Part shown: positions 1-64,000 of the stretch, in pieces
How positions within the stretch are numbered: position 1 is the stretch's first letter
How the letters are laid out: the number at the start of each line of letters is the position of its first letter
Origin: a virus
Virus record (IMG/VR): IMGVR_UViG_3300045988_056969
Span: 46,751 to 110,750 of that record
Strand: one strand, 5' to 3'
Length of the DNA stretch: 64,000 nt
The notes under the pieces: generated by a model
What the model was told of the DNA's origin: nothing
What the model saw: only the letters and a program-made list of their open reading frames with translations
Database searches by the model: none
Translations under genes and position numbers: made by a program

Positions 1-308
1 TTACCATTTCTATATATCATAATTTAGCAAAATCTTCCTTGACTTTAGCTTTTATCTATTTTAATATGTTAAGATATTCCTTATATTCATTAATAACTTC
101 AGAATCAGAAGTAAGATTTTCTGAATAGCTATTATATGAATTGATTAAATCAAATTCTTCATCGACTGTAAGGAATCTTCTAACTATAGCTTTTACACAA
201 TCTTTGTAATTAGGCTGTCCATTTAATAATACCTAGATAAAACTATAGTAAGTTTTTTCTTTTATGGTATTGTCTAAATCAAGTACTTCAACACTAATTT
301 CTTTTATA

Positions 309-1589
309 TCATAGTTATAGTAATAAGTACCGTTCCCAAGTTTTTGGATTGTCTAAGGATAAACGTCCATTTGTATTCTATTCGGCTCTAACATAAGGTG
401 TTATTTTAAAATTTATAGGAAATTTGTATCTAAGCAAAGAATAGTGTAATCTCCTATTCTTACTTTTAAAATAGTAGGGTTTATTGTTATACATGAAATG
501 CACTCGAAAATGATTGTCATAATCAATAACCTCTACAATGTGAATATATTTATTATAAAACTTAGATATGTTAACTTCTTTTCCATTCCAGTTAGAGAAT
601 TTCAATCCAGTTAACTCCTCTACCTTTCTCAGCAAGTTCTTAGAGTTGCAAAATTTCATCCATCCAAAATAAGACCTCATTCTTCTATTCAATTCATCTT
701 TATCAATCTTATTCTATTTATATAGATTTATAAGCCTAAACATCCTCATTTTTATAGATTTTCTCAGTAGAACATGAGTATGATAGAATTTATAGCCTAC
801 GAAATTAATACCTCTGCTTTCTACAGGGAATATTTGATAATTAGGCTTCAACTCTAGGTTAAGAACCTGTTTCAAATATAGTTTTATAGATACTAATACA
901 TTTCTCAAATAATTCTTGTCATTACCAAGAATCACAATATCGTCAGCATATCGAAAGTAGTACTTACATTTTAACTCCTCTTTTACCCAGTGGTCAAAAT
1001 ATGTCAGATATAAATTTGCAAAGAATTGTGATAGATAATTTCCAATAGGAACTCCCTTCGCTGAATAAATTATTTCTTTCAACAGTTTTAATAGTTTTTT
1101 ATCCTTTATCTTTCTCTATAACATTTCGTATAAAATGTCGTGAGTTATAGAAGGATAGAATTTTTTTATATCCATTTTCAAGCAATACTTTGTTTCTTCT
1201 GGATGTTTCTATAACACCTTAAACAAATCATACTCTACTTTATGAATACCTCTATTTCGTATAGAGGAATATGTTTGGTCTATAAATATACTAGTCCAAA
1301 TAGGCTCCATAATATTCATTATAGCATGGTGAGTTATTCTATCTGGATAGTATGGAAGTCTAAAGATTAATCTTTCTTTAGGTTCGTATATTATAAAGGT
1401 ACTATATTCAGAGGTTTGATAAATCAAATCCCTTAACTTATCGGATAATTCCTTATTTTCTTTTAATCTATTCTTATCATGCTGCTTGATTCCACATCTA
1501 ATAGACTTATTTCTTCTGGCTTTATCGTCAGCTAGTTCGATGTTATCTTCAGCGTATACTTTCTCGTGCAAATATCCTACACGTTTCAA
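309..1589 (-). CDS. DGR reverse transcriptase; single gene requiring read-through of 4 in-frame TAG codons; real stop TGA at 309-311; start codon uncertain (TTG at 1587-1589)
   Basis: ORF-track fragments 1209-1589, 714-1082 and 378-692 share one frame and are separated only by TAG (plus-strand cta at 1209-1211, 1116-1118, 714-716, 378-380). RT motifs YPDRITHHAIM, FYPSITHDIL, PIGNYLSQFFANLYL (DGR-type I/LGxxxSQ), YADD. Lies next to a TR/VR pair. Confidence 0.8.
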
Positions 1590-1731
1590 TTTTTTATATA
1601 TTTCATCGGAAGCGTTCGAGAATTAACCTACTAACACCCTTCATTCAACACTACGTTATCTTTTGCCTAGAGGCAAGGATATTACTTAGCAAACTAAAAA
1701 AAATAATAAAATGTTTCTAAATATATAATAA

Positions 1732-1827
1732 CTTGACATTGGAATTGGCATTGCTGACGTCATTGTTAGAATTGAAATAGCTGAGACCTGCATTGCTGCC
1801 ATTATTCGCGTTGCTGCCTACTAGCAG
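1732..1827. repeat. DGR template repeat (TR), about 96 bp, non-coding, between RT and target gene
   Basis: Near-identical to 1932-2027 and (as reverse complement) to 29286-29375. Almost all differences fall where TR carries A in the coding sense. Confidence 0.8.
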
Positions 1828-1905
1828 TACTTTTTTGCCAATCAACGGTTTTTAGAAGTAATATCCTACGATTTATCATCTAAATCGATTTTTATATTGT
1901 ATATC

Positions 1906-3723
1906 TTAAGATACTCTATTCAGAGTCCTGAACCCGACATAGGAACCGGCATTGCCGACGCCAGCGCCAGAATAGAAATAGCCGAGACCCGCAAAGCCGC
2001 CATCATTCGCGCCGCCGCCCACCCGCAGCGTGCGAAGCGCTGTGCTGCTTGCGTTGCAGTAATGGTAATCGCAAATATAAGTAGTAGTACTTCCTCCAAC
2101 AGCGGATGGAATTATTTCAGCGGTTTCACCTAAGTCAAATGCCTTAATATAACCATCCGATGCTACTTCGTATCCTGCAACGGTTTTCTCTCCAACTACG
2201 TCTGTAAATTCCGATATGTTAGTAGTTGTATAGACAGTGCTAATCTCATTAGCAGCTGCTCTCACTACAACTACTCCGTCCAGGTTAGTCCAAATGTCTC
2301 CAAACGGATTATCGAATCCTCTCCAGCGAGGTACTTTAAATGTATGAGTTGCTACTGTATTTGTGCCATCTTGAGCTGTACATTCTGGAATAACTAAATC
2401 TTTTACTCCAGTGAAGTTACCAAGTTCATTGCAGTAACCACAAGGTGTAAGTGGATATGTTGCATTATACCCTAACCAACTTGTAGCTGCGTTAGCCCAA
2501 TCTGTAACTCCAGATCCTAAACCTCCTTGATGATATCCATCTGCAATTAACTCTGCATTATATGCAGCCTAAGAATTAAAATTAGCATATTCAATGACAT
2601 AATTCCAGTAGAATATCCATTTGTAATATTCATAGCATAGCAATTCTGAACCAGCATTTGTTGCATATGTTCTCATAGTAGCTCTAGAAATATTAGTTCT
2701 AGGCTTTCCTAAATCACTTCTGAATATATCCTTAGTTTCTAATTCTGTAGTTAGATAATCATCGTAGTTAGCTCTATTTCCTCCACCTCTAAATGCAGTA
2801 GTAGTATTAACTACTGATACAGCTTTTGGAGTTGCGGAGACTGTGGTATCAACTGTACTTCTGTATGCATCTATTAATAGTTCAGGAATTTCTACCCATG
2901 AATCATCAATTTTGACAGTAGAAGTTCTAACCCATCTTTTGTTTCCATCGCTGCCAGATTTTCCATAAAATTTAGGAGTATTAACTCTTACTGTTCCATC
3001 AGTTCCATCTAAGACAGATGGAGTTTCGCCGTCTTCTTTATAAGACCAGTCATCTGGAAACAGATAGTAATTTACTACATCATTGTTTGCTACACAACCT
3101 CTATACGCTGACTGAATAGGAAGAGATTTATGCAACAAAGGATTACCTATTCTAGTAAGTTCCGGAGATGCTACTGTAACATCCCATTCTACTCCATAGG
3201 AATATAAATCCATATTACTATTTAGCTCAGTAACCTACTTATCAAGCTTTTGTTGTGCCTTCTACAATTCTTCCCAAGCCTCATTTAGTGCTGTAAATTG
3301 CTCTTCTAGCTTAGAACTTGAATCTGCCCATTCAGCAGTACCATCTGCTGAGAAAACTAGCATCTATCCAGACGCTCCTCCAGATGGAATATGTTTATTT
3401 CCAGAAGTAGTTGGGTGTACATAATTATTAGCATTATTAGCTATAGTACTTAACTTTTCCTTCTCAGTTTCAGTATAATTGGCTTCAGAAAGTCCCTTTC
3501 CTAACTCCTTATCTACTTTGCCTTCAAGCTCACCCTTAGTAGCTAATTCACTAATATCCTAATGCTCAGTCAAATATCCACTATCATTCTGTAACTAAGA
3601 AGTTTTAGTTGGAATTGCATTAGCTTTGGCATATGTCGTATCTATAACATTTCCAGCACCATCGTAAGTAGCTTTTAAATCGTATGTGGTTTCCCCAACC
3701 TTTATAGATTTGATTGCTGCCAT
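1906..3723 (-). CDS. DGR target protein 1 (tail-fibre/receptor-binding-like, about 605 aa) with C-terminal VR; contains in-frame TAG codons; stop TAA at 1906-1908
   Basis: Frame-0 fragments 1906-2265 and 2569-3213 are joined by TAG (e.g. 2569-2571, 3235-3237, 3262-3264, 3364-3366). ATG at 3721-3723 lies just after an upstream in-frame TAA TAA (3733-3738). N-terminus MAAIKSIKVGETTYDL; Gly/Ala-rich C-terminus covers VR1. Confidence 0.65.
1932..2027. repeat. DGR variable repeat 1 (VR1) in the 3' end of a minus-strand target gene
   Basis: Alignment to TR gives about 25 substitutions, 24 at plus-strand T of TR (coding-sense A to N); one a-to-c change near the end. Confidence 0.8.
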
Positions 3724-3732
3724 ATCATTGTA

Positions 3733-6700
3733 TTATTAAAGTTTCACCAACTACATCGTGATCTATTCTCTCTATGGAAGCAGTTAGGTCCTCAACAGCC
3801 TTCTACAATTCTGCTTTAGTAGCATAGTTCTTGAGAACTTCCTAGTCTACTCCAGAGCCTCCTCCTATACTTCCTCCAACAACTTTTACTGGTTTGGCAG
3901 AACTCTTAAACTGTCCTTCAATATAAATTGTTCCCATATTGTTTAAAATATTAATTGTTCATTTTCTCCATCTACCTCTACACTAGAACCTGGCTATAAA
4001 GCGTCTATCTTTTTCTACAATTCGGCTACGGCCTAGCTAATTAGTTCTTCTACCTCAGCTTTGGTGTAGTATCTCTCTATAAGATATTCGCTCCTAACAT
4101 ATCCAGTATCTTGTAAATCTTTTTCTCCATAGGTGCAATAATAAGTATCTTCTTCAGTCTTACTATTCTCAACTAGGTCATCATAATCAGCTTGTGGTAA
4201 GCATACAAGTTTTGGTACTTCTTCAGTAATAGCAACTTGCTTGCCTCCAGCAAATAGCCTGTTATCTTCTGTGGTAAGTTTAACAGAACTCTCAATAACT
4301 TGCTCAGTTCCTGTTTCCTCAGAAGGTTCTCCAGTTGTTCCCTATTGTACTTCTTTTTCTCCAATTTTCTAAATAGTAATATCAGAAGTTTCTACTGATG
4401 TAGATTTCAAAAGCTCAGTGCTAAATTCTTTAGCAGCAGCAGCCTAATCATCCTGATATTTTTTCTAGGTAACAAATATGAAATCATCATCTCCGGTTTC
4501 AGGAGAGTCTCCCCTTAAACTTTCTTTTGTTACGTAATCTTCGGCTATCTAATCTGATAAATTAGATAATGACTATTGAGTAGCATAAGTAGACTGAGCA
4601 TTTTCCTTAGTAAGAAATTTGTCATCAACCTGCTAAATAGTATAATAAGCCTTAATATCTTCTGTAGTAACGTAGTTTCCAAGTTTTTGCAAACCTTGAA
4701 CTATTTCATCAATCTACTTCTTGGAGTAATAATTTGTAGCAACCCAGGACTGATATTGATTAGTAGTATGATAATTCTAATCCAAATATTCCTTAGTAAT
4801 ATAAACCTTTGCATCATTTGTAACGTCATATACATAGTAATATGTATCAGGCTCTACCGTCCCTTCCTCTACTAACTTTAGATACTCTTCTTCAGTTAAT
4901 GTTACTAAGTTCGGAATATCCGATTCAGTAGCAATCTAATCTTCACCTATAAATAATCCTTCAGACTTAACGTCTACTACTAACTAGCCCTCTCCCTCCA
5001 CTACAGGAGATTTTATCTACCCAACAGTGATGCTTTCTAAGGAGCCATCTCCATCTACCTTAAGAGTTTTATCTAACTCGTCTTGGATAGCCTACTAATC
5101 TTCCTCATATTCTTTCTTTGTAACGAAGACAAAATCATCTCCTTCCATTCCCTCTCCTCTAAGGCTTTCTTTAGTAACGAAAATATCGTTTGTTTCTTCC
5201 TTAGTATAATACTTAGTCAGTGATAGAGCTAAAGAATCGTTAGAGACATAATTAGTAGTTAATTCTTCCAGTGTAGCATAATCTGATAGGCTAGCAATAG
5301 TGTTATCTAAGTCTGTTCTAATCTATACTACAGTAGTATTAAGAGCCTTCTATTTTAATTGCTCTTCTATCTTTTTCCCCCATTCCGCGGATAGGTAAAA
5401 CTAGTTATCGTCTAAGCTATCCTCATATATATAATAATATGTCTCAGCATGAAGATATGGTTTACTTTCATCTATGGGCCTAAAATCGTCTGTAGTATTC
5501 TCAGACCATTCTTTATATTCAGCCTCTGTACAGGTGATTATCTAGATAGATTCATAGGATGCTTTCCATCCTTCCTTGTATTTAATCTTAGACTTATCAA
5601 TCAGCATATAAATATTTCCGTTATCTATGTTAGCAACGGTCATACCTTGATAAGCATACTTCTCTGGAATAGAATAAAGTTCGTCTAAGTTATTAACGAC
5701 TGTTCTATTATCGAGAGGCTTCGGAGTTTCTACGGTTAAAGCGACACCTAAGGTAGCATCACCTGTATATTTAAATGCCATTATTGTGATAGAATAAAGT
5801 TAATTTGATGTGGCAATGCTGAGGAGTAAGTATCTTTCTTAGTCCATACCTTGTAAGTAAATCCATTTATCTACTCGGTAGACGTTTCCCAACCACTTAG
5901 GTCTACATTTAAATATCCAAGTCCTCCATCTACGGTAAATGAATTTAACTATGTGTTACTTCCTGGCAATTTTATAATAGCCTTACCACTTAGTGAAAAT
6001 GTGATAGTTCCAGACGATTGTCCAAAAGGAACTAGCGCCTATTTAATCACACCATCAGTATTACCAGAATACCAAGGATATGTGGCTACTACCTAAGCGG
6101 TAGCGGAAATAGAACCAGCTTCTACTCTCTTATCTGTAACTTCTCCTTTATTATTTATCAAATATTCTCCAGCGGCATAACTCACTGTACCAGAGTGAGT
6201 ATAAGTACCAATAGAATTATATGTATCAGACTCTACAGGAGAACTGTTATAAGTAATAGTTTCTCGTCTGTCAGTTTCTTCTCCAGCATCATTCTTTATA
6301 AATGTAAGTGTAGGAGTTAATAAAGCAGTTCCCACTTCTACTATTTGAGAAGTAAAACTATAATAAAGCTATGGGTATACTAAATCTCTAACTACTGTTG
6401 GAAACAGTAAAGTATCAATAATTTCATTAAAGGGCTTGCCCTTAAGTTTCTCTACTGTAGTCCCTTCAATTACTGTTGAAGTAGTATCATCTGGGAGTTC
6501 CGTCTAATAAGTAGCTATAGTTTCTAAGTTAGTTTGTATATTAGTAATACTTTCAGTATTAGCTTCTACTTTAGTATTTGTCTCTTGTTGTGCTTCCTAA
6601 GTTTTCTATACTTCTTTCTTTGTTTCTTCTAGAGCAGGTTCAAGATTCTTAACATAGATACCTGGAAGGATAATAGAAGAGGTTTCCTCTCCAATCTCCT

Positions 6701-9700
6701 ATTCTATTAAATGAATAGCATTATCTTCCTAAGTAGATAAAATCACCTCTAAGGAATTATTTTCCTTTAGTTCTATAGTTTTGGAATTTTGGAGACTATT
6801 CTTAATCCAATTAAGAATGTTTTTATCAACATCTATATTCTCAATAGCATTGTTCAACTCAACTATAGCTTCATTGATTTTTACTATTTCTTCAGATAGA
6901 TTATTAATTCCTTTTCTATTAGTATCAATTTCTCGCTGTAAATCCTCCTTCAATACAGATATAGAAGTTCTAATATTGCTTATATCGACTTTCAGTTCTT
7001 CTATTGCTTCTGTATTAGATTCATATTCGCTAATAAAGTATAGGGCATAGTCTAGGGCATCCTTCACAGTATTAATGCCTTCTGCAACGTCACTAGTATA
7101 GGTCCATTTTTGTTCTATATACTATACTAGGTCTTTTTGCAGTTCTATGGTTCCACTAATGTTTCCCCACAATAGACTCTACTCATCAGCAATACCTAAG
7201 TTCTTTCTTACTTTAGCTTTTTCTAGTTCTGTCCTATATTCTCCTAAATAGTTATTTCTTAAGAGAGGTATAGGCTCACATTTTATAGGCTTACCCTTTT
7301 TACCACAAGGCACTATATCTGCGTTACTTACCGAAGTGTAAATAGACTGTATCATTCTAGTTTAATAATTGCTATTTAATAAATTCGTGATTATCTAGTC
7401 TTACAGGTAGGTTAATAAAACAAATTAGATTAAGAATATCTTGATAATCTGGTTTATATCCCTTTTTGAGTTTTCTTAGAAAATCCTCATACCTTTTAAT
7501 AGCCTTTCTCTTAAGAGCATCCACAACCTATACGTTTATGTCCATGGTAGTGATTGTCACAGAATCCTCCACAGGTACGGAACATCGCTAGTAATCTTTC
7601 AGCCTCCATGAATTGTTTAAAGCATATTAAATAATCTATAATGTTAAGAGTCATCCATATAAAATCTCGAGCAAATATATCTGCTTCCTAATCTCTAGTT
7701 AGACACTTATTTAGTAAAGCATCAAAGAGTTTCTTACAATAATTAATGTAACACTACTACAAGTTTCCTGTAAAGAAAACATCTACCTTACATTTTTTTA
7801 TAGTAGTTCCTTCTATGTTTCGTTCAAGAACTTCTTTAACTGTACACTCTTCTAGCTTACCTTCTACTTCTTTATATAATTTTTCTCCATCAGTAACATA
7901 GATAGTCTCATAGTATTCCTTGTATTCGTCCGATGAATTTTCATACCATTTCATATTAGGAATAATGATATGGTCTACTACGTAATAACCATCATCCTTG
8001 ACCTTAAACATACACGAGTCTAAGTCTTCTGTATGGTCATTAAGTAGGACATCTATCAGAGTAGCATCGCTTATACTAACTTTGATGATAGTATTCAAGG
8101 TAGCACTCTCACTATACTTATAGGAGTCGTAAGAAGTTACTACCTCTACATCTTCATCAATATACTAGCCATATTCTTTTGAGAAATCTTCTATCAGTAT
8201 TTCCCCATTAATTTGGGTATGTATATCAATACTAAATTCCATATTGCAATAATATTAAGTGTTAGGCCATTGACCGTATTGAGCTGGTGTAGAAAAAGGT
8301 CCCCACTTTCCAGATTGCTTTATACGTCTAGACATAAAAACAGAAGTAAAAGATAAACTAATATCTTGTGGATAGTCAGTCCAGGTATAAGACTATCCAT
8401 CTGGAGTAGGAGGTAATTTATCAATCCCAGAGGAGGGCTGTCCATTCCAGTAGTAGTTATAGTCATAGGCTTTAATAGAGGTTACTTCTGTGGTTTCTCT
8501 CCCGTCAGAATCTATATAGAGAGGATCTCCTTTTTCATTCGTTTTTTGTTTATACTCTATAACTGGTGTTATTCCCTCGGTTCTAGTATATATAGTCTAT
8601 ATAATAGTAGAGACATCACTCGCTACTATTTCATAGATAGTAGTTCCCTATGATTCATCAGCTCCCTAAAAAGTAAATTTAGTTCTTTTCCATATATATG
8701 GATTCTCTTCTGTTGGAAGCTCAAAAGTATCAGACCACTACTTACTTGATAGTTTTATTTCAGATTCATCGGCAGTATTAGCAGGGAGATAATGTATTTT
8801 AATAATAATACTATTAACTGCTTCACTTGAACCGGATAAATCTGATACCTACTTAAATAATTTTTTTAAGTCGTCTTCTACATTTGATTTAGAACCGGAA
8901 GCATTACTTATAATTACTGTCCCATCAGAGATAGGATAAATCTACTACTAATCTTTGTTGTATACAATTGTTCCAGTTGCCATATTAATGTATTTGTCTT
9001 ATTTTGTCATTATATGGATTTCCATCATGAAGCTAAGCCAACTCTATTTCAGTTCTTTTTTCTTCAATATCCATTTGTCTATCTTTATAAGTAGAATCAG
9101 ACTGAGCTTTAAGCCAGTTAACTTTATATTCTAACTGCATCTTCTACTATTCTAATCCCAGTCTCTATTCATCTAAGCTTTCAATCTTTTGCTGAGCTTT
9201 CTATAATTCTTGCTGTAACTACTAAGCCTATTGAGAGGTTTCTTCTAATTTTTCTTGTAGTTGCTGAAGCTGATTATTTTCCTCTTTGCGAACTTGAACA
9301 GCTTTCTTAACCTTATATTTAAGGTCTGTCAGACTCTTAGATGTAAGAGCCTCAAAAATAATATCTGGATCCATCTGTTGACTTTTTACGAACTCTGGAA
9401 TGATTGCTTTTATAGTCTATAGATCTTCCATCACTTCTGAACTAGCAGTAATATGAATATCGTAGTCAGTAACAGTAAAATACTCAGGAAGTGCTGTAAA
9501 TATCTGTTGATATTTATCCCCAAGTATAATAGTTCCAGTTAATCCTTTCTTATAAGTAACTTTAGCCTAATTAAGACTATCTAGTAGTATCTCGCAGGTT
9601 ATTAAATCCATCTGCTAAAAATAGTGCTTAGTTACTATATACGAGTTAGCTACTCCCTACTTAATATTAGTAACTGCATCTCTAGTTTCTATACCGTTAA

Positions 9701-11347
9701 GTCGTTCCCTAAATACTCCAGTTATTGATGATGTAGTTTGTTCTACTGATTGAATAGCTAATTCAATAGCCTATACAGCCTATGCTTTTAAGGTATCATC
9801 AAATCCGTTATATATCTAGTTTGGAGCTTGCTGTCCGTCATTCCTACCTTCTTGGCTTGAGTCTATCCACATGATACCACCTTTTTTATAAGCTAACCAT
9901 TTTTGTACTCGTTCTGGCCATTTAACTCCTAAGTTGGTAGGCAACAGAGACATATCCATAATAACTCCAGCAGTACCACTATTAGCTATTAGATTATCTC
10001 TATAATAGTTTAATAAGTCGTATCTATCCTACAGATGTGCACATTTTAATATAAGAGAATAAGGCTACTAAGAGCGATTTAAGAAATATACTCCATTTAC
10101 CGATAAAGAACAGAAGTTGGGATTATCTTTAGACCTCATAACAGTCTTGTCTAATCCTCTAAGAATATATATCTCTTCTCCTATTCTGATAGTATTGTAT
10201 CTCTACATCACAAAATCATCATCTGTTTCAATCCATTCAACATCATAGACTGGGATTAACTAGAACCTATGAGCACTATATTCATTGTCTGGATAGCCGG
10301 GAATGGTTTCATGATTCTAATCTTCATTTACTACTGTACAAGTATCTCCATATACTCTTCTATAAACAGCAGCTGAATCATCAGCTCGCCATTCATCTTT
10401 TAGTCTTCTTAAATCTTCTCTAGATATTTCTTTGCCATATTTAGCTAAAATCTAACTCTTACTCATCCACTTTCTTACTACAACTCTATATGAGTTCCTT
10501 ACATATGGAGATTCTGGATTTCTATCAACAAATGTATTAAGTGGGTTTAATACCTCTATTTCAATATTAGTTCCAGAAGCCGATGATTTCACTCTAAAGA
10601 ATGTATAACCAGTAATTAATAAGTCTGTTAGTAACTAACGTAACTTAGTAATTAAATCGGTTTCTCTGGATTGCATAATATAATGTACTATATTCTAAGC
10701 TGCAATTTCATATTGAGAAATAAAGGATTGGTCAATATCCTATATAATTTTATCTAACTAAGTCTTTACAGCTTTATCAGTAATATCCTTGCCATCAATA
10801 AACTTAAGAATTGAATTACTTAAATGGTCTTTCAAAAACTTTACTATTCCCTTGGTTATTTCTAGCTATTTTTCTCTTGTTATATTACTGATAGTATCTG
10901 AATCTTTGCAAGAAATTTTCGGAAGTATAGGAGTTCCTAAATATTCTCCAACTAGAGCATCTACGTGTTTCTTTAATAAAGGCGTAAACTCTACCGAAGT
11001 GGGGCTACCTATTCCGAAGTTTTCTTCCAGATAACGGAACTATTCAGGATCTCTTTTACCATTATAATAATTATAAGCTTTCTGTAACTCATACTTATCA
11101 TATACAAGTTCCGCAATAGCCTCGTTTGTCTTGTCTATCAATTCCTTCTCTTTCATAACATAAATTATGTTGTTCTGGAGGAAGTTTAGTAGCGTTATAA
11201 TACTTAACTCTTTGTAACTTCCTACTTCTTAATTCTTCCTTAATAAATGGCAGAAATTCTTCGTCTGGTAAATCTGCTATTATTACTAATGGCATTTCTG
11301 ACCTATCAAAGTTAAAAGAGACTTTATACCCAACTGGGTCTAAACTC
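3733..11347 (-). other. Late virion-structural gene block on the minus strand; genes fragmented by very frequent in-frame TAG; includes coiled-coil fibre-like fragments and a portal-like C-terminal region near 9.0-9.96 kb
   Basis: Only short same-strand ORF fragments (4173-4364, 5542-5781, 6093-6335, 6729-7067, 7757-8098) and none of 60 aa or more between 8.1 and 11.1 kb. Manual translation of 9003-9960 with TAG=Q gives a continuous protein with a portal-like Gln-rich coiled-coil C-terminus. Confidence 0.45.
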
Positions 11348-13711
11348 TCAATATCTAGTCCGCCTATATACTCCATTTTGTACAAGTCCCTCATATATTC
11401 TAGGATCACTTGTTTCAACTCTGTATGGGTCATCATATTCGTTTCTTTGCATATTAAGTTCAGGAGTTTTCTTAGTTGGAATAACTCCAAATCTTTTAAT
11501 TCCTCTCTCGTCGTAATAGTAACCAAAATCTTGGAACTATTCAACTTCTTTCTCCACAAGTACGGGCTGTCTTCCTGATAGCTCTTGGTCTGCTAACTCA
11601 GTCATACCTACAGCGGCTACAATATCATACTTACCCTTATTTTCATCATTATATGCAGTGAACTATTCTAGCATTTCTTCGAACCATATAGTATGGCAAT
11701 AGTCTTCTATAAAGGCGGCTGTTAAATCAGTATGCTATTCGATTATAGTTTTTGTAGCAGGAGTTCCATACTATTTAGTAGTTCCATTTCTAACGTCAGT
11801 TAGAGTAGCTCTTGGGCGCTTCATAAAATAGTTAAGGCATCCTTTTTCTCTAGCCCAAGTAACCATACCCATACGAGTAGCTTCTATATTTATTTTACAA
11901 TTATAATAGCGAGCTAAACACATAGCTATTTTATAGGCTTCTCTGATGTCTCCAGGTCTATCCTTGTACATAGCAACATACTGAGGGTCATTCATACCAA
12001 ACGCACGTTTCTTAATCATTATGCAGAAATCAGACGGGTCTCTGGTTTCCTTAGAAGTCTAATTCGCTCCAATATCAATACCGTCTATACCTGCTACATA
12101 TAAGTCTCGCATCTCTTTATAAACTGGAACTTCAAAATCCTAGCCATTATCTTCTGCCTCCTATCTAAGCTTTTCCATTTGTTCTTTATATAAGTCAGAC
12201 CATATTGGATGCTCTAGAATTTTTACTTTGCCATTGCTGTTAGGAATCCATTTAAAACCATCAATATTATCCTAAGTATGTTTATTATTTTTGTAAAAAT
12301 AATCAATATAACCACATTCGGGTCTTGGGCCAATTTGTTTAAGTCTTATATTAGCTATCTATTCGGCAACTAAAATTTTATTAAACTTATTAACACCTTC
12401 TAGATTAAATGCTTCTTCTGCATTCCAACAACGTTCAGCGCATTTCTTTAGGTAGTCTTCTGGTACAGCTAACAGATTATCTCGCTCCTCCTATAAGAAT
12501 TTCTTATATTCCACAGTATTACATACTCCTCTGTGGTCCATAAATTCTGGATTCAAAGATTGTATAAAGTATGGAATAAAGAATCCACTCTCTATAGTAG
12601 TCCCATCCTAAGTCCAATTATGTCTAAATGGAAGAATCTTATATGCTCTTGGATTATAGTAAATCTTTTTTAAGCCCTCTAGAGGAGCACCCATATCACC
12701 GCCAGTACCTCCAAACAACATTGTTCCACGAGGCATACCTTGAACTTCACAAAGTTCTTGACCTTGTACCACAGCGGTATCAAGTCCAGGCCAGGAACCA
12801 GCTTCATCATATATTAATAAATCTACACGGTCTCCACGAATATTAGATGGTTTAGCTCCGTTAATTGCTACAACCTCAGATTTAAATCCTACGTCTTCAA
12901 ACTAACCATTTATTTTGATTTGTTTACCTGATTTCTTTCTCAAATCCTGGTCAATAAGTCGCAATTTAAAAAATCCTCCTCCAGTACAGGTATTTAAGAA
13001 TGTAAGAGCATTATCAAACTTACTAAAGGTACCCTTAAGGAAGGTATCATTAAAGCAAGTAATCATAACCCTACTTCTTCTAATAACAGAGTACATACGA
13101 GCAGAAAGAGAGGCGTTTATTTCAGAGAATCCAATAGAACGAGCTTTCATTAAAGCTGCGTGCTTGTGTAGCACTCTAGCCATCTATAGATAATGAAAGA
13201 ACATATAATGTGATGCAAAGAATATTGGGAAGTCATTATCAGTACCCTCACCAGAGGCTTTCTGCTAGTCAATAGTAGGTAACTAATAGAAATTTAAGAA
13301 GAAGTAATTATCTCCAGTAATGGTGTATCCATTAACTGTCATTCCATACTTACATCTTCTATATTGCTCTTTCCAAAATTCGTTGTACCGCTTACTATCT
13401 CTAAGGTAGGGACAGTATTGACCAGTTCGTTTATATACTTCCCTAGTCTCGGTAAACCAATCTGGATTAAAGTCCAATCCATGAGTTTCGTCAATAGGTC
13501 TGTATCCAGTTATTTCATAAGATAAGGTAGGGTCAAATACTTCTATTTTATCTCCTATTTTAACATCCCAATAGTCAGAATTTCTGACCCTTTCCTCTCT
13601 TATTTTCTATACTAATTCTCTAGCTTCTTTAGCATCCTCTTTCTATTCTTTTTCTCTTACCTAATCTACAATATTCTATATTTCTTCAGGTAATATCTTT
13701 TTTCTTGGCAT
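11348..13711 (-). CDS. terL: Terminase large subunit (787 codons) with about 25 in-frame TAG codons; stop TGA at 11348-11350
   Basis: Same-frame fragments 11771-12019, 12902-13183 and 13283-13477 are joined by TAG. Walker-B-like VDLLIYDEAGSW; nuclease motif YVAGIDGIDIGAN...DPSDFC; length typical of TerL. Confidence 0.75.
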
Positions 13712-15823
13712 AATTAAAAGTCTCCTGGGTCAAAACCATCCACAGCTCCAGCTCTAACAGTAGATTGTTCAGTAAGTTCTTTCTTAACCTAGTCTTCTAG
13801 TGTTATGAGTTCTTCATGAACTTTGTGAAGAGTAGCCATTTCCTTCATTACTTTTTCAGCCTGGAATACTGGCTTGCCGTTATTATCACGCTCATTTAAA
13901 TCTACAATAGTTTCGAAATAATCAATAAACTAGTCTGCAGCTCTTTTAGCTGCTTCTAGTAATTTTATTGACTTGTTTGAATCTTGTAACGCTCTGTATT
14001 TCCTACAAGCTTCTCTAAATATAGGGTCATTAAATTCTGACTCTGTCAATCCAGAATCACTAATAGCTTCGTCATGTCGTTCATGTTCCGAATACTAACT
14101 GTACGGACTTTTCCAGTCTATAGCTAAATAAATGTAAGATAGTTCTCTAGTAGCTCTATCCTTTTCTGCAGATTTATCCCTCTAGATTAAAGCCTTAAAT
14201 TCCTTAACTAGTAATATCTCTGGTTCATTTATTTCTAGCTATTTAGTTAAAGTGTTATAGTTAAATACATTCATAATCATTAATCATTATCATACACATT
14301 AGATAATCTTATTATTTCTTTTTCATTTTGGAACCGCACTTATTGACTTTCATTTTTGAGCCACAAGCGTCTTTCTTAGCATATTGTTTTCTGTCAGGAA
14401 CCCATTTTCCTCCCTGGAAATTACCCTTATGTCCTTTATTGGCCATAGTTTCCTAATCATTGTATTTATTGATTGATATAGAATCTCTTGAGGCTTCGTC
14501 TCTAGCAGATTTCATATCTTTCTTATACTAAGCTCTTCCTGCCTTAAATTTATCAACTTCATTAGCTTTCTTAGTAACTTTAGTTCCTTTTTGTGCTTTC
14601 TGGCAAGCTTTACAGATTCTACCGCCTTGCTTAAAATATACAAGCTCTTCTCCTTCTGGACATACTCCTTTTAGCTTCTTATAATACTCAAGCTTAGCTC
14701 CAAGCCTAGCCATTACTCCTCCTTGCATTTTCTGCATAAATTCCTGATACTTAGCTTTAATGCCGTCTTCACCTAATTGTTCAGCATAAGCTTGTAAATC
14801 CTGTTCAGACTATATCTGAACTCCCTATGACTGCGCATCCTATATTAAATATGCCACAAACGCTTTTTGTAATTCTTGTTGATTATTCATTGTTCCTCCT
14901 TGTTGAAATTTAGTTGTATGTCCCGGAGATAATGTTAATGGTTTAGCTTCTGATTTTCTAGAATTCCATACATCTCCAAGATAATTAAATAATCTCTATA
15001 ACCCCCTATGTATCCCAAAATCTCCTCCTTGTACTGTATTTCCCATAGTATATCTAATGGTAGAAGGTTGTTTAGGCTTACTTGAAGGCTACTCGGCTCT
15101 TGTCTATTCACTAGCTGGCTAACTGCCTCTTGTAATAGTTGGTATTCCTCTACCCCAAGTAGTTCCTTTTGTTGTAGCAATTAGGTCTGGAGCTTCTATA
15201 CTAATCTAAGTATCTGACTAAGGAATCTGAATGGTAGAAGGTTGTTTAGGCTTACTTGAAGGCTGTCCTAAGTCTGTAGTATATACAGAATTTCCCCACA
15301 TAAACTGTTTTAGTCCTCTCTCTCTAGCAGCCCTAAAAGCTGTCTTAAAATCTTTAACACCTCTTAAATCATCCTAAGCTATTTCAGCAGTAGGAAGAGG
15401 TTCTAATCTTGTGGGTAATGAAGGCATTTCTGGAGCATCAAAATATGCCTCTTGTAACTTAGGCATTTTCTATTGTGCGGTTCTTCTAATAATGTCTGGA
15501 TTAGTTGCCCAAGTCTAATGCAACTACCTCAAGGTTCTCTCATCTAAGTCCGCATCTCCGTAAATAATTTTGATATTACGCATCAATTCAGGGTCAAACT
15601 ACACTTTAGCCATTACTTTTCTACTTTAATTAAATCCTTAGTATTAAACACTGCTTCCTACATAAGTCCGGAATCAGTAAACCATCTACATCTTAATCCT
15701 CGTAATCCTTGGTTATCTTTAAATAAAGCTGCTTCTCTTCTTAGAACAAGCATAACTGGAGAATGCATTACTTTACACTACCGTAAAGTAACACAATCCC
15801 CAGGCTTAAAATAAACTTTTTCA
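13712..15823 (-). other. Additional late genes with in-frame TAG (fragments 14528-14737 zinc-ribbon CxxC..CxxC; 14935-15180)
   Basis: Short minus-strand ORF fragments in several frames; boundaries not resolved. Confidence 0.3.
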
Positions 15824-16426
15824 TCAATTGTTTCCATACTTCAATTCGTTTCTTCTTTCAGTTAGATTTTCGTTAACTACAGCCATAATTCTGTTCTCAT
15901 TAACTACAACAAATCCAAACTTGTAGAACGGAACCATGCACTCGCTAGCTATTGTATAGAATACTATATCTCCAGGTTTTAGGAACTCACACTTGTGCCC
16001 GACCTCAATAACAGTACCCACTTTAATAAATTGTTGTTCTTCTTCTATTTCTCCTGTTTCATTAGATTTATATGTTGGAGCAAATCCACCTAAGTCTGTA
16101 ATTAATCCACTCTTAGTAGTTTTAATTTTTTGAAACGGATTTTGTTCGAAAGGTTTAATTAATGCATACCCATACATAGGCATAATTTCTACACCATTCA
16201 TATCCTCAGATAATGATTTGGCGTAAGATTCTAAAGCTGCATTATGTTTAGAGAATTTATCTTCTAATTCATCTACTGCTGTATTGAATCTTTCCTGTTT
16301 TTCTCTTAATAAAGTTTTATCTGCAGCTTCTCCATTTACTATAAGGTGCTGTCCTGTACCTTCCATACCAGTTATAGCTAGTGCTAGTTTCTCATTACTG
16401 TTCAATTCTGTTCTTAAAGTTTCCAT
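15824..16426 (-). CDS. Hypothetical protein (200 aa), TGA stop
   Basis: Intact ORF in the track; no confident homology. Confidence 0.5.
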   Translation of the reverse strand: METLRTELNSNEKLALAITGMEGTGQHLIVNGEAADKTLLREKQERFNTAVDELEDKFSKHNAALESYAKSLSEDMNGVEIMPMYGYALIKPFEQNPFQKIKTTKSGLITDLGGFAPTYKSNETGEIEEEQQFIKVGTVIEVGHKCEFLKPGDIVFYTIASECMVPFYKFGFVVVNENRIMAVVNENLTERRNELKYGNN

Positions 16427-16434
16427 AATTCATT

Positions 16435-16773
16435 TTACCATTTACATAAATCACAATGTTCATCTTCTATTCTAGTTTTGTTCTCTAGTATACAACCACA
16501 CTCCTCACATACTTCTCCAAATGAAGTCTGTAATTTATGAGGACAAGTATTACAAATATTTAATCTTGTGGTTGCTAAATCTTGATTAATTCCAAATATA
16601 TGGAAATATATACTCTTCAATATTACTAAAGGTTTAGTAAATATTGCTTTAATCCATTTCTTTGACATCTTTTCAGTAGGTTCTTGAGTCATAAGTATAT
16701 AAGCCTTAGTAGGGTTAGCCATTACTGGAGTCCCATATAGTAATAAATTATTTACCATTTCTTCGCAGGACAA
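16435..16773 (-). CDS. Cys-rich small protein (CNTCPH..CEECGC..HCDLCKW), paralog of 16752-16967
   Basis: ORF track; shares its C-terminal Cys motifs with the neighbour; TAA stop. Confidence 0.5.
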   Translation of the reverse strand: MSCEEMVNNLLLYGTPVMANPTKAYILMTQEPTEKMSKKWIKAIFTKPLVILKSIYFHIFGINQDLATTRLNICNTCPHKLQTSFGEVCEECGCILENKTRIEDEHCDLCKW

Positions 16774-16967
16774 TGCTTCTTCTCATTAGGTATCTTTAAT
16801 TCCAGTAGACATCCGCATCCTTTTATATATCCTTCTTTTGGACCAATACTTATGTCATTGTTTTCTGGATTTAAATACAACTGTCCATTACATATTGCAT
16901 CTTCTTGATTACATATTGGACAGCGTCTACATATTTTCCATCTTTCTTCTATTTCCTCTAGTGTCAT
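16752..16967 (-). CDS. Cys-rich small protein (CRRCPICN..GCGC..HCPAKKW)
   Basis: ORF track; paralog of 16435-16773. Confidence 0.5.
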   Translation of the reverse strand: MTLEEIEERWKICRRCPICNQEDAICNGQLYLNPENNDISIGPKEGYIKGCGCLLELKIPNEKKHCPAKKW

Positions 16968-16969
16968 AA

Positions 16970-17884
16970 TTAATATTCAATACGTTGACGTTTCTTTTTA
17001 TTTTCTGCCAATATAGATTCTTTCTTGTAAAAAGAAAGCATTCTTATTACTTCATCTTTTAAATATGGTAAGTGATATACTGTCATGTTGTCACTGTGGT
17101 CGAAGTGTACTAAAACTAAGTCTTCAATTTCAAATTCTGGGTTTTTCTTCTGAATCATCCAGGCGTAAGTACTTAGCTGAAGGGTATAATGCCAATAATT
17201 AACATCATCTAAATTATTTAGAGGATACTTCATCTTAACTGATGTCTTAGTTTTAGAATTAAAGAAACTCTTTGTTTCTATTTTTTTATTAGTCTTCCAG
17301 TCGCCAATAATTATCTTATTACCTCTTTTAACTAATAAGTCAATTTGTCCAGCTATTCTTAGTTTTCCGTCCTCAGATACTCTAGAGATTAGATACTCAG
17401 GATATACCCCATTCTCCAAATCTAGATTGTTATAGTCTTTTATACACTCAAACTTACCACCTATTTGATATTTACTTAGATCTATATCCTTCTTCTTTTT
17501 GTAAAAAGAGTTTTCCAAATCTGCATGGATTCTAGTTCCTCTCTCGCAAGAGTTTCTGTTCTCCATATCCCATGCATCTAAGATAGCTTGTTGTTCTTTA
17601 TTAAACTCGTCTTCTGTAATGTTATGAAGTTCAAGTAGAACTTTGTCAAATTTCTTAGTATTCAGCAGAGATTTTTTCTCGATAGCCCAATCTTCTTTAG
17701 GTAGAAGTTTCTCTAGTGCTTTATAAGCTGACCAGAACTCTTTATCAAAGGGTTGGGTGAAAGAATGAATTAAAGTCGTTACAGATATAAATTTCTGTTC
17801 TGGCTTTGTAACATCATAATAAATATGAGCTTCCTCTTCGAAAGCTATGTTCCCATTTTGTTTTGTAATTTTACTTTTGTCCAT
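16970..17884 (-). CDS. PD-(D/E)XK family exonuclease (RecB/Cas4-like fold)
   Basis: Motifs GQIDLL...GDWKT (D..E/D.K) and TLQLSTYAW (QxxxY); intact ORF, TAA stop. Confidence 0.6.
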   Translation of the reverse strand: MDKSKITKQNGNIAFEEEAHIYYDVTKPEQKFISVTTLIHSFTQPFDKEFWSAYKALEKLLPKEDWAIEKKSLLNTKKFDKVLLELHNITEDEFNKEQQAILDAWDMENRNSCERGTRIHADLENSFYKKKKDIDLSKYQIGGKFECIKDYNNLDLENGVYPEYLISRVSEDGKLRIAGQIDLLVKRGNKIIIGDWKTNKKIETKSFFNSKTKTSVKMKYPLNNLDDVNYWHYTLQLSTYAWMIQKKNPEFEIEDLVLVHFDHSDNMTVYHLPYLKDEVIRMLSFYKKESILAENKKKRQRIEY

Positions 17885-18007
17885 TAGTCATAATTCATTT
17901 AATCATTTATCACATTTATCTATATTTATTTGATACTTTTCAAGTATATTAATATTCTTTGTAAGATACAAATCAATAAATAATACATTATATTAAAAAT
18001 GTCTAAT

Positions 18008-18340
18008 ATGACAAAAATGGTAACATTTGGATGTCCAATTTTTAAAAACGGGTCAGGCATTCATATTAAAGAGAAAAACAAAGGTAAATTTACTGCCTCT
18101 GCTAAGGCTGCAGGATAGTCTGTACAGGAACATGCTAAATCTGTACTAAACAATCCTAATGCTACTTCTCTTCAGAAGAAGCGTGCTAACTTTGCTAGAA
18201 ACGCGGCTAAATGGAAACACGAAGATGGAGCTAAGATACATAAACCAAGTGGACATAGATCTATTCTAGATAATGGATGGATTCCTACTACTAGATTAAA
18301 GAAAGGAAATTATGGATTAATTAAAACAAGAAAGCAATGA
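18008..18340 (+). CDS. Small basic protein (110 aa) with one in-frame TAG (18116-18118); missed by the ORF track
   Basis: ATG at 18008 and TGA at 18338; a continuous reading frame if TAG is sense. Confidence 0.45.
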
Positions 18341-18415
18341 GCGCTGTAGTTAAATTAATTAAAGAATTTATACTTAAGATATATCTTTATTTACTATTTA
18401 TATTTAATAAGTAAT

Positions 18416-18607
18416 ATGGACTATAATAGAGCAACTCTTTATGCGGCTACTGGTCGTACTTTATTACTCCCTGGCTGGAAAGGGTATTTTTATTGGGACT
18501 ATACTAAGAATGAATTAAATTTTAGAAATGGAGACTATCATTTAGATAACAAATAGCTCAAGGAGAAAGGAGTTATGGAACGTAATGATTGGTATTATAT
18601 AATATGA
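18416..18607 (+). CDS. Small protein (63 aa) with one in-frame TAG; ATGA overlap with the next gene
   Basis: ATG at 18416 and TGA at 18605-18607 overlapping the ATG at 18604. Confidence 0.4.
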
Positions 18608-18996
18608 TAATTAAAAATAATATTATACCGTTTGGAGGTTATAAAGTAATTAATCTGTTTGGATTAATATTTACTAAGTCGGATTTGACTGATGAGGATA
18701 AGAATCACGAGAATATCCATTCAGTATAGATTTTAGAATGTGCAATAGCGTTTGCAATACTTATATCTATATTATTTGGATTAGAATGGGTATGGTTAGC
18801 TATTCCATCTTTCTATATCTGGTATGGATTAGAGTATTTAATTATACGACTATTAAGACTTAAAGATTCTCAAAATGATTGCTACAGAGATGTAAGCTTT
18901 GAAGAAGAAGCTTATATGAATGAAGACAATTTACAGTATCTAGAAGGATAGAGAAAGATGTTTTCATGGATAAAATATCTAAAAGTTAATGCATAA
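18604..18996 (+). CDS. Small membrane protein (130 aa, hydrophobic core ILECAIAFAILISILFGLEWVWLAIPSFYIWYGL) with 2 in-frame TAG; holin-like by composition only
   Basis: Manual translation; TAA at 18994-18996. Confidence 0.4.
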
Positions 18997-19040
18997 CAAA
19001 ATAGGCGAACTTAGACAATTAAGTCTAGGCTCGCCTATTT

Positions 19041-19253
19041 TTATTTACTATTATACGTACAAGTGATTCTGTTTGGCTCTTCCCACCAAGGTTTATCTGA
19101 AAGTGGAGTTCTGATGCTATTGGGCCAATTTATAATTGGAGTAGTTTCCTCTACTATAGCCTCCATTATTTTAAATAATGTATCCAAGTCTAGCTCTGGA
19201 AGCAGCTCATGAATATTAGTTATTGTTTTCTTATAATTTATCATACCCTTCAA
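19041..19253 (-). CDS. Hypothetical protein
   Basis: ORF track; no TAG needed. Confidence 0.4.
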   Translation of the reverse strand: MKGMINYKKTITNIHELLPELDLDTLFKIMEAIVEETTPIINWPNSIRTPLSDKPWWEEPNRITCTYNSK

Positions 19254-19599
19254 AAGTGTCGTTAATAATTGCTTTCTCTATTGTAGTATCTTTATATAAA
19301 CCATGTTGTAGTATATTTCTTACTTGATGGTCTACTTGATTCCATATATCTAATAATATAGAAGAATCATCTGAAAGACTATATTGTGGATAGCTAGCCC
19401 TTAAACTGCTAAGTACTTTGCCATTAATGTAAATGTCAAATACGAAATTTTTTATATCATCTGTAGTTTCTCCAGAAATTCCTGCAGCTCTTTGTAAAAG
19501 TTTAAGAGCCTTTTCATATACTTCCCTTTCTTCACGCTCAATTCTTGAAGAATTGAACATCATCATATTTGCGGCTACTGACATATTAGTACGATACAC
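19231..19599 (-). CDS. Hypothetical protein
   Basis: ORF track. Confidence 0.45.
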   Translation of the reverse strand: MYRTNMSVAANMMMFNSSRIEREEREVYEKALKLLQRAAGISGETTDDIKNFVFDIYINGKVLSSLRASYPQYSLSDDSSILLDIWNQVDHQVRNILQHGLYKDTTIEKAIINDTFEGYDKL

Positions 19600-19748
19600 T
19601 TAGCTTATTTAAGTTGTCTAGATAATCTAAGAACCATTGTTCGTTTTGTTTTCCTTCTTCTACAATAGTATTAATTAAAGATTCTGTAGCTAATAGTGTT
19701 ATTTCTGCTAGCTCCTCTAATTCCGATTTAGTAAGTTCGTTATATTTT

Positions 19749-20063
19749 TCAATCAAGTTTAACATAATCCATCCAGTCTTTTATATATGATTTACATTCT
19801 TCCAAATCTGGATAGATACTTGTTATAGAGCATCCAGTTTTCGGATTTTTAAAGTGATGCATCTTAGTCTCTTCTTTTTTCTCCTCTTCTGTATTTCTAT
19901 TTAATGTTCTATTCCAATAGTTGTACTTTTCATCTAACATTTCCATATCACATTCCTCTAATATTTTCATATTAGGGTTATTCATTATCTTGTCGTATTT
20001 TCTCTTTAAATTAGAGACTTTGACAACATCATTTCCATTTAATACAACTGCACACTGTTTCAT
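19749..20063 (-). CDS. Hypothetical protein
   Basis: ORF track. Confidence 0.45.
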   Translation of the reverse strand: MKQCAVVLNGNDVVKVSNLKRKYDKIMNNPNMKILEECDMEMLDEKYNYWNRTLNRNTEEEKKEETKMHHFKNPKTGCSITSIYPDLEECKSYIKDWMDYVKLD

Positions 20064-20287
20064 TTCAATACCTTATAAGTACATATCTTGCCTATCTGTT
20101 TTCCTTGAATTGTTATTTGCGGAAGAAAATAGCAGGCTTGATTCTCAAATTCTTGAGGTACAAAGATATAATCAAACTTACTTCCAACTACCTTCTCACA
20201 AACTTTATTCCAATCGTCTCCCTCTTCTATAATAAGAGTTTTAGCTCCTGTTGGAGTTACTACATAATTCTCATTTAATTTTATCAT
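20060..20287 (-). CDS. Hypothetical small protein (MIKLNENYVV...); the track ORF is trimmed to the first ATG so that it no longer overlaps the tRNA
   Basis: Upstream part of track ORF 20060-20362 overlaps the suppressor tRNA and is judged spurious. Confidence 0.4.
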   Translation of the reverse strand: MIKLNENYVVTPTGAKTLIIEEGDDWNKVCEKVVGSKFDYIFVPQEFENQACYFLPQITIQGKQIGKICTYKVLK

Positions 20288-20304
20288 AACTATTAATTTT
20301 GGCG

Positions 20305-20376
20305 TTGCCCTACTAGGATTCGAACCCAGACTAAATGATTTAGAGTCATCTGTGCTGACCATTACACCATAGGGCA
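20305..20376 (-). tRNA. Suppressor tRNA, anticodon CTA (reads UAG); clean cloverleaf; probably Gln-derived
   Basis: Minus-strand TGCCCTA-T-G-GTGT-AATGGTCA-GCAC-A-GATGA-CTCTAAA-TCATT-TAGT-CTGGG-TTCGAAT-CCTAG-TAGGGCA-A. All stems pair. The D-arm is identical to the tRNA-Gln(TTG)-like gene at 34198. Confidence 0.8.
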
Positions 20377-20514
20377 GTAACTTATTTCTCTTTTAGAGAT
20401 TTATTTTCTGCTGCCAATTTCTCTAGTTCTTTTCTTAATTGTTCATTTTCGTGAAATAAAGCCTGCATAGTAGCGTTGATATTAGCTAATAGTATTCTCA
20501 TTTGAGCAACCTAT

Positions 20515-20916
20515 TCATACATAAGCTTTCAGTTGTTCAATTCTCTTTTTAGCTATATCTGACAATGCCATTTTGAATTTAGCAATACCAGCTCTTACTG
20601 TTTCTAACTTGCCGCTTTCTAAGCATTCTTGTATTTTATGAACTTCAAGCTCTCCTAGATATTCGCATACATCTATAAATAAATCATCATCTAGAGATTC
20701 TAAATATTTCTGGAATTGGTCTACCTCTTCATTAGCTAGACAGCTTTCTTCCTTCTATCTTTCATAAGATATTAATAAGAACAAAGAATCGTCGGTAGAT
20801 TCGGACTTAATAGTTAGTCCATTACCAGACATATAATATTCTTGATTCGTATTAATTGCCCCAATTAGCTATTTAAACTAGTCCTAATTTAACAATGTTT
20901 CTAAGTCTGTAATCAT
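20515..20916 (-). CDS. Hypothetical protein (133 aa) with 4 in-frame TAG; stop TGA 20515-20517
   Basis: Manual translation MITDLETLLN-Q-D-Q-FK-Q-LIG...; continuous only with TAG as sense. Confidence 0.45.
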
Positions 20917-21039
20917 AATTGTTTTCTTTTTAGTTATATACAATAATAACCTCCGAAAAGTTAAACGCAAAGTTAAAAAATTCTAATTCAAATATTATAC
21001 ATATTTTATATATTAAGGGGAAAGCCGGTACAGGTACTT

Positions 21040-21180
21040 TATATAAATAGCCCCCTGGGGTTATTATAAATTCCGACTTTTATATTTGGAGGGCAATTAC
21101 CTAGATTCCAAAAATTCATAGAGTGAGTGTAGTGGCGGTCCACCACTACGTTAGACCCCCCTGGGGTTCGTAGTGGAAAA
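21040..21180 (+). promoter_or_regulatory. Leader of the first early operon with alternative hairpins (GTAGTGG-cggtc-CCACTAC, then a second GTAGTGG) and a duplicated CCCCCTGGGGTT motif; Bacteroides-type -7 like TAtaTTTG at 21078-21085
   Basis: Direct reading of the sequence; attenuator-like mutually exclusive pairing is possible. Confidence 0.3.
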
Positions 21181-21240
21181 TAAATATCCATATATATAAT
21201 CCCTAACCATATAAGAGTAATAATTATAAATTTTATAACA

Positions 21241-21687
21241 ATGGCAACAGAAAGAAACAGCCGAGAAAAGGGTGAAGCACTCGCAGCGGCACAGGGTACA
21301 CAAATCAAGGATTTTGCAGCAGCAGGAAAAACTAATTTACCACCTACGGAACTTGCAAACGTGGAAGTAGGGGAAGAGTTCACAATTCCCAATGACTACA
21401 AAATCTATGAACGTGAATTTAACGGTAACAAATATCAGTTTGTTGTTACCGAAGAAGGAAAATTCTTTTACGTTTCATGGCTCACACGTGGAGCAAAGCC
21501 CAAAGACGGGGGAGATTTTGTAAGACCTAAAGGTACAGTAATCGAAAAATTTTACAAAAATCCTAATGCCTCTTACGATGAGGCATTTAAGGGCATCACT
21601 GGGAAACCTATGATAGTAAAAGAATTTACCAAAGTTGAAGGTGAAAACTTTACCACAAAGGTGGCAACCATCGACTTTGTAAAATAG
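21241..21687 (+). CDS. Early hypothetical protein, paralog of 22121-22579; ends with a genuine TAG stop
   Basis: ORF track; shared motif LTRGA.P.DG.DFVRP.GTV; TAG 21685-21687 followed by a terminator hairpin. Confidence 0.6.
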   Translation: MATERNSREKGEALAAAQGTQIKDFAAAGKTNLPPTELANVEVGEEFTIPNDYKIYEREFNGNKYQFVVTEEGKFFYVSWLTRGAKPKDGGDFVRPKGTVIEKFYKNPNASYDEAFKGITGKPMIVKEFTKVEGENFTTKVATIDFVK

Positions 21688-21696
21688 TTTAACATT

Positions 21697-21719
21697 GGGT
21701 AGGGGTGACAGACCTACCC
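21697..21719 (+). terminator. Stem-loop GGGTAGG-ggtgacagac-CCTACCC followed by a T-rich tract
   Basis: Perfect 7-bp inverted repeat right after the TAG stop. Confidence 0.5.
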
Positions 21720-21735
21720 TATAAATTTAAACATT

Positions 21736-22002
21736 ATGACAAAAGAATACGTTGAAGAAAGATATAACCTATTATTTGAACTTTATGGGGTTCAATCTCG
21801 TGGTTGGTCAATGTTGCATGAGCAATTTAATAGATACGTGTTTTGCCCAGATAACCGCAAATCATTAATAGCGGAATATTTAGTTTGGGAAGACTTTGTA
21901 GAAGACGCAAAGAAATTCAATGTTCCTTATTATATGGGAATTGATAACTTTCTGAAAGAATACAAAAACGCTGTTTATTCATGCTTAACTAACTTACAAT
22001 AA
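21736..22002 (+). CDS. Hypothetical protein
   Basis: ORF track. Confidence 0.5.
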   Translation: MTKEYVEERYNLLFELYGVQSRGWSMLHEQFNRYVFCPDNRKSLIAEYLVWEDFVEDAKKFNVPYYMGIDNFLKEYKNAVYSCLTNLQ

Positions 22003-22120
22003 TATAAAGTTGCGCACGACACGAATTAATATAAAGGTATAAATAGCCTGTATACAGGCCCCAACATTACCCGAGTGAACAATAAATGTATAATTACTAA
22101 CAAAAAAAAATTATTAGATT

Positions 22121-22579
22121 ATGGCAACTGAAAAGAATGCTAGACAGATTAGTGAAGAAAGAGCTGCTGCTCAAGGTGAAGTATTCAACTCTTTCAAAGA
22201 TGCAGGTGTAGGGGCTGTTCGCTCTCTTGAATTGAACAATATCAATGAAGGAGAAACGGTGACGATTCCTAAAGACTTTAAAATCTTCTTAATGCCTATT
22301 AGCGGAACAACCAACAAAGCTGCCAAAGTTATTACTGAAGAAGGTAAGGACTTCTGGATTGGCTGCTTGACTCGTGGCGCTCGTCCTGCTGACGGTAGTG
22401 ATTTTGTACGTCCAACTGGTACTGTTGTTGATGCTGTTCAGAAGCACGCTACAATGGATGAAGCTTTCAAGGAAGAGCTTGCCGGTAAGAAGATTAAGTT
22501 TGAAAAGAAAACCGTTGTGGTAGCCGAGTTCAATGGCGAAACAAGAAACGTCAACGTGTGGACGCTTAACTTCGCTTAA
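22121..22579 (+). CDS. Early hypothetical protein, paralog of 21241-21687
   Basis: ORF track; TAA stop. Confidence 0.6.
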   Translation: MATEKNARQISEERAAAQGEVFNSFKDAGVGAVRSLELNNINEGETVTIPKDFKIFLMPISGTTNKAAKVITEEGKDFWIGCLTRGARPADGSDFVRPTGTVVDAVQKHATMDEAFKEELAGKKIKFEKKTVVVAEFNGETRNVNVWTLNFA

Positions 22580-23343
22580 ACGAAGTTTTGTAACTCTTAA
22601 AGGCAAAATGTATAAGGATTGGTTAGTCACCGGTCCTTATACTCGATACAAAGTGAAAAACGGTGAGAATTATCACTTAAAAAGTGGATATTTTCTTATC
22701 AGAAATCACTTAGTATTGAGATATATTCCTGGATAGAAGTTTACACTGTAACTGTTATTAGTATTTTCAATGTTCAACGCGAAAATTCGGTAAAGGAAGG
22801 AGAAATTGTCCACTAAAAAGACCCTCAATTTCCGGACTTTTTCCGATTTTCAAAAAATCCGCCAGAGTAGGAGTTATATAGCTCACACTCTCTATGGACA
22901 TTATTTAGTATTTAGCCTATAAAAAGGCAACAAAAAGCGAGGCTACGCAGAAGAGCCTAACACCAAAAATAACTGCTACAAATTCTATGTGCATATTCGC
23001 AAACTTGAGCACTATAGGATTTAGGTTGAGCTACAAGGATTGGTCACTTATAGCAATATTATGAGTACTGCTGATATGTCAGTGACCGTACATATCACAT
23101 ATAAAATATGTTATACAATTATGTTAGAAGTTGCCAGGTCTAAGAAGCCTGATTAAAATCTCTAGATAGTAAGAGAGAACCTCATAAGGGTTCATTTTCC
23201 ATCTCGAACCTATTCGCAAGTTTATAGACTAGCTATCTATAAATTTAGTGATGGAATACCAACGAAGTTGGTGTTCCCGCTTTGCGAACGTCCTCAGCAT
23301 AGAAAACTGAGAAATAATCTCCTATCTTATTCTAGATAGGATT

Positions 23344-23413
23344 TCCCTACTAGTATAATGGATTGCGTCTCCCTTTAAAGGAGAAGATTCTGGTTCAAGT
23401 CCAGAGTAGGGAT
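23344..23413 (+). tRNA. tRNA with anticodon TTA (UUA; would read UAA, and UAG by wobble); ochre-suppressor-like
   Basis: TCCCTAC/GTAGGGA acceptor; anticodon arm TCTCC-CTTTAAA-GGAGA; T-arm TCTGG-TTCAAGT-CCAGA. Confidence 0.6.
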
Positions 23414-23448
23414 CTTCATAGTTATATTATTTGTGATTATTACTTTTC

Positions 23449-23474
23449 AGCTACAGTTCGTGAGAATAGTAGCT
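23449..23474 (+). other. Conserved stem-loop motif, copy a (AGCTAC-AGTTCGTGAGAATA-GTAGCT)
   Basis: The same loop sequence recurs at 34165-34190 and 43205-43230 with different, compensatory stems. Confidence 0.5.
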
Positions 23475-23814
23475 TTAACTAGAATATTAATTTAAAACTA
23501 TATAGATATGATAATCATAATCATTTTATACATAATAGCTATCATAGGCTATAAATGTAAGAGTGCAGAAGTATGCCTGTTTTTCGGACTTTTAGCTACA
23601 ATACTACTTTGTTTGAGAATAGGCTCAGAAATAGGACATGCAATATAATTAAAATAAAGTAAAAATGAAAAAGATTAAAACTTATCCAAATCATTTAGAG
23701 ATTATAACCTCAGTCTTTATAAAGATTTTGATTTAGAAGGCATCAGAACAGTTACAGAAACATTTGTGAATGGAAAATTAGCAAGAAAAGATTTAACGAA
23801 TTAAAAAGAAAACC

Positions 23815-24048
23815 ATGAGAAAAAGATTCAAAGCTGCGAGAATAGCATCTTCAGACAACTACGAATTGTCTAGAAGAATACATTCTCAGTATTTAAAGAG
23901 ATGGCACAATGCTAACATCGAGGTAATCACTGAAATTACCACATCATTAGTAATCAAAGAACAAAAATACATAAGAGTATTTGGAGAATTAATTCCGATT
24001 TCGGAAGAGGAATTGAGAATCCATAACACTCTGATAGTTGAGAACTAA
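23815..24048 (+). CDS. Hypothetical protein
   Basis: ORF track. Confidence 0.4.
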   Translation: MRKRFKAARIASSDNYELSRRIHSQYLKRWHNANIEVITEITTSLVIKEQKYIRVFGELIPISEEELRIHNTLIVEN

Positions 24049-24289
24049 TATGGAAGATTTATTAGCAATTGTTAGATGGGGCATTACTTTACCCGTTTGG
24101 TTATTAGAACATATACTGAAAGGTTTAACTTTCATTGTTCTAGTATTTGGACTTGTCGTTATGGCGATTTTATTCCCGCTATTTCGATCTACTTGGCGTC
24201 GTACAGGCGATTCTCGTGTATTTAAGTATGCAACAAAGTGGAGAGGAAACTATCCACTAACAAAAAAAGTATTTAGTTTATGGCAATAA
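24038..24289 (+). CDS. Small membrane protein
   Basis: ORF track; hydrophobic segment. Confidence 0.4.
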   Translation: MRTNMEDLLAIVRWGITLPVWLLEHILKGLTFIVLVFGLVVMAILFPLFRSTWRRTGDSRVFKYATKWRGNYPLTKKVFSLWQ

Positions 24290-24569
24290 TGAGAAAAATC
24301 ACCGAAATAAACGGTGAGATAATTATGGTGGAAACTATGATTATTGTAGGCAATATAATCCTTTGTACAATTCATATTAATGGAGAGCTAGTTAAGTATG
24401 AAATATTATCTGTTGGACAGTTACGGGAAGATCGTTAGGTCTTTCCGTAGCTGGTCAGAAGCTAACAAATTCAGAATAGTGATGAATAGATTGGATTGGA
24501 GGATTGTACCATGACCTATATAGTAGTATTCATAATATTAATTATCATTTGGAAGGCAATTGAAGAACA

Positions 24570-25529
24570 ATGAAGACAATACTTACTCACATAGGAAAGA
24601 TTTATGTTGATACAGAACATAAACTTGAATTTCTAACCGTAGGAGACTATGGAAAAGAGAACAATATCAAAGCTAATTTCCTAGGATTAACTAAGGAGAT
24701 TAACGGAGTAGCTAATACTGAAGTTGACCTTAGTAAGAAGTGGGTTGCAACTATTTCAACTCAGAAAGGCTGTCCTATGCATTGTAAATTCTGTGATGTT
24801 CCCAAGTTTGGATTCTATGGAAATGCTTCTATAGAAGATATGGATAGACAAATCCGAACTATTATAGAAGGCGAAAGTGTCAGAGAAACAGACAGGTTTA
24901 ATGTACACTTTGCTAGAATGGGAGAACCAACATGGAATGATAATGTATTAGCATTTGGACTTGCTCTCAGAGGTGTGGTTAAGTCTGCAGGGTTAATAGC
25001 TAAAACTGTTCATCCAGTAGTTTCCACGATGCTTCCGAAAGCAAATAATAAGCTTGGAAACTTCTTACAGGTTTGGTGTAGCATAAAAAATGAGTTCTAC
25101 AATGGAGAAGCAGGCTTGCAGTTTTCAATCAATTCTACAGACGATGAACAGAGAAATGAGCTGTTTGACTCTAAGAGTTTGTCACTAGCACAAATTTCCC
25201 GGTTGGCTGACGAGTTACCAATGCCAGTAGGCAGAAAGTATACTCTAAATTTTCCAGTAACCTCACAAACTATTCTCGATGCGAAGGAATTGTCAAAGCT
25301 ATTTGATAGGGAGAAATTTATTGTTAAAATCACTCCTATACATGAAACAGCTTCTGCTATAGAGAATGGTTTCCAGGTAACTGGATACTCTGATTATGAC
25401 GTTTATCGTCGCTTTGAACAACCTTTATTGAAAGAAGGTTGGGATGTTATAGTGTTTGTTCCATCTAAGGAGGAAGATTCTGACCGAATTACTTGTGGGA
25501 ACGCACTAATCTCTGAAGAGAAGATTTAA
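24570..25529 (+). CDS. Radical-SAM RNA methyltransferase of the RlmN/Cfr family
   Basis: STQKGCPMHCKFCDV (RlmN GCALECKFC), ARMGEPTWN (MGMGEPLLN), INSTDDEQR (LHAPNDEIR), C-terminal ITCGNAL (AACGQL). Confidence 0.7.
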   Translation: MKTILTHIGKIYVDTEHKLEFLTVGDYGKENNIKANFLGLTKEINGVANTEVDLSKKWVATISTQKGCPMHCKFCDVPKFGFYGNASIEDMDRQIRTIIEGESVRETDRFNVHFARMGEPTWNDNVLAFGLALRGVVKSAGLIAKTVHPVVSTMLPKANNKLGNFLQVWCSIKNEFYNGEAGLQFSINSTDDEQRNELFDSKSLSLAQISRLADELPMPVGRKYTLNFPVTSQTILDAKELSKLFDREKFIVKITPIHETASAIENGFQVTGYSDYDVYRRFEQPLLKEGWDVIVFVPSKEEDSDRITCGNALISEEKI

Positions 25530-25591
25530 CAATTCTTAACTAAGAGAAATCTAGATTATACTATATAATAGTAGGCAAACTCTTAGTTATC

Positions 25592-25663
25592 CTTTCCTTA
25601 GTTCAATGGATAGAACCTCTGTCTTCTAAACAGATAATTCCAGTTCGAATCTGGAAGGAAAGA
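25592..25663 (+). tRNA. tRNA-Arg (anticodon TCT)
   Basis: CTTTCCT/AGGAAAG acceptor; D GTTC/GAAC; anticodon arm TCTGT-CTTCTAA-ACAGA; T-arm TCCAG-TTCGAAT-CTGGA. Confidence 0.75.
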
Positions 25664-25670
25664 CTATTAT

Positions 25671-25742
25671 TCTCCCCTTAGCTCAACGGTAGAGCTTTCG
25701 ACTTTTAATCGAAAGACAAGAGTTCGACTCTCTTAGGGAGAA
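25671..25742 (+). tRNA. tRNA-Lys (anticodon TTT)
   Basis: D GCTC/GAGC; anticodon arm TTCGA-CTTTTAA-TCGAA; T-loop TTCGACT; encoded CCA. Confidence 0.7.
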
Positions 25743-25763
25743 CCAACTTTAAATAATTAAGCT

Positions 25764-26137
25764 ATGATAAATGTAGACGAATTAAGAAACAAAAAGTAGC
25801 TCGGAGAAATAGGAGAGCGTATAGCCATTGGTGAATTATCAAAATATGGATTAGATATTTTATTACCAATGTCTGACAATCTACCATTTGATTTTGTTAT
25901 AATAACAAGTTTTACAGAACTTAGGTGAAAACTACTGCGAGTAAAACTGTAAATAACTCGTTGAACTTTAGTTTAACAAGTAATAATTATAACAAAGGGA
26001 CCGTTCACAAATACAACGAGGATGAAATAGATATTATGATATGTTGCGACCTTCATAACATCTATATATTTCCAGAATGTGATGTTGCTAATAGAAATTC
26101 TATTACTATTAGGGAGGAACCTCCAGCTAATAATTAG
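25764..26137 (+). pseudogene. YraN/UPF0102-like PD-(D/E)xK endonuclease paralog, apparently frameshifted; carries TAG at the motif-III position
   Basis: 25764-25927 gives MINVDELRNKK-Q-LGEIGERIAIGELSKYGLDILLP...FDFVIITSF, then TGA. A different frame (25925-26137) continues RT-Q-VKTTASKT..., parallel to the 27326-27727 protein. Confidence 0.4.
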
Positions 26138-26284
26138 ACAAAAGGTATAAACTTTGCAAAAGATTGCATCATATCTATAGAAAGATTAAATTATACTTTC
26201 TCTAAGATAGAGAAATAATTCCCTATTAATAGGGAAGTCTTTTATTCCGCTAGTAAACATTTGTTGTGAAACACGTGTTTGCAT

Positions 26285-26357
26285 CTGGGTATAGTCGAGT
26301 TGGTAAGATGCTACATTTGGGATGTAGAGACCGCAGGTTCGAGTCCTGCTATCCAGA
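26285..26357 (+). tRNA. tRNA-Pro (anticodon TGG); D-stem irregular
   Basis: CTGGGTA/TATCCAG acceptor; anticodon arm CTACA-TTTGGGA-TGTAG; T-arm GCAGG-TTCGAGT-CCTGC. Confidence 0.6.
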
Positions 26358-26569
26358 CAAGAAGTAATCAACATTCACTATTAGTACAGCAATTAGGACT
26401 GTAGGGTGCCTTTTAGATGAATCCCCGATTACTCCAATTAACAGAGGTGAGTTCCCTTAAAATTGTTACCACGCACTAGTGCGGCTATTAGCTACTAGAG
26501 GACTTGGGGTGCCAAGAGGAAGAATTGTAGTAGCTATGTTAATTAGAACAAATCTGTTAATTGCTTTAT

Positions 26570-26653
26570 GGGATAGCGCCAACGATGGAGAGTTGGGACG
26601 GACTGTAAATCCGTTGCCTTTAGGCTTAGTAGGTTCGAATCCTACCTATCCCA
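26570..26653 (+). tRNA. tRNA-Tyr (anticodon GTA), long variable arm
   Basis: GGGATAG/CTATCCC acceptor; anticodon arm ACGGA-CTGTAAA-TCCGT; 14-nt variable arm; T-arm GTAGG-TTCGAAT-CCTAC. Confidence 0.75.
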
Positions 26654-26680
26654 CAATTATGTAAAATAACTTACCAAAAG

Positions 26681-27052
26681 ATGATAAGAATTTCTAGAAT
26701 TGTAGCTAAGGATAGAATAGCAGATTTGCTAGACTTGAATTTCGTATCTAAGATAACTCTTAGACAAGGTAGACAAGGATTCAAAAATCCTGCAATTTGC
26801 AGAGTGGAAATCTATCTCCAAGTAGATAATGATACAGAATACTTTAATAGTGTTATGAGTAACATTGTTGACTGGGGAAAGGAGCGTAATTGTAATATTG
26901 CTGTTACCACAGCAAATATGGCTCTACATGATGGATTTATTAAAGAGTCTGCATTTGATGACTTTGATTATCCTATGCCAAAAAAGTATAAGGACTTATG
27001 CAGCGTATATTCTGACGAATATTTTAGACTATTTAATAGGAGAAAGATATAA
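26681..27052 (+). CDS. Hypothetical protein
   Basis: ORF track. Confidence 0.45.
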   Translation: MIRISRIVAKDRIADLLDLNFVSKITLRQGRQGFKNPAICRVEIYLQVDNDTEYFNSVMSNIVDWGKERNCNIAVTTANMALHDGFIKESAFDDFDYPMPKKYKDLCSVYSDEYFRLFNRRKI

Positions 27053-27265
27053 TGGAAGACAAATATGAAGGGCTATCTGATGAAGAACTCAAAGAAATCT
27101 TCGAAGATATGCAGGCAGACTATTGGATAGATTATTATCAATCTATCTATGAATAAAACCCTATTAGCGAGACCTAGGATATGGATTTTAGAAATATGTA
27201 TACCCACTGCATATAGGTTAGTCATATTTAAATGAGGAAACCAGGGTTCTCTACTAGGTCGATTC

Positions 27266-27300
27266 GGGATTGTAACCGGTAATTGGTAGCCGCGCAGATT
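27266..27300 (+). tRNA. 5' half (exon 1) of a split type-II tRNA: acceptor GGGATTG, D-arm, 5' strand of the anticodon stem GCAGA
   Basis: Pairs perfectly with the 3' half at 27826-27872 (acceptor 7/7 bp, anticodon stem GCAGA/TCTGC). Confidence 0.5.
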
Positions 27301-27325
27301 AAACTAATAATTAAAAATTAAATTT

Positions 27326-27727
27326 ATGGAATTAAGAGAATTTTCTACTTTTACTAAATAGGGAAATGTAGGACTTGCTTATGCTATTGCCTATTATTCT
27401 AAATTAGGGTATACTATTAGTATTCCCTTAACTGATTCACAAGATTATGACATAATAGTTGATACTGGAAATACCTTACTAAAAGTGTAGGTAAAGACTA
27501 CAACTTGTAGAAGAGATAGTGGAAACTACTAGTTAAACTTAAAAGTAAGTGGCGGAAATAGAAGCGGAACAGGAAAAGTAAAGACCTTCGATTTAAATAA
27601 ATGCGACCTGATATTCGCAATGACTGAGTAGTTTGAATTTTATTCTATTCCGAGGTCTGAAATTTCTGCAGCATCTTCTATTACTCTTGGAGAAAAGTAT
27701 TTACCTTTCAAGGTGTCTTTAATTTAA
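27326..27727 (+). CDS. YraN/UPF0102-like PD-(D/E)xK endonuclease (133 aa) with 4 in-frame TAG; sits inside the interrupted tRNA; absent from the ORF track
   Basis: MELREFSTFTK-Q-GNVGLAYAIAYYSKLGYTISIPLTDSQDYDIIVDTGNTLLKV-Q-VKTTT... fits the G.GE..A..YL...GY.IL...GEIDLI...VEVK pattern; TAA at 27725-27727. Confidence 0.55.
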
Positions 27728-27733
27728 TAAGAG

Positions 27734-27817
27734 GGGAGATTATTCCGTAGATGGTAGCGGGGCGCACTGTAAATGCGCTGCCTAACGGCTCGGGGTGTTC
27801 GACTCACTCATCTCCCA
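27734..27817 (+). tRNA. tRNA-Tyr-like (anticodon GTA) with a long variable arm, lying inside the tRNA-interrupting insertion
   Basis: GGGAGAT/ATCTCCC acceptor; anticodon arm GCGCA-CTGTAAA-TGCGC; T-arm GGGTG-TTCGACT-CACTC; weak D-stem. Confidence 0.5.
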
Positions 27818-27825
27818 CTACTAAT

Positions 27826-27872
27826 AAATCTGCTCTCTTTTGAGACTGGAGGTTCGAGTCCTCCCAATCCCA
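27826..27872 (+). tRNA. 3' half (exon 2) of the split tRNA: TCTGC anticodon-stem strand, variable hairpin CTCTC-ttt-GAGA, T-arm GGAGG-TTCGAGT-CCTCC, acceptor CAATCCC, discriminator A
   Basis: Complementary to exon 1 at 27266-27300. Confidence 0.5.
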
Positions 27873-28112
27873 CACTAATTTCAATATATTATGATGATAT
27901 TTGTATATTCAGCATTTATATACATAATAAGCATGTACATAGTTGGCCTTTATATGGCAGTAAATGAACGATTTGTTACAGTTAGAAGACTCGCAATAAT
28001 GGCATTACCAGTAATAAATACTATATTTGTTATTGTAATACTATTATTTGGTATTAAACCATTTATAAAAACAGTTATAAACGAATTTAAAGAAATTACA
28101 AAATGACAAATT

Positions 28113-28358
28113 ATGAGTACGGAGAAGGATACTTACCAGAAATCTGGTACTAGTGTAGTATTTCAAAAAGAAATTAAGCAGTGTAGAGAATGTCCGCACT
28201 GCTTAATTGTTCCTGACCCAGATCCTAATGACTGGTTCAATGATGACGACGAGAAAGCGCTCTGTAAGGAGTCTGAGAATAAACTAATTGAAGGAATGTT
28301 AAGACCTTACGAAAGGGTATTAATTCCAGATTGGTGTCCATTAAAAACTAATAAATAA
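28113..28358 (+). CDS. Small zinc-binding protein (CxxC...CxxC...C)
   Basis: ORF track. Confidence 0.45.
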   Translation: MSTEKDTYQKSGTSVVFQKEIKQCRECPHCLIVPDPDPNDWFNDDDEKALCKESENKLIEGMLRPYERVLIPDWCPLKTNK

Positions 28359-28359
28359 A

Positions 28360-28827
28360 ATGAATAAAATGAATAAAATGAATAAAACAAAAGCTTGCCT
28401 TGAAATAACTTTAGAACAGGCACGTAAATGGTATGAGAGTGGCAATGAAGACTTGAAAAAATTAGCTCTTACCGCTTTTAGTGAAGAAGTTCTAGTCCCT
28501 TCTCTTGGAGAAATATTAGAATCTGAAAAGGATTGGGATGTGCTATTTTTACCTTTAGGGATATCAGAGCAAACTAAGTCTCTAATTTGTCTACAAATAG
28601 TAGCTAATTACTTAAACAATGGTTGGAATAAAACAGAGAGTAACAGCGGTTATTTCCTTGGAAGGGGTTCTTCTCTATCTGGAAAGACGGAAACTGATAT
28701 AAAAGGAGTGTACGTCGTTATGCATCAAAACGTAAAATATCCAGGTGTTGTTTATTTTAGAACTGTAGCTGATGTACAGAAAGCGGTGAAGATACTAGGA
28801 AAGAAGTTGCTGCCGCTATTCGAATAA
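28360..28827 (+). CDS. Hypothetical protein (N-terminal MNK x3 repeat)
   Basis: ORF track. Confidence 0.45.
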   Translation: MNKMNKMNKTKACLEITLEQARKWYESGNEDLKKLALTAFSEEVLVPSLGEILESEKDWDVLFLPLGISEQTKSLICLQIVANYLNNGWNKTESNSGYFLGRGSSLSGKTETDIKGVYVVMHQNVKYPGVVYFRTVADVQKAVKILGKKLLPLFE

Positions 28828-28834
28828 TTTGATG

Positions 28835-28908
28835 GTGTTATTAGTTCAGTTGGTCAGAACGCTACATTGTGGCTGTAGAGGTCAGCGGTTCGAATCCGCT
28901 ATAACACC
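28835..28908 (+). tRNA. tRNA-His (anticodon GTG) with G-1 and discriminator C73
   Basis: G-1 then GTGTTAT/ATAACAC; D GTTC/GAAC; anticodon arm CTACA-TTGTGGC-TGTAG; T-arm AGCGG-TTCGAAT-CCGCT. Confidence 0.75.
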
Positions 28909-28938
28909 CAAACCATGTTTTATTAAATATTATAACAA

Positions 28939-29499
28939 ATGAAAAGAACTATTGAAATTGAATGTCCAGATGGTTATAAACCCATCTATAATGCCGAAAC
29001 TGGCAATGTTGAAATCGTTCCAGAAAACATTATGGGACGAATAAAGACCTATGAGGACGCTAGAGACTATCTTGGGTACTTATTTAATAGTGAAATCCAT
29101 TACACTGAATCTGTAAAGGCTCTAGCTAAGTTGCAAACAATTCTGGATGCGCTGAACGAAAAGCACAAGTTCAATCTGCTGACTGGTACTATATGGTATC
29201 CCTGGGTTCGCTTCTTTAGAATGAAATCAGTTCCGAAGGATGCAGAAGTCATTGGTCACTTCCGTTATCAGGGCGAGAAATTCGCGTTGGTGGGCGGCGA
29301 CGCGGCTATTGGCGGCACTGCGGGTCTCGGCTGTTTCTGTTCTGCCTTTGGCGTCGGCTTTGCCTATTCCAATGTTGGGATGCTTGCGTGCAAATCTGAA
29401 GAGATTGCCAAATACGTATCAACCCAGTTTGGAAAGCTAGTGTTCGATGCTTGTTTTGCAAGACATTTCAAGGGTGAAGAATTTGAATGGCTTGACTAA
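28939..29499 (+). CDS. DGR target protein 2 (186 aa) with VR2 at codons about 116-146 (FALVGGDAAIGGTAGLGCFCSAFGVGFAYSNVGM)
   Basis: 29286-29375 matches the reverse complement of TR with about 25 differences, all at TR adenines in the coding sense. Confidence 0.75.
   Translation: MKRTIEIECPDGYKPIYNAETGNVEIVPENIMGRIKTYEDARDYLGYLFNSEIHYTESVKALAKLQTILDALNEKHKFNLLTGTIWYPWVRFFRMKSVPKDAEVIGHFRYQGEKFALVGGDAAIGGTAGLGCFCSAFGVGFAYSNVGMLACKSEEIAKYVSTQFGKLVFDACFARHFKGEEFEWLD
29286..29375. repeat. DGR variable repeat 2 (VR2), about 27 kb from TR
   Basis: See the alignment against the reverse complement of TR 1732-1825. Confidence 0.75.
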
Positions 29500-29978
29500 T
29501 GAAAAAGTTCCTTGTAATTATGCTTGCTATGCTCTGGATGAGCGTAGCAGCTTTTTCTCAGATAACTATATCACAAGAAGACTATGATAAGTTGCCTAGT
29601 GATACTAGAACTCAAATTGAGAAGATAACAACAGAGAAAGCTATAAAGGGTGAAATCAAGGAAGTTTCTGAGTATGCTAACCTTGGTAAGGAAATAGGCG
29701 TGGCTGTTAATGAAACTCTTAAAGCAGTTGAAGATTCCGCCATCAGAATAGCAGACTCTAATTTGGGACAAACAGCAATAACTATCGTAGTATGGAAATT
29801 ACTTTACAAAGAGATAGCAGGTGTTGTAATAGGTATCATATTATTAGGAATATCCTTGTTTATGCTACTAACTGGTAGAGGAAAGCTATCTAAGAATGAC
29901 GAAGATGCTGGAGGTTGGATAAGTGTAGTAGGAGGAGCTGTATTCTTTATATCTTCAATGATTTGTATATTTGGCTGA
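29499..29978 (+). CDS. Membrane protein with a signal peptide; translationally coupled (ATGA) to DGR target 2
   Basis: ORF track; N-terminal signal MKKFLVIMLAMLWMSVAAFSQ and a C-terminal TM helix. Confidence 0.5.
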   Translation: MKKFLVIMLAMLWMSVAAFSQITISQEDYDKLPSDTRTQIEKITTEKAIKGEIKEVSEYANLGKEIGVAVNETLKAVEDSAIRIADSNLGQTAITIVVWKLLYKEIAGVVIGIILLGISLFMLLTGRGKLSKNDEDAGGWISVVGGAVFFISSMICIFG

Positions 29979-30072
29979 GGAGCAATCCAGGCTATAGGCT
30001 GGTGTATTCTAGCTATATTCTGTGTAATATTGCTTCTTGTATGATTTTTGGCTAGTCATAAGACTAGCTTTT

Positions 30073-30162
30073 GGAAGGGTGGCAGAGTCAGGTTTATTGC
30101 AACGCTCTTGAAAAGCGTCGGGCGTGATGAGCGTCCCCAGGGTTCGAATCCCTGTCCTTCCG
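30073..30162 (+). tRNA. tRNA-Ser (anticodon TGA), type II
   Basis: GGAAGGG/TCCTTCC; anticodon arm ACGCT-CTTGAAA-AGCGT; long variable arm; discriminator G. Confidence 0.75.
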
Positions 30163-30167
30163 CAAAT

Positions 30168-30241
30168 ACGTCCGTACTCAAGTGGTTTAAGAGGATAGTC
30201 TCCAAAACTATTATTCCTAGGTTCGAATCCTAGCGGGCGTG
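30168..30241 (+). tRNA. tRNA-Trp (anticodon CCA)
   Basis: ACGTCCG/CGGGCGT; anticodon arm ATAGT-CTCCAAA-ACTAT; T-arm CTAGG-TTCGAAT-CCTAG; discriminator G. Confidence 0.7.
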
Positions 30242-30264
30242 CTATTTAATTAATAAATTAGATT

Positions 30265-30492
30265 ATGAAAAGATTAGTAATTGTTTTATTGGGGCTTATG
30301 TTGCTATATAGCTGTGGTCCAGTACCAGAGTCAAAAGCGACTATGAGCGCTCCAGACGGGATTATTCCGTTTGATAACGCAGTTCACTTCAAGTACAAGA
30401 ATCATCAGTACATTAAGTTTGTTGAAGGATTTGGACAGTATAAGATTTCCGGAGTAGTTCATGACCCAGATTGTAAATATTGTAAGAGATGA
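30265..30492 (+). CDS. Small lipoprotein (signal plus Cys: LLYSCG)
   Basis: ORF track; lipobox. Confidence 0.5.
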   Translation: MKRLVIVLLGLMLLYSCGPVPESKATMSAPDGIIPFDNAVHFKYKNHQYIKFVEGFGQYKISGVVHDPDCKYCKR

Positions 30493-31007
30493 GTGAAGTG
30501 TATTATCTTTTGGCAGCCATTTCATATGGCATTTTTCTAGTTCAATTCATTTTATCTTGGTTTGGTGGAGACACTGACTTAGATGTTGATTTAGATGGAG
30601 AACTAGATATGAACGTGAGTGATATTGTCTCATTTAAGGGATTAATCCATTTTATAATGGGAGCTAGTGGATGGCTTTGTGTTAAGCAATCCGTATCTCA
30701 TTCTGTAGAATGGTATGATTATCTAATCGCATTAGTATGCGGTATTCTTTTCGTGGTTATACTTTACTACTTATATAAACTCTGTTTAAAACTCCAGCAT
30801 CAAGTTATTCCAGAAGAGGGTGAAGCCTTGATTGGAAGGGTTGGAATTATCACAGTTCCTTGTGAAAACCATTTCTTCATTACTATTGAAGTAAATGGAG
30901 GTTCTGAGGAAATTGTAGCCTATCCAGAAGTCCCAAAAATGGGATATATGGTTGGTACTCGTGTGGTAATTTCTAAATTTGAGAATGGAAAGTATTATTT
31001 TAACTAA
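30489..31007 (+). CDS. NfeD-like membrane protein (TM helices plus a C-terminal OB-fold beta-barrel)
   Basis: Hydrophobic N-terminus; C-terminus GRVGIITVP...GYMVGTRVVISKFENGKYYF; located directly upstream of the flotillin gene, as in yqiJ-yqiK / yuaF-floT operons. Confidence 0.6.
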   Translation: MSEVYYLLAAISYGIFLVQFILSWFGGDTDLDVDLDGELDMNVSDIVSFKGLIHFIMGASGWLCVKQSVSHSVEWYDYLIALVCGILFVVILYYLYKLCLKLQHQVIPEEGEALIGRVGIITVPCENHFFITIEVNGGSEEIVAYPEVPKMGYMVGTRVVISKFENGKYYFN

Positions 31008-31024
31008 AAAAGAATTTTTAAAAA

Positions 31025-32983
31025 ATGACAACAGAAACTCTTATTGTAGCAGGTGTTATTGTATTGCTAGTAGTTTTAACCTTTATTGGACTTTTGTCAC
31101 GGTATCGTAAGTGTGCTAGTGATGAAATCTTGGTTGTGTTTGGTAAGGCTGGCAAGAAAAAGGTAGTTAACGAAAAGACTGGAAAGTCGGAGGAAGTTAT
31201 TCTGCCGTCCAAAATCATTCATGGTGGAGGTACATTCGTAATGCCAGTAATTCAAGACTGGGCTAAAATGTCCTTGAAACCTATCCAAATTCAAGTAAAT
31301 GTTACTGGTGTTTCCAGTCAAATGATTAAGGTAACTATTCCTGTAACATTGACCACTGGTATTGGAACTACTCAAACATTAATGCAAAATGCTGCAAGTA
31401 GATTCTTAACAGCTAAAACTTCTGAAATCTCAGACCAAATCAAGGATATTCTCATTGGTGAAGTGAGAAGCTTGATGGCTACAATGACGATTGAGGAAAT
31501 TAACGCTGATAGAATCAAGTTTATCGGCAAAGCTAAGGAGAATATTGAGACCGAGTTAAATAAGGTAGGTTTCAGTATTATCAACATTAACAATGCTGAT
31601 ATTTCGGATGATGCAAACTATATCAAGAATCTAGGTCAGAAAGCTGCAACTAAAGCTCTTGCTCAGGCACAAGCAGACATTGCAGAAGAGAAAAAGAAAG
31701 GAGATATTCAGATTGCAGAAACCAACAAGCAACGTGAAATTGCTGTAGCAGACGCTGAGAAAGAGCGTGAAACTACTGTTGCTCAGACTAGACAAGAGCA
31801 AGAGGTTCGTGTGGCAGAGATTAACCAGGAGAAGGAAATCAAACTTGCAGAAGCTGAGAAGAATAAGCAATCAGGTATTGCTAATCAGAAAGCTGAACAA
31901 GCTGCCAATATTGCTAAAGCTAATACTGCAGCGGAATCAGAGAAAGCTAAAGCAGAAGCTGAGAAAATTTCAGCTATAGCTAAAGCTCAAGCAGAAGCCG
32001 ATTCTAACAGAGCAGAGTCTGAATCACTGGCTGAGGCTAATGTAGCTAAGGCTAAAGCAGAAGCTGACTCTAAGAAAGCAGAAGCAGAAGCAGAGAAACA
32101 AACTCGTATTGCTCAGGCTAAACAAAAACAGGAAGCTGAGACGCAAAAGGCAATTAACGAACAGGAAGCTGCAGTTGCTAAGTATGAGTCAGACAAGCGT
32201 GTAAAGGCAGCTGAAGCTGATAAGATTGCAGGAGTGGCAGAACAAAATGCCACAATTGAAGTCTCTAAAGCTAAGGGAGAGGCCGAGAAAGCTAAGGCTG
32301 AAGCTGAAAAGGTAGCAGGAACTTCTAAGGTAGAAGCTCAAATGACTATCGAGAAAACTAAGCAAGAAAAGCAACTGGAAGTAAACGAAGCAGCTGCATT
32401 AGCTATGGAAGCTAAGCTTCATGCTGAGACGATTGTTCCTGCTCAAAAGGAGAAGGAACGTATCACGATTGAAGCAGAAGCTGTTAAGCAGAAAGCTGTA
32501 CTTGAAGCAGAAGCTAAGGCTGCTGAAATTCTGAAAGAAGCAGAAGCTAAAGCGAATGCTACAAAGTTGCAGCTAGAAGCCGAAGCTGAAGGTACAAGAA
32601 AGAAACTGCTTGCTGAAGCTGAGGGTAAGAGAGCATCTTTGATGGCTGAGGCTGATAAAGTCCAGGCTATTGAAATGGCTCCTGCTCTGGCAGTCCAGAA
32701 GATGATTGAATCTGGCTTGACTCCTGAAATGGTGGTTCAGTACAAGACAGTTGACCAGTTGACAGGTATTGCAGAAGCATCTGCTCAGATGTTTGAACAC
32801 GTTCACCTTGGACAGGTTACTGTTTATGGTAATGAGAATACCGCTGGTAATTTCATGGCTAAGACTGCTGAGAACTTGAATCCTGCTCTTGACTTATTAC
32901 GTTCTATTCCTTTCGCTGACACAGTAAAGGAAATGTTCGGAAAGAAGCAAGTAGAAGCTACTGAGTTTGAAGAAGTGAAGTAA
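31025..32983 (+). CDS. Flotillin-like SPFH/band-7 protein (652 aa) with a long Ala/Glu/Lys-rich coiled coil
   Basis: N-terminal TM segment plus SPFH core; EA/AEAEK repeats typical of FloT/YqiK. Confidence 0.8.
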   Translation: MTTETLIVAGVIVLLVVLTFIGLLSRYRKCASDEILVVFGKAGKKKVVNEKTGKSEEVILPSKIIHGGGTFVMPVIQDWAKMSLKPIQIQVNVTGVSSQMIKVTIPVTLTTGIGTTQTLMQNAASRFLTAKTSEISDQIKDILIGEVRSLMATMTIEEINADRIKFIGKAKENIETELNKVGFSIININNADISDDANYIKNLGQKAATKALAQAQADIAEEKKKGDIQIAETNKQREIAVADAEKERETTVAQTRQEQEVRVAEINQEKEIKLAEAEKNKQSGIANQKAEQAANIAKANTAAESEKAKAEAEKISAIAKAQAEADSNRAESESLAEANVAKAKAEADSKKAEAEAEKQTRIAQAKQKQEAETQKAINEQEAAVAKYESDKRVKAAEADKIAGVAEQNATIEVSKAKGEAEKAKAEAEKVAGTSKVEAQMTIEKTKQEKQLEVNEAAALAMEAKLHAETIVPAQKEKERITIEAEAVKQKAVLEAEAKAAEILKEAEAKANATKLQLEAEAEGTRKKLLAEAEGKRASLMAEADKVQAIEMAPALAVQKMIESGLTPEMVVQYKTVDQLTGIAEASAQMFEHVHLGQVTVYGNENTAGNFMAKTAENLNPALDLLRSIPFADTVKEMFGKKQVEATEFEEVK

Positions 32984-32988
32984 TCACA

Positions 32989-33038
32989 GCGAAGGGGCTT
33001 TACAAAGAATTAGTAAAGTATAACAAAAGCCCCTTCGC
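32989..33038 (+). terminator. Large stem-loop GCGAAGGGGCTTT...AAAGCCCCTTCGC after the flotillin gene
   Basis: Perfect 13-bp inverted repeat right after the TAA stop. Confidence 0.4.
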
Positions 33039-33043
33039 AATTT

Positions 33044-33131
33044 GGAGGTATGGGTGAGCGGTCTAAACCAGAGTCCTGCTAAGACTCCGGGCCTCAAAAG
33101 GGTCCCGCTGGTTCGAATCCAGCTGCCTCCG
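33044..33131 (+). tRNA. tRNA-Ser (anticodon GCT), type II
   Basis: GGAGGTA/TGCCTCC; anticodon arm GAGTC-CTGCTAA-GACTC; long variable arm; T-arm GCTGG-TTCGAAT-CCAGC; discriminator G. Confidence 0.75.
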
Positions 33132-33155
33132 CATTAACTTAAATAATTATTAGAT

Positions 33156-33575
33156 ATGAGCGAATGGAAATACATAGATTCAATCGCAGAGCTATCCGAT
33201 TTTGAATGTGCACACTGCGATACAAGAGATTTTTATATGGTTACTTATGATACTATAAGTCAACCTTGGAAAGTATTAAATAAATTCCTGAAAAAGAATA
33301 GAATTATAGTAGAACAATGTTCGTTTAATAAGGACGAGATTATTCCCTTACTAAAGAGTTTAGAGACTGCATCGGGTGGTGAGGGAGACTGGAGGCATTT
33401 GGTATTGGATTCTATTGACCATTGGTGGATAAAGTATATCCGTTTCCAGAGACTTAGTAATGGACAATACTTTTGTTTTACTGATTCTGCTGATACTATT
33501 ATTCCGCTTTATAAGGATAAACTTAAGGCAGAGTTCGTGAATCAGGATGAAAATCATAAAGTTCATGGAAGATAA
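33156..33575 (+). CDS. Hypothetical protein
   Basis: ORF track. Confidence 0.45.
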   Translation: MSEWKYIDSIAELSDFECAHCDTRDFYMVTYDTISQPWKVLNKFLKKNRIIVEQCSFNKDEIIPLLKSLETASGGEGDWRHLVLDSIDHWWIKYIRFQRLSNGQYFCFTDSADTIIPLYKDKLKAEFVNQDENHKVHGR

Positions 33576-33801
33576 AATTGAAATATTTAGAAGCCTTCAT
33601 AAAGAATTTCTCAGTATGCTTCTAGATGATACTTGGCTATGTGAGGAGCCTATTGAACTAGCAGAAGTAGAAGCGTGTTGGCAGTGGGCTATAGAAGTAG
33701 GAGAAGAAGTTGTTCCGTTAGAAGACTTTGAAAAAGAATTTAAGTTTTCTTTACAGGATTTAACTAACTGGTGGAACAAAAAAATACTAGAATTGGAATA
33801 A
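33547..33801 (+). CDS. Hypothetical protein
   Basis: ORF track. Confidence 0.4.
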   Translation: MKIIKFMEDKIEIFRSLHKEFLSMLLDDTWLCEEPIELAEVEACWQWAIEVGEEVVPLEDFEKEFKFSLQDLTNWWNKKILELE

Positions 33802-34056
33802 CTGATAGTTGAAAGTGCACTTAGTAGACTATCGACTGCATAGACCCCTTATGTAGTATATAGAGTGGATGGCTGAGGGATAAATCCAGCAAAACGTTAT
33901 TAGTAGTGCACAATGCTAATAACCTTAAGTCCGTTGAAGTCGCCTTAGTACGTGCGTAACATACTCGGAAATGCATAACTTGCTTTGGGACTCTTTTCCA
34001 TAGATGAAGGTTTTATCCGTTTACTTCATCTATGCCTTTACATTATAAACGGATAT

Positions 34057-34133
34057 GGGACGATAGCTCAGTAGGTAGAGCGCTGGACTGAAAATCCAGG
34101 ACGTTAGCGGCAGTTCGATCCTGCCTCGTCCCA
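34057..34133 (+). tRNA. tRNA-Phe (anticodon GAA); unusual 9-nt variable region
   Basis: GGGACGA/TCGTCCC; D GCTC/GAGC; anticodon arm CTGGA-CTGAAAA-TCCAG; T-arm GGCAG-TTCGATC-CTGCC. Confidence 0.7.
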
Positions 34134-34164
34134 CTTGCATTGTGTGTTTTTCATGGTAAATAGA

Positions 34165-34190
34165 CTTAGTGGTTCGTGAGAATAGCTAAG
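34165..34190 (+). other. Conserved stem-loop motif, copy b (CTTAG-TGGTTCGTGAGAATAG-CTAAG), 7 nt upstream of the next tRNA
   Basis: Same loop sequence as copies a and c with a different stem. Confidence 0.5.
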
Positions 34191-34197
34191 CCAAAAT

Positions 34198-34270
34198 TGG
34201 GCTATGGTGTAATGGTTAGCACTACAGATTTTGATTCTGTCAGTCTAGGTTCGAGTCCCTCCTACCCTAC
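34198..34270 (+). tRNA. tRNA-Gln-like (anticodon TTG); D-arm identical to the CTA suppressor; T-arm and acceptor irregular, so possibly degenerate
   Basis: TGGGCTATGGTGTAATGGTTAGCAC...ACAGA-TTTTGAT-TCTGT; acceptor TGGGCTA/TACCCTA with one C-C mismatch; T-stem pairs only 2-3 bp. Confidence 0.45.
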
Positions 34271-34455
34271 AACTTTTATTTATTAAGTAATATGAAAGAG
34301 TTAAGTGAAATTATTCAGGAGATGGTAGACAATGGCAATTCCATGGGTCAAATGGACCTAAAAACTGCCATAGTGTTTGTTACAGAGGCTTACGAATCTG
34401 GTATGGAAAAGGCTCGTTCTCTCATAACTAATGAACATAACGAGGAGGATTACTA

Positions 34456-35868
34456 ATGACCGTAGAAGAATTAGAAGGTAAGCTGACTAATATCTACCAT
34501 GAATTTGCTGAAACAATCTCTGAAAATGAGACTGATGAGCAAATAGTTGCCCGTTCTAAAGAGTGGTTTGTAAAAAGACTCTCAGAGGAAACTGATAACA
34601 AAGAAGCTATAGAATCTATAGCTAATCAATTAGTAGGATGTCTCAAACAGGCATCTGTTTTAAGTAACCTAGAAAAAGAAAAAATGAACAAAGTTTGGAT
34701 GTGTTCTGGGTCTACATATACCCAGGTAAGCTCAGGCTATAGCGTTGAGCAGTCTCTCCCAGTTGGAATCTACAGTATTTGTCTGACAATGACAGGTTAT
34801 CACCTAGACAGATATGCGGATAAGTTTGTATTCCCGTACAAAATGTATGGTTTGCAGAACGAGTTTATTGACCATGTAATTAAGACGTATCACGCTACAG
34901 AAGGCAATCTCGGAATTATGCTTACTGGTACAAAGGGCACTGGAAAGACTGTTACCGCTAAGGAACTAGCTAACAAGCTAAATCTGCCCATCATTATCGT
35001 AAAGGATATGGGAGACCATAATCAATCTATGATTGAGTTCCTTTCTGGTATTGAAGGAGATTGCATTCTGTTCTTGGATGAATTTGAAAAGAATTTCAGT
35101 GAATCGGATTCTACTATCTTGCAAATCATGGACGGTGTTTACAACTCTAAGTATCGCAAGGTTTTCCTGCTTACTACTAATGCCATGACCATCAATGAGA
35201 ATATGGTAGGACGTCCGTCTAGAATCCGTTATGTCAAGGAATTTGGCAACTTGGATTTGAAGGTTGTGAACGAATATCTGGACGACGCACTTCAAGTGCC
35301 GGAAGCTCGTCAAGATTTGCTTGATTTCATTGATTCTTTGACTATATCTACTATTGATATTCTCAAAACTATAGTTAATGAGGTCAATATTCACGGTATA
35401 GAAGGATTGAGAAGAGCTAAGAGCTTCTTCAATGTAGTAACTAATGAGTATGACTATTCCTGCGTCAGAGGTTATGCATATGCTTATGAGATTTCTGCTG
35501 ATAAGAATAAATTCTCTATTGAAGAGTTCTCTAAAGCTGTTGAGAGATTCAACAATCCGATGCCAAAGCCCATTGTAGACGATGAGGATAACTGTACTGT
35601 TGAGGAAAGAAAAGCTCTTAACGAGTATTATGAATATCGCCGCCACAATTTCCACAGTCTGTCATATTTCTATGTATCCTCGGATATTAAGTTCGCAAAT
35701 CTGTCAGTTGGAGACGACTTCTATGATGAGGAAATCATTGCGATTGACAAAAAGTTGGGAATCGTAGTTACTAAGGAAAATAATGAGGTTAACTACTACT
35801 GGGTTAAAGATCCAAATAGTAAACCGTCTCTGTATCGTAGAGGTACTTACAACTCTTTGGTACTATAA
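34456..35868 (+). CDS. AAA+ ATPase (470 aa), function unknown
   Basis: Walker A GTKGTGKT; Walker B ILFLDEFEK. Confidence 0.6.
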   Translation: MTVEELEGKLTNIYHEFAETISENETDEQIVARSKEWFVKRLSEETDNKEAIESIANQLVGCLKQASVLSNLEKEKMNKVWMCSGSTYTQVSSGYSVEQSLPVGIYSICLTMTGYHLDRYADKFVFPYKMYGLQNEFIDHVIKTYHATEGNLGIMLTGTKGTGKTVTAKELANKLNLPIIIVKDMGDHNQSMIEFLSGIEGDCILFLDEFEKNFSESDSTILQIMDGVYNSKYRKVFLLTTNAMTINENMVGRPSRIRYVKEFGNLDLKVVNEYLDDALQVPEARQDLLDFIDSLTISTIDILKTIVNEVNIHGIEGLRRAKSFFNVVTNEYDYSCVRGYAYAYEISADKNKFSIEEFSKAVERFNNPMPKPIVDDEDNCTVEERKALNEYYEYRRHNFHSLSYFYVSSDIKFANLSVGDDFYDEEIIAIDKKLGIVVTKENNEVNYYWVKDPNSKPSLYRRGTYNSLVL

Positions 35869-35895
35869 AACTTGGGGAGCTAGTCTCCCCTTTAT

Positions 35896-35969
35896 GTCTA
35901 GATGCCCGAGCGGTCTAAGGGAACGGTCTGCAAAACCGTGTTTCGTGGGTTCGAATCCCACTCTAGATT
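35896..35969 (+). tRNA. tRNA-Cys (anticodon GCA), discriminator U
   Basis: GTCTAGA/TCTAGAT; anticodon arm ACGGT-CTGCAAA-ACCGT; T-arm GTGGG-TTCGAAT-CCCAC. Confidence 0.7.
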
Positions 35970-35989
35970 CTACACTAATCTTATTGCTT

Positions 35990-36418
35990 ATGGATAGAGA
36001 ATTGAGAAGAGAACTTTCTAAAAGAAAGTGGATTTCGAGAGCTAAAAAGGTTTACAACGCTTGCGGTAAATTTTACGTACCTGTTGCCGGGATTAAAGCC
36101 AATGTAAGGTATAATGTTCCTATAATAAGGAATAAGGCGTTGAAGGTCTGTGAGTCAATTACGGATTTCCTTGATAGTTCTAAATACGCAAAGATGCTTA
36201 AGAATTGTACTTCTCCTTATAGAAGCAGAATGATGCAATATGAATACAAGAAAGAGAATAGAAAGGACAGATATAAAGCAAAAAGAGATATTCAAGAAGG
36301 TATTCAAGAATATGAATCTAGGGACAATCTTTCGTGTTCATCCTGCATTTTCTATGATAAAGGCTTTTGCGAAAAGGGATTATTAATGACTGAAAACTGC
36401 CCAGAATATTGGGATTAA
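35990..36418 (+). CDS. Hypothetical Cys-containing protein (track ORF trimmed to the ATG downstream of the tRNA)
   Basis: ORF 35783-36418 overlaps tRNA-Cys; the first ATG after the tRNA is at 35990. Confidence 0.45.
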   Translation: MDRELRRELSKRKWISRAKKVYNACGKFYVPVAGIKANVRYNVPIIRNKALKVCESITDFLDSSKYAKMLKNCTSPYRSRMMQYEYKKENRKDRYKAKRDIQEGIQEYESRDNLSCSSCIFYDKGFCEKGLLMTENCPEYWD

Positions 36419-36421
36419 AGT

Positions 36422-36781
36422 ATGGACAAGTATATTAATGGAAGTTTAGTAAAGAGAGTTTTAGTTTTTAAAACTAGAAAGCATCCTGATTGGGTACATT
36501 ATGTGAACGATTACCGATTCTTGTTTTGGAAAATACATCGAGATTATTGGTATTATTGGGACCCATGTTTTGGAACTTATACGGAAGAAAAAATGATTTC
36601 ATCTTTAGAGAAGAGATATGCCTTCTACAAGGATGGAATAGTATATCAGAAACCTCATATCATTTTAGAGTTCTCTAAAAGACATGATGAATCTATCTAT
36701 TTTGATAGTGACGAAGAAATGGAGGGATGGTTTGAATCCTTCATGGAAGAATTTGGAAAACCGTTTATTTACATAGACTAA
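36422..36781 (+). CDS. Hypothetical protein
   Basis: ORF track. Confidence 0.45.
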   Translation: MDKYINGSLVKRVLVFKTRKHPDWVHYVNDYRFLFWKIHRDYWYYWDPCFGTYTEEKMISSLEKRYAFYKDGIVYQKPHIILEFSKRHDESIYFDSDEEMEGWFESFMEEFGKPFIYID

Positions 36782-36902
36782 TACCTTTATCCCAGTTTAG
36801 AGCTTAGCTCAAATAGTGAATAATAGTAGCTATTGGTTAAAACGAGGTGGAGTGCCAGACGAAAGACTGGAATTAACATAGTTTAACTTTGAATCTCTGA
36901 CT

Positions 36903-37247
36903 ATGCGGAGTGTTATTATGGCAGAATTGATTTTCTTAGCTAATGGAAAATGCGACTTGAAGTTCCACGCTCATCCCAAGAATTTCAAAAGGGTTGAGAA
37001 GTTCAACTACAAAAAGAACTTTTTCAAGGTTTACGTTGACCGAAACGACAGCGTTTACGAGATAACTCGCTGCGAGGTGGTTACATGGAAAACCATAGAG
37101 AAAGGCAAGAAGAAATTTAACGTCCCTGACGAGGTGAAAGAAACTCGTGATGCTCACTTGTTTGACAAAATTAAGGGGAATCCGTTCAAAATCGCTATTA
37201 CTAAGATAGCTGGCGAGATTGATATGCAGGAGCTGTTATCTGAGTAA
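36903..37247 (+). CDS. Hypothetical protein
   Basis: ORF track. Confidence 0.45.
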   Translation: MRSVIMAELIFLANGKCDLKFHAHPKNFKRVEKFNYKKNFFKVYVDRNDSVYEITRCEVVTWKTIEKGKKKFNVPDEVKETRDAHLFDKIKGNPFKIAITKIAGEIDMQELLSE

Positions 37248-37282
37248 TTCGTTTAGGAGAGTATCGTAAAACTCTCCATTAT

Positions 37283-37357
37283 GCAGGTGTGGTGTTAATG
37301 GATTGAGCACGCCAGACTTCCAATCTGGAGGGGAGAGTTCGAGTCTCTCTACCTGCA
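37283..37357 (+). tRNA. tRNA-Gly (anticodon TCC)
   Basis: GCAGGTG/TACCTGC; D GTGT/GCAC; anticodon arm CCAGA-CTTCCAA-TCTGG; T-arm GAGAG-TTCGAGT-CTCTC. Confidence 0.75.
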
Positions 37358-37362
37358 CATTT

Positions 37363-37434
37363 GTGGGCATAGCACAACGGTTAGTGCATCGGCTTGCCAT
37401 GCCGAGGATGTGAGTTCGATTCTCATTACCTACT
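37363..37434 (+). tRNA. tRNA-Gly (anticodon GCC); one acceptor mismatch
   Basis: GTGGGCA/TACCTAC; D GCAC/GTGC; anticodon arm TCGGC-TTGCCAT-GCCGA; T-arm GTGAG-TTCGATT-CTCAT. Confidence 0.6.
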
Positions 37435-37449
37435 CAAAATTTAAGTTTT

Positions 37450-37674
37450 ATGAAAATAAAGTGTACAGTATGTAATAAAGAATTTTATTATGGAGACCAT
37501 AACTCTCCAATGTTTATTGATGAGGTTTGGAACAAGATAATAAATTACTTTAAGCTAACCAATTTTGAAAAAGAAGCTGCAAAGAAATTCTCCTCTTATT
37601 ACAAAGGGGAGGTAAAGATTATTATCCAGACCACCATGTGTTTATCTGTAGCGAATGTGCGGAGAAGGCTCTAG
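37450..37674 (+). CDS. Small zinc-ribbon protein; the C-terminal CxxC continues in the -1 frame (frameshift or sequencing error)
   Basis: CTVC...then HHVFICSECAEKALGREITDKD is encoded in another frame around 37615. Confidence 0.35.
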   Translation: MKIKCTVCNKEFYYGDHNSPMFIDEVWNKIINYFKLTNFEKEAAKKFSSYYKGEVKIIIQTTMCLSVANVRRRL

Positions 37675-37752
37675 GTAGGGAAATAACTGATAAGGATATT
37701 AATGATTCATTATTTAATATCCCATTTAGAGAGAAGTACTTTAAATCTTAAT

Positions 37753-37837
37753 ATCCGTGTGGGTGAATGGTTTAGCCATCAGTCTGCAAAACTGAAAAGA
37801 GAAATCTTTAATGAGGGTTCGAATCCCTCCACGGATT
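37753..37837 (+). tRNA. Atypical type-II tRNA with anticodon GCA (Cys), a 17-nt variable arm and discriminator U
   Basis: ATCCGTG/CACGGAT perfect acceptor; anticodon arm TCAGT-CTGCAAA-ACTGA; variable hairpin AAAGA-gaaa-TCTTT; T-arm GAGGG-TTCGAAT-CCCTC. Confidence 0.55.
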
Positions 37838-37848
37838 CTAATTTTAAA

Positions 37849-38493
37849 TTTAAAAATATGGCATATATTTATTGCATTACAAATTTAATTAATAGCAAGC
37901 GATACGTAGGAAAAACTACTACTTCTATAGAAGAGCGCTGGAAGGAACATTGTTATGACTTTTAGAAAGAAAGATGCAACAAAAGACCTTTATATGATGC
38001 CATGAATAAGTATGGTGTTGAGAACTTTATGATAGAGGAATTGGAATATGTAGATAGTAACTCTGAATTATCTGAAAGAGAAATCTATTGGATAAAAGAG
38101 CTAGGAACTTATGGTTCTAATGGGTACAATGCCTCTAAAGGAGGAGATGGCACTATTCTATACAATCATAGTGAAATTGTAGAATTAGCTAGATTGGGAT
38201 ATACTAGTTCTTAGATACAAGAAAAAATAGGGTGCTGTAAAGACACTATTTACAAAGTTTTGAAGGCAAATAATATAAAAATTAGAAAAAGTAACGCAAA
38301 GTTAATTGCTTAGTATGACTTAGCAGGTAATTTTATACAGGTATTCTTTGGTTCCAGAGAAGCTTAGGAATGGTTAATTAATAACGGAATTACTGACAAT
38401 AAATCTGCATAGAGTCATATTATAGGATGCTGTAAGAATAAAACCAAATCATAGTATGGCTACATTTGGAAATATCTTCCAGAGCCTATTTAA
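37849..38493 (+). CDS. GIY-YIG homing endonuclease (about 214 aa) with 6 in-frame TAG; track fragments 37702-37965 and 38002-38214 are pieces of it
   Basis: MAYIYCITNLINSKRYVGKTT...EERWKEHCYDF-Q-KERC...NKYGVENFMIEELE...REIYWIKELGT..GYN is collinear with I-TevI. The C-terminus IGCCKDTIYKVLK...KSQYGYIW (NUMOD-type DNA-binding region) is reached only by reading through TAG at 38212, 38338, 38386, 38428 and 38464. Confidence 0.7.
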
Positions 38494-38610
38494 TCTTTAA
38501 ATCACTGTTTCGACATTTTCAGTCTAAATGCCGTGTCTGAAGACGTTACCAACCAGTCGTGCTATACGGTTAGAATAGTCCGTGCCTCACTGGTGATAGA
38601 GGCATCCCTG

Positions 38611-38634
38611 GGTAGCGGATGTAAAGTGGCTACC
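38611..38634 (+). other. Stem-loop GGTAGC-ggatgtaaagtg-GCTACC immediately 5' of a tRNA (same stem as motif copy c, different loop)
   Basis: Direct reading. Confidence 0.35.
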
Positions 38635-38639
38635 AATAT

Positions 38640-38718
38640 CGTGGAGTAGAGAAGTGGTCATCTCGCTAGGCTCATAACCTAGAAATCGTCATAAACGGTT
38701 CGAATCCTACCTCCGCAA
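38640..38718 (+). tRNA. Initiator-like tRNA-Met (anticodon CAT; C1 x A72 mismatch); T-arm poorly paired, so possibly degenerate
   Basis: CGTGGAG/CTCCGCA-A; D GAGA/TCTC; anticodon arm CTAGG-CTCATAA-CCTAG; the T region AAACGGTTCGAATCCTAC pairs poorly. Confidence 0.4.
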
Positions 38719-38962
38719 CGAAACTCCTTTTGTGGCCCTGAATTAGATTAATTATTAACAATTTTAAACTTTGATGTTATGAAGAAAGTAATTAATGTTG
38801 TGAAGAAAGCTGCTAAGTGGTATTTTGAACAGAGTTCTAAGAGCTATACATGGTTAGTTTCTGGAACTATTCCGCCTCCTTATAGAGGTCTAGAGTAAAG
38901 ATACTACTAAAAGGTAAGTACCAAAGGGGTACTTATCTACACCCGTGGAGAAAATTAACTAT

Positions 38963-39034
38963 TGGGGTATAGTTCAAAGGTCAGAACTTTTGACTGTTAA
39001 TCAAAGAATCATGGTTCGAGTCCATGTGCCCCAG
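38963..39034 (+). tRNA. tRNA-Asn (anticodon GTT)
   Basis: TGGGGTA/TGCCCCA; D GTTC/GAAC; anticodon arm TTTGA-CTGTTAA-TCAAA; T-arm CATGG-TTCGAGT-CCATG. Confidence 0.75.
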
Positions 39035-39559
39035 CTATTGACCTTATATTAGATTATGCATCAGTGTGATTATTGTTGTTGGTACTACAGTGGAAATTGT
39101 GATTGTCCATATGTAATGAAGAAACAAGCGTGTGAAAATGCTTTGAAAACTAAAGAGAGAAATGAAAGACCTATTAGAAAAGTACAAAATGTTTCAAACT
39201 CCAAAACTAGCTAATGAGATTTCATGGAAAGACATGAAGGAATTTAACTCTTATATGAAAGAAGTAGTTCGTGATTATAAGATTAAACAGGCTAAATCAA
39301 TTCAGAGTGCTAGAAACGTAATAATATCCTGACCTGGCAAGGTAAAAATCCATTCGGGGTTTAAGTTGAAGCCAGTCCCTGCGAAATCATAGAGACCTTT
39401 TCTGACACGATAGTCGATGAACTGAGAGTAGCATGGTTGCGGACTTATGCTACTAGAACATGATTCAAACAAAAAAACTTATCTGGTGTTGTTAAGTTGT
39501 GGAATCTTAACAGTGGAAATTTATGGGTATGTCACCAATTAAAAAGAAAATCCCAAAAA

Positions 39560-39632
39560 TGGGCCGTTAGCTCAAATGGCTAGAGCGCTGGTTTTGCACA
39601 CCGGAAGATAGGGTTCGAGTCCCTGCGTGTCC
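39560..39632 (+). tRNA. tRNA-Ala (anticodon TGC) with G3-U70, but acceptor positions 5-7 are not complementary
   Basis: GGGCCGT vs CGTGTCC; D GCTC/GAGC; anticodon arm CTGGT-TTTGCAC-ACCGG; T-arm TAGGG-TTCGAGT-CCCTG. Confidence 0.5.
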
Positions 39633-39841
39633 ACAAACTTTATTTAAAAAATTATGAAAGTATATGTAGTTGTAGTAAATTATCACCAGCTAATGCTCCT
39701 CAAAATTATGAAACTGATTGCCAAATCTTCTTAGACAAGAAACAGGCAGAGAAGTATAAAGAGGCTAAGGAAAAAGAGTTTCCTATTAGATGGGGAGGAG
39801 AGTATAATCATTGTAAACTAATTAAAAAGCATTTGTAATAT

Positions 39842-39915
39842 CGCGGGATGATAGCAGAGGTAGCTAGTCAGGCTCATAACCTGAAGGTCGTCGGTTCGAA
39901 TCCGAGTGGGGGATC
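39842..39915 (+). tRNA. fMet-like tRNA (anticodon CAT), close to E. coli initiator up to the T-loop, but the 3' acceptor strand TGGGGGA is not complementary to 5' CGCGGGA
   Basis: D TAGC/GCTA; anticodon arm TCAGG-CTCATAA-CCTGA; AGGTC-GTCGG-TTCGAAT-CCGAG, then TGGGGGATC. Confidence 0.4.
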
Positions 39916-39941
39916 TTAACCATTAAATTAGATTAATTTTT

Positions 39942-40616
39942 ATGACTAGATTAGAAAAGTATTTAGTGGCAACTGCTACTGAGATTATCGAAGCGGAAAC
40001 AACTGTTTCTCGCTACTTTGTCATTGGAAACGTCAAAGTTAGAGTATCAGACCATTTAAGTAAAATGAGTGATGCAGACTTACAAGTGATTATTCCATTG
40101 AACGGAGGGACTAAGTATATAGTTACTGTTAAGGATAGTCCTGGAAAATTTCTTGTATGGAATGCAACTCAAATAAAAGACTTTATTCCTTCATTGCAGA
40201 TTATTAAGGGCTTGAAGGAAGGAGTGCAACTTAAGCCAAAACCTAAAGACTCTGCAGTTCAGAAGATTCAGCTAGCATTAAATAATAGTAATACCGATGG
40301 AGGTTCGTTAACGTTTGATGGTACTATTATTGAGTCTAGATTGAAAGAAAAGCAACTTACTTCCAAACAGCGGGAAGTTTTCAGGAGAACTAAATCTACT
40401 TGGGATATTTCTCAGATTGGGACATTACCCAGTATGATTAAAGTAGATTTAGGATTGTCAAATGGTTCTGTAAACGAAGATGTGCAGATATTTCTAACTT
40501 GTACATCTTTAACCTACAAAGAAATTCTGAACATTTATAAAATAATAGTTGTTGATAACCGTATGGTTCCAACTATTAAACTGTTGCAAGAAGCTTATAG
40601 CTTGATTGTGCAGTAG
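39942..40616 (+). CDS. Hypothetical protein (224 aa)
   Basis: ORF track. Confidence 0.5.
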   Translation: MTRLEKYLVATATEIIEAETTVSRYFVIGNVKVRVSDHLSKMSDADLQVIIPLNGGTKYIVTVKDSPGKFLVWNATQIKDFIPSLQIIKGLKEGVQLKPKPKDSAVQKIQLALNNSNTDGGSLTFDGTIIESRLKEKQLTSKQREVFRRTKSTWDISQIGTLPSMIKVDLGLSNGSVNEDVQIFLTCTSLTYKEILNIYKIIVVDNRMVPTIKLLQEAYSLIVQ

Positions 40617-40619
40617 GAT

Positions 40620-40691
40620 AGCGCCATCATCTAATGGTTAGGATTCAGGCTTTTCACGCCTGCCATACGGGTTCGAATCCCGTTGGCGTTA
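40620..40691 (+). tRNA. tRNA-Glu (anticodon TTC)
   Basis: AGCGCCA/TGGCGTT; D ATCT/GGAT; anticodon arm CAGGC-TTTTCAC-GCCTG; T-arm ACGGG-TTCGAAT-CCCGT. Confidence 0.7.
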
Positions 40692-40741
40692 CTATGTACC
40701 CCAGCAGCGAAAGTTGTTGGGTATTTTTTGTTTAATTTAAT

Positions 40742-41068
40742 TTGTGTTTAATGCGAAAAACATTTGAATTTGTAAAAGTGGGAGGAGTCTGGTTTTATTG
40801 GTGGCCAGACTTCGATGGAGACCCAGGAGAGTTGGCTATGGTTGGCGGGGCTGACGATCTTCTTGATTCTCTTGATGATAGATTTGTTAGGTTGCAGATG
40901 GTTGACCCTTCTGTAGCTAAGATTGTTCTATCTAAGATTGAAGAAGATGAGAATGGAGCTACTTACTTGTGTAAAAGTAAGAATTATAACGATAGAGTTT
41001 GGATTTGTCCAGTAACTCTACTAGTATTTAACGAATATCCTCAAAACATTTATTTGTCTGAATTATAA
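40742..41068 (+). CDS. Hypothetical protein
   Basis: ORF track. Confidence 0.45.
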   Translation: MCLMRKTFEFVKVGGVWFYWWPDFDGDPGELAMVGGADDLLDSLDDRFVRLQMVDPSVAKIVLSKIEEDENGATYLCKSKNYNDRVWICPVTLLVFNEYPQNIYLSEL

Positions 41069-41517
41069 TGAAAACATTAGATGAAATCGTAAACAATTAC
41101 GAAGAATGGTCTGTATTTCTTGACGATAGATTTGGAGTTAGATTAGCTCAATTTCTGACACAGGAACAGTTAGAGAAAATAGGTTTTAAGTGGAATAGTG
41201 ATGAACCTTATCCTGAACCCAAAGAGTGGACTAGAGAGAATATTCTTTCCCAACTTAAAGAAGATGTAGAGTTCGGATTTGAAAAAGCCCTTGACAAGAG
41301 AGGTATTTCTGCAAGTCTGATGTTTGCTGTAGTTCTTAGATGGAATAGAGTTCTTGAGGAAGGCTTGGAGGATTATCCAGAGGATAACTATGCTATGTAT
41401 TTGCCATTATTTAAGGCTACTGCGGAAAAGTATGGCTGGGAGAATCCTATCGGAGATGATAGTGGAAGCGAGGACTATTATAACGAAGAGTATGATGAAG
41501 GATTGTACTGCGATTAA
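41068..41517 (+). CDS. Hypothetical acidic protein
   Basis: ORF track. Confidence 0.5.
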   Translation: MKTLDEIVNNYEEWSVFLDDRFGVRLAQFLTQEQLEKIGFKWNSDEPYPEPKEWTRENILSQLKEDVEFGFEKALDKRGISASLMFAVVLRWNRVLEEGLEDYPEDNYAMYLPLFKATAEKYGWENPIGDDSGSEDYYNEEYDEGLYCD

Positions 41518-41683
41518 AGTCATTGCCGAAGCTCTGGAAGAATATGAAAATAATTTCAACCATAAGATAAATATCTTAGAAAGCAAGATTATTCTCTATG
41601 AAAAGGAGAGAAAAGCTATTATAAGACATCTTAAGGAAGGGAATATAGAATTATTAAAGAGTTATTTTGGAATTGAAAAATGA
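41492..41683 (+). CDS. Small coiled-coil protein (track ORF 41354-41683 trimmed to the internal ATG)
   Basis: The upstream part overlaps 41068-41517 in another frame. Confidence 0.35.
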   Translation: MMKDCTAIKVIAEALEEYENNFNHKINILESKIILYEKERKAIIRHLKEGNIELLKSYFGIEK

Positions 41684-41840
41684 AGGAATACTACCTGATT
41701 AAGTGCAGAAATAATATCCCATTCATTATAGGTCAGTATGATACCGAAGAAGATGCCAGGAAGGCGAAGAATCGTGAGAATCCTAATTCCGAGCTTATGA
41801 TAGTAGTTAACATAGAAAAGGATAAGCCTGAGAAAACATC

Positions 41841-42137
41841 ATGATTACTGAGATTTCATACGATAAGGACTTATTAGGAAAGGAAGTTAGGGGTACAAAT
41901 ACTTCCTACTGGGGTATATCAGCTTTACAGGCAGGCCACGATGACATCCGCCAAGATATTTCAAAATATTTATTTAGAGACTGTGTGGTAGATAGTGGAC
42001 ATAAAGGGATAATTATAGGGTTCGAAGATAATAACCAATTCTTTGATTACTATTATATAGTCTATGTCCCAGAACTTGATAAAGTTGTTTATCAACTATG
42101 TAATGATGCAAGATTTATTAATTCTATTGAGATATGA
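41841..42137 (+). CDS. Hypothetical protein
   Basis: ORF track. Confidence 0.45.
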   Translation: MITEISYDKDLLGKEVRGTNTSYWGISALQAGHDDIRQDISKYLFRDCVVDSGHKGIIIGFEDNNQFFDYYYIVYVPELDKVVYQLCNDARFINSIEI

Positions 42138-42631
42138 AAAAGAGAGTTTTAATTATTTTAATGATTAGTATTGTATTCGGATTTGCAACTGGTTATTCCT
42201 TGCACCACTGGATACATTCTGCGAGGTTTCTAGAGGAGAAAATTATGCTGATGCCGGAACATCCATTCTATTTGATGGAGGAGGTGAATGAGGAAGTATT
42301 GTATAATACTCTTAAACACTATGATTTCCCAAGTCCTGCTATCATAACAGCTCAGGCTATTCTAGAATCTGGTAACTTCAAGTCTAAACTTTGTAAGGAC
42401 AACAATAATTTGTTCGGACTGTATAATTCAAGAACGATGTCCTATTTCAAGTTTGATAGTTGGATAAGCTGTGTATTTGCTTATAAGCAATTTATTCTAA
42501 GTAGGTACGATCCAGAAGAGGACTATTATAGATTCCTAGATAGGATTGGATATGCCGAAGATCCTCTATATGAGAGTAAGGTTAAAGAATTAGAGTTAGA
42601 TATTATCAACAAGTATGGAAGCCCAGATTGA
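42134..42631 (+). CDS. Peptidoglycan hydrolase, N-acetylglucosaminidase family (FlgJ-like), with an N-terminal TM anchor; endolysin/SAR-endolysin candidate
   Basis: AQAILESGNFKSKLCKDNNNLFGL matches the glucosaminidase signature AQAxLESGWG...NNLFGI. Confidence 0.65.
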   Translation: MKKRVLIILMISIVFGFATGYSLHHWIHSARFLEEKIMLMPEHPFYLMEEVNEEVLYNTLKHYDFPSPAIITAQAILESGNFKSKLCKDNNNLFGLYNSRTMSYFKFDSWISCVFAYKQFILSRYDPEEDYYRFLDRIGYAEDPLYESKVKELELDIINKYGSPD

Positions 42632-42836
42632 AAAGGCTATTGAGCTTAGAAAACAAGCTAACTTTAAGATTTTAACTAGACTAGCTCAAATCATAGAATG
42701 CAGTCCGCATTTGCGATTCCAGCAAATATTATCCAATTACAAAGTCTGTGAATTAGGTAAGGATAAGTTCTATGAAGAGAGTATAGAAACTCTTAGGAAT
42801 TTAGAAGGAGAAATGAACAAAAAGTTGAACACTTAA
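42615..42836 (+). CDS. Hypothetical protein
   Basis: ORF track. Confidence 0.4.
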   Translation: MEAQIEKAIELRKQANFKILTRLAQIIECSPHLRFQQILSNYKVCELGKDKFYEESIETLRNLEGEMNKKLNT

Positions 42837-43204
42837 TAGATTTAAAATGGAATTTAAGAATTTTAAGAAAGATGTAGAAGCTGCTTTCAATAATATGATT
42901 GCAGAAAATCTGTTTGTTGCGAATTTGAAGGAGTAGCCTGGTTGACATTCAGTCCTGGACTACCCTTTGATATTCATGGAGAGGGTTACGATTTTGAAGA
43001 GCTTGGGTTAATAGGCACAGAAGCTAATCTAAGATACTTTGAAAAAGTTACCCCTAACTATATTGATTGTGGAACTGATGTTGATAAGTTTATTAACACC
43101 TGTCTACAGTTTAAGTAAGTTAACAGTTTTTAACTTTGAATTTAACAATTCGGAGACTAATCTAGTAAGAAGATTAGAAAAATGATACTTTAGGATTATC
43201 TCTC

Positions 43205-43230
43205 GGTAGCGGTTCGTGAGAATAGCTACC
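43205..43230 (+). other. Conserved stem-loop motif, copy c (GGTAGC-GGTTCGTGAGAATA-GCTACC), overlapping the 5' end of tRNA-Leu
   Basis: Same loop as copies a and b; stem differs by compensatory changes. Confidence 0.5.
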
Positions 43231-43312
43231 GGATGGTGGAATTGGTAGACACGTCAGATTTAAGCTCTGATGCCCATTGAGGGCGTGTGGGTTCGAGTCC
43301 CACTTCGGGTAC
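43227..43312 (+). tRNA. tRNA-Leu (anticodon TAA), type II
   Basis: TACCGGA/TCGGGTA (one G-G mismatch); D GTG/CAC; anticodon arm TCAGA-TTTAAGC-TCTGA; long variable arm; T-arm GTGGG-TTCGAGT-CCCAC. Confidence 0.6.
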
Positions 43313-43328
43313 TATAAAATGTTTTGAT

Positions 43329-43505
43329 ATGGAAAGATACATAAAAGAACTAGTAGAGATTTATACTAGCAATACTCTTAAGTCAAAAGAGGAGCTAGAA
43401 AGTTTGAAGAAACTTATTATGAATGCTCATAGAGCTGGTTTCATAGCTGGTTTCATAGCTGGAGAAGAATCTATAGTAAATGTAATTGATAAGTTAACAA
43501 AATGA
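43329..43505 (+). CDS. Small protein with an AGFI tandem repeat (track ORF 43287-43505 trimmed past the tRNA)
   Basis: 12-bp tandem duplication gctggtttcata x2 at 43427-43450. Confidence 0.35.
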   Translation: MERYIKELVEIYTSNTLKSKEELESLKKLIMNAHRAGFIAGFIAGEESIVNVIDKLTK

Positions 43506-44416
43506 AAGAAAGTGTATTTTTTGGAAACGAAGGATTGACTTCTACATCTGCTAACTATTATGCTAATGTTGCGCAGGAAATGATTCAGGCTGCTACTGAG
43601 CGTCTGAATAGTGTGAGGTTCTATCAAGTGTTTGTAGCCTCTATAGGAGGTGGGGAGAAGCAATTAATGACAGTAGGTCAAACTTCCCTAGACTTTATTA
43701 AGGACGACTTAGAAAAGTCAGCGGAAATGAATAGCTTCTGTGCTTGGGTGCGGGAGGCTATTAAGAAAAAGGAGGAATTGATTTCCTATACTACTGCTTG
43801 CTCTATCGAAAAATGGGCTAGAGAAAACAATGTCGAGATTCCAGAACAACCTCAATATCCTGATTCACCTATTAAGGCGGATGAGAAAGAGGTAATGGAT
43901 TCATGGGATGCCAATAAGAGAAACAAGTACCTAAGACTTGAAGCGTTTGCTTCTACTTATGGGAAATATATTCACCCAAAAGGAGCTTTTAGCAAAGCTA
44001 GAAAAGATGTTCATGCTGCTGAAAACTGCCCAATCTACAAGGAAGGAACTGGTAGAGACTTAATTCTCTATTACCAAGACCCGACTATTAAGGTAGAGGA
44101 TGTTGATGCGATGTTTATGTCTCTTCAAGATACGTATCGTTCTTATGAAAAAGAACTGAACGCTATGAAGGCAGAACTTAAAGAGACTGTAAATAAACTT
44201 GATATGACTAGAGAAAGGGAATATCAAGATAGAGTAGCAGAATTTAAGGCTGACTATGAGAGATATAATTCTAAAATGCAAGAGTTTAGAAGTCAGTTTA
44301 ATAACTGGAGAACGTCTGAACAGGAGAGAATCTCTCAACTAAAGATTACCTTGCCAACGAATCTTCTAGGAATTTTCGAAGAAATTAGGAAACAAGGCGA
44401 TCCCTCCTCTAAGTAA
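43502..44416 (+). CDS. Hypothetical protein (304 aa)
   Basis: ORF track. Confidence 0.5.
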   Translation: MKESVFFGNEGLTSTSANYYANVAQEMIQAATERLNSVRFYQVFVASIGGGEKQLMTVGQTSLDFIKDDLEKSAEMNSFCAWVREAIKKKEELISYTTACSIEKWARENNVEIPEQPQYPDSPIKADEKEVMDSWDANKRNKYLRLEAFASTYGKYIHPKGAFSKARKDVHAAENCPIYKEGTGRDLILYYQDPTIKVEDVDAMFMSLQDTYRSYEKELNAMKAELKETVNKLDMTREREYQDRVAEFKADYERYNSKMQEFRSQFNNWRTSEQERISQLKITLPTNLLGIFEEIRKQGDPSSK

Positions 44417-44419
44417 TTA

Positions 44420-44805
44420 GAGGAATTTTCTGTAGGAAGCTAACAATTTATATATACGTTAGGAATAATATATGAATCTTTATTTGGAAATCTAAGGATT
44501 TCTGACTTACACATTCGCTGGTCTCACAAAAATCTTGAAATTACTCTCTTATTGAGAGTCTTTGTCTTAGTCTTCGCTAGTGTGACCAGGTCTTCGACTT
44601 TGATTTCATCTTTGCCTGCGTGTTAGCTTCCTACTATAGCTCACCAACCAAGTTGTTGGAGGAGTTACGAAGCCCTGTTAAGGGTTTCAGCATTTGCTTC
44701 AGTTACAAGTAATCTTTAAACTTGGTGACTATTATCCCAAATTCTCAACAAGATGAAGAGGGAGGTTGGCCGACCTAATAACGGTACAAGCTCTTCGGAG
44801 TGATA
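44420..44805 (+). ncRNA. Candidate structured non-coding RNA (about 390 nt) with several strong hairpins, e.g. GAAGCCCT-gtta-AGGGTTTC and a UUCG-type loop
   Basis: No ORF on either strand even when TAG is allowed as sense; ends at the nested terminator. Confidence 0.3.
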
Positions 44806-44858
44806 GGAGTGGGGAAAGTATCTGAGAAGCACAGATACTGGAACCACTCTTTTTTTTG
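44806..44858 (+). terminator. Nested hairpin (GAGTGG...GTATCTG-agaagca-CAGATAC...CCACTC) followed by T8
   Basis: Inverted repeats plus the U-tract tttttttt at 44851-44858. Confidence 0.5.
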
Positions 44859-44894
44859 ATAGATAAAATGTTTAACTAATTAAAAATTATTAAA

Positions 44895-45053
44895 ATGAAG
44901 AAGTTACTATTGCTTTTTGTGTTAGTTGCCGCTATGTCGGCTTGCACACACAAGACTCAACCAGCAACTGCAGAGGACTCTGTTGTAGTCGTTGAGAATG
45001 TTGTAGACACAACTGCTGTCGATTCTATAGTATCTAACGATAGTATTCAGTAA
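44895..45053 (+). CDS. Small lipoprotein (52 aa; MKKLLLLFVLVAAMSAC)
   Basis: Manual translation; lipobox AMSAC. Confidence 0.45.
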   Translation: MKKLLLLFVLVAAMSACTHKTQPATAEDSVVVVENVVDTTAVDSIVSNDSIQ

Positions 45054-45055
45054 GT

Positions 45056-45370
45056 ATGGATTTCATCGCAACTAGAGTCAGTGAACTCTTAGAAAAGGTT
45101 TCACCCATTAGACGATGGCTTATTTCCGATGTTGCGAATGAATACTACCGTGAAGGTTATCAAGATGGTCAGAAGCTAGTCTATAGAAATGTATTGAAAG
45201 GTAACGCATTGAAAGAGTTTATCGAAATTCTTAATCATTGCGGAATCAAATTGAGTTACAATCTGCGGAAAGGAGGTTTAATTGTCAGTGTGAGAACTGA
45301 CAAACTTCCCAATCTGCAACGCCTCGTTGAATGTTATAAAAATGAAAGTAAAGAAGACAAGAAATTTTAG
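45056..45370 (+). CDS. Hypothetical protein
   Basis: ORF track. Confidence 0.45.
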   Translation: MDFIATRVSELLEKVSPIRRWLISDVANEYYREGYQDGQKLVYRNVLKGNALKEFIEILNHCGIKLSYNLRKGGLIVSVRTDKLPNLQRLVECYKNESKEDKKF

Positions 45371-45716
45371 TGATGCCCCACCTCTTGATGTTCAGTGTGA
45401 CTACATCATGAAGAACTTTGACTTTGATAAGGTTCTAGAATACATGAGTTGGGACAAGAGTCATAGAACATATGACGATGATGGGAAATGTGTAGGAAAG
45501 TCTCCTTGGAGGATGTATATAAGTCCTGGAGAGTATAGAGTTCCATCTATTTCTGACCTAAGAGCACTAGCTAGAGACTTACTTACGCAAGTAATAAGAA
45601 ATTATAGAAACAGTAAATCAACATTTGTTTCTATATCTACTGGGCCATTTAAGGCTATGTGTAGATATGGTATGCTAGAGTTGATTGGTGTTATAGAATC
45701 TTGGAGCGGTGATTGA
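45327..45716 (+). CDS. Hypothetical protein
   Basis: ORF track. Confidence 0.45.
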   Translation: MNVIKMKVKKTRNFSDAPPLDVQCDYIMKNFDFDKVLEYMSWDKSHRTYDDDGKCVGKSPWRMYISPGEYRVPSISDLRALARDLLTQVIRNYRNSKSTFVSISTGPFKAMCRYGMLELIGVIESWSGD

Positions 45717-46104
45717 GTTCAATGAAGTGTTCTGTTTAGATTTAAAAGATGATTTTGAGGAATTAGGAAGGCATGAGAGAAATTTCGAGCTAGATGAATT
45801 CATTCAGAAGGATTTGAGTAGAGCTTTTGCTTTTGGTTATTGTCACTTAGATTGGATAAAAGAAAAAATGTGGTTTCCAGTCTCTATTAGAAAAGCCTTG
45901 AGGCATCTTGGAGATAATTTGGAAGACTTTATTCCACAAATTAAGTGGCTTAATGGGAAGTATGGAGCTGTAGGAAAGAGAGTTAGAATAAGTGATTACG
46001 CAAACTATATTTTAGATAATATATTTTGTGATAACCAAGACGACCTGCTAAAGATAGCAATACTACTAGGAACTAATCTCAGGACTAATACTCAGAATGA
46101 GTAA
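45709..46104 (+). CDS. Hypothetical protein
   Basis: ORF track. Confidence 0.45.
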   Translation: MIEFNEVFCLDLKDDFEELGRHERNFELDEFIQKDLSRAFAFGYCHLDWIKEKMWFPVSIRKALRHLGDNLEDFIPQIKWLNGKYGAVGKRVRISDYANYILDNIFCDNQDDLLKIAILLGTNLRTNTQNE

Positions 46105-46558
46105 TTTAGAGGTCTTTACTGACGGAGCTTTTAGTTCATCTAGAAATACAGGAGGAGTAGGAGTTGTATTCGTAATTGATGGGAAAAAATCCTATGAATT
46201 TAGCAAGATGATTCCAAATACTACTAACAACAAATGTGAGTTGTTAGCTGTAATATATGCTCTCAATGCAGTAAGCCGTAAGATAGAATCTCTTACTATC
46301 TATTCAGATTCTCAGTATGTCATAGGATGTGCTACAAAAGGATGGAAAAGAAAAAAGAATGTAGAGTTGTGGAACTTATATGACAAGGTTTTTGCTAAGG
46401 CAAGCCAGTTTTGCCCTGACATAAAATTTTGTTGGGTTAAGGGACATACTTCAAATTCTGATTTCTTTTCTGAGATGAATAATTTAGCAGATAAATTAGC
46501 AGTTGAAGCAAGTCAAGAATATGAAACTAAGAAAGAACAAAAACAAGAGACTCATTAA
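46097..46558 (+). CDS. rnhA: Ribonuclease H
   Basis: TDGA...NNKCELLAVIYAL...YSDSQYV...WVKGH...LADKLA collinear with RNase HI. Confidence 0.8.
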   Translation: MSNLEVFTDGAFSSSRNTGGVGVVFVIDGKKSYEFSKMIPNTTNNKCELLAVIYALNAVSRKIESLTIYSDSQYVIGCATKGWKRKKNVELWNLYDKVFAKASQFCPDIKFCWVKGHTSNSDFFSEMNNLADKLAVEASQEYETKKEQKQETH

Positions 46559-46565
46559 AGAGGCT

Positions 46566-46937
46566 ATGAAGTTCTATCCGTTTGATTATGGTTTTGTTCT
46601 CTCCCTAGAGAAACAAGCTTTAATTAGAATGTATGAATACTTCAAAGTATCTAGAATTGCTGAAGGTAACGAAGTTGTTGAAAAGAATCTAAAACTCGCA
46701 CTAGGACTTTTAGATATTGTTCTAGAGATAGATTCTGCCTATCATTGTGATTTCAGACCTGGGTCTGAAGGATTCGTAGATAGGCACATAAACATTAAGA
46801 ACTGGAAACGATTCTGGCCTAAAGCTGCTGATCTTGATTTGAGTAAACCTATTCTTCAAGACCATTTGAGAAGAGAAAAAGCCTGGTACTTGTACAATAA
46901 ACTTAGGTTTGAACGTATGAGAACTTGGTGGGATTAA
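46566..46937 (+). CDS. Hypothetical protein (track ORF 46503-46937 trimmed to the ATG after the rnhA stop)
   Basis: Same frame as the track ORF; the upstream part overlaps rnhA. Confidence 0.4.
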   Translation: MKFYPFDYGFVLSLEKQALIRMYEYFKVSRIAEGNEVVEKNLKLALGLLDIVLEIDSAYHCDFRPGSEGFVDRHINIKNWKRFWPKAADLDLSKPILQDHLRREKAWYLYNKLRFERMRTWWD

Positions 46938-46953
46938 TTTAACTAATTTAATT

Positions 46954-47970
46954 ATGAAGAGAATTTTTAGTATTATTTGTTTGTGTTTGATGTGTGCATT
47001 TGCTAGCGCACAAGTTGTTGAGACTGGAAGTATGAAGGATAACTGGTATATTTCTGGTAATGTTGGAACTACTATTTGGGATAACCATAGAAGTTGGGCA
47101 GAACCAAATGATGTACTAGTAAACATTGCTATTGGTAAGGAGATTACTCCTATCTTTGGCTTGGAGTTAGACATGATGGCTGGAATGAACCAAGGAAATA
47201 AAACATTCTTTGATTCACATAATTTGACAGCTAACGTTACTACCAATCTTACTAACCTGATATGTGGATATAACGGAGATAGACGTCTGTTTGAGCCTAT
47301 ATTAATCATTGGTGCTGGTTGGTATCATACTTATGGAGGTGTCTATAATAATGTATCCGCCCGTGGAGCCGTTAGATGTAACTTTAATATCTCTAATAGA
47401 TGGGCATTAAATGTTACTCCTGAGTATATGTTACTTCCCAAGACTTCTCCTCTGAATCATGAGTTTAACGTCTATATTGGTGCTACCTATCGCTTTAAGT
47501 CTAGCAAAGGGGACTTTCCAATTATGAAGTTGTATAGTGATGCCGAGGTTGAAAGCCTAAACGCTTCTATTAATGAGTTGAGAGCCAAGAATGAGGAACT
47601 TATGGCTCGTAAACCAATAGAAATTGTTAAGACGGACACAATCGAAATTACTAAAGTAGAGCTTTTGACTCCAAAAATTCAATTCCTTCAAAATTCTTCA
47701 GAGATTTCTAAAACTTCCAATGTGGCTGTCTCAGAACTAGCTTCCTATATTTCTAATAGTGGAAAAACTTATGTGATTGAGGGATATGCTTCGGAAGAAG
47801 GTCCAGAAGAGTTTAATAATAACCTTGCTGTAGCTAGGGCAGAATCTATGAAGAAGGCTCTGATTAGCTATGGTGCTCCAGAGGATAAATTGGTTGTTAA
47901 GGGATGCGGAATTACCACTGAATTTGGAGATAATGAATTTAATCGTATCGTAATAATTTCCGAACAATGA
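46954..47970 (+). CDS. OmpA-family outer-membrane protein (signal peptide, beta-barrel-like N-domain, C-terminal OmpA peptidoglycan-binding domain)
   Basis: Signal peptide MKRIFSIICLCLMCAFASAQ; C-terminus YVIEGYASEEGPEEFNNNLAVARAESMKKAL...VKGCG. Confidence 0.65.
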   Translation: MKRIFSIICLCLMCAFASAQVVETGSMKDNWYISGNVGTTIWDNHRSWAEPNDVLVNIAIGKEITPIFGLELDMMAGMNQGNKTFFDSHNLTANVTTNLTNLICGYNGDRRLFEPILIIGAGWYHTYGGVYNNVSARGAVRCNFNISNRWALNVTPEYMLLPKTSPLNHEFNVYIGATYRFKSSKGDFPIMKLYSDAEVESLNASINELRAKNEELMARKPIEIVKTDTIEITKVELLTPKIQFLQNSSEISKTSNVAVSELASYISNSGKTYVIEGYASEEGPEEFNNNLAVARAESMKKALISYGAPEDKLVVKGCGITTEFGDNEFNRIVIISEQ

Positions 47971-48211
47971 AGTATAAGAAAAAAGTAGCTTGGTTAAAAG
48001 CAAAGCAAGCATGGTGGGATAAACAAGGAAAAGACTTTCAGGCTGCAACTACCAGACCTGGGTCTATTAAAACTCGATAAATCATGATTGCGTTTATAAT
48101 TGTGTGCATAATGTTTGCCGCGTATATTTATTATGACCCGTATGTAGATATTACAGAGGATAATGTACTACTATGGTATAATAAAAGCGGCAATAGAGAA
48201 TATATTATTCT

Positions 48212-48424
48212 ATGGTCGAGAAAAACTTAATTAAGGCATTTGTTGCCGTTCTATTAATCGTTGTAATTTACAACATCAGCTTATGGTTATTATCCGAATC
48301 ATTGTATGCTGCAAATATCTTGGGGTTGTTACTATTACTAGTGGCAATCCCAAGTTTAGTTTATAGGATATTCAAATATATTAAGAAACATTACTTAAAT
48401 AAGGAAAATGAAGACAATTATTAA
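48212..48424 (+). CDS. Small membrane protein (2 TM)
   Basis: ORF track; hydrophobic. Confidence 0.4.
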   Translation: MVEKNLIKAFVAVLLIVVIYNISLWLLSESLYAANILGLLLLLVAIPSLVYRIFKYIKKHYLNKENEDNY

Positions 48425-49235
48425 GATTTTGTGCGTATTAACTTTAGTGTTTGGCTTATCTAGTTGTGGCTATGAGAGAATTGATGCTGGTTATGAAGGC
48501 ATCAAGGTAAATCTATACGGAGATGGTAAAGGAGTAGACGATGTGTCTCTTGTTACTGGTGCGGTATGGTACAATCCTGTTACTACGGCTGTATATGAAT
48601 ATCCTACATTCGTACAGACTGTGGACTATCCTCCTTTCAGTATTAATGCTAAAGATGGATCATCATTTACTGTAGACCCTACAATTTCTTTGAAGATTGT
48701 TGACGGGAAATCACCAGAAGTATTTAAGAAGTATAGAAAGGAAGATATTGTAGAGGTAATTAACACTACTTTGTATAATTACGTAAAGAATGCTTTTCGC
48801 ATTCAGCTGAATAACTATACTACTGATGAACTAGTAAGTAAACGTGAGGAGTTTGAGAAGTCTATAGAAGATAGACTGTCAAAGGAACTCTTGGCTGAGA
48901 ATTTTCAGCTTGAACAAATGACTTCTGGTCTTCAATATCCACAGACGCTAGTCAATTCTATTGATGCTAAGAATGCTGCAATTCAACAGGCTTTGAAGGC
49001 AGAGAATGAAGTTAAGACTATTGAGGCAGAAGCTAAAAAGAAAGTAGCAGCTGCACAAGGAGAGGCAGAAGCTCTTAAGATTAAGGGTGATGCAGAAGCT
49101 GAATATAATAGAAAGATTTCAGCATCTTTGTCAGTTCTCATAGTTCAGCAGGATATGATTAAGAAGTGGGATGGAAAACTTCCTACTTATGGTCAGGTTC
49201 CCACCTTATTTAAAGATGTAGCTAATAACAAATGA
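48408..49235 (+). CDS. SPFH/band-7 (HflC/prohibitin-like) lipoprotein
   Basis: Lipobox LSSCG; SPFH-like core with a C-terminal Ala/Glu/Lys coiled coil (EAEAKKKVAAAQGEAEALKIKGDAEAE). Confidence 0.55.
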   Translation: MKTIIKILCVLTLVFGLSSCGYERIDAGYEGIKVNLYGDGKGVDDVSLVTGAVWYNPVTTAVYEYPTFVQTVDYPPFSINAKDGSSFTVDPTISLKIVDGKSPEVFKKYRKEDIVEVINTTLYNYVKNAFRIQLNNYTTDELVSKREEFEKSIEDRLSKELLAENFQLEQMTSGLQYPQTLVNSIDAKNAAIQQALKAENEVKTIEAEAKKKVAAAQGEAEALKIKGDAEAEYNRKISASLSVLIVQQDMIKKWDGKLPTYGQVPTLFKDVANNK

Positions 49236-49579
49236 TGTATCTAGTAATATGCACTGTGATGGTAATCATCACGGTGCTTATCTTGAAAGATACCCATGTA
49301 ACCGTTTATTACAATGGGTATAGCAGAAGTGTGGCACTTATAGAAGAAGACTATGACCTTAAAGTTCCAGTGTGGCTAGTTTTAGTAATACTAATCCTAG
49401 GATTTATCCCAGTACTGAACATTATGCTATACACAGTAGGATATTTATTCTATATAGTTCATGCTGTGTGGAATCCAGATAAGTTGTCTGGATATACACA
49501 TAAGTTCAATCTAAGAGGAAATAATTTTCTAACTAGAATAGTGAAGAAGATATGGAAATTCTTAAATGTATGTGTATAA
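49232..49579 (+). CDS. Small membrane protein
   Basis: ORF track; 2 TM helices. Confidence 0.4.
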   Translation: MMYLVICTVMVIITVLILKDTHVTVYYNGYSRSVALIEEDYDLKVPVWLVLVILILGFIPVLNIMLYTVGYLFYIVHAVWNPDKLSGYTHKFNLRGNNFLTRIVKKIWKFLNVCV

Positions 49580-50076
49580 CACTGAAACATCTTAGGCGAA
49601 TACTTAGACATAAGTTTTGGGTAGCTTATTACTGTTTTCAGTTAGGTTTATACAAACAGGGCATCTTGCACGACTTATCTAAATTCGGATGGTATGAGTT
49701 CTCTCGTTCTGTAAAATTTTACGATGATAACACATCTCCCTTAAACAAGGAAAAAGAAATTCTAGGATATTCTAGGTCTTATTTACATCACAGAGGAAGA
49801 AATCCACACCATTATGAATACTGGGTAACTAAGCTAGACATTGGCGGTGTTCCAGTGAAGATGCCTAAAGAGTATGCTCTAGAATTGGTATGCGATTATC
49901 TGGCTGCTGGTAAAGTATACAACGGTAATAGTTTTCAAGGAGAATATAACTGGTGGATTAAGTATATAAATTCTCCTAGGGCTATCCATCCAGAAACGAA
50001 GGAATTTATCACTCAGTGTTTTAAGAATTTAGCTAGTGGTAAAGGCATGAAAAGTTTATTAACAATTAGTTATTAA
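49552..50076 (+). CDS. Hypothetical protein with HD-like His/Asp motifs (LHDLSKF...HHRGRNPHH)
   Basis: ORF track; motif-level resemblance only. Confidence 0.3.
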   Translation: MEILKCMCITLKHLRRILRHKFWVAYYCFQLGLYKQGILHDLSKFGWYEFSRSVKFYDDNTSPLNKEKEILGYSRSYLHHRGRNPHHYEYWVTKLDIGGVPVKMPKEYALELVCDYLAAGKVYNGNSFQGEYNWWIKYINSPRAIHPETKEFITQCFKNLASGKGMKSLLTISY

Positions 50077-50089
50077 AATAATTTTTAGA

Positions 50090-50839
50090 ATGGAAATAAT
50101 TAATGCTACAGATGGTTACAAGTTGGGCCATCACAGAATGTACCCCGAAGGTACTGAACAAGTTTATAGTAACTGGACTCCTAGAAGTAATAAATACTTC
50201 CCAGAAGCAACCGAAGGTTCAGTAGTATTTGGTATTCAATACCTAATCAAAGAATATCTCATTAAACAGTTTGAGAAAAACTTCTTTAATCTACCAAAGA
50301 AGGAAGCTGTGGAGATGTTCTATCGTAGAGTAAACAACTTTGTTGGTATTGAATCCGTTGGGTACAGACATATTGAAGCTTTATATGACCTTGGGTATCT
50401 ACCAATTCGCATAAAGGCTCTTCCTGAAGGTTCTGTGTGCCCTATTCGGGTTCCCATGATGACCATTACAAATACTCTACCCGAGTTCTTTTGGTTAACT
50501 AACTACTTAGAGACTATTATCAGCTGTACCTTGTGGATGCCATGCACATCTGCTACTAGAGCTAGGCTTTATAAGAAAGAGCTACATCGTCATGCTTGCA
50601 AGACTGGTTTTCCAACAGATGTAAATCTTGGTTTTTGTTGTCATGATTTCTCAATGCGAGGTATGGCGGGAATGGAAGCCGCAATTATATCTGGTATGGC
50701 GCATATGACTTCTTTTGTGGGAAGTGAAACTATTCCAGCTATTGCTGCTTTGGAAGAATATTATGGAGCTAATTCAGACTATGAAATCTTAAAATATGTA
50801 GTAGATGAAATTAAACTTAATCAACAAGGAAATCAGTGA
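50090..50839 (+). CDS. Nicotinamide phosphoribosyltransferase (NAMPT/NadV)-like, N-terminal half only (249 aa): truncated, or frameshifted against the next ORF
   Basis: NATDGYKLGHHRMYP (ATDSYKVTHYKQYP), ...EFFWLTNYLETI..., HDFSMRGMAGMEAA...EEYYG collinear with NAMPT residues 1-245; ORF ends inside the Prs-like gene start. Confidence 0.55.
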   Translation: MEIINATDGYKLGHHRMYPEGTEQVYSNWTPRSNKYFPEATEGSVVFGIQYLIKEYLIKQFEKNFFNLPKKEAVEMFYRRVNNFVGIESVGYRHIEALYDLGYLPIRIKALPEGSVCPIRVPMMTITNTLPEFFWLTNYLETIISCTLWMPCTSATRARLYKKELHRHACKTGFPTDVNLGFCCHDFSMRGMAGMEAAIISGMAHMTSFVGSETIPAIAALEEYYGANSDYEILKYVVDEIKLNQQGNQ

Positions 50840-51614
50840 AATTAAGTACGATGTTACTAGATTTCCTGATGGAGAGCCTCAGTTTTTCCTTACTGAGGAA
50901 TTAAACAGAAAGGAATCTATTGATGTCATTTGTAGAATATCTAATACTGAGGATTTATTCCTCTTAGTGCAAGTAGGAGATATTTTAGATAGACAAGAAG
51001 TAGAATGGGATTTACACATTACTTATTTAATGTCTATGCGTATGGATAGAGTAATGAGTTTTAATCGTCCATTCTCCTTGAAAGTAGTATGTAATATGTT
51101 AAATAGCTTAGGCTATAGAAACATATATGTTCTTGAGGCACATTCTAGTAGAACTTTTCATCTTCTTGGTGACAGATGTTTACCTTGGGAATTTGGACAC
51201 CACTCTTGGATTCCAGCCCAAAGTAATATCGTGTTCCCAGACCATGGGGCGAAGGACAGATATGGAAGTAACTATTCTCACTATGGTTATTTAGTCTTCA
51301 AAAAGGAAAGAAATCTAGAGACTGGAAGAATTGAGTCCTTTGAAATAGAGGAGTCTAAGAATTGCTACTATTCTACATTTGTGTTCATTGATGACTTGTG
51401 TGATGCCGGAGGAACTTTCCTAGGAGAGCTTAAGGTTCTCAAAGAGAGATATCCAAATAGCAAGTTTATCATAATCGTATGTCACGCAGTTAATGATAAA
51501 GGTCTGATTAATATGTGTAATAATTTTGACCAGGTTATTGTATCTAATTCTCATAGGGATATTAATTATCGTCCCAGCAACGAGAACTTAACTGTAATAG
51601 ACGTTTGTAAATAA
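50805..51614 (+). CDS. Ribose-phosphate pyrophosphokinase (Prs)-family protein; could be an ADP-ribose pyrophosphokinase of a phage NAD-reconstitution pathway
   Basis: RFPDGE (RFSDGE), LHITYLMSMRMDR (PYFGYARQDR), FIDDLCDAGGTF (VDDMIDTGGT). Confidence 0.65.
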   Translation: MKLNLINKEISEIKYDVTRFPDGEPQFFLTEELNRKESIDVICRISNTEDLFLLVQVGDILDRQEVEWDLHITYLMSMRMDRVMSFNRPFSLKVVCNMLNSLGYRNIYVLEAHSSRTFHLLGDRCLPWEFGHHSWIPAQSNIVFPDHGAKDRYGSNYSHYGYLVFKKERNLETGRIESFEIEESKNCYYSTFVFIDDLCDAGGTFLGELKVLKERYPNSKFIIIVCHAVNDKGLINMCNNFDQVIVSNSHRDINYRPSNENLTVIDVCK

Positions 51615-51624
51615 CAAAATAAAA

Positions 51625-51927
51625 ATGGTAATTGAAGGTCCTTTTTACAGACTTACTCCCATTAGTGAATCTTCTCCGAGGTTTGACTTGGAATTGTTGT
51701 ATGATATTGGTGGGAAAAATCCGAGAAAAGAATTTAAAGTGGAAGGCTATGGCTATCCCCTAGAAGCTGCTATAGAGCGATGTCGCCATTATGCAGTAAG
51801 AAAAAAGTTCGGAAAAGATGAAGTTATAACTTTAGGTAGGTACTTAGATGAGTTTAAAAAGGCAAAGGAGGAAATTAAACTCGAAGTCTCAGGAGATTCA
51901 GGAGATTCTAGCGGAGAGGCTGAATAA
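51625..51927 (+). CDS. Hypothetical protein
   Basis: ORF track. Confidence 0.4.
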   Translation: MVIEGPFYRLTPISESSPRFDLELLYDIGGKNPRKEFKVEGYGYPLEAAIERCRHYAVRKKFGKDEVITLGRYLDEFKKAKEEIKLEVSGDSGDSSGEAE

Positions 51928-52321
51928 GCTTTGTAGATTCTTAGATGAGGAATATGACGTTAATTGTGGAGGGTGTTGCTATATAGCATACTGTCTAGCT
52001 AGGCTACTAAGTAGAGATAAATTCAAGTTCAAAGTCATTATTTACGAGGATTATGAACTAGAAGAAAAGTTTAGCGAAGTAGCGAGAAGTCATTATCATT
52101 ATGCGATTTCTATTGGAAAGTACACCATAAACGCAGCAGATTGTGATGATGACGATAGCTTTTGCAGAAATGTGTATACTGGCGTAAAAGCTTCCGAACT
52201 ACTATCTCACTATCAGAAATGTAGCTGGAATGACTGTTATAATACTCAAAAGAATCAATTCATTTTTAAGACTATAAAGGTGTTTTATGACGACCTCACG
52301 GAGGACTTACGAGAAGGATAA
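51848..52321 (+). CDS. Hypothetical Cys-rich protein
   Basis: ORF track. Confidence 0.4.
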   Translation: MSLKRQRRKLNSKSQEIQEILAERLNKLCRFLDEEYDVNCGGCCYIAYCLARLLSRDKFKFKVIIYEDYELEEKFSEVARSHYHYAISIGKYTINAADCDDDDSFCRNVYTGVKASELLSHYQKCSWNDCYNTQKNQFIFKTIKVFYDDLTEDLREG

Positions 52322-52551
52322 ACAAATTGTGCATACGCACGATAAGTTTATCTACTGTAGTTCAGTATATCAAATATGGAGCTGGGGAGCTGCTCTAATG
52401 GAAGAAAAATACTACTCTTCTAATAAACCTATTGTATTGAAAAAGAATCAACTATGTTGTAAGAGGAAGAAGTACTCTTTGCATAGATTCTTTGAATTAC
52501 AATTTGCTCCCGAAGAATATTTAATTAATAACGGTTTTAAAATTGTAGAAA

Positions 52552-53136
52552 ATGAAACAGGATGTGATTGAGTACATGGTAGACTCATTTGTAGACTTTA
52601 AGGGTGAAGAACGTAAAATTGTAGCTTGTGCTTTAAGTCAGGCTGCTGAAGTAAGTGAGGATGATTGTGTCTTAGCAGTAGGTTGGGTAGCTCCCGATGA
52701 ATACATATGCACAAATGATCCGGACTATGCTAGAATCTGTAGAGTAGTAACCGTTGGTATTGCAGTATGTAATCCTAGTGATACCTTCGATTTGGCTAAG
52801 GGACAGAAGAAGGCTTACGATAAGGCTCTTCATGATCCAAAGTGTCCAGCTATTTATACTACATCTAGAGGTGTAGCAGGTAAAGTGCTGGTAAAAGCAT
52901 TCTTGGAACAGGAGCTTACTTTCTTGAAAGAAAATCCAGAGCGTATCATTAAGGGGTATAACCAAATGAAAGCTCGATTCGAAAGAAAAGAAGCCCTCAA
53001 GAACGAAATCAAAAATCTCTCTGATAAAGAGAAGCAAGCTTTGAATCTAGCTAAAGAAGGTATAGATGTAGTTAAATGCGCTGAACTGGTAACTAAAGCC
53101 AAGGCAATAGGCGTTGAGCTAAATGAACAGGACTAA
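52552..53136 (+). CDS. Hypothetical protein
   Basis: ORF track. Confidence 0.45.
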   Translation: MKQDVIEYMVDSFVDFKGEERKIVACALSQAAEVSEDDCVLAVGWVAPDEYICTNDPDYARICRVVTVGIAVCNPSDTFDLAKGQKKAYDKALHDPKCPAIYTTSRGVAGKVLVKAFLEQELTFLKENPERIIKGYNQMKARFERKEALKNEIKNLSDKEKQALNLAKEGIDVVKCAELVTKAKAIGVELNEQD

Positions 53137-53318
53137 GTTTTGCTATATCTTAATAGCCTTGATGGGATTGCTAATTATTTATTTGCTAATACCTAAGAAG
53201 GAAACCGCAGTTTCTCCGCCTAATGTGCAGGAAATAGTAAGGGATTCTATAATTAGAGATAGCATCTATATAGTTAACGATTCCATCGTGGAGAAAATTA
53301 AGTATATAGACAAAGAGT

Positions 53319-53693
53319 ATGATGAGAAAGTATCTACTATTATGTCTAGTTCTGATAGCATCAATTTGTGCTTTTTCTCAGAATACATCGACCGTTACAA
53401 TAACCAGCGAGCAACTAAAAACAACTAATCTGATATTTGCTGAGCATCAGAAGTTGTCTGAAACTGTTCCGTTATTGAATAAGCGAATAACTAATCTAGA
53501 ACTAATAAATAAGAGTTGGGAAAAAACGGATTCTCTTCGTAGAGTTCAGTTACTGTATTATGGAAACATAATTGAAGATAAAAATAGATCTATTGAAGGT
53601 CTTAATAAGTCTTTAAAAAAGAAGCAGAATGTCATTAAATATGGCACTGCTGGTTCATGTGTATTAATATTATTATGCCTATTACTGAAGTAA
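53319..53693 (+). CDS. Secreted/membrane-anchored coiled-coil protein
   Basis: ORF track; signal-like N-terminus and C-terminal hydrophobic tail. Confidence 0.35.
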   Translation: MMRKYLLLCLVLIASICAFSQNTSTVTITSEQLKTTNLIFAEHQKLSETVPLLNKRITNLELINKSWEKTDSLRRVQLLYYGNIIEDKNRSIEGLNKSLKKKQNVIKYGTAGSCVLILLCLLLK

Positions 53694-53847
53694 TGTTTAA
53701 GGACAAAGATGGTTTTCACTACAAACATCCTGAACGTAGCTGCACTAGGTGTAAGAATTACCCTTGCTTGCCTAACATGGATAAGCTGCAAGGAGACTTC
53801 GCTTCTTATGGTTGTAGGAAGTTCAAGGATATTAATACATTTGAAGT

Positions 53848-54171
53848 GTGGAAACCAAAGAAGTAACTTACCATGTCAAATTTGTTGCTGAATGTGAGGA
53901 CGGGATGGGATACGCTAATTATGTCTTTGAAAGGCTAGAATATGATAATCTAGATTACAAGGATATAATGTGTGTTCGATTCCCGAATTGGAACCAGTGT
54001 TCTATGAAATTAGGAGATGTCGGCTATGTTTCACTAAGATACGTAGAAGAAGGCATCGATAAATGGTACGATGGTAAAGATTTTGTTCCATACAAGGATA
54101 GTAATATAATTTTCTTGAAATTTATTCATGAAAAGCCTATCATTGAAGATGGACAAATATTATTAGATTAA
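53848..54171 (+). CDS. Hypothetical protein
   Basis: ORF track. Confidence 0.4.
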   Translation: METKEVTYHVKFVAECEDGMGYANYVFERLEYDNLDYKDIMCVRFPNWNQCSMKLGDVGYVSLRYVEEGIDKWYDGKDFVPYKDSNIIFLKFIHEKPIIEDGQILLD

Positions 54172-54215
54172 CATTAAAAAGGAGATAAACTATGAGTATT
54201 TTTAAAGAATAATTT

Positions 54216-55079
54216 ATGACTGTATTAGGAGATAAGCTGAGAGAGGCTTTGAGCGATAAAGCAAACGACGTTAATAGCTATGTATGGAAAGGACCTAAGG
54301 TAAATGGGGTCCAGGAGGAAATTAAATTGGTAGACGCAGGTTATGACCAGCTAAGACGATTCTACAATCATTGTGAACAAATGTTGTACAACTCTGATAC
54401 CAAGAATCCGGGTCGTGTAACATTACTCGGAATTGTGTCCGACCAAATACAAAGATGTCGTGCAGAGCTTCTTATTAGATGGCTTAGAGCTGAAAAGCAA
54501 TACACAAACACACGTTGTTTGGAAGACTTGAAAGCTGTTATCAAAAACAATAAGGAAGTGTTAACTAATGAGGCTATTAAGGTCTATCCAATTGGAGAGA
54601 TTCTTAATGGAATCCCTGTAGAGTTTAGAGAAGTACCAGTAAGTTTAGTTATGGATGCTTGTTTAGATTCCTTGGGATTGTTTGACAACTCTCATTTGAC
54701 GCTTAACTTCATTGTAAAAATGGGACTGTGGTTTACACAGCAAGAAATGCAGAAAGACTTGTATCGTAAAGACCCAGTGACAGGTAAAGCTGTTAACAGA
54801 CTGTTAGTAGTAAGTAAGGAACTTCGTTTGAATCCTTCTATAGCTCTGAAAATCTGTGATACTGGATTAAGTTATGCTGAGTTTAGATCTATGTGTAGAT
54901 TGAAACGAGATAAATATGCTAACTTAACTAGTGATCAGCTCAGACTGCTATCAAACAAAGTTCTTTATCGCTTCCAAAATCAATGCGAGAACCAGGCTAA
55001 ACAATGGAAGGATAAGATGGAAGAAATCAAGAAAGTTGCAGAACTTAAAGGATGGGACATCACTAGGAATATAGATTGA
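54216..55079 (+). CDS. Hypothetical protein (287 aa)
   Basis: ORF track. Confidence 0.5.
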   Translation: MTVLGDKLREALSDKANDVNSYVWKGPKVNGVQEEIKLVDAGYDQLRRFYNHCEQMLYNSDTKNPGRVTLLGIVSDQIQRCRAELLIRWLRAEKQYTNTRCLEDLKAVIKNNKEVLTNEAIKVYPIGEILNGIPVEFREVPVSLVMDACLDSLGLFDNSHLTLNFIVKMGLWFTQQEMQKDLYRKDPVTGKAVNRLLVVSKELRLNPSIALKICDTGLSYAEFRSMCRLKRDKYANLTSDQLRLLSNKVLYRFQNQCENQAKQWKDKMEEIKKVAELKGWDITRNID

Positions 55080-56353
55080 TGAAAGACCTCTTTACTCCTG
55101 TTACTCGTGACGAGCGGCAGGAGCAATGTAAGAGAGCCTGGTTATTACATAAAGGAAGAGGCACCATAGAAGCCTGTACAGGCTTTGGTAAAACACGATG
55201 TGCTATTAATTGTTTAAAGGCTGTTCTATCTAAATATCCTACTATTAGAGCATTGGTAGTAGTCCCCACGGAACTTTTAAAGAATCAGTGGGTAGATATA
55301 TTAGATAAGGAAGGTCTAGGGTTAAATACAGAGGTGCAAGTTGTAAATACTACAGCAAAGAATGGATACGAATGTGACTTTTTAATCATTGATGAAATCC
55401 ATAGAACTGCTGCTGAGACTTTACAATTTGTATTTAGTAAGGTTAAATACAAGTTAATTCTTGGACTAACTGCTACTCTGGAAAGACTTGACGGTAGACA
55501 TACTATAGTCGAGAAATATTGCCCTGTAGTTGATAGTGTAACTATTGAAGTAGCCAAAGCCAATGGTTGGGTATCTGATTTTACTGAATATCAAGTAATT
55601 ATCACAGCAGAAGACATCGAAAGCTATCGAGAGCAAAATAGGGAATTTATAAGACATTTTGAATTCTTTAACTTTGATTTTAGACTCGCAATGAGTATGG
55701 TTGGTAAAGACGGCCTCAGAAATAGGCTTAATTACAGAAATCAGATTTGTAGTAGTTCGGATAAAGCTGAGCTGTCTAATGCTTTGAAGCAGATTACCTT
55801 TCATTCTACGGCTTTTATGAGAGCTTTACAAGCTAGAAAAAAGTTTATCCATAATCATCCGGCTAAATTAGAAGTGGCTAGGGAGATTATTGCTCACAGA
55901 GCAGACAAGAAAATTATTACATTCTCTGCCAACACTGCAATGGCAGAGAAGATAGGAGTAGGATATGTTTACACTGGCAAAGAAAGTAAAAAACAAAACA
56001 GAATTACACTTGAGGAGTTCGCCCTACTAGACAAGGGCGTAATTAATAGCTGTAAATTGGCTATTGAAGGTTTTGATTGTCCCGGTCTATCGGTCGGGAT
56101 AATGCTTGGAGTTGACTCTAGTAGCACAAAAAGCACTCAAGCCGCTGGTAGGGTCATTAGAAAAGAAGGTTCTAAATACTCTGAAATATTCACATTAGTG
56201 CTAGAAGATACCGTTGAACAAGAATGGTTTAAGAAGTCTCATCAAAAGAGCGAGTATGTTACTATTGATGTAGATAACTTACGAAAGTTACTTAATGGAG
56301 AGCCTTGGGAACCTTACAAGAAAAAATTGCAGAATTTTACCTATCGTTTTTAA
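55076..56353 (+). CDS. Superfamily-2 DNA helicase (DEAD/DEAH-box type)
   Basis: Motif I ACTGFGKT, II DEIH, III TAT, VI QAAGRVIRK. Confidence 0.8.
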   Translation: MMKDLFTPVTRDERQEQCKRAWLLHKGRGTIEACTGFGKTRCAINCLKAVLSKYPTIRALVVVPTELLKNQWVDILDKEGLGLNTEVQVVNTTAKNGYECDFLIIDEIHRTAAETLQFVFSKVKYKLILGLTATLERLDGRHTIVEKYCPVVDSVTIEVAKANGWVSDFTEYQVIITAEDIESYREQNREFIRHFEFFNFDFRLAMSMVGKDGLRNRLNYRNQICSSSDKAELSNALKQITFHSTAFMRALQARKKFIHNHPAKLEVAREIIAHRADKKIITFSANTAMAEKIGVGYVYTGKESKKQNRITLEEFALLDKGVINSCKLAIEGFDCPGLSVGIMLGVDSSSTKSTQAAGRVIRKEGSKYSEIFTLVLEDTVEQEWFKKSHQKSEYVTIDVDNLRKLLNGEPWEPYKKKLQNFTYRF

Positions 56354-56355
56354 TT

Positions 56356-56523
56356 ATGGAAACTTATTACACTAAAAAAGAGTTTAATGAGATGAAGTCT
56401 GCTTTGACTAAGAAGTGCAAAGCATTGGAAACTAAAGTTAGTAAGCTTACTGCTGAATTGAAGGAATTAAAGAAGGACTATGCAGTACTTCTTGAAACTG
56501 CCAGCGAAAAAGTTGAGGACTAA
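56356..56523 (+). CDS. Small coiled-coil protein
   Basis: Track ORF 56305-56523 trimmed to the ATG after the helicase stop. Confidence 0.35.
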   Translation: METYYTKKEFNEMKSALTKKCKALETKVSKLTAELKELKKDYAVLLETASEKVED

Positions 56524-56610
56524 AGTTTATCACGTAACCAAGTTTTAACGCTTTAACAAGTAAACTAGACTTGGTGTATAGATTAGTAGAAAATCTATTA
56601 ATTTGTACAC

Positions 56611-57216
56611 GTGAAAAATCTTGAACTGAAACAGCAACTTTTGTTTTGTGAAAAATATAGCATAAACCCAAGTGAGCTGTTGTTGTTAGAAATTCTTCTT
56701 ATCGCCCAAGAGGGTGATGAACCCGAAATTGTCCACGAGTATTTCTCTTCTAGAGTATGCGCTCGTGGTTTTACAATAGAACTATTAACTGGACTTCGCG
56801 ATGCTGGAGTTATTCATAAATCCTATAAGATTCCTGAGAAAGGGTCTGTATTTAACCCACTAGATGTTCCTCTAAATAAGTTAGTTGTGAAAGACTTTTA
56901 TAAGTGTTCATTCGACTTAGGTAAGGAATTGTGGGATACTTATCCATTATTTGGAATAGTTAATAATACACAAGTGGGTCTGAAAAGCGTATCTAAGAAA
57001 TTTGATACAATTGAAGACTTCTATAGGTTTTATGGTAAAACTATCAGATGGAAGCCAGAAACTCATAACCATATTATAGAGTTAGTTAAGTGGGCTAATG
57101 AACACAATATATTGTGTACCACAATAGCTAATTTTGTAATAGACCATAAGTGGGAAGAACTAGAGGCATTAAAGAATGAAGGCGGAGTTAATTATGATTC
57201 TATGAGATTACTATGA
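56611..57216 (+). CDS. Hypothetical protein, replication-module
   Basis: ORF track. Confidence 0.45.
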   Translation: MKNLELKQQLLFCEKYSINPSELLLLEILLIAQEGDEPEIVHEYFSSRVCARGFTIELLTGLRDAGVIHKSYKIPEKGSVFNPLDVPLNKLVVKDFYKCSFDLGKELWDTYPLFGIVNNTQVGLKSVSKKFDTIEDFYRFYGKTIRWKPETHNHIIELVKWANEHNILCTTIANFVIDHKWEELEALKNEGGVNYDSMRLL

Positions 57217-58307
57217 TTTCTGATAAACTTCTCAATGAAATTGATAGAGGTAGACAGGGACTAAATCATGGTATTTCTATGAAACTTCCTAAGCTAGAGA
57301 GTATTATTGATGGAGTTACTAGGGAAACCTATACTTTAATTCTATCAAACTCTGGTGCAGGTAAGACTTCGTTTGCCTTATATGCTTATGTATATCGACC
57401 ACTAATGGAACATCTTGATGATGATGATTTTAAGGTATTGTATTTCAGTCTTGAAATGGGAGAAGTAGCTTTGTATATTAAGCTGTTATCCATATATATA
57501 TTTGAGACCTATGGAATCCAACTATCTTTTAAGAAGATATTGTCAAGAGAAAAAGAATATATTTTATCTGATGAGCATTATGACTTAGTTAAGCAATGTA
57601 TGCCTTGGATAGATAAGATTAGTAAGAAGTTAGAAATCTATGACAAGAAGGTAACTCCGAAGAAGGTATATGCCATCTTGAAAACTAGGTTGGAGGAAAT
57701 GGGAACCTTTTCTGAAAGTGAAACCCGCCTCGTCTATACTCCAAATAATCCTAATCTTATTTATAATGTAGTTGTAGACCATATTGGTCTTGTTGGTACA
57801 AAGCCTGATATTGATTTGTTGTCTAGCTATCTTCTTTTTCTTAGAGATAAGTGTTTTATTAGTCCTGTAGTAATACAGCAAGCTAATAGGGAGCAAGGAA
57901 ATATTGAGAGGTTTAAACAAGGCAAAAGTGCGTTTACTATTCACGATGCTAAGGATTCAGGTAATACTGTGCAAGATTGTAATATCATGATTGCATTGTA
58001 TAATCCTCACAGAGATGGATTGAAGACTTATAAACATTACAATATTGAGTATCTAGGCTCTTATTATAGGAGTATTATGGTACTTAAGAACCGATATGGG
58101 GATTGCGATGTTGAGGTTGGAGTAAACTTCTTTGGATGGATTAATATGTTCTACGAGCTGCCGAAGCCCGATGAAATTTATGATTATGAGAGATATACAA
58201 GTCCAAACTATATATTAGAAGATAATAGTTCTATTGTAGAACAGGAGCTAGATGATATTACAGAATTAGATAATTCAAATTCGAATTTTAATTTTGCATT
58301 AGAATAA
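57213..58307 (+). CDS. DnaB-like replicative helicase (C-terminal RecA-like domain)
   Basis: LNHGISMKLPKLESIIDGVTRETYTLILSNSGAGKTSFALY resembles the DnaB Walker-A region. Confidence 0.65.
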   Translation: MISDKLLNEIDRGRQGLNHGISMKLPKLESIIDGVTRETYTLILSNSGAGKTSFALYAYVYRPLMEHLDDDDFKVLYFSLEMGEVALYIKLLSIYIFETYGIQLSFKKILSREKEYILSDEHYDLVKQCMPWIDKISKKLEIYDKKVTPKKVYAILKTRLEEMGTFSESETRLVYTPNNPNLIYNVVVDHIGLVGTKPDIDLLSSYLLFLRDKCFISPVVIQQANREQGNIERFKQGKSAFTIHDAKDSGNTVQDCNIMIALYNPHRDGLKTYKHYNIEYLGSYYRSIMVLKNRYGDCDVEVGVNFFGWINMFYELPKPDEIYDYERYTSPNYILEDNSSIVEQELDDITELDNSNSNFNFALE

Positions 58308-59002
58308 TGGCTGCTGAAACAATTGCTATCGTAGGTGAATCAGGTACTGGAAAAAGTACAAGTTTAAGAAATCTTAATCCCGAAACTACTTTTATTATAA
58401 GTACTACGGGTAAACCCCTTCCCTTCCGTGCATGGAAGAAGAAGTATATTCCCATCAAAATCGAAGGAAAGAACGTGAGTGGTAACTACTATGTAAGTTC
58501 AAAGTGGGACCAAATACTGAAAATTCTTCAAATTATTGATAAGATGATGCCACACATCAAGCAGGTAATCATTGATGACTTCCAATATGTTCTCTCTTAT
58601 GAGTTCGTTGATAGAGCAACTGAAGTTGGTTATACTAAGTTTAGTGAATTAGCTCAACACGCTATGGAAATTCTGAGATATTCAGAAAAGATGAGAGAGG
58701 ATTGCAAAATGATCTTCTTGACTCACTCAGAAAATGTTGGAGACAACGTTAATCCTAAGTATGTTATCAAGACTGTTGGTAAGTTGCTGTCTGAAAAAGT
58801 AACCTTGGAAGGTTTGTTTACATATATCTTCTTTACTAAAGTAAACGAAGGAGACTCCGGTAGAATGGAGTATAAGCTTATCACTAACAATGATGGTAGC
58901 TGTGTAGCAAAGACTTCTTTGGGAATGTTTGAAGACTTAGAAATTGATAATGATTTGGATGAGATTATTAAAGTTATTGACGCTTATAACGAAGGGGAAT
59001 AA
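58307..59002 (+). CDS. P-loop ATPase (AAA_24/Sak4-like or RecA-like recombination ATPase)
   Basis: Walker A GESGTGKST at the N-terminus; about 230 aa. Confidence 0.5.
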   Translation: MAAETIAIVGESGTGKSTSLRNLNPETTFIISTTGKPLPFRAWKKKYIPIKIEGKNVSGNYYVSSKWDQILKILQIIDKMMPHIKQVIIDDFQYVLSYEFVDRATEVGYTKFSELAQHAMEILRYSEKMREDCKMIFLTHSENVGDNVNPKYVIKTVGKLLSEKVTLEGLFTYIFFTKVNEGDSGRMEYKLITNNDGSCVAKTSLGMFEDLEIDNDLDEIIKVIDAYNEGE

Positions 59003-59577
59003 TGAAATTAGACATACTGTTTCACTATGATGTGAATGAGCAAACGGGTGAAATCACCTATATTGGTAAAGAAGAAATCCATGTTGACACCGTAGCTACT
59101 AAGAAAGCTGCAAGTAGTAAATCTTCATCTGCTAAGGTAGATGAAAATCCTGAACCTATTATTACGCTTGATTCTAACAAGTTGATTTTGACCCAAGGGG
59201 CAGTAGACTTGTTACAAGTCTGTGCAGATTGTCGTGTAGACATCAAGTATAAGAAAAAGGATAAGAAGGCAGTTCCTATTATTGGAACCGATGCCGCTTT
59301 CGGAACTAAAAGTGGAAACAAGTTAACGAAGAGTAATACTGTAAGTTATAGAGGTGCAGCTAATGAAAAGCTCTCAGCTTATGGTACTACCTTTAAACTA
59401 GAGCCTACAGAGGATAAAGGAATTTATTATCTAGTAGGAGATAAGATACAGGAAGAAAACTCTGTACCTGATGAGATAATTGATATTGAGAATGAACTCG
59501 ATATAGAATCATTAGATAATATAAACATAGACGAAGATGACAAAGACTTAGAAAAATTTGATTTTAATTTGAATTAA
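59002..59577 (+). CDS. Hypothetical acidic protein
   Basis: ORF track. Confidence 0.45.
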   Translation: MKLDILFHYDVNEQTGEITYIGKEEIHVDTVATKKAASSKSSSAKVDENPEPIITLDSNKLILTQGAVDLLQVCADCRVDIKYKKKDKKAVPIIGTDAAFGTKSGNKLTKSNTVSYRGAANEKLSAYGTTFKLEPTEDKGIYYLVGDKIQEENSVPDEIIDIENELDIESLDNINIDEDDKDLEKFDFNLN

Positions 59578-59579
59578 TT

Positions 59580-60275
59580 ATGGCATTTAATTTTGGTATA
59601 TCAGCAGACTCAGCAGTAAGAAACACACGTCGTCCTTTAACTCCTTGGAACATCCATGATGTAAAATTCATGGGATGTGAAATCAAAGAATTTGATGGTA
59701 AAAAGGATCCAACGGCTCATTATAAAGTTCTAGCAATCAACTTTGAGAACGAAGAGGGTTACTTCTCTGTAACCCAATTCTTCCCTAAAGCTGGCGATGA
59801 TGAGAGACGTGAGTTTGATAGTAAGAATGGTGGAAAGGTTATCATGCCTTCCAACTTCGAGACTTTGATGGCTGTAGTTAAGCAGACTGCACAGGTTCTC
59901 AATCCTGCAGGATTTGAAAAGATGCAAGCAGCTAGCTCTAAATTTAGGAGCTTCGATGATGTAGCTAAGGCTCTGATTACTATAACTGAAAAAGTTAAAG
60001 GTACAGAGACTAAGTTGAAGTTGATTGGTAGAAACCGTGATGGTAAAGTAGTTGCTGATATACCTCGTATCGTAGGTATTAACAAACAAGGTGAGTCGTT
60101 CATCTCTGATAACTATATTGGTGACAAGCTGTTCTTCTCTGACTATGAGGAGGGAGAACGTCAGAAGTATCTGAAAGCTAAGCCTACCGAAATGAAGTCA
60201 GAAGACCCGATTGCAGATGTTGCCGGTGTAGATGCTGCACCAGGAAATGACTTCGATCTTGACAACTTGCTATAA
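59580..60275 (+). CDS. Possible single-stranded-DNA-binding protein (acidic C-terminal tail DFDLDNLL)
   Basis: Position in the replication module and the acidic tail only. Confidence 0.35.
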   Translation: MAFNFGISADSAVRNTRRPLTPWNIHDVKFMGCEIKEFDGKKDPTAHYKVLAINFENEEGYFSVTQFFPKAGDDERREFDSKNGGKVIMPSNFETLMAVVKQTAQVLNPAGFEKMQAASSKFRSFDDVAKALITITEKVKGTETKLKLIGRNRDGKVVADIPRIVGINKQGESFISDNYIGDKLFFSDYEEGERQKYLKAKPTEMKSEDPIADVAGVDAAPGNDFDLDNLL

Positions 60276-60309
60276 TGATTTGTTAGTAGAGTAATTCATA
60301 AATTCCTTA

Positions 60310-61329
60310 GTGACTATGTTTGATTATACTTTTGAACCCAAAATTACTAAGGAATTTCTTCTATCTAAGAACAATGAGGAGACTTACATGACTTATTATC
60401 TGGGTATTCCAGTTAAGAAAGGACTGTTCAAGTCTCCTTTGCGTAGTGACAGTCATGTCACCTGCAGCTTTTTTAGAGGAAAATCTGGAAACTTATATTT
60501 TAAGGACTTTGCTTCCGGAAAATGTTTGACATTCGAAGGGGTAGTTATGGAAAAGTATAATTGTAACTATCACACTGCTTTAAAGATTATAGCTAAGGAC
60601 TTTGGATATACTAAGGATTCTCCTGTAAAGAAGATTGCAGTAAAAATCCAGCCGAAATTTGAGGAAGAAAAACAAACCTTCATCCAAATAGAAGCTAAGG
60701 AGTTCTCAGAACCTGAGTTGAAGTGGTGGGGAAGCTTTGGTATTACTAAAGATATTCTACATAGGTTTAAGGTATACAGTTGTAGTACTGTATTCTTAAA
60801 TGGAAATATATATGCACAGTCTGCCCAACATAGTCCTATCTATGGATATTATTTTGGGAAGAAAGAGAACATCGAGCAATGGCGTATTTATATGCCAAAA
60901 CGAAAGGAGTTTAGATTCATAGGTAATGTTTCTACTAAGACTATTCAAGGCTATAAACAATTAGCTAAGACTGGAAAACTGGTAGTAATAACTAAGTCTA
61001 TGAAAGATGTAATGTGTTTATATTCTTTAGGAATACCAGCTATAGCTCCCAACTCTGAGACTCAGTTTGTTTCTGACAAAGTTTTAGAAGAATTAAAGCA
61101 GAGATTCAAATACATTGTGTTGCTATATGATAATGACCTAACTGGAGTTCGTTTTACTAATAAGATTAGGAAACAACATCCAGAATTAATCGTATCAATG
61201 ATTCCCAGAAACACAGGAGCTAAGGATATAAGTGATTACTATAGGGACTATGGAAGAAAAGCTACTCAGGAGCTGATTAAGTTAACTATTGACAAATTTA
61301 AAAGAAATGGTATTTTACGTAGTAATTAA
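60310..61329 (+). CDS. DNA primase (zinc-binding plus TOPRIM domains)
   Basis: SDSHVTCSFFRGKSGNLYF...GKC zinc motif; TOPRIM region LVVITKSMKDVMC...LLYDNDLTG. Confidence 0.7.
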   Translation: MTMFDYTFEPKITKEFLLSKNNEETYMTYYLGIPVKKGLFKSPLRSDSHVTCSFFRGKSGNLYFKDFASGKCLTFEGVVMEKYNCNYHTALKIIAKDFGYTKDSPVKKIAVKIQPKFEEEKQTFIQIEAKEFSEPELKWWGSFGITKDILHRFKVYSCSTVFLNGNIYAQSAQHSPIYGYYFGKKENIEQWRIYMPKRKEFRFIGNVSTKTIQGYKQLAKTGKLVVITKSMKDVMCLYSLGIPAIAPNSETQFVSDKVLEELKQRFKYIVLLYDNDLTGVRFTNKIRKQHPELIVSMIPRNTGAKDISDYYRDYGRKATQELIKLTIDKFKRNGILRSN

Positions 61330-61524
61330 TGATACTGGAGAAAACTTTATTTCTGGAGACGAAGAAGCACTAATATCCAAATTTCCTAGACAGACAGTAT
61401 ATAGGTGTGAGCTTCCAGCCGGAGCGTGTGTAAATACACAAGACTTATTGGACTTTATAAATGAGCAACTCGTTATTGACTAGAGAAACCCTAGAGATGT
61501 AAAGTTAATGAAAAAATAAATAGA

Positions 61525-62079
61525 ATAAACGGAATGAAAAAGTAGACTAATACAAGTGTTACAGCTACATTTAAAAATGGAGAAAAGAAAACCTTCGAAA
61601 CTATAGAAGAAGCCTCAGAAGTAACTGGCTTAGAGATAAACTCTATTAAAGCTAGGGCTAATAAACCTGGCTCTGGAGCTAAATCGAAAGATGGAATTAC
61701 CTTTGAATGGGCAGATCCTGCAGTTAGAAGAAGTAAGCAAGCGAAGAAAAGTAAACAAAAAGGTTCTCAATATGAGTTAGAAATAATTCATAAATTGAGA
61801 GATGTTGGATATGAAGGATGTGTATCTAGTAGAAGCCAGAACAAACTGGCTGATGCTGACAAAATAGATATTGTTGATATGAACAATGAACTTCCAGTTA
61901 ATATCCAAGCCAAGTTTACCCAAAATATGCCAAACTATTTTGACATTAGGGACGCTTGTAGTGATAAATCTAAACCGTTCTGTATATGTTGGAAGAAGGC
62001 AGGAAAGAACGGGGCACCTAGCGTGGGTCAAGTAGCTGTAATACCTATAGAATATTTTTATGAATTGCTTAAGAAATGA
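61525..62079 (+). CDS. NUMOD1-containing nuclease-like protein (185 aa) with TAG at codon 4; track ORF 61795-62079 is its C-terminal part
   Basis: MKK-Q-TNTSVTATFKNGEKKTFETIEEASEVTGLEINSIKARANK (NUMOD1 helix-turn-helix pattern) continues in frame into YELEIIHKLRDVGYEG...KIDIVD. Confidence 0.4.
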
Positions 62080-62324
62080 AAAAGTTAATAGTTAAAGGTC
62101 CAATTCCTACGATTAAGAACTGTGTAGTTAATGACTTTGATGACGAGTATGCCCTCTATTTGAGGACAGCTAAGAAGAATTGGAGAACTGAGGAAGCATT
62201 TTCTCTAGAATTTGACTCTACATTATCTGATTTGAAAAAGAGTCACTTTGTCTACGTGGATAGAGAAGACCTTGAACTTTTAATTAAGAAGCGATTAAAT
62301 GTTATTGAAGTAATCGAGTTATGA
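62076..62324 (+). CDS. Hypothetical protein
   Basis: ORF track. Confidence 0.4.
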   Translation: MKKLIVKGPIPTIKNCVVNDFDDEYALYLRTAKKNWRTEEAFSLEFDSTLSDLKKSHFVYVDREDLELLIKKRLNVIEVIEL

Positions 62325-62542
62325 ACACATATTTATTTCCATGGCATACAGATGAAGTCTGTAGAATTGGTAAAGTGGTAGCTAGAAGCTACGAGGATTG
62401 TGAAGAAAAAATAAAGAGTATGTATATAAATAAGTACGACGATTTAGATGATCTTCTGGATTATGATGATTTCTGCGAAGAACTTGCCGATAAACATGGG
62501 ATATATTTAGGAGAAGTATCTGAGATAAATGAATTTATGTAA
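62321..62542 (+). CDS. Hypothetical acidic protein
   Basis: ORF track. Confidence 0.4.
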   Translation: MNTYLFPWHTDEVCRIGKVVARSYEDCEEKIKSMYINKYDDLDDLLDYDDFCEELADKHGIYLGEVSEINEFM

Positions 62543-63047
62543 TCCATTAAGGATAGCGTTAGACTTGGATGACACAATCTTCGATTTCTGGGGAGCATAT
62601 AAAACACTATTCCCTAGAGAATCAGATTTAGTCGAGCACGTAATTACACGAAACGTAGTAAGTCTTCGCTACAACAAGGAGTTTTGGGAAAATTTACCCT
62701 TGCTAGAAAAGCCGAATTTCGAGCCGCATATTTATGCGACTAAAAGAATTAACAGTAAAACTTATACTCGAAATTGTCTAGCTAAATACAATTTACCCAT
62801 AAGACCTATTTATCAAATGTATTATCAGCACGGAAACAAGGCTGACTTGATAAAAGGCAAATGCGATGTATTAATCGACGACAGTATTAGTAATGTGACT
62901 ATGGCAATAAACTCTGGACTTCCAGCATTGCTAATAGATAGGCCACATAACCAGAATGGAGATCCTTTATTCCGCATTTATAGTTTAGATATTGACGAAA
63001 TTAGATTTGCATATGAATTAGAATTAGCAACTTTAGGATGGAATTAA
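62529..63047 (+). CDS. HAD-superfamily 5'(3')-deoxyribonucleotidase-like
   Basis: Motif I ALDLDDTIFD (DxDxT) and a distal LIDDS. Confidence 0.5.
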   Translation: MNLCNPLRIALDLDDTIFDFWGAYKTLFPRESDLVEHVITRNVVSLRYNKEFWENLPLLEKPNFEPHIYATKRINSKTYTRNCLAKYNLPIRPIYQMYYQHGNKADLIKGKCDVLIDDSISNVTMAINSGLPALLIDRPHNQNGDPLFRIYSLDIDEIRFAYELELATLGWN

Positions 63048-64000
63048 AAGATATCAAGCTTAGGCCGCTGCTAGACACACTAAGATTGGAGAAGATAAGT
63101 GATAAGGTATATTTTTCTGAACAGTACAGTGGATACGTTAGTAATTCCCGTTTAGGATTAATTAATCCTCGGCAGGATGGTAATCCAGATAAATTCTTTA
63201 CTGGGTTTAAAAATACTTTCTCTTCTGCTCTGGAACTTGGAAGTGCTGTACACGAATTGGTGCTACAGCCAGATAGTTTTGAACTGTCAGAAGACATTGG
63301 TAAACCTACTGCAAAGTTAGGAGCAATGGCTAATGAACTCTATCCCGTTTTTCTAAAAGGAGAAGTGACATTTGACGATGTAAAGAAAGCATCAGACAAG
63401 GTCGAATATTATAAGGGAAAGCTTACCAAGGAACTAGCTAAATCTGTGATTGAAGCTTCTACTAACTATTGGAAGAATAGACAGCTAAAAGAATTTGATT
63501 TAACACAAGATAAGGAAATTATATATCTTGACAACAAATCACTAGAAATCGTAAAGTCTTGTGTATCAGCATTAAATAGCAATAAGCAAGTGCAGAAACT
63601 TTTACATCCTGAAGGGATAACTAAAACACCTATTTCTGAAAATGAGCAAGCTATTTTATTGGACGTGGAAGCTACTTGTCCCAACGGCAAGAAGTTCATT
63701 TTGCACTTAAAGTCCAAATTAGATAATTATACCATAGATATGGAGACTAACACTATTGTAGTGAATGATATAAAAACTATTGGTAAGATTGTCAGTGAAA
63801 TCGACAATAATATCAAGAAGTTTCATTACAGTAGAGAGTTTGCAATGTATTTATATCTTCTGAAGCTATGTGCTGAGAAGTTCTATCACCTAAAGAATCC
63901 TAAAATCCAAGCTAATTACTTGGTAGTTTCTACTATTCCAAACTTTTATAGTAAGGTTAGACCGGTTACTTATGGAGAATTACGTGAGGGATTTCATGAG
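63038..64000 (+). CDS. Hypothetical protein, possibly a PD-(D/E)XK-type nuclease; runs off the window end (partial)
   Basis: ATG at 63038 and an open frame to the window end; D...E.K-like LLDVEATC...LHLKSK. Confidence 0.35.
   Translation, partial: MELKDIKLRPLLDTLRLEKISDKVYFSEQYSGYVSNSRLGLINPRQDGNPDKFFTGFKNTFSSALELGSAVHELVLQPDSFELSEDIGKPTAKLGAMANELYPVFLKGEVTFDDVKKASDKVEYYKGKLTKELAKSVIEASTNYWKNRQLKEFDLTQDKEIIYLDNKSLEIVKSCVSALNSNKQVQKLLHPEGITKTPISENEQAILLDVEATCPNGKKFILHLKSKLDNYTIDMETNTIVVNDIKTIGKIVSEIDNNIKKFHYSREFAMYLYLLKLCAEKFYHLKNPKIQANYLVVSTIPNFYSKVRPVTYGELREGFHE

Follow-up and report, generated by a model that had tools for sequence, protein, structure and literature searches.

The question raised by this locus is how one genome can carry packaging and structural genes that are interrupted throughout by a single stop codon, TAG, next to replication genes that are free of it, and whether this arrangement may serve to time late functions. 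The window, the whole 64,000-nucleotide stretch that was analysed (GC ~35%), comes from a large Zeta-type crAss-like phage of the gut with a genome of ~185–190 kb. From sequence comparisons, TAG very probably stands for glutamine in the genes for packaging, for virion structure and of the diversity-generating retroelement (DGR), where a phage suppressor tRNA decodes it. The labels 'early' and 'late' are assigned by gene function alone.

Most leftward genes are open only when TAG is a sense codon

The leftward block contains the following features.

17..394, minus strand: 125-aa ORF 3' of the reverse transcriptase (RT); 3 in-frame TAG; homologs in 2 related loci
315..1589, minus: DGR RT, 424 aa, GNYLSQ motif; 4 in-frame TAG; Pfam RVT_1
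1730..1827, minus: DGR template repeat (TR), 76% identical to VR
1931..2028, minus: DGR variable repeat (VR), 3' end of the target gene
1906..3723, minus: DGR target protein, 605 aa; 6 in-frame TAG; stop TAA
3943..5781, minus: structural-block protein, 612 aa; 21 in-frame TAG; homologs in 10 related loci
5781..7355, minus: structural-block protein, 524 aa; 12 in-frame TAG; homologs in related loci
7511..8242, minus: 243-aa protein; 4 in-frame TAG; homologs in related loci
8255..8983, minus: 242-aa protein; 9 in-frame TAG, three in a row at codons 12–14
8985..11156, minus: portal protein, 723 aa; 28 in-frame TAG; phrog_6547
11348..13711, minus: large terminase (TerL), 787 aa; 19 in-frame TAG; stop TGA; phrog_6681
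13714..14280, minus: 188-aa protein (phrog_16390); 5 in-frame TAG
14312..15613, minus: 433-aa protein; 16 in-frame TAG, the earliest at codon 5
15613..15837, minus: 74-aa ORF; 2 in-frame TAG
15824–16426, 16435–16773, 16752–16967 and 16970–17884, minus: four TAG-free genes, intact in the standard code, the last a PD-(D/E)XK nuclease
17999–18996, plus: three small ORFs conserved in relatives; 1, 1 and 2 in-frame TAG
20515..20919, minus: 134-aa ORF that opens the leftward unit; 4 in-frame TAG; homologs in 9 loci

When only TAA and TGA are counted as stops, long frames tile the minus strand between 17 and 15837. In-frame TAG totals 133 across thirteen minus-strand genes lying within 17–20919, and neither TAA nor TGA occurs in frame in any of them; in the ten main genes (4781 codons) the count is 124 against none of either. 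Because TAG, TAA and TGA occur out of frame in these ten genes at a ratio of 293:428:297, the probability that all 124 in-frame stops would be TAG is ~0.288^124, or roughly 1e-67. The initial annotation had proposed that the minus-strand genes become single frames when read through TAG, and this holds for the DGR target (605 codons), TerL (787 codons, with the 19 TAG listed above and not the approximately 25 it had given) and the RT with its 4 TAG. Each of these frames closes beside the next gene, as had also been noted, with TAA terminating nine of the ten main genes and TGA terminating TerL; the gaps between neighbouring genes are mostly 0–31 nt. The leftward recoded genes are thus readable only with TAG as a sense codon, and TAA and TGA remain terminators. 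The further statement that every long minus-strand gene is broken by TAG applies to 13 genes but not to the four at 15824–17884. Approximately half of the glutamine codons in the packaging, structural and DGR genes are spelled TAG.

The segment at 8.1–11.1 kb had been described as devoid of ORFs of 60 aa or more. None is present at 8099–10788, but an 81-aa plus-strand ORF occupies 10789–11034. The most highly expressed structural genes had been supposed to lie here; the segment contains the portal gene, in which TAG occurs once per 26 codons, and the gene for the 242-aa protein of unknown function, and not a demonstrated capsid gene of that kind. The DGR itself is real: 23 of the 24 mismatches between TR and VR fall at a template T of the plus strand (coding-strand A).

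Two suppressor tRNAs are encoded in the window

ARAGORN identified 21 tRNAs in the window, among them the following three.

20304..20376, minus: suppressor tRNA family A, anticodon CUA (ARAGORN; Rfam tRNA 66.3 bits)
23344..23414, plus: suppressor tRNA family B, anticodon UUA, ochre type (Rfam 57.3 bits)
34199..34270, plus: ordinary tRNA-Gln(UUG) (ARAGORN)

The phage encodes its own glutamine-type amber suppressor at the head of the leftward block. Suppressor A folds into a clean cloverleaf and lies upstream of the recoded block on the same strand. Its nearest relative within the window is the tRNA-Gln(UUG), to which it is 71% identical and whose D-arm it matches. The identical sequence is present in 29 sources, the window included, and its location upstream of TerL is conserved in relatives. 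Suppressor B is located on the early strand, ~2 kb into the rightward block, and its orthologs carry the anticodons CTA, TTA or CTG; at the same site relative L045 has a near-identical tRNA with the glutamine anticodon CTG. Suppressor B belongs to the early-strand block and suppressor A follows an ORF that contains TAG, so that their locations do not readily suggest an order of events.

The rightward block largely avoids TAG

The rightward block encodes early-type functions, including a DnaB-like helicase, an SF2 helicase, a Toprim primase, an AAA_24 protein and NAMPT. The features that bear on TAG usage are these.

21241..21687, plus: first rightward gene, 148 aa; stop TAG, backup TGA at 21706–21708
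21697..21719, plus: hairpin with a 7-bp stem following the TAG stop, GGGTAGG / CCTACCC, without a U-tract
27326..27727, plus: PD-(D/E)XK_5 endonuclease; 4 in-frame TAG; adjoins the second tRNA-Tyr
37858..38493, plus: GIY-YIG homing endonuclease; 6 in-frame TAG; adjoins the second tRNA-Cys
39942..40616, plus: early-block gene; stop TAG, backup TAA 5 codons on
45056..45370, plus: early-block gene; stop TAG followed at once by TGA (tandem stop)

The 44 standard-code ORFs of at least 100 aa in this block end with TAA (33), TGA (8) or TAG (3). The replication and metabolism genes add up to more than 9000 codons without a TAG, and the replication/nucleotide-metabolism block reads alike under both codes. 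The first early genes had been said to end with TAG followed by a terminator hairpin. The gene at 21241–21687 does end with TAG, and its reading as a positional stop, as had been proposed, is supported: a paralog ends at the same site with TAA and the ortholog in relative L011 with TGA. The hairpin exists (stem 21697–21703 / 21713–21719, z = -2.6), but it was not called in a terminator scan, and the next two genes end with TAA. TAG as a stop in this early-block gene and as sense in the structural and packaging genes is supported, although most early genes simply avoid the codon. Nor is the recoding strictly late-gene-specific, as first described, or limited to one strand; it covers the structural and packaging genes, but two early-block endonucleases and the three plus-strand ORFs at 17999–18996 are recoded as well. 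Because four leftward genes are TAG-free and several plus-strand genes carry TAG, the partition runs gene by gene and not as a clean block.

A possible role of TAG in timing

In a published model (10.1101/2021.08.26.457843), TAG would act as a post-transcriptional gate on late functions. As the phage suppressor tRNA builds up it would outcompete release factor 1, and TAG-rich genes would become translatable, among them the selfish endonucleases that sit within the early block. An early/late switch with a role in lysis timing may operate here, and for this timing gate, taken by itself, we see the balance as about even.

The suppressors might instead be made from the start of infection, with TAG meaning glutamine throughout and with no regulation of late genes or lysis; the replication genes would then be TAG-free only because they have to be translated within minutes of infection, or as a legacy of their history. 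The position of suppressor B just ~2 kb into the early-type block fits such a constitutive code 15, as does the interleaving of TAG-bearing and TAG-free genes at 15.6–20.9 kb and in the tRNA array. The three TAG-ended early genes would also tolerate read-through, with a backup TAA or TGA 0–6 codons downstream in each. However, the >9000 TAG-free codons beside genes in which TAG makes up ~50% of glutamine codons argue for selection tied to gene class, and the same partition occurs in independent phage lineages (PMC7886860; 10.1101/2021.08.26.457843). We therefore consider constitutive decoding unlikely.

Somewhat less likely still is that the suppressors serve mainly as an anti-host weapon, corrupting the termination of host proteins, including those of defence, with TAG in phage genes being secondary and neutral. 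This idea was raised in PMC7886860 and PMC12386605, and published Zeta phages with CTA suppressors but zero recoding are known (PMC12386605, Table 1). The presence of two suppressors per genome, for one of which, the UUA form, the window offers no in-frame TAA, points in the same direction. A weapon would be compatible with TAG decoding and timing, but it leaves unexplained why TAG is confined by gene class and replaces half of the glutamine codons.

Homology continues across TAG and points to glutamine

Profile matches cross TAG positions in five cases. The RT matches RVT_1 (2.9e-19, residues 76–267) with two TAG positions inside, and the GIY-YIG endonuclease matches its Pfam family (6.2e-13, residues 1–91), also with TAG inside; the others are the portal with phrog_6547 (2.6e-41, residues 316–699), TerL with phrog_6681 (2.5e-60, residues 92–711) and the second endonuclease with PDDEXK_5 (PF11645, 1.8e-18, residues 11–121). 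Full-length TerL homologs of 775–788 aa are found on contigs of up to ~195 kb, and the DNA of two of them also contains in-frame TAG. At the codon level TAG exchanges with CAA/CAG in TerL; relatives L049 and L051 (~50% identity) have TerL genes without TAG and carry CAA/CAG where TAG is best conserved (columns 145, 273 and 454). Together with the suppressor tRNAs, these results strongly support the proposal that the structural and packaging genes use TAG as sense.

Across 13 genes and 15 relatives, 302 of 753 aligned pairs (40%, pairs that are not phylogenetically independent) place glutamine opposite TAG; in the same alignments it appears in 51% of pairs at CAA/CAG columns and 4% at Glu columns. 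BLOSUM62 sums at TAG columns were 2896 for Q, 1871 for E and 874 for K. By these comparisons TAG corresponds to glutamine. Another residue (Glu, Lys, Tyr, Trp, Ser and Leu being candidates, or pyrrolysine from ARAGORN's automatic label tRNA-Pyl) is very improbable. Glu is the second commonest residue opposite TAG (14%), but the substitution profile resembles CAA/CAG columns and not Glu or Lys columns, TAG-free relatives use CAA/CAG at conserved TAG columns, the D-arm of suppressor A matches that of tRNA-Gln, and suppressor B has an ortholog with the anticodon CTG. 'Pyl' is simply ARAGORN's name for a CTA anticodon, and no pyl genes were seen.

Damage, whether from pseudogenes, a defective phage or faulty assembly or sequencing, would account for the fragmented look under the standard code and nothing more, and it is effectively refuted by the occurrence of one stop codon of three in frame across 13 genes, by in-frame TAG in the same genes of dozens of independent contigs and by frequently conserved TAG positions (416 aligned TAG–TAG pairs). 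The TerL cluster, with 2365 member sequences, also speaks against it.

Relation to known recoded phages

The TAG-to-glutamine recoding is genuine, yet it is already known, since amber suppressors with a matching pattern have been described among the Zeta crAss-like phages (Yutin et al., 2021, PMC7886860; 2025 survey PMC12386605, Table 1 rows 13–16, e.g., ctHMy13, ctoVY1, cthgQ11 and 3717_85572). The likeness is drawn from described features; no named Zeta genome was close in the annotated phage collection. The relatives' genome sizes (~180–192 kb) and the GC content of the window are in line with rows 13–16. Shared features are the large tRNA set, a CTA suppressor, in-frame TAG in TerL and portal, amber codons inside a DGR RT with a GxxxSQ motif (GNYLSQ here), a forward replication/tRNA block in standard code, many homing endonucleases and a TerL distant from classical Crassvirales TerL (23–28% identity in the window). 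In published recoded phages, likewise, the replication genes keep the standard code, the structural genes are recoded and a suppressor tRNA is phage-encoded, with TAA favoured as terminator and TAG rare. TGA-recoded Agate phages have a recoded homing endonuclease within the early region, and the window has TAG-recoded counterparts. Unlike in published recoded phages, the search of the window, with 20 of the larger early-block proteins screened, turned up no lysis gene or cassette, no release factor and no aminoacyl-tRNA synthetase. For other crAss-like phages of the human gut, Peters et al. (2022, PMC9523058) report metaproteomic peptides in support of TAG as glutamine (genetic code 15), whereas for the window the evidence is comparative.

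A small new detail is the second suppressor with a UUA anticodon, which is absent from the table of 43 genomes in PMC12386605. A point mutation changing the anticodon of tRNA-Gln from TTG to TTA has been described as suppressor 'pre-emergence' in an alpha-group crAss-like phage (PMC7886860), and both that phage and the window have a glutamine-type tRNA with a TTA anticodon and no detectable reassignment of TAA. In contrast to the alpha-group case, the tRNA family in the window has CTA suppressor or tRNA-Gln(CTG) orthologs, the genome already recodes TAG, and the TTA form is present in at least 9 further contigs.

In-frame TAG codons in the leftward genes

When only TAA and TGA were treated as stops, the minus strand between positions 17 and 15837 resolved into close-packed long frames that are fragmented under the standard code. 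Among the 4781 codons of the ten main genes in this block, 124 are in-frame TAG, whereas in-frame TAA and TGA are absent. The out-of-frame TAG:TAA:TGA counts within the same genes are 293:428:297, and this ratio puts the probability of TAG at every one of the 124 positions at ~1e-67. The initial annotation had described TAG as the sole interruption of these frames, and the counts bear this out. Inclusion of the smaller ORFs 17-394, 15613-15837, and 20515-20919 raises the total to 133 TAG codons in 13 genes. Each of the ten main genes terminates as predicted with TAA or TGA (TGA for the large terminase, TerL, and TAA otherwise), and no gene in the window needs recoding of TAA or TGA. The only two extensions obtained by reading TAA as sense, 43502-44626 and 23358-23873, were rejected because their translations are of low complexity or overlap a tRNA.

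Identifiable features of the leftward (minus-strand) block
315-1589, reverse transcriptase (RT); Pfam RVT_1 match (2.9e-19) spanning two TAG positions
1730-1827, template repeat (TR) of the diversity-generating retroelement (DGR); 23 of 24 TR-VR differences at coding-strand adenines
1931-2028, DGR variable repeat (VR), at the 3' end of the 605-aa target gene
8985-11156, portal; PHROG match across many TAG positions
11348-13711, TerL; PHROG match across many TAG positions

Homology matches continue through the TAG positions in the conserved genes, as expected if TAG is sense. The RT, the adenine-specific TR/VR differences, and the location of the VR at the 3' end of its target are all present, as in a DGR. 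The 605-codon target contains six in-frame TAG codons, and the four expected in the RT were found; TerL has the expected 787 codons but only 19 TAG codons rather than about 25. Similarly, a stretch free of standard-code ORFs of at least 60 aa does exist, but its limits are 8099-10788 and not 8.1-11.1 kb; it codes for the portal and a 242-aa protein. The gene for the latter (8255-8983, minus strand, in the structural block) carries three TAG codons in tandem at codons 12-14. A first TAG close to the gene start is also seen in 14312-15613 (codon 5), TerL (codon 12), and 20515-20919 (codon 12).

Amino acid specified by TAG

Close homologs of TerL number in the thousands (2365 sequences in its cluster), are 775-788 aa long, and are encoded on contigs of 180-195 kb. 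Most relatives are also recoded, with 9-31 TAG codons per TerL gene, and two relatives with ~50% identity (L049 and L051) have TerL genes without TAG. In codon alignments of TerL, TAG exchanges mainly with CAA and CAG, and both TAG-free genes have CAA or CAG in three conserved columns (145, 273, and 454). Across 13 genes and 15 relatives, glutamine is opposite a window TAG in 302 of 753 pairs (40%), as compared with reference values of 51% at ordinary glutamine columns and 4% at glutamate columns. BLOSUM62 sums at the TAG positions rank glutamine (2896) ahead of glutamate (1871) and lysine (874). These comparisons match the TAG positions to glutamine in the homologs. Of the inferred glutamine codons in each gene, 38-67% are TAG.

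The TerL genes of four related loci (L045, L050, L032, and L052) hold large insertions; the window TerL has none. The 1131-aa TerL homolog P0003 contains Hom_end/LAGLIDADG domains, identifying its insertion as an intein.

Suppressor tRNAs

Two candidate suppressor tRNA genes were located.

20304-20376, minus strand, suppressor A, tRNA(CUA); upstream of the recoded block, clean cloverleaf, Rfam tRNA 66.3 bits
23344-23414, plus strand, suppressor B; second conserved family, UUA anticodon in the window, Rfam 57.3 bits

Suppressor A is nearest in sequence to the tRNA-Gln(UUG) of the window, with which it has the D-arm in common, and it is kept in relatives, the identical sequence occurring in 29 sources including the window. 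Orthologs of suppressor B are present in related loci L004-L050, where the anticodon is CTA at 17 loci and CTG (Gln) in L045; TTA is found in the window and in nine other contigs, among them IMGVR_UViG_3300045988_050009, as two full-length sequence variants. The variants of suppressor B differ by compensatory stem changes, which together with the CTG ortholog provide further evidence for a glutamine identity. Taken together, the sequence comparisons show that the leftward recoded genes are readable only with TAG as glutamine and that the phage supplies tRNAs to match.

Despite the ochre-type anticodon of suppressor B, there are no in-frame TAA codons in the late genes of the window, and TAA is the main stop codon of the phage. 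Selection for tandem stops was considered as a signature of ochre suppression and rejected; an immediate second stop follows 6 of 37 TAA-ending early genes, which was judged to be near chance. A scheme in which the suppressor B anticodon shifted by single-base steps between CUG, CUA, and UUA among close relatives, with UUA becoming fixed in a sub-lineage and expected to read TAA, is considered unlikely. If the UUA form were active, it could promote low-level read-through of TAA, giving C-terminal extensions or sabotaging host termination; alternatively, it could represent a first step to reassignment of TAA, TAG being already reassigned, or it could be just an amber suppressor reading by wobble. 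The CUG, CUA, and UUA series provides natural material for studying the origin and tolerance of suppressor tRNAs.

The rightward block under the standard code

From position 21241 the plus strand encodes a DnaB-like helicase, an SF2 helicase, a Toprim primase, AAA_24, and 20 tRNAs, along with NAMPT/PRTase, SPFH, and OmpA-like genes. Under the standard code, 44 plus-strand ORFs of at least 100 aa account for 9273 codons and leave only 10 gaps of at least 250 nt. These ORFs end with TAA in 33 cases, TGA in eight, and TAG in three, and each of the three TAG stops is backed by another stop.

21241-21687, plus strand, early gene with TAG stop; backup TGA 6 codons later
39942-40616, plus strand, early gene with TAG stop; backup TAA 5 codons later
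45056-45370, plus strand, early gene with TAG stop; TGA directly after

The TAG of 21241-21687, which had been proposed as a true stop, is upheld as such: the paralog 22121-22579 ends at the same point with TAA, and an ortholog in the related locus L011 (93% identity) ends there with TGA. Exchange of TAG with TGA at this early stop and with CAA/CAG within the late genes supports the dual use of TAG as an early stop and a late sense codon put forward in the initial annotation, although the main trait of the early block is instead avoidance of TAG. The hairpin said to follow position 21687 is present as a 7-bp stem, but it is not a canonical intrinsic terminator, as it lacks a U-tract and was not called by the scan. 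A "code-change module" of release factor or aminoacyl-tRNA synthetase genes was sought and dismissed; neither kind of gene, nor any lysis gene, turned up among the 20 larger early-block proteins screened.

The first two rightward genes, 21241-21687 and 22121-22579 (plus strand), are paralogs with 44% identity. The plus-strand auxiliary genes at 31025-32983, 48408-49235, 46954-47970, and 50090-51614 are unusual for a phage; this set comprises two SPFH/Band-7 proteins, an OmpA-like beta-barrel protein, and NAMPT/PRTase-type NAD-salvage enzymes. Gene orientation switches at ~20900-21250, where cumulative GC skew reaches its minimum (20-22 kb), as would fit a replication origin lying between the two diverging sets of genes. 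Neither strand of a ~640-nt segment (44417-45055) has a convincing ORF in any tested code, and Rfam gives no match as far as 45000, so that this segment may be non-coding.

Probable relationship to Zeta crAss-like phages and proposed timing of expression

Phage genomes that combine two coding regimes have been known since 2014-2022. Within the Zeta group of crAss-like phages itself two regimes have already been described (PMC7886860, PMC12386605). TerL of the window matches Crassvirales TerL proteins at 23-28% identity as well as crAss-associated PHROGs, the best match in annotated phage collections being 45% identical and itself unannotated; no MCP gene is present in the window. Yutin et al. 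(2021, PMC7886860) give 145-192 kb as the genome size of Zeta phages and note numerous tRNAs, introns, and inteins, and a 2025 survey gives 176-189 kb, ~35% GC, 23-27 tRNAs, a CTA suppressor, amber suppression, and a DGR (PMC12386605). The window and its relatives display contigs of 180-195 kb (relatives), 21 tRNAs in the window, homing endonuclease genes, and an intein-type TerL insertion in relatives (P0003 and L045). The Zeta-type replication block (DnaG-type primase, DnaB and SNF2-type helicases, AAA+ ATPase) is represented by Toprim_2, DnaB_C, ResIII/Helicase_C, AAA, and AAA_24. The survey also reports that seven RT genes contain amber codons, and it describes an RT motif, GxxxSQ, that compares with GNYLSQ in the window (PMC12386605). 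Each of these features is consistent with a putative crAss-like phage of the Zeta group.

For other crAss-like phages, Peters et al. (2022, PMC9523058) report peptide evidence for TAG=Gln, and an analogous TTG-to-TTA anticodon change is described in an alpha-group phage (PMC7886860). The recoding in the window is a known phenomenon in a known and very abundant lineage, and the agreement with the Zeta literature indicates that the initial annotation had read it correctly. The UUA variant of suppressor B, with the CUG/CUA/UUA series, is the sole detail that we did not find in the cited literature. The window is a further clear case of one phage genome with two coding regimes. For annotation, it should be translated gene by gene with TAG=Gln, as the standard code breaks TerL, the portal, the DGR RT, the DGR target, and two endonuclease genes into pieces.

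The initial interpretation is supported in part: the recoding is evident in the sequence, and a role in lysis timing would follow the model proposed by Borges et al. By analogy with that model, translation of TAG-rich genes would be held until suppressor tRNA builds up in a standard-code host, and TAG codons near gene starts would block translation tightly without suppression.

Exceptions to the late-only partition

Recoding does not extend to every long minus-strand gene, as had been claimed, since four genes within 15824-17884, including one for a PD-(D/E)XK nuclease, are free of TAG. Conversely, three conserved plus-strand ORFs within 17999-18996 contain TAG, as do two homing-type endonuclease genes within the early tRNA array.

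27326-27727, plus strand, PDDEXK_5 endonuclease gene; 4 TAG codons
37858-38493, plus strand, GIY-YIG endonuclease gene; 6 TAG codons

A recoded intron endonuclease inside an early gene has already been described in TGA-recoded phages (10.1101/2021.08.26.457843). ORF 61534-62079 has a single TAG at codon 4, which would be bypassed by starting downstream. The TAG-sense ORF 39497-39838 was discarded as spurious owing to its overlap with an Rfam tRNA match (39561-39633).

Second, divergent tRNA copies adjoin both recoded endonucleases, tRNA-Tyr (27734-27818) next to PDDEXK_5 and tRNA-Cys (37753-37838) next to GIY-YIG, and the segments 27326-27818 and 37753-38493 may be mobile endonuclease-plus-tRNA cassettes. 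The Rfam match to the second tRNA-Tyr reaches 27872, and its length of 137 nt suggests an insertion. Weak plus-strand Rfam tRNA matches at 39561-39633 (39.5 bits) and 39851-39906 (32.9 bits), neither of which was called by ARAGORN, may represent divergent or degraded tRNA genes.

Follow-up and report, generated by a model that had tools for sequence, protein, structure and literature searches.

The window analysed here, a 64 kb stretch of viral DNA, very probably holds a DGR that is active, lacks Avd and has two targets, carried by a gut crAss-like phage of ~185 kb, probably of Zeta type, in whose late genes TAG stands for glutamine. The first-pass annotation had called a genuine DGR at this locus, and the anatomy of the element, the adenine-specific differences between TR and VR and a comparison of related genomes all agree with that call. 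Following the BPP-1 paradigm, RNA spanning TR and the adjoining spacer would be copied into cDNA by the reverse transcriptase (RT), with random bases placed opposite template adenines, and the cDNA would then be installed in place of VR1 in the neighbouring tail-protein gene and of VR2 in a remote gene encoding 186 aa.

The cassette, its repeats and their diversification

The cassette lies on the minus strand, in the order tail-protein gene with VR1, TR, spacer and RT:

315..1589, minus strand: DGR RT gene (424 aa; TTG start; TAA stop at 317-315)
1590..1730, minus strand: TR-RT spacer (141 nt, non-coding; candidate 'Sp' region of the DGR RNA)
1731..1827, minus strand: TR (97 nt; 31 adenines in the coding sense)
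1906..3723, minus strand: DGR target 1, a tail protein (605 aa; six in-frame TAGs; TAA stop)
1932..2028, minus strand: VR1 (near the C-terminus of the tail protein; encodes residues ~566-597)
1913..1926, minus strand: short hairpin ACTCT-GAAT-AGAGT (begins 6 nt past VR1)

The RT carries the DGR-type motif and the YADD noted on first reading, as IGNYLSQ at residues 182-188 and YADD at 214-217. It matches RVT_1 in Pfam (9.7e-20) and the RT family 1423 in PHROG (4.6e-113). Its closest solved structure is Brt of BPP-1 (8ub7; E 1e-45, 35% identity across residues 48-329); retron and group II RTs are the next PDB matches, weaker by approximately 30 orders of magnitude. Judged by these matches, the enzyme belongs to the DGR clade. 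Pfam and PDB sequence searches gave no match for its C-terminal extension. The standard-code relatives have an in-frame TAA two codons ahead of the TTG start.

Target 1 matches the PHROG tail protein family 5302 (6e-85), and VR1 falls in the C-terminus of this 605-aa protein, as had been described. Its C-terminal domain had no match in Pfam and PDB sequence searches; C-type-lectin models have been reported for the tail-fibre targets of Zeta crAss phages (PMC12386605). A second variable repeat, to which the first-pass annotation had only alluded, was located on the other strand, 27 kb away from the cassette:

29284..29380, plus strand: VR2 (core 29288-29375)
28939..29499, plus strand: DGR target 2 ORF (186 aa; no TAG codons; in the standard-code tRNA/early block)

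Similarity between the two targets is confined to the VR. TR, which is near-identical across 18 relatives and consists chiefly of AAY and AGC codons in the VR frame, aligns with VR1 in a register shifted by 201 nt. The two differ at 24 of 97 positions, 23 of these at TR adenines and one a T>G change (hypergeometric P 1.5e-14). Over a 100-nt window there are 26 mismatches, 24 of them at A, so that the '96 bp' TR with 24 of ~25 differences at A given earlier was correct within the uncertainty of the boundaries. In VR2, all 23 mismatches between its 88-nt core and TR fall at TR adenines (P = 5e-16).

Candidate recognition elements can be seen around the repeats. All 56 VRs end at the 3' side in GTCGGG, where TR has GTCGAG (GTCAAG in this window). 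The invariance of that A suggests an IMH-like boundary at the 3' end of VR and TR, with both IMH and hairpins weakly defined. The stem of the hairpin that follows VR1 is retained among relatives while its loop varies (GAAT or AAAT), and VR2 is followed by a similar, not strictly conserved TCTGAAKAGA core; the element beside VR1 is possibly a target-recognition hairpin. The spacer holds complementary AU boxes at 1728-1719 and 1603-1594. Two of its blocks, CCUUGCC-ucuw-GGCAA and GGGUGUUAGUAGGUU..UCUCGAA, hardly vary between recoded and standard-code lineages whose RTs are only 70% identical. RNAalifold recovered the conserved blocks with only one covarying pair, and because covariation is nearly absent we do not claim a structure for the spacer; an Rfam scan returned tRNAs only.

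Only protein-guided scans of IMG/VR brought up relatives of the phage, and megablast of positions 1-12000 of the window against GenBank phages gave no match. VR diversity was assessed by comparing these assembled genomes rather than reads within a sample. Among 19 genomes with near-identical TR, all 19 VR1 sequences are distinct, with variation at 25 of 30 A columns against 8 of 67 non-A columns (Fisher P 1e-11). VR2 is distinct in 36 of 37 genomes and variable at 30 of 30 A columns, and in the protein alignment of target 2 hypervariability is restricted to the VR codons. VRs differ even among genomes whose RTs are 96-98% identical, and those of standard-code relatives likewise depart from TR almost solely at A. 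Since both repeats differ in nearly every near-identical relative, and almost only at TR adenines, the comparison indicates that the element is active, with diversification continuing among the related genomes.

Avd and the ORF that follows the reverse transcriptase

The stop codon of target 1 lies 78 nt from TR, which leaves no room for an avd gene between them; none had been seen there on first reading. Pfam 23S_rRNA_IVP/Avd was absent from the flanking ORFs, and phmmer, run with the BPP-1 Avd sequence on a six-frame translation of the 64-kb window, reached a best E of 2.1. The DGR is therefore Avd-less as far as the 64 kb of a ~185-kb genome covered by these searches. The region below position 309 had been proposed as a place to look for an Avd-like ORF, and an ORF does lie there:

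17..370, minus strand: ORF117, a conserved acidic ORF (117 aa; three in-frame TAGs; overlaps the 3' end of RT by 56 nt)

The position of ORF117 invites the idea that it stands in functionally for Avd as the accessory factor that is missing. In 80 of 80 related loci it is the ORF directly after RT, and it keeps that place in cr7_1 and cr55_1 (Suoliviridae), with different genes beyond it in these two; the overlap of its start with the end of RT suggests translational coupling. Its other properties speak against the idea. The protein is acidic (pI 4.7, against 9.6 for Avd) and belongs to no Pfam family, only to PHROG 11557, of unknown function. An AF2 model, built from a 99%-identical database protein, has three strands and three helices (pLDDT 63) rather than a four-helix bundle, and yielded no fold match. 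In IAS virus and cr111_1 its homologues stand behind a tail-type gene, and no RT is annotated next to them. Because it also occurs behind crAss-like tail genes in this way, we do not regard ORF117 as Avd-like. On its pI, predicted fold, lack of a fold match and RT-less occurrences we rejected it as a substitute for Avd, a role that now seems very improbable, and continue with the reading of an Avd-less element.

TAG recoding and the timing of diversification

Four in-frame TAGs interrupt the RT, as the first-pass annotation had reported, at codons 127, 158, 292 and 404 (1211-1209, 1118-1116, 716-714 and 380-378) of the translation. TAA and TGA stops and frameshifts are absent. The gene lies within a larger recoded region, for which a suppressor tRNA is encoded nearby:

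1..15837, minus strand: TAG-recoded late block (tail genes, DGR, portal, TerL)
20304..20376, minus strand: suppressor tRNA, anticodon CUA, reading UAG (tRNA score 66 bits; Gln-like)

Within the late block, where PHROG matches include portal, TerL and tail proteins, TAG occurs at 1-4 per 100 aa; there are none at 15824-17884 and nearly none in the plus-strand block, so that TAG-containing genes are restricted to the structural and packaging block. When TAG is read through, coverage of the 6 kb upstream of RT by ORFs of at least 150 aa rises from 0.22 to 0.87. The tRNA-CUA is closest to the phage's own tRNA-Gln(UUG), with 71% identity, and its anticodon-arm 27-mer is present in 28 of 32 contigs with a TAG-containing RT but in none of 48 with a TAG-free RT. 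Columns that hold TAG in the RT are glutamine in other homologues, those with the standard code among them (Q188 in 66, Q252 in 71), and in 15 related loci even the SQ motif that defines these RTs has TAG as its glutamine codon (IGNYLS-TAG-FFAN). These alignments and the tRNA identify TAG as glutamine in the late genes, in keeping with the proteomic proof of TAG-to-Gln decoding in crAss-like phages (PMC9523058).

Read in the standard code, the RT gene splits into fragments of 126, 122 and 104 aa, as would be expected of a decaying pseudogene with real stops, whose TR/VR differences are relics of past activity. We find this hardly credible. The reading frame is kept through the TAGs across 80 related loci, and frame and protein sequence are both maintained in 32 relatives with recoded genomes, whose RTs contain 3-10 TAGs; the homologues thus bear out read-through at these codons. 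TAG replaces glutamine at conserved positions, the neighbouring essential genes for portal and TerL hold 19-28 TAGs themselves, and the VRs of genomes with nearly the same RT have diverged, as described above. An active element with a recoded RT remains the preferred reading.

The first TAG, at codon 127, precedes the catalytic motifs, so the unsuppressed product would be dead; the earlier statement that the RT needs UAG read-through is well founded. Full-length RT can be produced only in the presence of the phage tRNA-CUA(Gln), in competition with release factor 1, a dependence that portal, terminase and tail proteins share. A late-gene recoding model has been proposed for such phages (PMC9523058; bioRxiv 10.1101/2021.08.26.457843), and under it suppression, and hence RT synthesis, would be restricted to late infection. 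Late gating of this DGR would be an application of that Borges/Peters model. The tRNA-CUA gene sits between the early and late blocks and is preceded on its strand by an ORF with four TAGs (20916..20515). crAss-like phages transcribe with RNA polymerases of their own, and the promoters of Bacteroidota do not resemble sigma-70 promoters.

A stronger proposition is that the RT's TAGs were selected as a dedicated timing gate on mutagenic retrohoming, beyond what applies to other late genes. The placement of the first TAG ahead of the catalytic motifs, at codon 36 in some relatives, fits this, as do the TAGs at codons 127 and 158, which are common to most recoded relatives; Borges et al. apply the same gating logic to a recoded homing endonuclease (bioRxiv 10.1101/2021.08.26.457843). 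We nevertheless think it unlikely. TAG accounts for 4 of 10 glutamine codons in the RT (40%), which is not above the 38-67% of neighbouring late genes; elsewhere in the late block it accounts for 121 of 238 (P = 0.54). The earlier view of the TAGs as a special feature of the RT therefore does not hold. TAG positions vary between sub-lineages, and the number of TAGs follows the recoding status of the genome: RTs in standard-code genomes have none, except for one each in two loci, and these sister enzymes function without TAG, since their VRs too differ from TR almost only at A. The four TAGs are ordinary recoded glutamine codons of the late block rather than a device specific to the RT, and diversification confined to late infection would be a by-product, because the RT sits in that block. 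We also considered whether RT and target were recent acquisitions of low TAG density, and rejected this because per glutamine codon they do not differ from their neighbours.

Relation to known elements and the second target

The core observation is already published for this phage group, in a set of 43 Zeta crAss genomes (PMC12386605). Those elements share the order tail-fibre target, VR, TR and RT within the structural block, an RT with the GxxxSQ motif, amber codons in the RT with a CTA suppressor tRNA in the genome, and the lack of AVD, with Lera and ct1yV3 as exceptions; the genomes are likewise ~176-189 kb, with ~35% GC and 20-30 tRNAs. Two differences stand out: they are described with one VR per TR, whereas here a second, remote VR lies in a small ORF of the early block, and their longest reported RT is 414 aa, against 424 aa with read-through here.

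Compared with the DGR of BPP-1 (mtd-avd-TR-brt), a temperate Bordetella phage, the element of this crAss-like phage has an RT 35% identical to Brt, the same adenine-specific TR/VR differences, TR upstream of RT with a spacer between them, and a VR that is again C-terminal in a tail protein, the receptor-binding one in BPP-1. It differs in the absence of Avd, an RT longer by ~95 residues at the C-terminus, a second target, an IMH that is not clearly GC-rich and the need of its RT for TAG read-through.

Code-15 phages, crAss-like and others from the gut, have structural and packaging genes that form one alternatively coded unit beside standard-code replication genes, a phage tRNA-CUA and TAG aligned with glutamine, all as seen here; the papers describing them do not mention DGRs or RTs, while in the present phage the recoded genes include one for a retroelement enzyme (bioRxiv 10.1101/2021.08.26.457843; PMC9523058). 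Standard DGR finders and gene callers overlook RTs that are split by recoded stops, which leaves the DGRs of code-15 phages under-counted, a point also made in the 2025 Zeta crAss paper (PMC12386605). The locus unites two published themes, late-gene recoding and two-target DGRs, and offers a clean natural case of an RT whose synthesis has to rely on a suppressor tRNA of the phage; it leaves the understanding of either mechanism unchanged.

The closest parallel for the second target is found in double-VR DGRs of Bacteroidota phages, in which a second VR is also remote from the cassette, in a small gene among DNA-metabolism or counter-defence genes (PMC12629997). Those phages are temperate prophages using the standard code, in contrast to the large TAG-recoded phage studied here, whose second target sits within a tRNA array. 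Target 2 falls in PHROG 11581, of unknown function, and has 830 homologues; Pfam and PDB sequence searches gave no match, and its AF2 model was unusably poor (pLDDT 44). Homologues of ~193 aa occur in the replication and recombination regions of the Bacteroides phages Versailles and LoVEphage. The LoVEphage gene lies two genes downstream of a DNA methyltransferase, and the Versailles protein, 33% identical to target 2, itself carries a remote VR that matches Versailles' own TR with 15 A-substitutions.

Target 2 could conceivably be a non-virion factor acting inside the cell or on the host, for example in counter-defence. With the RT made only after the code switch, new variants of both targets would arise late in one infection and be expressed for the first time in the next. 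We hold this combined proposal to be unlikely. If true, a crAss-like DGR would diversify an arms-race protein besides the receptor-binding protein, with recoding serving as both a temporal and a safety gate.

TerL of this phage is 27-29% identical to its matches in crAss-like phages and 43-44% identical to those in two unannotated gut contigs, the neighbours of the RT are Crassvirales, and the relatives are ~185 kb; GC content is 35.2%. The assignment to a Zeta-type crAss-like phage of ~185 kb rests on indirect features and is best taken as probable: the TerL identity to Crassvirales, the size of the relatives and the GC content just given, together with the GxxxSQ motif and the combination of amber recoding with a DGR.

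A DGR with two targets

Minus-strand ORFs were read with TAG kept in frame. This recovers from the window the RT, TR and VR1 of a complete DGR beside a fibre-like gene, as the first-pass annotation had claimed, and a pattern search with the TR adenines wild-carded located a remote second variable repeat, VR2.

Features of the DGR and its targets
3723..1906, minus strand: target 1 gene, 605 aa, six in-frame TAGs, TAA stop
1827..1731, minus strand: TR-side repeat copy, 97 nt, 78 nt beyond the 605-aa gene
1589..315, minus strand: RT ORF, 424 aa, TTG start, TAA stop, 141 nt after TR
28939-29499, plus strand: target 2 ORF, 186 aa, TAG-free, between tRNA-His and a membrane-protein gene
29284-29380, plus strand: VR2, third repeat copy, with an 88-nt core

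The RT carries the DGR-specific motif reported earlier (IGNYLSQ, residues 182-188) together with YADD at 214, and matches Pfam RVT_1 and PHROG 1423. By far its best solved-structure match is 8ub7_A (E 1e-45), a chain confirmed as the sequence of Brt, the RT of Bordetella phage BPP-1; the next matches, retron-type and group II intron RTs, lie at about 1e-16. Identity with Brt is 35% across RT residues 48-329. The RT extends about 95 residues past the end of Brt, and this C-terminal extension matched no Pfam family.

A repeat search found TR and VR1 to be 76% identical and offset by 201 nt. In the coding sense they differ at 24 of 97 positions, with 23 of the mismatches at TR adenines and one a T>G (hypergeometric P = 1.5e-14 for the adenine bias), which bears out the adenine-specific signature noticed at first reading. 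Translated in the VR frame, TR reads LLVGSNANNGSNAGLSYFNSNNDVSNANSNVK. An Asn-rich (AAY) TR is the usual DGR design, as A-substitution at AAY codons cannot yield a stop.

Nineteen assembled genomes with a TR no more than 2 nt from that of the window were compared, and these contained 19 different VR1 sequences. Variable columns made up 25/30 of those at TR adenines versus 8/67 of the others (Fisher P 1e-11). For VR2, all 23 differences between its core and TR are at adenines. A set of 37 related loci contains 36 different VR2 sequences, with all 30 adenine columns variable, while an alignment of 28 target 2 homologues is near-invariant outside the VR-encoded positions (LVGGxAxxGGxAGLGxFxSxxGVGxAxSxVG). 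This variation of both repeats at TR adenines across assembled genomes indicates that both targets are undergoing diversification in nature.

Amber recoding of the RT and the late genes

Long ORFs are sparse in the first 16 kb under the standard code and are restored by TAG read-through. Every minus-strand gene from 1 to 15837 has in-frame TAGs, including, by PHROG assignment, the portal, TerL, tail proteins and other late genes. The four next minus-strand genes (15824-17884) have none, and the plus-strand block at 21-64 kb, with its tRNA array, RNase H, DnaB-like helicase, Toprim primase and membrane proteins, has almost none.

Recoded late genes and the amber suppressor
8985-11156, minus strand: portal, 28 TAGs
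11348-13711, minus strand: TerL, 19 TAGs
20304-20376, minus strand: tRNA with anticodon CUA, from tRNA predictions

The code boundary on this strand, at about 15830, is sharp, with TAG-free genes above it and 38-67% of Gln as TAG below. The TAG-free genes encode a GroES-like protein, two zinc-ribbon ORFs and a PD-(D/E)XK exonuclease.

A protein-guided scan of IMG/VR yielded 478 relatives of the RT, of which 80 loci were kept. In 32 loci (86-98% identity) the RT frame is kept through 3-10 TAGs; the first-pass annotation had raised the possibility of homologues lacking read-through, and these recoded loci keep frame across their TAGs. Their contigs are mostly 100-190 kb, many near 185 kb, and their flanks also need read-through (ORF coverage 0.2 vs 0.88). 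The RTs of the other 48 loci, at about 70% identity, are TAG-free except for two singletons, and their flanks use the standard code. TAG falls opposite glutamine in the RT alignment, at position 188 (66 Gln, 15 TAG), at position 252 (71 Gln, 9 TAG) and likewise at positions 105, 36 and 58. The Q of the SQ motif falls at position 188, and in 15 loci the motif reads IGNYLS-TAG-FFAN. Proteomics has shown that crAss-like phages read TAG as Gln in their late genes (PMC9523058).

The window tRNA closest to tRNA-CUA is the phage tRNA-Gln(UUG) (71%, D-arm near-identical). The anticodon-arm 27-mer of tRNA-CUA was found in 32 IMG/VR contigs, and occurs in 28/32 contigs with a TAG-containing RT versus 0/48 with a TAG-free RT. 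Outside the main recoded block, and upstream of tRNA-CUA on its strand, stands a putative acidic 133-aa ORF (20515-20916, minus strand) with four in-frame TAGs and no PHROG match. A further tRNA (23344-23414, plus strand; Rfam 57 bits) is ochre-suppressor-like because its anticodon is UUA, although TAA is the normal stop of the genes examined.

The in-frame TAGs of the RT, at codons 127, 158, 292 and 404, make up 4/10 of its Gln codons (0.40), compared with 6/13 in the target 1 gene and 0.38-0.67 in each of the other late genes (121/238 overall). This ordinary share (binomial P 0.54 against the late block) and TAG positions that vary among sub-lineages argue against special recoding of the RT, which simply follows the codon usage of the late block around it. 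The earlier claim that the RT needs UAG suppression is borne out, but as one gene of a whole block. Diversification confined to late infection would follow from the published recoding model: according to Borges et al., who extend their argument to a homing endonuclease, recoded stop codons may hold back translation of the late genes. Neither they nor Peters et al. (PMC9523058) mention RTs or DGRs. A more novel but less probable reading would make the early-block target 2 an arms-race protein outside the virion, its diversification gated in time by the recoding.

Accessory elements around the RT

The absence of avd between target and TR, noted previously, is confirmed, the 78-nt gap being too short for it. 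Pfam found no Avd family in flanking ORFs, and a six-frame search of the window with BPP-1 Avd (the accessory protein) gave no match (best E 2.1). An Avd-like ORF had been suggested below position 309, where the following conserved ORF lies.

370..17, minus strand: ORF117, 117 aa, three TAGs

ORF117 starts 10 nt past the fourth TAG of the RT, overlaps its last 56 nt, and occurs in each of the 80 loci as well as in cr7_1 (46% identity) and cr55_1 (26%); the genes after the homologue differ in these last two. Such a position could suggest a DGR component. This is countered by homologues in IAS virus and cr111_1 that stand behind a tail-type gene, where no RT is annotated, by an acidic pI of 4.7 vs 9.6 for Avd, and by an AF2 model (pLDDT 63) of three strands and three helices; searches with ORF117 gave no fold or family match. 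We conclude that ORF117 is associated with the tail gene rather than with the DGR. The cr7_1 homologue (L119 5187-5552, the cr7_1 locus) contains two in-frame stop codons although it is annotated as a single CDS. One of them shares its 'FI*V' position with an ORF117 TAG in the window, suggesting that stops at this gene are read through in cr7_1 too.

The TR-RT spacer has blocks almost invariant between lineages with 70%-identical RTs, and complementary AU boxes at both ends; with one covarying pair, any structure is putative. Every VR copy finishes with GTCGGG, against GTCGAG in TR, and shows no variation at the position of that adenine, consistent with an IMH-like boundary (an element at the VR 3' end). 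Short hairpins after VR1 and VR2 share a TCTGAAKAGA core, the VR2 hairpin not being strictly kept. DGR RTs lack an RNase H domain. The RNase H gene in the window (46097-46558, plus strand, standard code) could in principle process RNA-cDNA hybrids; an ordinary replication function is more likely.

Relation to crAss-like phages and known DGRs

The nearest named RTs are those of Crassvirales cr7_1, LMMB and cr55_1 (52-58% identity), and of the TerL matches among collected phages nearly all are crAss-like, mostly named Crassvirales (27-29% identity). Relatives are about 185 kb, and GC is 35.2%. These traits, the GxxxSQ motif, the CTA suppressor and amber recoding together with a DGR appear to match Zeta crAss-like phages (PMC12386605). 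According to PMC11054128, DGRs had previously been recorded in Alpha, Delta and Zeta crAss-like phages. DGRs are reported in 18 of 43 Zeta genomes (PMC12386605, 2025), and four Bacteroidota prophage species have a DGR with a second, distal VR near counter-defence genes (PMC12629997, Nature 2025).

Target 2 has homologues of ~193 aa in Bacteroides phages Versailles and LoVEphage. The Versailles homologue is surrounded by NinB, recombination and replisome genes and has a remote VR that matches the Versailles TR, from which it differs by 15 A-substitutions and one T>G; that of LoVEphage lies in the early/DNA-metabolism region, with a DNA methyltransferase gene two genes upstream. Unrelated Bacteroidales phages thus share the two-target design. 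The element belongs to known kinds, probably the Zeta crAss DGR with an amber-containing RT, and the double-VR DGR.

In relatives, just beyond the left edge of the window, a TAG-recoded ORF of >1800 aa (L002:7792-13272, from a relative's contig) stands downstream of the RT, ORF117 and a 73-aa ORF and runs off the locus; it is presumably a large virion protein. The TAG-free block also encodes an envelope-type set (30265-32983 and 46954-47970, plus strand): a lipoprotein-like ORF, a membrane ORF, a 652-aa SPFH/Band 7 protein and an OmpA-family beta-barrel protein. The tRNA array (25592-43312, plus strand) has about 20 tRNA genes interspersed with small ORFs. Its tRNA-Tyr (27736-27872, plus strand) measures 137 nt by Rfam versus 85 nt by ARAGORN and, given this gap, may contain an intron.

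Follow-up and report, generated by a model that had tools for sequence, protein, structure and literature searches.

An amber suppressor tRNA of Gln-type architecture beside the strand switch of a TAG-recoded, Zeta-group crAss-like phage

We analysed a stretch of 64,000 nt of viral DNA (IMG/VR record IMGVR_UViG_3300045988_056969, positions 46,751 to 110,750; referred to, at its full length, as the window), which has a GC content of 35% and in which ARAGORN predicted 21 tRNAs. One of these (designated Sup1, Table 1) was called on the minus strand at 20304-20376 in the window scan, with the anticodon CTA at position 34, and was recovered by Rfam as a full-model match to RF00005 (20376-20305, minus strand; 66.3 bits vs a gathering score of 29, E=3.2e-12), the alignment of which places CUA at positions 34-36, within the anticodon loop CUCUAAA. 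Both programs agree with the initial annotation, which had described a clean minus-strand cloverleaf with anticodon CTA at the same position, and ARAGORN returned this very anticodon, though under the label 'tRNA-Pyl'. Judged by its sequence (UGCCCUA-UG-GUGU-AAUGGUCA-GCAC-A-GAUGA-CUCUAAA-UCAUU-UAGU-CUGGG-UUCGAAU-CCUAG-UAGGGCA-A), Sup1 is a canonical class I tRNA of 72 nt, composed of a 7-bp acceptor stem (first pair U1:A72, discriminator A73), a 4-bp D stem with G18G19 in the D loop, a 5-bp anticodon stem with a 7-nt loop, a 4-nt variable loop and the T loop UUCGAAU; U8 and U33 are present, and CCA is not encoded in the gene. The minimum-free-energy fold of the single sequence is not a cloverleaf (-22.1 kcal/mol, z=-2.3), and since such an outcome is frequent among tRNAs, the fold was assessed through the covariance model and through covariation instead.

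Table 1. Features of the window that are considered in the text (positions are those of the window).
Feature	Position	Strand	Evidence and remarks
Reverse transcriptase	315-1319	-	4 TAG
TAG-recoded late genes	315..15837	-	ORFs long only with TAG read-through; TAG 2.64% of codons
Portal	8985-11156	-	28 TAG; phrog_6547 match
TerL	11348-13711	-	19 TAG; phrog_6681 match
Four TAG-free genes (PD-(D/E)XK nuclease-like, two small ORFs, GroES-like)	15824..17884	-	Head of the long leftward block
Opposite-strand cassette of three ORFs	17999..18996	+	1, 1 and 2 TAG; third ORF with PHROG 15610 match
Four small TAG-free ORFs directly downstream of Sup1	19231..20285	-	First begins 19 nt past the tRNA 3' end; gene calls in L005
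Sup1, amber suppressor tRNA, Gln-type architecture	20305..20376	-	ARAGORN, Rfam, covariation in 18 orthologs, comparison with Bacteroidales tRNA-Gln
39-aa ORF	20382..20501	-	Stop ends 5 nt before the tRNA 5' end
Conserved 133-aa gene, function unassigned	20515..20916	-	First of the leftward Sup1 unit; 4 TAG
Divergent intergenic region (strand switch)	20917..21240	.	ORF maps; leftward tRNA and late genes, rightward standard-code block
Sup2, suppressor-type tRNA, anticodon UUA	23344..23414	+	ARAGORN; Rfam 57.3 bits
About 19 standard tRNA genes among standard-code genes	25592..43312	+	ARAGORN, Rfam; early/auxiliary block
tRNA-Gln(UUG) remnant, 3'-truncated pseudogene	34198..34270	+	Rfam only 31.4 bits; alignment; fold z=+0.24; intact copy in L059

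Sup1 is co-oriented with the TAG-containing genes, and the strand switch is some 0.6-0.9 kb away from it. It is preceded by the 39-aa ORF and by the 133-aa gene (no match in PHROG), the in-frame TAG content of which varies among relatives (4 here, 2 in the related locus L004 and none in the L001 lineage). As the 5-nt gap between the 39-aa ORF and Sup1 leaves no room for a separate promoter, co-transcription appears likely, and the tRNA is probably embedded in a short operon from which it would be processed out. The position at a boundary between modules and the co-orientation with the late genes, both of which had been proposed, hold true; contiguity with the structural operon does not, as the plus-strand cassette separates the Sup1 unit from it. 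A sigma-70 promoter scan, the scope of which does not extend to Bacteroidales or phage promoters, returned 29 sites vs 30.0 expected, and a terminator scan yielded nothing informative adjoining Sup1.

Besides about 20 tRNA genes, the rightward block holds replication genes of the crAss type (SF2 helicase, DnaB-like helicase, Toprim primase and AAA ATPase), and it also encodes NAMPT, a glucosaminidase and SPFH proteins. No aminoacyl-tRNA synthetase, release factor or tRNA-modification gene was found with PHROG and Pfam among the Sup1-neighbouring and plus-strand ORFs that were scanned. Megablast of the 15-24 kb region against GenBank phages gave no match, and the phage was identified by its TerL instead; by tblastn the TerL is 23-27% identical to that of Crassvirales, with TerL homologs lying on contigs of 180-195 kb. 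The window has a Crassvirales-type TerL and portal, recoded late genes and standard-code early genes, as do code-15 Zeta crAss-like phages (reference size 145-192 kb). On the basis of size, GC content, tRNA load, the DGR-type reverse transcriptase and amber recoding, the window can be assigned to the amber-recoded Zeta crAss-like clade, as part of a phage of ~186 kb.

The Sup1 sequence recurs unchanged in 31 fetched public loci, and all related contigs examined have the gene in synteny, ahead of the late genes. To these we added an alignment of 18 distinct 72-nt orthologs (recovered from viral and from mis-binned "bacterial" contigs, with search patterns that left the acceptor, anticodon and T stems free to vary), in which 99.5% of the cloverleaf pair cells show standard pairing, as compared to about 45% (43-54%) in slid controls with the partners moved by 1-3 columns. 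Changes on both sides were encountered in 13 of the 21 pairs, the observed covariation score was reached by none of 500 shuffles, and five compensatory pairs separate the window-type Sup1 from the L001-type one. Furthermore, U8, G18G19, U33 and the T54-Ψ55-C56 loop are invariant throughout the alignment, the invariance of the D-arm and of the anticodon loop being partly forced by the search patterns. These results show Sup1 to be a tRNA whose fold is maintained by purifying selection.

The minus-strand block has to be read with translation table 15, as the terminase, portal and tail genes otherwise look shattered. Its genes, which include tail proteins besides those listed in Table 1, contain 124 TAG in 4,691 codons, a frequency matched by that of CAA and CAG together (2.62%), vs no in-frame TAG in the 7,792 codons of the plus-strand genes from 24.5 to 63 kb. 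The need of these late genes for a suppressor, which had been claimed beforehand, is evident from TerL and portal, both of which are intact only with read-through. A comparison of glutamine content did not give a clean result (CAA, CAG and TAG together make up 5.3% of late codons, whereas glutamine codons make up 3.1% in early genes). At the protein level, glutamine is present in at least 115 of 120 TerL homologs at 11 of the 19 TAG sites, a count that is partly circular because the relatives fetched at the DNA level are themselves TAG-recoded and were translated with TAG as glutamine; for three of the TerL homologs, the protein was not recovered under table 11 from the five encoding contigs. 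This count was replaced by codon-level and likelihood tests. Within TerL, 58 of the 146 sense codons that three diverged lineages show opposite TAG are CAA or CAG, these two being the only alternative at conserved TAG sites, and TAG-to-CAA swaps were also detected in the gene upstream of Sup1. A Codetta-style likelihood (23 late-gene pairs, 372 TAG-vs-sense sites that are not independent of one another, empirical substitution profiles) gave lnL values of -900.5 for glutamine, -1248.9 for lysine, -1257.6 for glutamate and -1375.1 for histidine, by which glutamine is ahead by 348, 357 and 475 lnL, respectively, which is a very wide margin; glutamate and lysine are the next commonest residues opposite TAG. 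The codon swaps and the likelihoods show that UAG stands for glutamine in the late genes of this phage, in agreement with the glutamine insertion that the initial annotation had considered probable. In other crAss-like phages, the same meaning of TAG has been proven by mass spectrometry (PMC9523058).

The glutamine identity of Sup1 had originally been deduced from its D-arm, the stretch CTATGGTGTAATGGTCAGCAC of which is nearly identical (20 of 21 bases) to that of the tRNA-Gln(UUG) gene at 34198-34270, the closest tRNA to Sup1 within the window. The resemblance is genuine, but its weight as evidence for glutamine was lowered by a control in which TATGGTGTAATGGTYAGCAC was scanned in one genome per prokaryotic species: the matches listed (mostly Patescibacteria) comprise 116 bacterial tRNAs, of which 98 are tRNA-His(GUG), 14 are tRNA-Gln and 4 are CUA tRNAs. 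We therefore rejected the D-arm as a diagnostic of tRNA-Gln, the argument being weak by itself because tRNA-His predominates among the matches listed. The acceptor end, unlike the D-arm, appears to discriminate between the two types, since the tRNA-His that share the D-arm have G1:C72 and C73, whereas Sup1 has U1:A72 and A73, precisely as do the Bacteroidales/Prevotellaceae tRNA-Gln(UUG) of four loci (L019, L089, L093 and L122). Sup1 and the Bacteroidales tRNA-Gln additionally have in common the D-arm, the 4-nt variable loop and the length of 72 nt; identity to Gln tRNAs over the full length amounts to 48-54 of 72. Across the 18 orthologs, pair 1:72 is always weak (U1:A72 in 10, U1:G72 in 7) and A73 does not vary. 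In E. coli, U35 is a major determinant of recognition by GlnRS, and G36 is an identity base. When profiled against these rules, Sup1 gave a divided picture: U1:A72, G10, U35 and A37 fit, whereas G36, G3:C70 and G73 are not present (pair 3:70 is C:G and the discriminator is A73, while the L001 lineage has a flipped pair 2:71, C:G). The presence of A36 in place of G36 follows from the CUA anticodon, which requires it; E. coli supE tolerates A36, and tRNAs with CUA anticodons are readily glutaminylated owing to U35.

As for its origin, Sup1 had been proposed to stem from a duplication of a phage tRNA-Gln followed by an anticodon change. The copy at 34198 is identical to an intact relative (from the 186 kb phage contig DXLM01000001.1, which is binned as "Bacteroides sp.") as far as GGTTCGAGTCC in the T-loop, beyond which the two sequences, as well as the downstream gene, are unrelated; the window copy is unable to form the T or the acceptor stem. 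Compared with the intact phage tRNA-Gln, Sup1 is identical at 54 of 72 positions and has the T stem in common, which is in keeping with the proposal; on the other hand, the anticodon stem is different throughout and 4 of the 7 loop bases differ (CUCUAAA vs UUUUGAU), which is not. Moreover, the phage tRNA-Gln is nearer to Bacteroidales tRNA-Gln (55-60 of 72) than it is to Sup1. On these alignments, a duplication within the phage is plausible, and derivation from a CUG isoacceptor by one change (CUG to CUA) is equally possible, being as parsimonious.

Across the strand switch from Sup1 lies a further Gln-derived suppressor, Sup2. Of the 20 window-type loci with enough flank, 19 have an ortholog of it at a distance of 2.3-3.5 kb from Sup1 and on the other strand, and the stem changes between its variants are compensatory. 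Its anticodon loop is variable: CUCUAAA (CUA) in 15 fetched loci, CUUUAAA (UUA) in the window, 9 viral loci and two mis-binned contigs, CUUUGCA in L105 (read as UUG, C37 being unusual), and aberrant in two further copies, of which L131 has lost 1 nt and L135 has an odd loop. Different forms of Sup2 occur with identical neighbouring genes, which suggests exchange by recombination. We considered recoded TAA as a target of the UUA tRNA and rejected it, as the window is fully coding under TAG-only recoding, TAA read-through adds only short tails, and no coding region in the window requires it. The L001-type lineage lacks Sup2 in all 7 loci with enough flank and has 18-39 TAG in TerL and portal, with the whole Sup1 operon TAG-free; that so heavily recoded a lineage does without Sup2 implies that Sup1 alone is sufficient there, and supports Sup1 as the main decoder. 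The 133-aa gene ahead of Sup1 has 3-4 TAG in genomes with Sup2 and none in those without it, a coincidence between Sup2 and TAG ahead of Sup1 that is suggestive and extends to two lineages only. One could envisage a two-tier system, made up of the Gln-type CUA Sup1 on the late strand and of the Gln-derived Sup2, with its variable anticodon, on the early strand 3 kb away across the switch; we put this forward tentatively and regard it as rather unlikely. If it were true, the ochre-type Sup2(UUA) could read UAA as well as UAG and might set off read-through of stop codons from the early transcription unit; this could prime the TAG-bearing gene that precedes Sup1 for translation, ease the need for a standard code in the Sup1 operon, or interfere with host termination at the commonest host stop codon. 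In Yutin et al. (PMC7886860), a conversion of TTG to TTA is described for an alpha-group phage only, and in the Zeta survey (PMC12386605) the string TTA is absent and no UUA/CUA switching of this kind is mentioned. We consider Sup2, with its unstable anticodon, a modest lead and not a new kind of system.

We propose, with high confidence, that Sup1 is a Gln-type amber suppressor that is charged by the host GlnRS and decodes UAG as glutamine in the late genes in competition with RF1, and that the late proteins need it. Under this scenario, transcription would most likely start from the divergent region at ~21.0-21.2 kb and proceed through a short leftward operon, from which the tRNA would be excised by host RNase P and 3' processing enzymes, with CCA being added by a host enzyme. 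Glutamine would then be attached by the host (Bacteroidales) GlnRS; no phage aminoacyl-tRNA synthetase was found among the window ORFs scanned. In the genes for terminase, portal, tail proteins and reverse transcriptase, UAG, which accounts for ~2.6% of the codons, would be decoded as glutamine against host RF1. As the late proteins would be truncated without Sup1, its supply may gate their synthesis. The TAG-free state of the whole L001 operon fits a code-change gene that is kept in the standard code, as in a published model (bioRxiv 10.1101/2021.08.26.457843). There are two counterpoints, namely the 4 TAG in the first gene of the Sup1 unit and the second suppressor on the early strand, so that Sup1 does not cleanly precede every use of TAG and may have a co-decoder. 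The "licensing" of late-gene translation that the initial annotation attributed to Sup1 is, in its timing-based form, a published hypothesis, under which Sup1 may have a temporal or regulatory role.

Sup1 could also be a decoder without any timing or licensing role, made together with its clients or before them; the late TAG codons would then have drifted in by codon capture under the suppressor, and no switch would exist. Both counterpoints favour such an account, and the promoter scan, being at chance level, is uninformative, whereas the sharply modular distribution of TAG, the TAG-free operon of the lineage that possesses Sup1 only, and published analyses favouring regulation of late and lysis genes (bioRxiv 10.1101/2021.08.26.457843) weigh against it; we see in it a real possibility, though an unlikely one. 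The retention of Sup1 is sufficiently explained by essential genes that need suppression at 19-28 TAG each, and this makes it improbable that its main role is an attack on the host, in which read-through of host UAG would harm host or defence proteins and phage decoding would be secondary. Proposals of such a function exist in the literature, both for crAss-like phages (PMC7886860) and for Zeta phages with CTA suppressors but no recoding (PMC12386605), and attack and decoding are not mutually exclusive. It seems very improbable that Sup1 is redundant or inactive, with UAG being decoded mainly by Sup2 (UUA here, CUA in relatives) or by a host factor. The near-constant company of Sup2 in window-type loci and its compensatory stem changes would speak for this, along with the fact that a UUA anticodon can read UAG by wobble; against it stand the strong covariation of Sup1 and its maintenance in both lineages, the heavy recoding of the L001 lineage in the absence of Sup2, and the instability of the Sup2 anticodon loop.

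Hardly credible, in our view, is the insertion by Sup1 of a residue other than glutamine (pyrrolysine, histidine, lysine, glutamate, tryptophan or tyrosine). The label given by ARAGORN derives from the anticodon alone, and a tRNA-Pyl is characterized by a 6-bp anticodon stem, a 3-nt variable loop and a small D-loop without G18G19, by the lack of TΨC, and by a pylS/pylBCD context. We rejected this type since Sup1 is canonical (G18G19, UUCGAAU and a 5-bp anticodon stem) and Lys-like residues are not dominant opposite TAG; the scanned ORFs of the window, moreover, yielded no Pyl genes. The lack of a long variable arm rules out a tRNA of the Tyr, Leu or Ser type. The D-arm common to tRNA-His and the rank of glutamate and lysine as next commonest opposite TAG could be invoked in favour of other residues, but the acceptor end is not that of tRNA-His, and the likelihood leads of glutamine over lysine, glutamate and histidine contradict all three.

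The closest cellular analogue is E. coli supE (glnV/glnX), a tRNA-Gln with the anticodon CUA and a weak U1:A72, which is charged by GlnRS and inserts glutamine at UAG in competition with RF1. Sup1 resembles it in its Gln-family affiliation, CUA anticodon, weak U1:A72 and (putatively) charging by GlnRS; unlike supE, which differs from a cellular tRNA by a single-base mutation and achieves partial suppression, Sup1 is a dedicated and conserved phage gene, has A73 instead of G73, and works in a genome where TAG accounts for about half of the glutamine codons of the late genes. Among phages, the tRNA-Sup(CTA) of the Zeta crAss-like group (PMC7886860; ctHMy13, ctoVY1, cthgQ11 and 3717_85572 in Table 1 of PMC12386605) belongs to the same genome class, with which we found no essential difference: relatives of 180-195 kb, ~35% GC, more than 20 tRNAs, a DGR-type reverse transcriptase, late genes recoded from TAG to glutamine, a CTA suppressor and predicted Bacteroidales hosts. 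In PMC7886860 and PMC12386605 we found no account of the Gln-type identity features, of a location in a short operon beside the strand switch, or of a second suppressor whose anticodon varies. The 'code-change module' of Jade phages, for which recoding has been modelled as a lysis timer (Borges et al., bioRxiv 10.1101/2021.08.26.457843), likewise surrounds its suppressor with standard-code genes and has the recoded late or lysis genes downstream of it (here fully so only in the L001 lineage) and keeps early and replication genes in the standard code. It differs in that it reassigns TGA to tryptophan and comprises TrpRS and RF1, whereas no aminoacyl-tRNA synthetase or release factor was found in the window, and in that the window genome has TAG already in the gene ahead of Sup1. 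A further parallel is the phAss-1 group, for which three tRNA-SUP-CTA genes were predicted as Gln (PMC10607447): its members, too, are gut phages recoded from TAG to Gln that carry several suppressor tRNAs, the Gln isotype of which was inferred computationally, but the group is unrelated, has genomes of ~136 kb, and all three of its suppressors are CTA, whereas the second suppressor is UUA here and variable among relatives.

The combination of a CTA suppressor, late TAG-to-Gln recoding and this genome class has thus already been described (PMC7886860, PMC12386605, bioRxiv 10.1101/2021.08.26.457843, PMC9523058 and PMC10607447), and our analysis goes little beyond Yutin 2021, Borges 2021/2022 and Peters 2022. 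The gain in detail is modest: the identity features of Sup1 are spelled out, the gene is placed within a short operon that adjoins the strand switch, and Sup2, the anticodon of which is unstable, is added as a second suppressor. The window genome is one more confirmed case of genetic-code switching in phages, in which a single gene of 72 nt makes about half of the late-gene glutamine codons readable.

A second suppressor-type tRNA gene (Sup2; coordinates of this and the other features of the window are collected in the table) lies on the early strand at a distance of 3 kb from the amber suppressor Sup1, with the strand switch situated between them. At the same syntenic position, the Sup2 orthologs carry the anticodon CUA in 15 loci, while the UUA form was found in nine viral loci, in the window and in two mis-binned contigs. 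Variants of this gene include an ortholog with a UUG anticodon and C37 (L105 contig, 3521-3592) and two with aberrant loops (loci L131 and L135), and the stem substitutions that separate the orthologs are compensatory. The second, diverged lineage (typified by locus L001) is devoid of Sup2, and read-through of TAA is required nowhere in the window.

Features of the window
Feature	Coordinates	Strand	Details
Reverse transcriptase	315-1319	-	phrog_1423, E=2e-89; 4 in-frame TAG
Cassette of three ORFs (113, 63, 130 aa)	17999-18996	+	in-frame TAG 1, 1, 2
TAG-ended ORF	21241-21708	+	TAG, then another TAG, then TGA
Sup2	23344-23414	+	ochre-type anticodon UUA; 57.3 bits in Rfam
Rfam tRNA match, 137 nt	27736-27872	+	overlaps tRNA-Tyr 27734-27818
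tRNA-Gln(UUG), truncated	34198-34270	+	compared with intact copy in DXLM01000001.1 (L059)
tRNA-like Rfam match, 73 nt	39561-39633	+	no ARAGORN call
Partial Rfam tRNA match	39851-39906	+	model positions 9-63
TAG-ended ORF	39927-40634	+	

The D-arm TATGGTGTAATGGTYAGCAC is common, among the matches listed (L006-L125), to tRNA-His(GUG) of many Patescibacteria/Saccharibacteria and to Bacteroidales tRNA-Gln; several matches in ‘bacterial’ MAGs resemble eukaryote-type tRNA-Gln (GGTTCTATGG...) and may represent contamination. The same D-arm recurs in CUA suppressors of other phage groups (L169, L171, L176, L177, L184, L188 and L195; contigs of 115-145 kb), which bear a long variable-region insertion (total length 89-91 nt) and, in most cases, an encoded CCA, and which, by their structure, form a separate class of amber suppressors.

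The identity of the truncated tRNA-Gln(UUG) to its intact counterpart runs to the T-loop, beyond which unrelated sequence and a different downstream gene follow; this break looks like a recombination breakpoint within the tRNA gene. As a consequence of the truncation, the window phage has no functional tRNA-Gln(UUG) of its own. At the three Rfam matches the Rfam and ARAGORN calls are in conflict, and an insertion, or else a tandem remnant, may account for the longest match.

Phage contigs carrying Sup1 have been deposited as part of bacterial MAGs (L081/L059, DXLM01000001.1; L087, CALEBD010000406.1; L105, CAZYSQ010000013.1; L044, CAMJMP010000002.1), under the labels Bacteroides sp., Clostridium sp., Acholeplasmataceae and Tenericutes. 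Since this placement is likely due to mis-binning, we consider the labels unfit as evidence of host.

Between the Sup1 unit and the structural operon sits the small opposite-strand cassette, the third ORF of which matches phrog_15610 (‘protease’, E=1e-31) and looks membrane-associated; the L001 counterparts of the cassette genes, likewise on the opposite strand, contain 21-22 TAG per gene. The reverse transcriptase is adjoined by tail-fibre-like genes and probably corresponds to the DGR reported for the Zeta clade of the window phage. Intein domains (Hom_end/LAGLIDADG; PF05204, PF05203 and PF14528) were detected in a close TerL homolog (P0003, 1131 aa) and none in the window's own TerL; the P0003 intein is in keeping with published accounts of Zeta phages as rich in inteins.

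Within the standard-code block, only two sizeable ORFs end in TAG, and behind both of these stops a backup TGA or TAA is found within 7 codons, which indicates that TAG has been essentially abandoned as a terminator.

Follow-up and report, generated by a model that had tools for sequence, protein, structure and literature searches.

A tRNA with the anticodon UUA carries a uridine at position 34 and reads UAA and, by U:G wobble, UAG. The classical suppressors of the glutamine type are E. coli supE (glnV, CUA), E. coli supB (glnU, UUA) and the ochre suppressor form of the T4 tRNA-Gln. The two ochre suppressors among them, supB and the T4 tRNA-Gln, decode UAG as well as UAA, but only weakly, and TAA continues to terminate translation in their presence. 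Ciliates that use nuclear code 6 have a tRNA-Gln(UUA) together with a tRNA-Gln(CUA), read both UAA and UAG as sense and possess an altered release factor.

Several suppressor tRNAs have also been described in phages of the gut. In the Lak megaphages, a TTA suppressor is present in 51 of 51 genomes and a CTA suppressor in 38 of 51, with no sign of TAA recoding (Crisci et al., 2021; PMC8346664). For the alpha-group crAss-like genome OKSC01000115, a point mutation was reported to have turned a tRNA-Gln(TTG) into a Sup(TTA), again with no recoding (Yutin et al., 2021; PMC7886860). The same article and its supplement contain six TTA suppressors in other gut contigs, and among the 27 suppressors that the supplement lists for the zeta group, 26 are CTA, one is TCA and none is TTA (PMC7886860). 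TAA suppressors have further been tabulated by genetic code (Borges et al.; bioRxiv 10.1101/2021.08.26.457843), and phAss-1 was found to carry three tRNA-SUP-CTA genes per genome (PMC10607447). The Lak and alpha-group precedents establish that a UUA suppressor in a genome without TAA recoding is already known and that it is unexplained.

The locus described here is a tRNA gene with the anticodon UUA in the window, that is, the whole stretch of 64,000 nucleotides that was analysed. It resembles the Lak case in that a gut phage with TAG-to-Gln recoding carries UUA and CUA tRNAs, the former of unexplained function, and does not recode TAA. The difference is that the TTA suppressor is universal in Lak phages, whereas in the present crAss-like lineage a core tRNA(CUA) is universal and UUA appears as one allele of a second gene, which is dispensable. 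With OKSC01000115, the locus shares a UUA anticodon that is a single anticodon change away in a tRNA of a crAss-like phage in which TAA is not reassigned. In that instance, however, position 36 of a sense tRNA-Gln was changed in one genome with the standard code, whereas here the difference concerns position 34 of a nonsense tRNA in a TAG-recoded phage and is widespread; the direction of the C/U change is not fixed by the alleles. In phAss-1, too, more than one suppressor tRNA gene serves TAG-rich structural genes, but all of them are CUA. The anticodon series CUG/UUG, CUA and UUA is that of the classical glutamine suppressors. These suppressors arose by laboratory selection from sense tRNAs that are essential or of phage origin, whereas the present allele is a naturally circulating form of a dedicated suppressor gene and lacks the acceptor elements used by the E. 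coli GlnRS. The pair of UUA and CUA tRNAs also recalls the ciliates, where both carry glutamine, but here TAA is the main stop codon. A series of CUG, CUA, UUA and decayed forms at one slot, coupled to a RAGATH-14-like RNA, has no report in the literature searched, in which RAGATH-14 is not mentioned by name.

Genome setting and the use of TAG

The window has a G+C content of 35%, and sister contigs measure 183-194 kb. The source appears to be a large crAss-like phage of the gut with a genome of ~185 kb, which probably belongs to the "zeta" type of PMC7886860. Its terminase shares 43-44% identity with unannotated records of gut phages and 25-28% with the terminases of Crassvirales. One binned contig bears the label "Bacteroides sp.," which is weak evidence on the host. 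The early genes on the plus strand include those for a DnaB-like helicase, a Toprim primase and a SNF2-type helicase, and the UUA tRNA is encoded on the same strand, alongside these early replication genes and a tRNA array. The late genes form a block on the minus strand (Table 1), at the end of which a reverse transcriptase and its target make up a diversity-generating retroelement.

In-frame TAG codons are numerous in the late genes, with 4-28 per gene and a total of 124 in the late block of the window, and there are none in 20 early and six middle genes. TAG accounts for 124 of the 247 glutamine-type codons of the late genes. In codon alignments with 51 related loci, the TAG codons of the window are paired mainly with CAA (628) and CAG (317), the next most frequent partner being GAA (75). 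Consequently, TAG means glutamine in this phage. The restriction of the TAG load to late genes, the alignment with glutamine codons and the presence of a phage-encoded tRNA(CUA) together correspond to recoding of the code-15 type.

The core tRNA(CUA) heads the minus-strand block of middle and late genes and is kept in all close and more distant relatives (28 or more loci). It is 82-86% identical to the annotated tRNA-Gln of the crAss-like phages cr7_1, cr124_1, cr60_1 and cr53_1 and, judged by its sequence, clearly descends from a tRNA-Gln. In contig 113697 (L027, 4352-5424(-); L109, 1885-2957), the core tRNA is split at about positions 35/36, within the anticodon loop, by an insert of ~1 kb that encodes a 272-aa HNH endonuclease-like ORF and probably represents a mobile intron, though it had no match among the intron families of Rfam at E<0.1. 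This contig was considered as a natural knock-out of the core tRNA and set aside, as the gene is split by the insert and not lost. tRNA genes of this lineage may often bear introns. A second tRNA-Tyr(GTA) of the window was called by ARAGORN at 27734-27818 and matched by Rfam at 27736-27872(+) (137 nt, 34 bits), and in locus L147 a tRNA-Tyr is apparently interrupted after the anticodon by an ORF-carrying insert. Two further tRNA matches were obtained with Rfam and not called by ARAGORN, one at 39561-39633(+) (39.5 bits) with a TGC (Ala)-like loop in its sequence and a partial one at 39851-39906(+) (32.9 bits).

Table 1. Positions of the features discussed in the text; coordinates refer to the window unless a locus is named.
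Feature	Position	Strand	Basis or remark
TAG-recoded late block, presumed client of the suppressor tRNAs	315..15625	-	ORF maps, homology, codon counts
DGR reverse transcriptase	315-1622	-	4 in-frame TAG
DGR target, variable C-terminal region	1906 to about 3723-3732	-	6 in-frame TAG
Portal	8985-11156	-	Late block
TerL	11348-13711	-	Homology to Crassvirales
Core amber-suppressor tRNA(CUA)	20304..20376	-	ARAGORN; Rfam 66.3 bits
Two paralogous ORFs, ~150 aa, MATE[RK]N...AAAQG...	21241-21687, 22121-22579	+	Upstream of the RAGATH-14-like RNA
RAGATH-14-like structured RNA	23126..23323	+	Rfam RF03145, model positions 1-190, E=1.9e-27
A+T-rich hairpin TCCTATCTTATTCTAGATAGGA, separating the tRNA from the RAGATH-14-like RNA	23320..23341	+	Sequence, inverted repeat
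Accessory suppressor tRNA, allele type A, 70 nt	23344..23413	+	ARAGORN, Rfam, energy fold, covariation, orthologues
Radical-SAM-like protein, CxxxCxxC	24570-25529	+	phrog_24834 (function not assigned); Pfam Radical_SAM below threshold
2172-aa ORF ending in TAA (UUA carriers)	L152 11825-18343; L170 11828-18349
2172-aa ORF ending in TGA (CUA carriers)	L159 11832-18350; L161 14614-21138

Structure and surroundings of the UUA tRNA

A first-pass annotation had described a well-formed cloverleaf with the anticodon UUA, and this description is borne out by three prediction methods as well as by compensatory changes among the alleles (see below). ARAGORN calls a tRNA with the anticodon TTA at 23344-23414(+), and Rfam RF00005 matches the gene over its full length (model positions 1-71) with 57.3 bits, the gathering threshold being 29. 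In the Infernal alignment, the anticodon loop CUUUAAA occupies 23373-23379 and the anticodon itself 23375-23377. The loop has seven nucleotides (C32 U33 U34 U35 A36 A37 A38), including the expected U33 and a purine at position 37. The minimum-free-energy fold contains the same anticodon hairpin as the Infernal alignment (z = -2.66). UUA is thereby placed at positions 34-36 by all three methods, and the rest of the tRNA is canonical; its T loop reads TTCAAGT. An alternative fold with a sense anticodon, which the first-pass annotation had named as an outcome that would speak against it, was found by none of the three. In its sequence, the A36-A37-A38 context of the loop is that of tRNAs reading codons that start with U. 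CCA is not encoded, as in most tRNAs of the window. A blastn search with 22800-24000 gave no match in the phage collection. The identical anticodon arm is present in 10 contigs of IMG/VR, in 8 independent contigs from human-gut metagenomes and in 2 binned ones, and the gene is therefore not a chance match.

The identity set of the E. coli GlnRS consists of G2-C71, G3-C70 and G73. The accessory tRNA does not carry this set, as its first pair U1-A72 is followed by C2-G71 and C3-G70 and its discriminator is U73; the charging rules of the host may differ. Its nearest neighbours among 176 tRNAs are ambiguous, with an Arg-UCU tRNA at 66% and CUA/Gln tRNAs at 60-65% identity, and the phage collection contained no full-length or close relative. 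The first pair, U1-A72, is found in 13 of 13 accessory alleles, though it is not exclusive to glutamine tRNAs. Nevertheless, the accessory UUA tRNA most likely carries glutamine, because an orthologue with the anticodon CUG exists (in a single contig, 050979), because the U1-A72 pair is invariant and because the tRNA must not scramble a late proteome in which TAG stands for glutamine.

The structured RNA upstream of the tRNA scores 145.1 bits, which is under the gathering threshold of 149.1, and covers the full length of the RAGATH-14 model with a shortened 3' hairpin. In the window, it ends 20 nt upstream of the tRNA. Every sister locus has a homologous element at a distance of 22-78 nt on the upstream side of the accessory tRNA, and this element is retained even in the loci with a truncated (L013) or deleted (L016) tRNA. 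The structured RNA and the accessory tRNA form a conserved module and may be transcribed or processed as one unit. The A+T-rich hairpin between them differs in length among the aligned relatives by a 6-nt indel. On the other side of the tRNA, an alignment of L001-L009 revealed that the sequence diverges fully from the discriminator base onward (23413/23414) in L002-L004 and L006, all of which have A73. The alternative downstream flank, which starts with CTACTAAGTTGCAG...GACCATAATGGGTATGCCCTGAGAC, recurs in several contigs. This abrupt change indicates that the 3' end of the tRNA is a recombination boundary within a mosaic accessory region. The two paralogous ORFs upstream of the RAGATH-14-like RNA have no Pfam or PHROG match, and the second of them retrieves from IMG/VR only genomes of type A, the UUA lineage, so that the entire segment can be regarded as accessory and mosaic. 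The stop codon of the first ORF is TAG, and it is closely followed by another TAG and a TGA. Downstream, the radical-SAM-like gene adjoins the tRNA array; it occurs in more than 270 IMG/VR contigs, many of them without tRNA genes nearby.

Alleles of the accessory gene and the decoding of UAG

For comparison, two sets of loci were taken, one surrounding the neighbouring radical-SAM-like gene and the other the terminase gene. In the sister loci, a tRNA of 70-72 nt is found at the same position and in the same orientation, 2.4-3.4 kb from the core tRNA(CUA). This slot is occupied by UUA in 21 contigs including the window (10 IMG/VR, 8 ENA human-gut and 2 binned), by CUA in 20 contigs and by CUG (Gln) in contig 050979 (L028/L131), where it stands on a type B backbone; these counts are by contig and not phylogenetically independent, and some records may share assemblies across collections. 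In 41 of the 48 slots, the anticodon is a nonsense one (CUA or UUA) and is presented in a canonical loop of 7 nt. The UUA allele with an unchanged anticodon loop was recovered from at least nine independent assemblies and in three sequence variants. In six contigs the slot is altered, decayed or deleted. Contig 058615 (L023/L112) carries an 8-nt anticodon loop, CTGCAGAA, in which ARAGORN reads "gcag," possibly a four-base anticodon. Contigs 067910 and 049479 (L017/L105 and L104) have a 6-nt loop, TTTAAA, and the loop TTTAAAA of contig 3300010163_000004 (L020) formally contains the anticodon UAA (Leu). In contig 3300029391_000001 (L013/L094), a relic is left that has lost the D arm and the anticodon loop, shows a CGCT tetraloop and has kept the acceptor and T arms. 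Finally, the tRNA is fully deleted in contig 069050 (L016), where the RAGATH-like RNA is still there.

Three tRNA backbones can be distinguished. Type A, to which the window belongs, always carries UUA and was never seen with CUA, whereas types B and C occur with CUA. Types A and B have the acceptor, anticodon and T arms in common and differ in the D arm, and type C is distinguished by compensatory changes in three stems. The window allele has U73, and A73 is found in all other alleles. Across 13 distinct alleles, 6 of the 21 stem pairs change on both sides; 96.3% of the cells of the alignment are paired, compared with 43-52% when the partners are slid, and the observed covariation score was reached by none of 500 shuffles. 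The UUA gene is thus a real tRNA gene, orthologous to the CUA and CUG alleles. Nonsense anticodons persist across backbones that have undergone compensatory change, which argues for selection on decoding. The accessory gene family is therefore a structurally constrained tRNA with a nearly always nonsense anticodon, and the UUA tRNA of the window represents the form with U34 of a second amber-suppressor gene, which is dispensable. A wider search of IMG/VR for the tRNA family and for modules of RAGATH-14 and tRNA returned the same lineage only.

Among the options listed in the first-pass annotation was a second amber reader, and this is the one that we favour, given the CUA and CUG orthologues on a covarying backbone and the heavy load of TAG codons for glutamine in the late genes. 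At slightly better than even confidence, we regard the UUA tRNA as a redundant amber reader of the glutamine type that decodes UAG by U:G wobble. With half of the glutamine codons of the late genes being TAG, the demand for decoding would be considerable, and this heavy late use could explain that the phage carries a spare accessory gene in addition to the core tRNA(CUA). The spare gene is placed at the head of the plus-strand block, directly behind the RAGATH-14-like RNA. Its U34, which stands in place of the C34 of sister phages, would read UAG through the U:G wobble pair and UAA through U:A.

The suggestion that the tRNA is non-functional keeps some probability for the UUA allele, given the six contigs with decayed or deleted versions of the slot, but the UUA loop is intact in about 21 contigs. 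In a broader form, this explanation states that decoding is irrelevant, either because the gene is a redundant copy drifting to loss or because its fold is retained mainly for the processing or the structure of the RAGATH-14 transcript, and that UUA is a tolerated neutral variant. RNase P cleavage at the 5' end of the tRNA could, for example, define the 3' end of the upstream RNA, and the constant proximity of the two elements is in agreement with such a role. Redundancy is likewise compatible with the presence of the core tRNA(CUA) in every genome, with the loops of contigs 067910, 049479, 058615 and 3300010163_000004, which are unable to decode normally, and with the relic that retains only the acceptor and T arms. 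However, contig 069050 has the RAGATH-like RNA without any tRNA, and under free drift of the anticodon one would not expect nonsense anticodons in 7-nt loops at 41 of 48 slots, on backbones that differ by compensatory changes in the anticodon stem. In addition, the type A D loop (GG) is the most canonical among all alleles, and altered alleles are not significantly commoner on the UUA backbone (Fisher p = 0.19-0.67). A gene without a decoding role is therefore considered unlikely, though not negligibly so.

Termination at TAA and the role of the UUA allele

The first-pass annotation had pointed out that many genes, including those at 16435, 16752 and 16970 and the DGR target, end at TAA, and the same is true of the window as a whole. 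TAA terminates 61 (73%) of its 84 non-overlapping ORFs and TGA the other 23. Early ORFs of at least 100 aa (n=40) end in TAA in 31 cases, in TGA in seven and in TAG in two. No in-frame TAA was found in the ten full-length late genes of the window or, in UUA carriers, in the late genes of the adjoining 10 kb, the inspection covering about 74 kb of the ~185 kb genome (~40%). The TAA stops of the window align to TAA in close relatives, whichever allele these carry, and apparent pairs of TAA with a sense codon are confined to nucleotide alignments of ~70% identity with distant relatives that have no accessory tRNA. TAA is thus an ordinary stop codon, and no sign of its reassignment was seen in this part of the genome.

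A read-through regulator, another role that had been considered for the tRNA, finds no support in the genes of the window. A back-up stop within two codons is present in 28% of the genes ending in TAA, compared with 15-20% in other frames and 35% of the genes ending in TGA, so that no TAA-specific back-up signal emerges. The median extension past TAA is nine codons, and no conserved read-through extensions were found, including those downstream of late-gene stops for which the first-pass annotation had proposed a check. The sole same-frame pair of late genes, 8255-8983 into 7511-8242, is out of frame or separated by a second TAA in relatives. Just past the left end of the window, UUA carriers have an uninterrupted late ORF of 2172 aa, in which about 40 TAG codons stand in frame. 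Its stop codon in two UUA and two CUA carriers (Table 1) follows a pattern opposite to that of ochre-suppression avoidance; a shift of stops to TGA in UUA carriers was not seen, and this one gene shows the reverse. Genes for a release factor, an aminoacyl-tRNA synthetase or a tRNA-modification enzyme were found neither near the tRNA nor among the ten largest early ORFs.

These observations are in tension with the redundant amber reader favoured above, as U34 should read UAA and yet 73% of the ORFs end in TAA. To our knowledge, no modification of U34 abolishes the reading of A, and the proposal that U34 modification restricts the reading of the tRNA is therefore unlikely. It also runs counter to the wobble rules and to the classical ochre suppressors, which decode both codons. 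Since U34 pairs with both UAG and UAA, a tRNA that helps to decode TAG would unavoidably compete with release factors at TAA. TAA would still terminate because termination is assumed to outcompete the suppressor, as it does with weak ochre suppressors. The tolerated leak at TAA would then give rise to a low level of short C-terminal extensions, with a median of about nine codons. We infer that the tRNA is expressed, charged with glutamine, able to read UAG by wobble and of low efficiency at UAA.

A host-directed ochre suppressor, which would be produced from the early strand and cause read-through of host TAA stops, thereby disturbing the proteome or defence proteins, is an improbable alternative. 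U34 necessarily reads UAA; the gene is located on the plus strand, where the early replication genes and the array of tRNAs are also found, and the UUA allele is stably kept in many gut samples. An anti-defence function has also been raised for phage suppressors in general (PMC7886860, PMC12386605). However, 31 of the 40 early ORFs of the phage itself end in TAA without TAA-specific back-up stops, and about half of the sister phages have CUA at the slot. A shade less probable again is the scenario that the U34 allele was positively selected as an early glutamine decoder of both UAA and UAG, made together with the RAGATH-14 RNA, which would either sabotage host termination or represent an intermediate toward a ciliate-like code with UAR=Gln. 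For incipient TAA reassignment (toward UAR=Gln), or programmed TAA read-through of genes beyond the part examined, the suppressor "pre-emergence" proposed for the alpha-group TTG-to-TTA tRNA-Gln (PMC7886860) and the inspected span of about 74 of ~185 kb leave some room, but the lack of in-frame TAA in late genes, the prevalence of TAA stops and their alignment with TAA in close relatives, the same-frame pair that is not conserved and a large survey without TAA recoding in jumbo phages (PMC13037316) make either very improbable.

For genome annotation, it follows that a UUA tRNA alone should not be read as a sign that TAA is recoded. A defined genomic context is gained for RAGATH-14, an orphan motif of Rfam, which here directly precedes the suppressor tRNA of a crAss-like phage. 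If the dual reading of UAA and UAG were true, the near-isogenic phages with CUA and UUA would amount to a natural experiment in genetic-code change, and if it served as sabotage, the target would be the most common stop codon of the host. Closely related gut phages differ at the anticodon of one accessory tRNA, which is CUG, CUA, UUA or broken, and the question of why UUA suppressors exist without TAA recoding thereby becomes directly testable. The series opens the questions of whether U34 contributes anything to amber decoding, what level of read-through at UAA is tolerated by a phage and whether host termination is a target.
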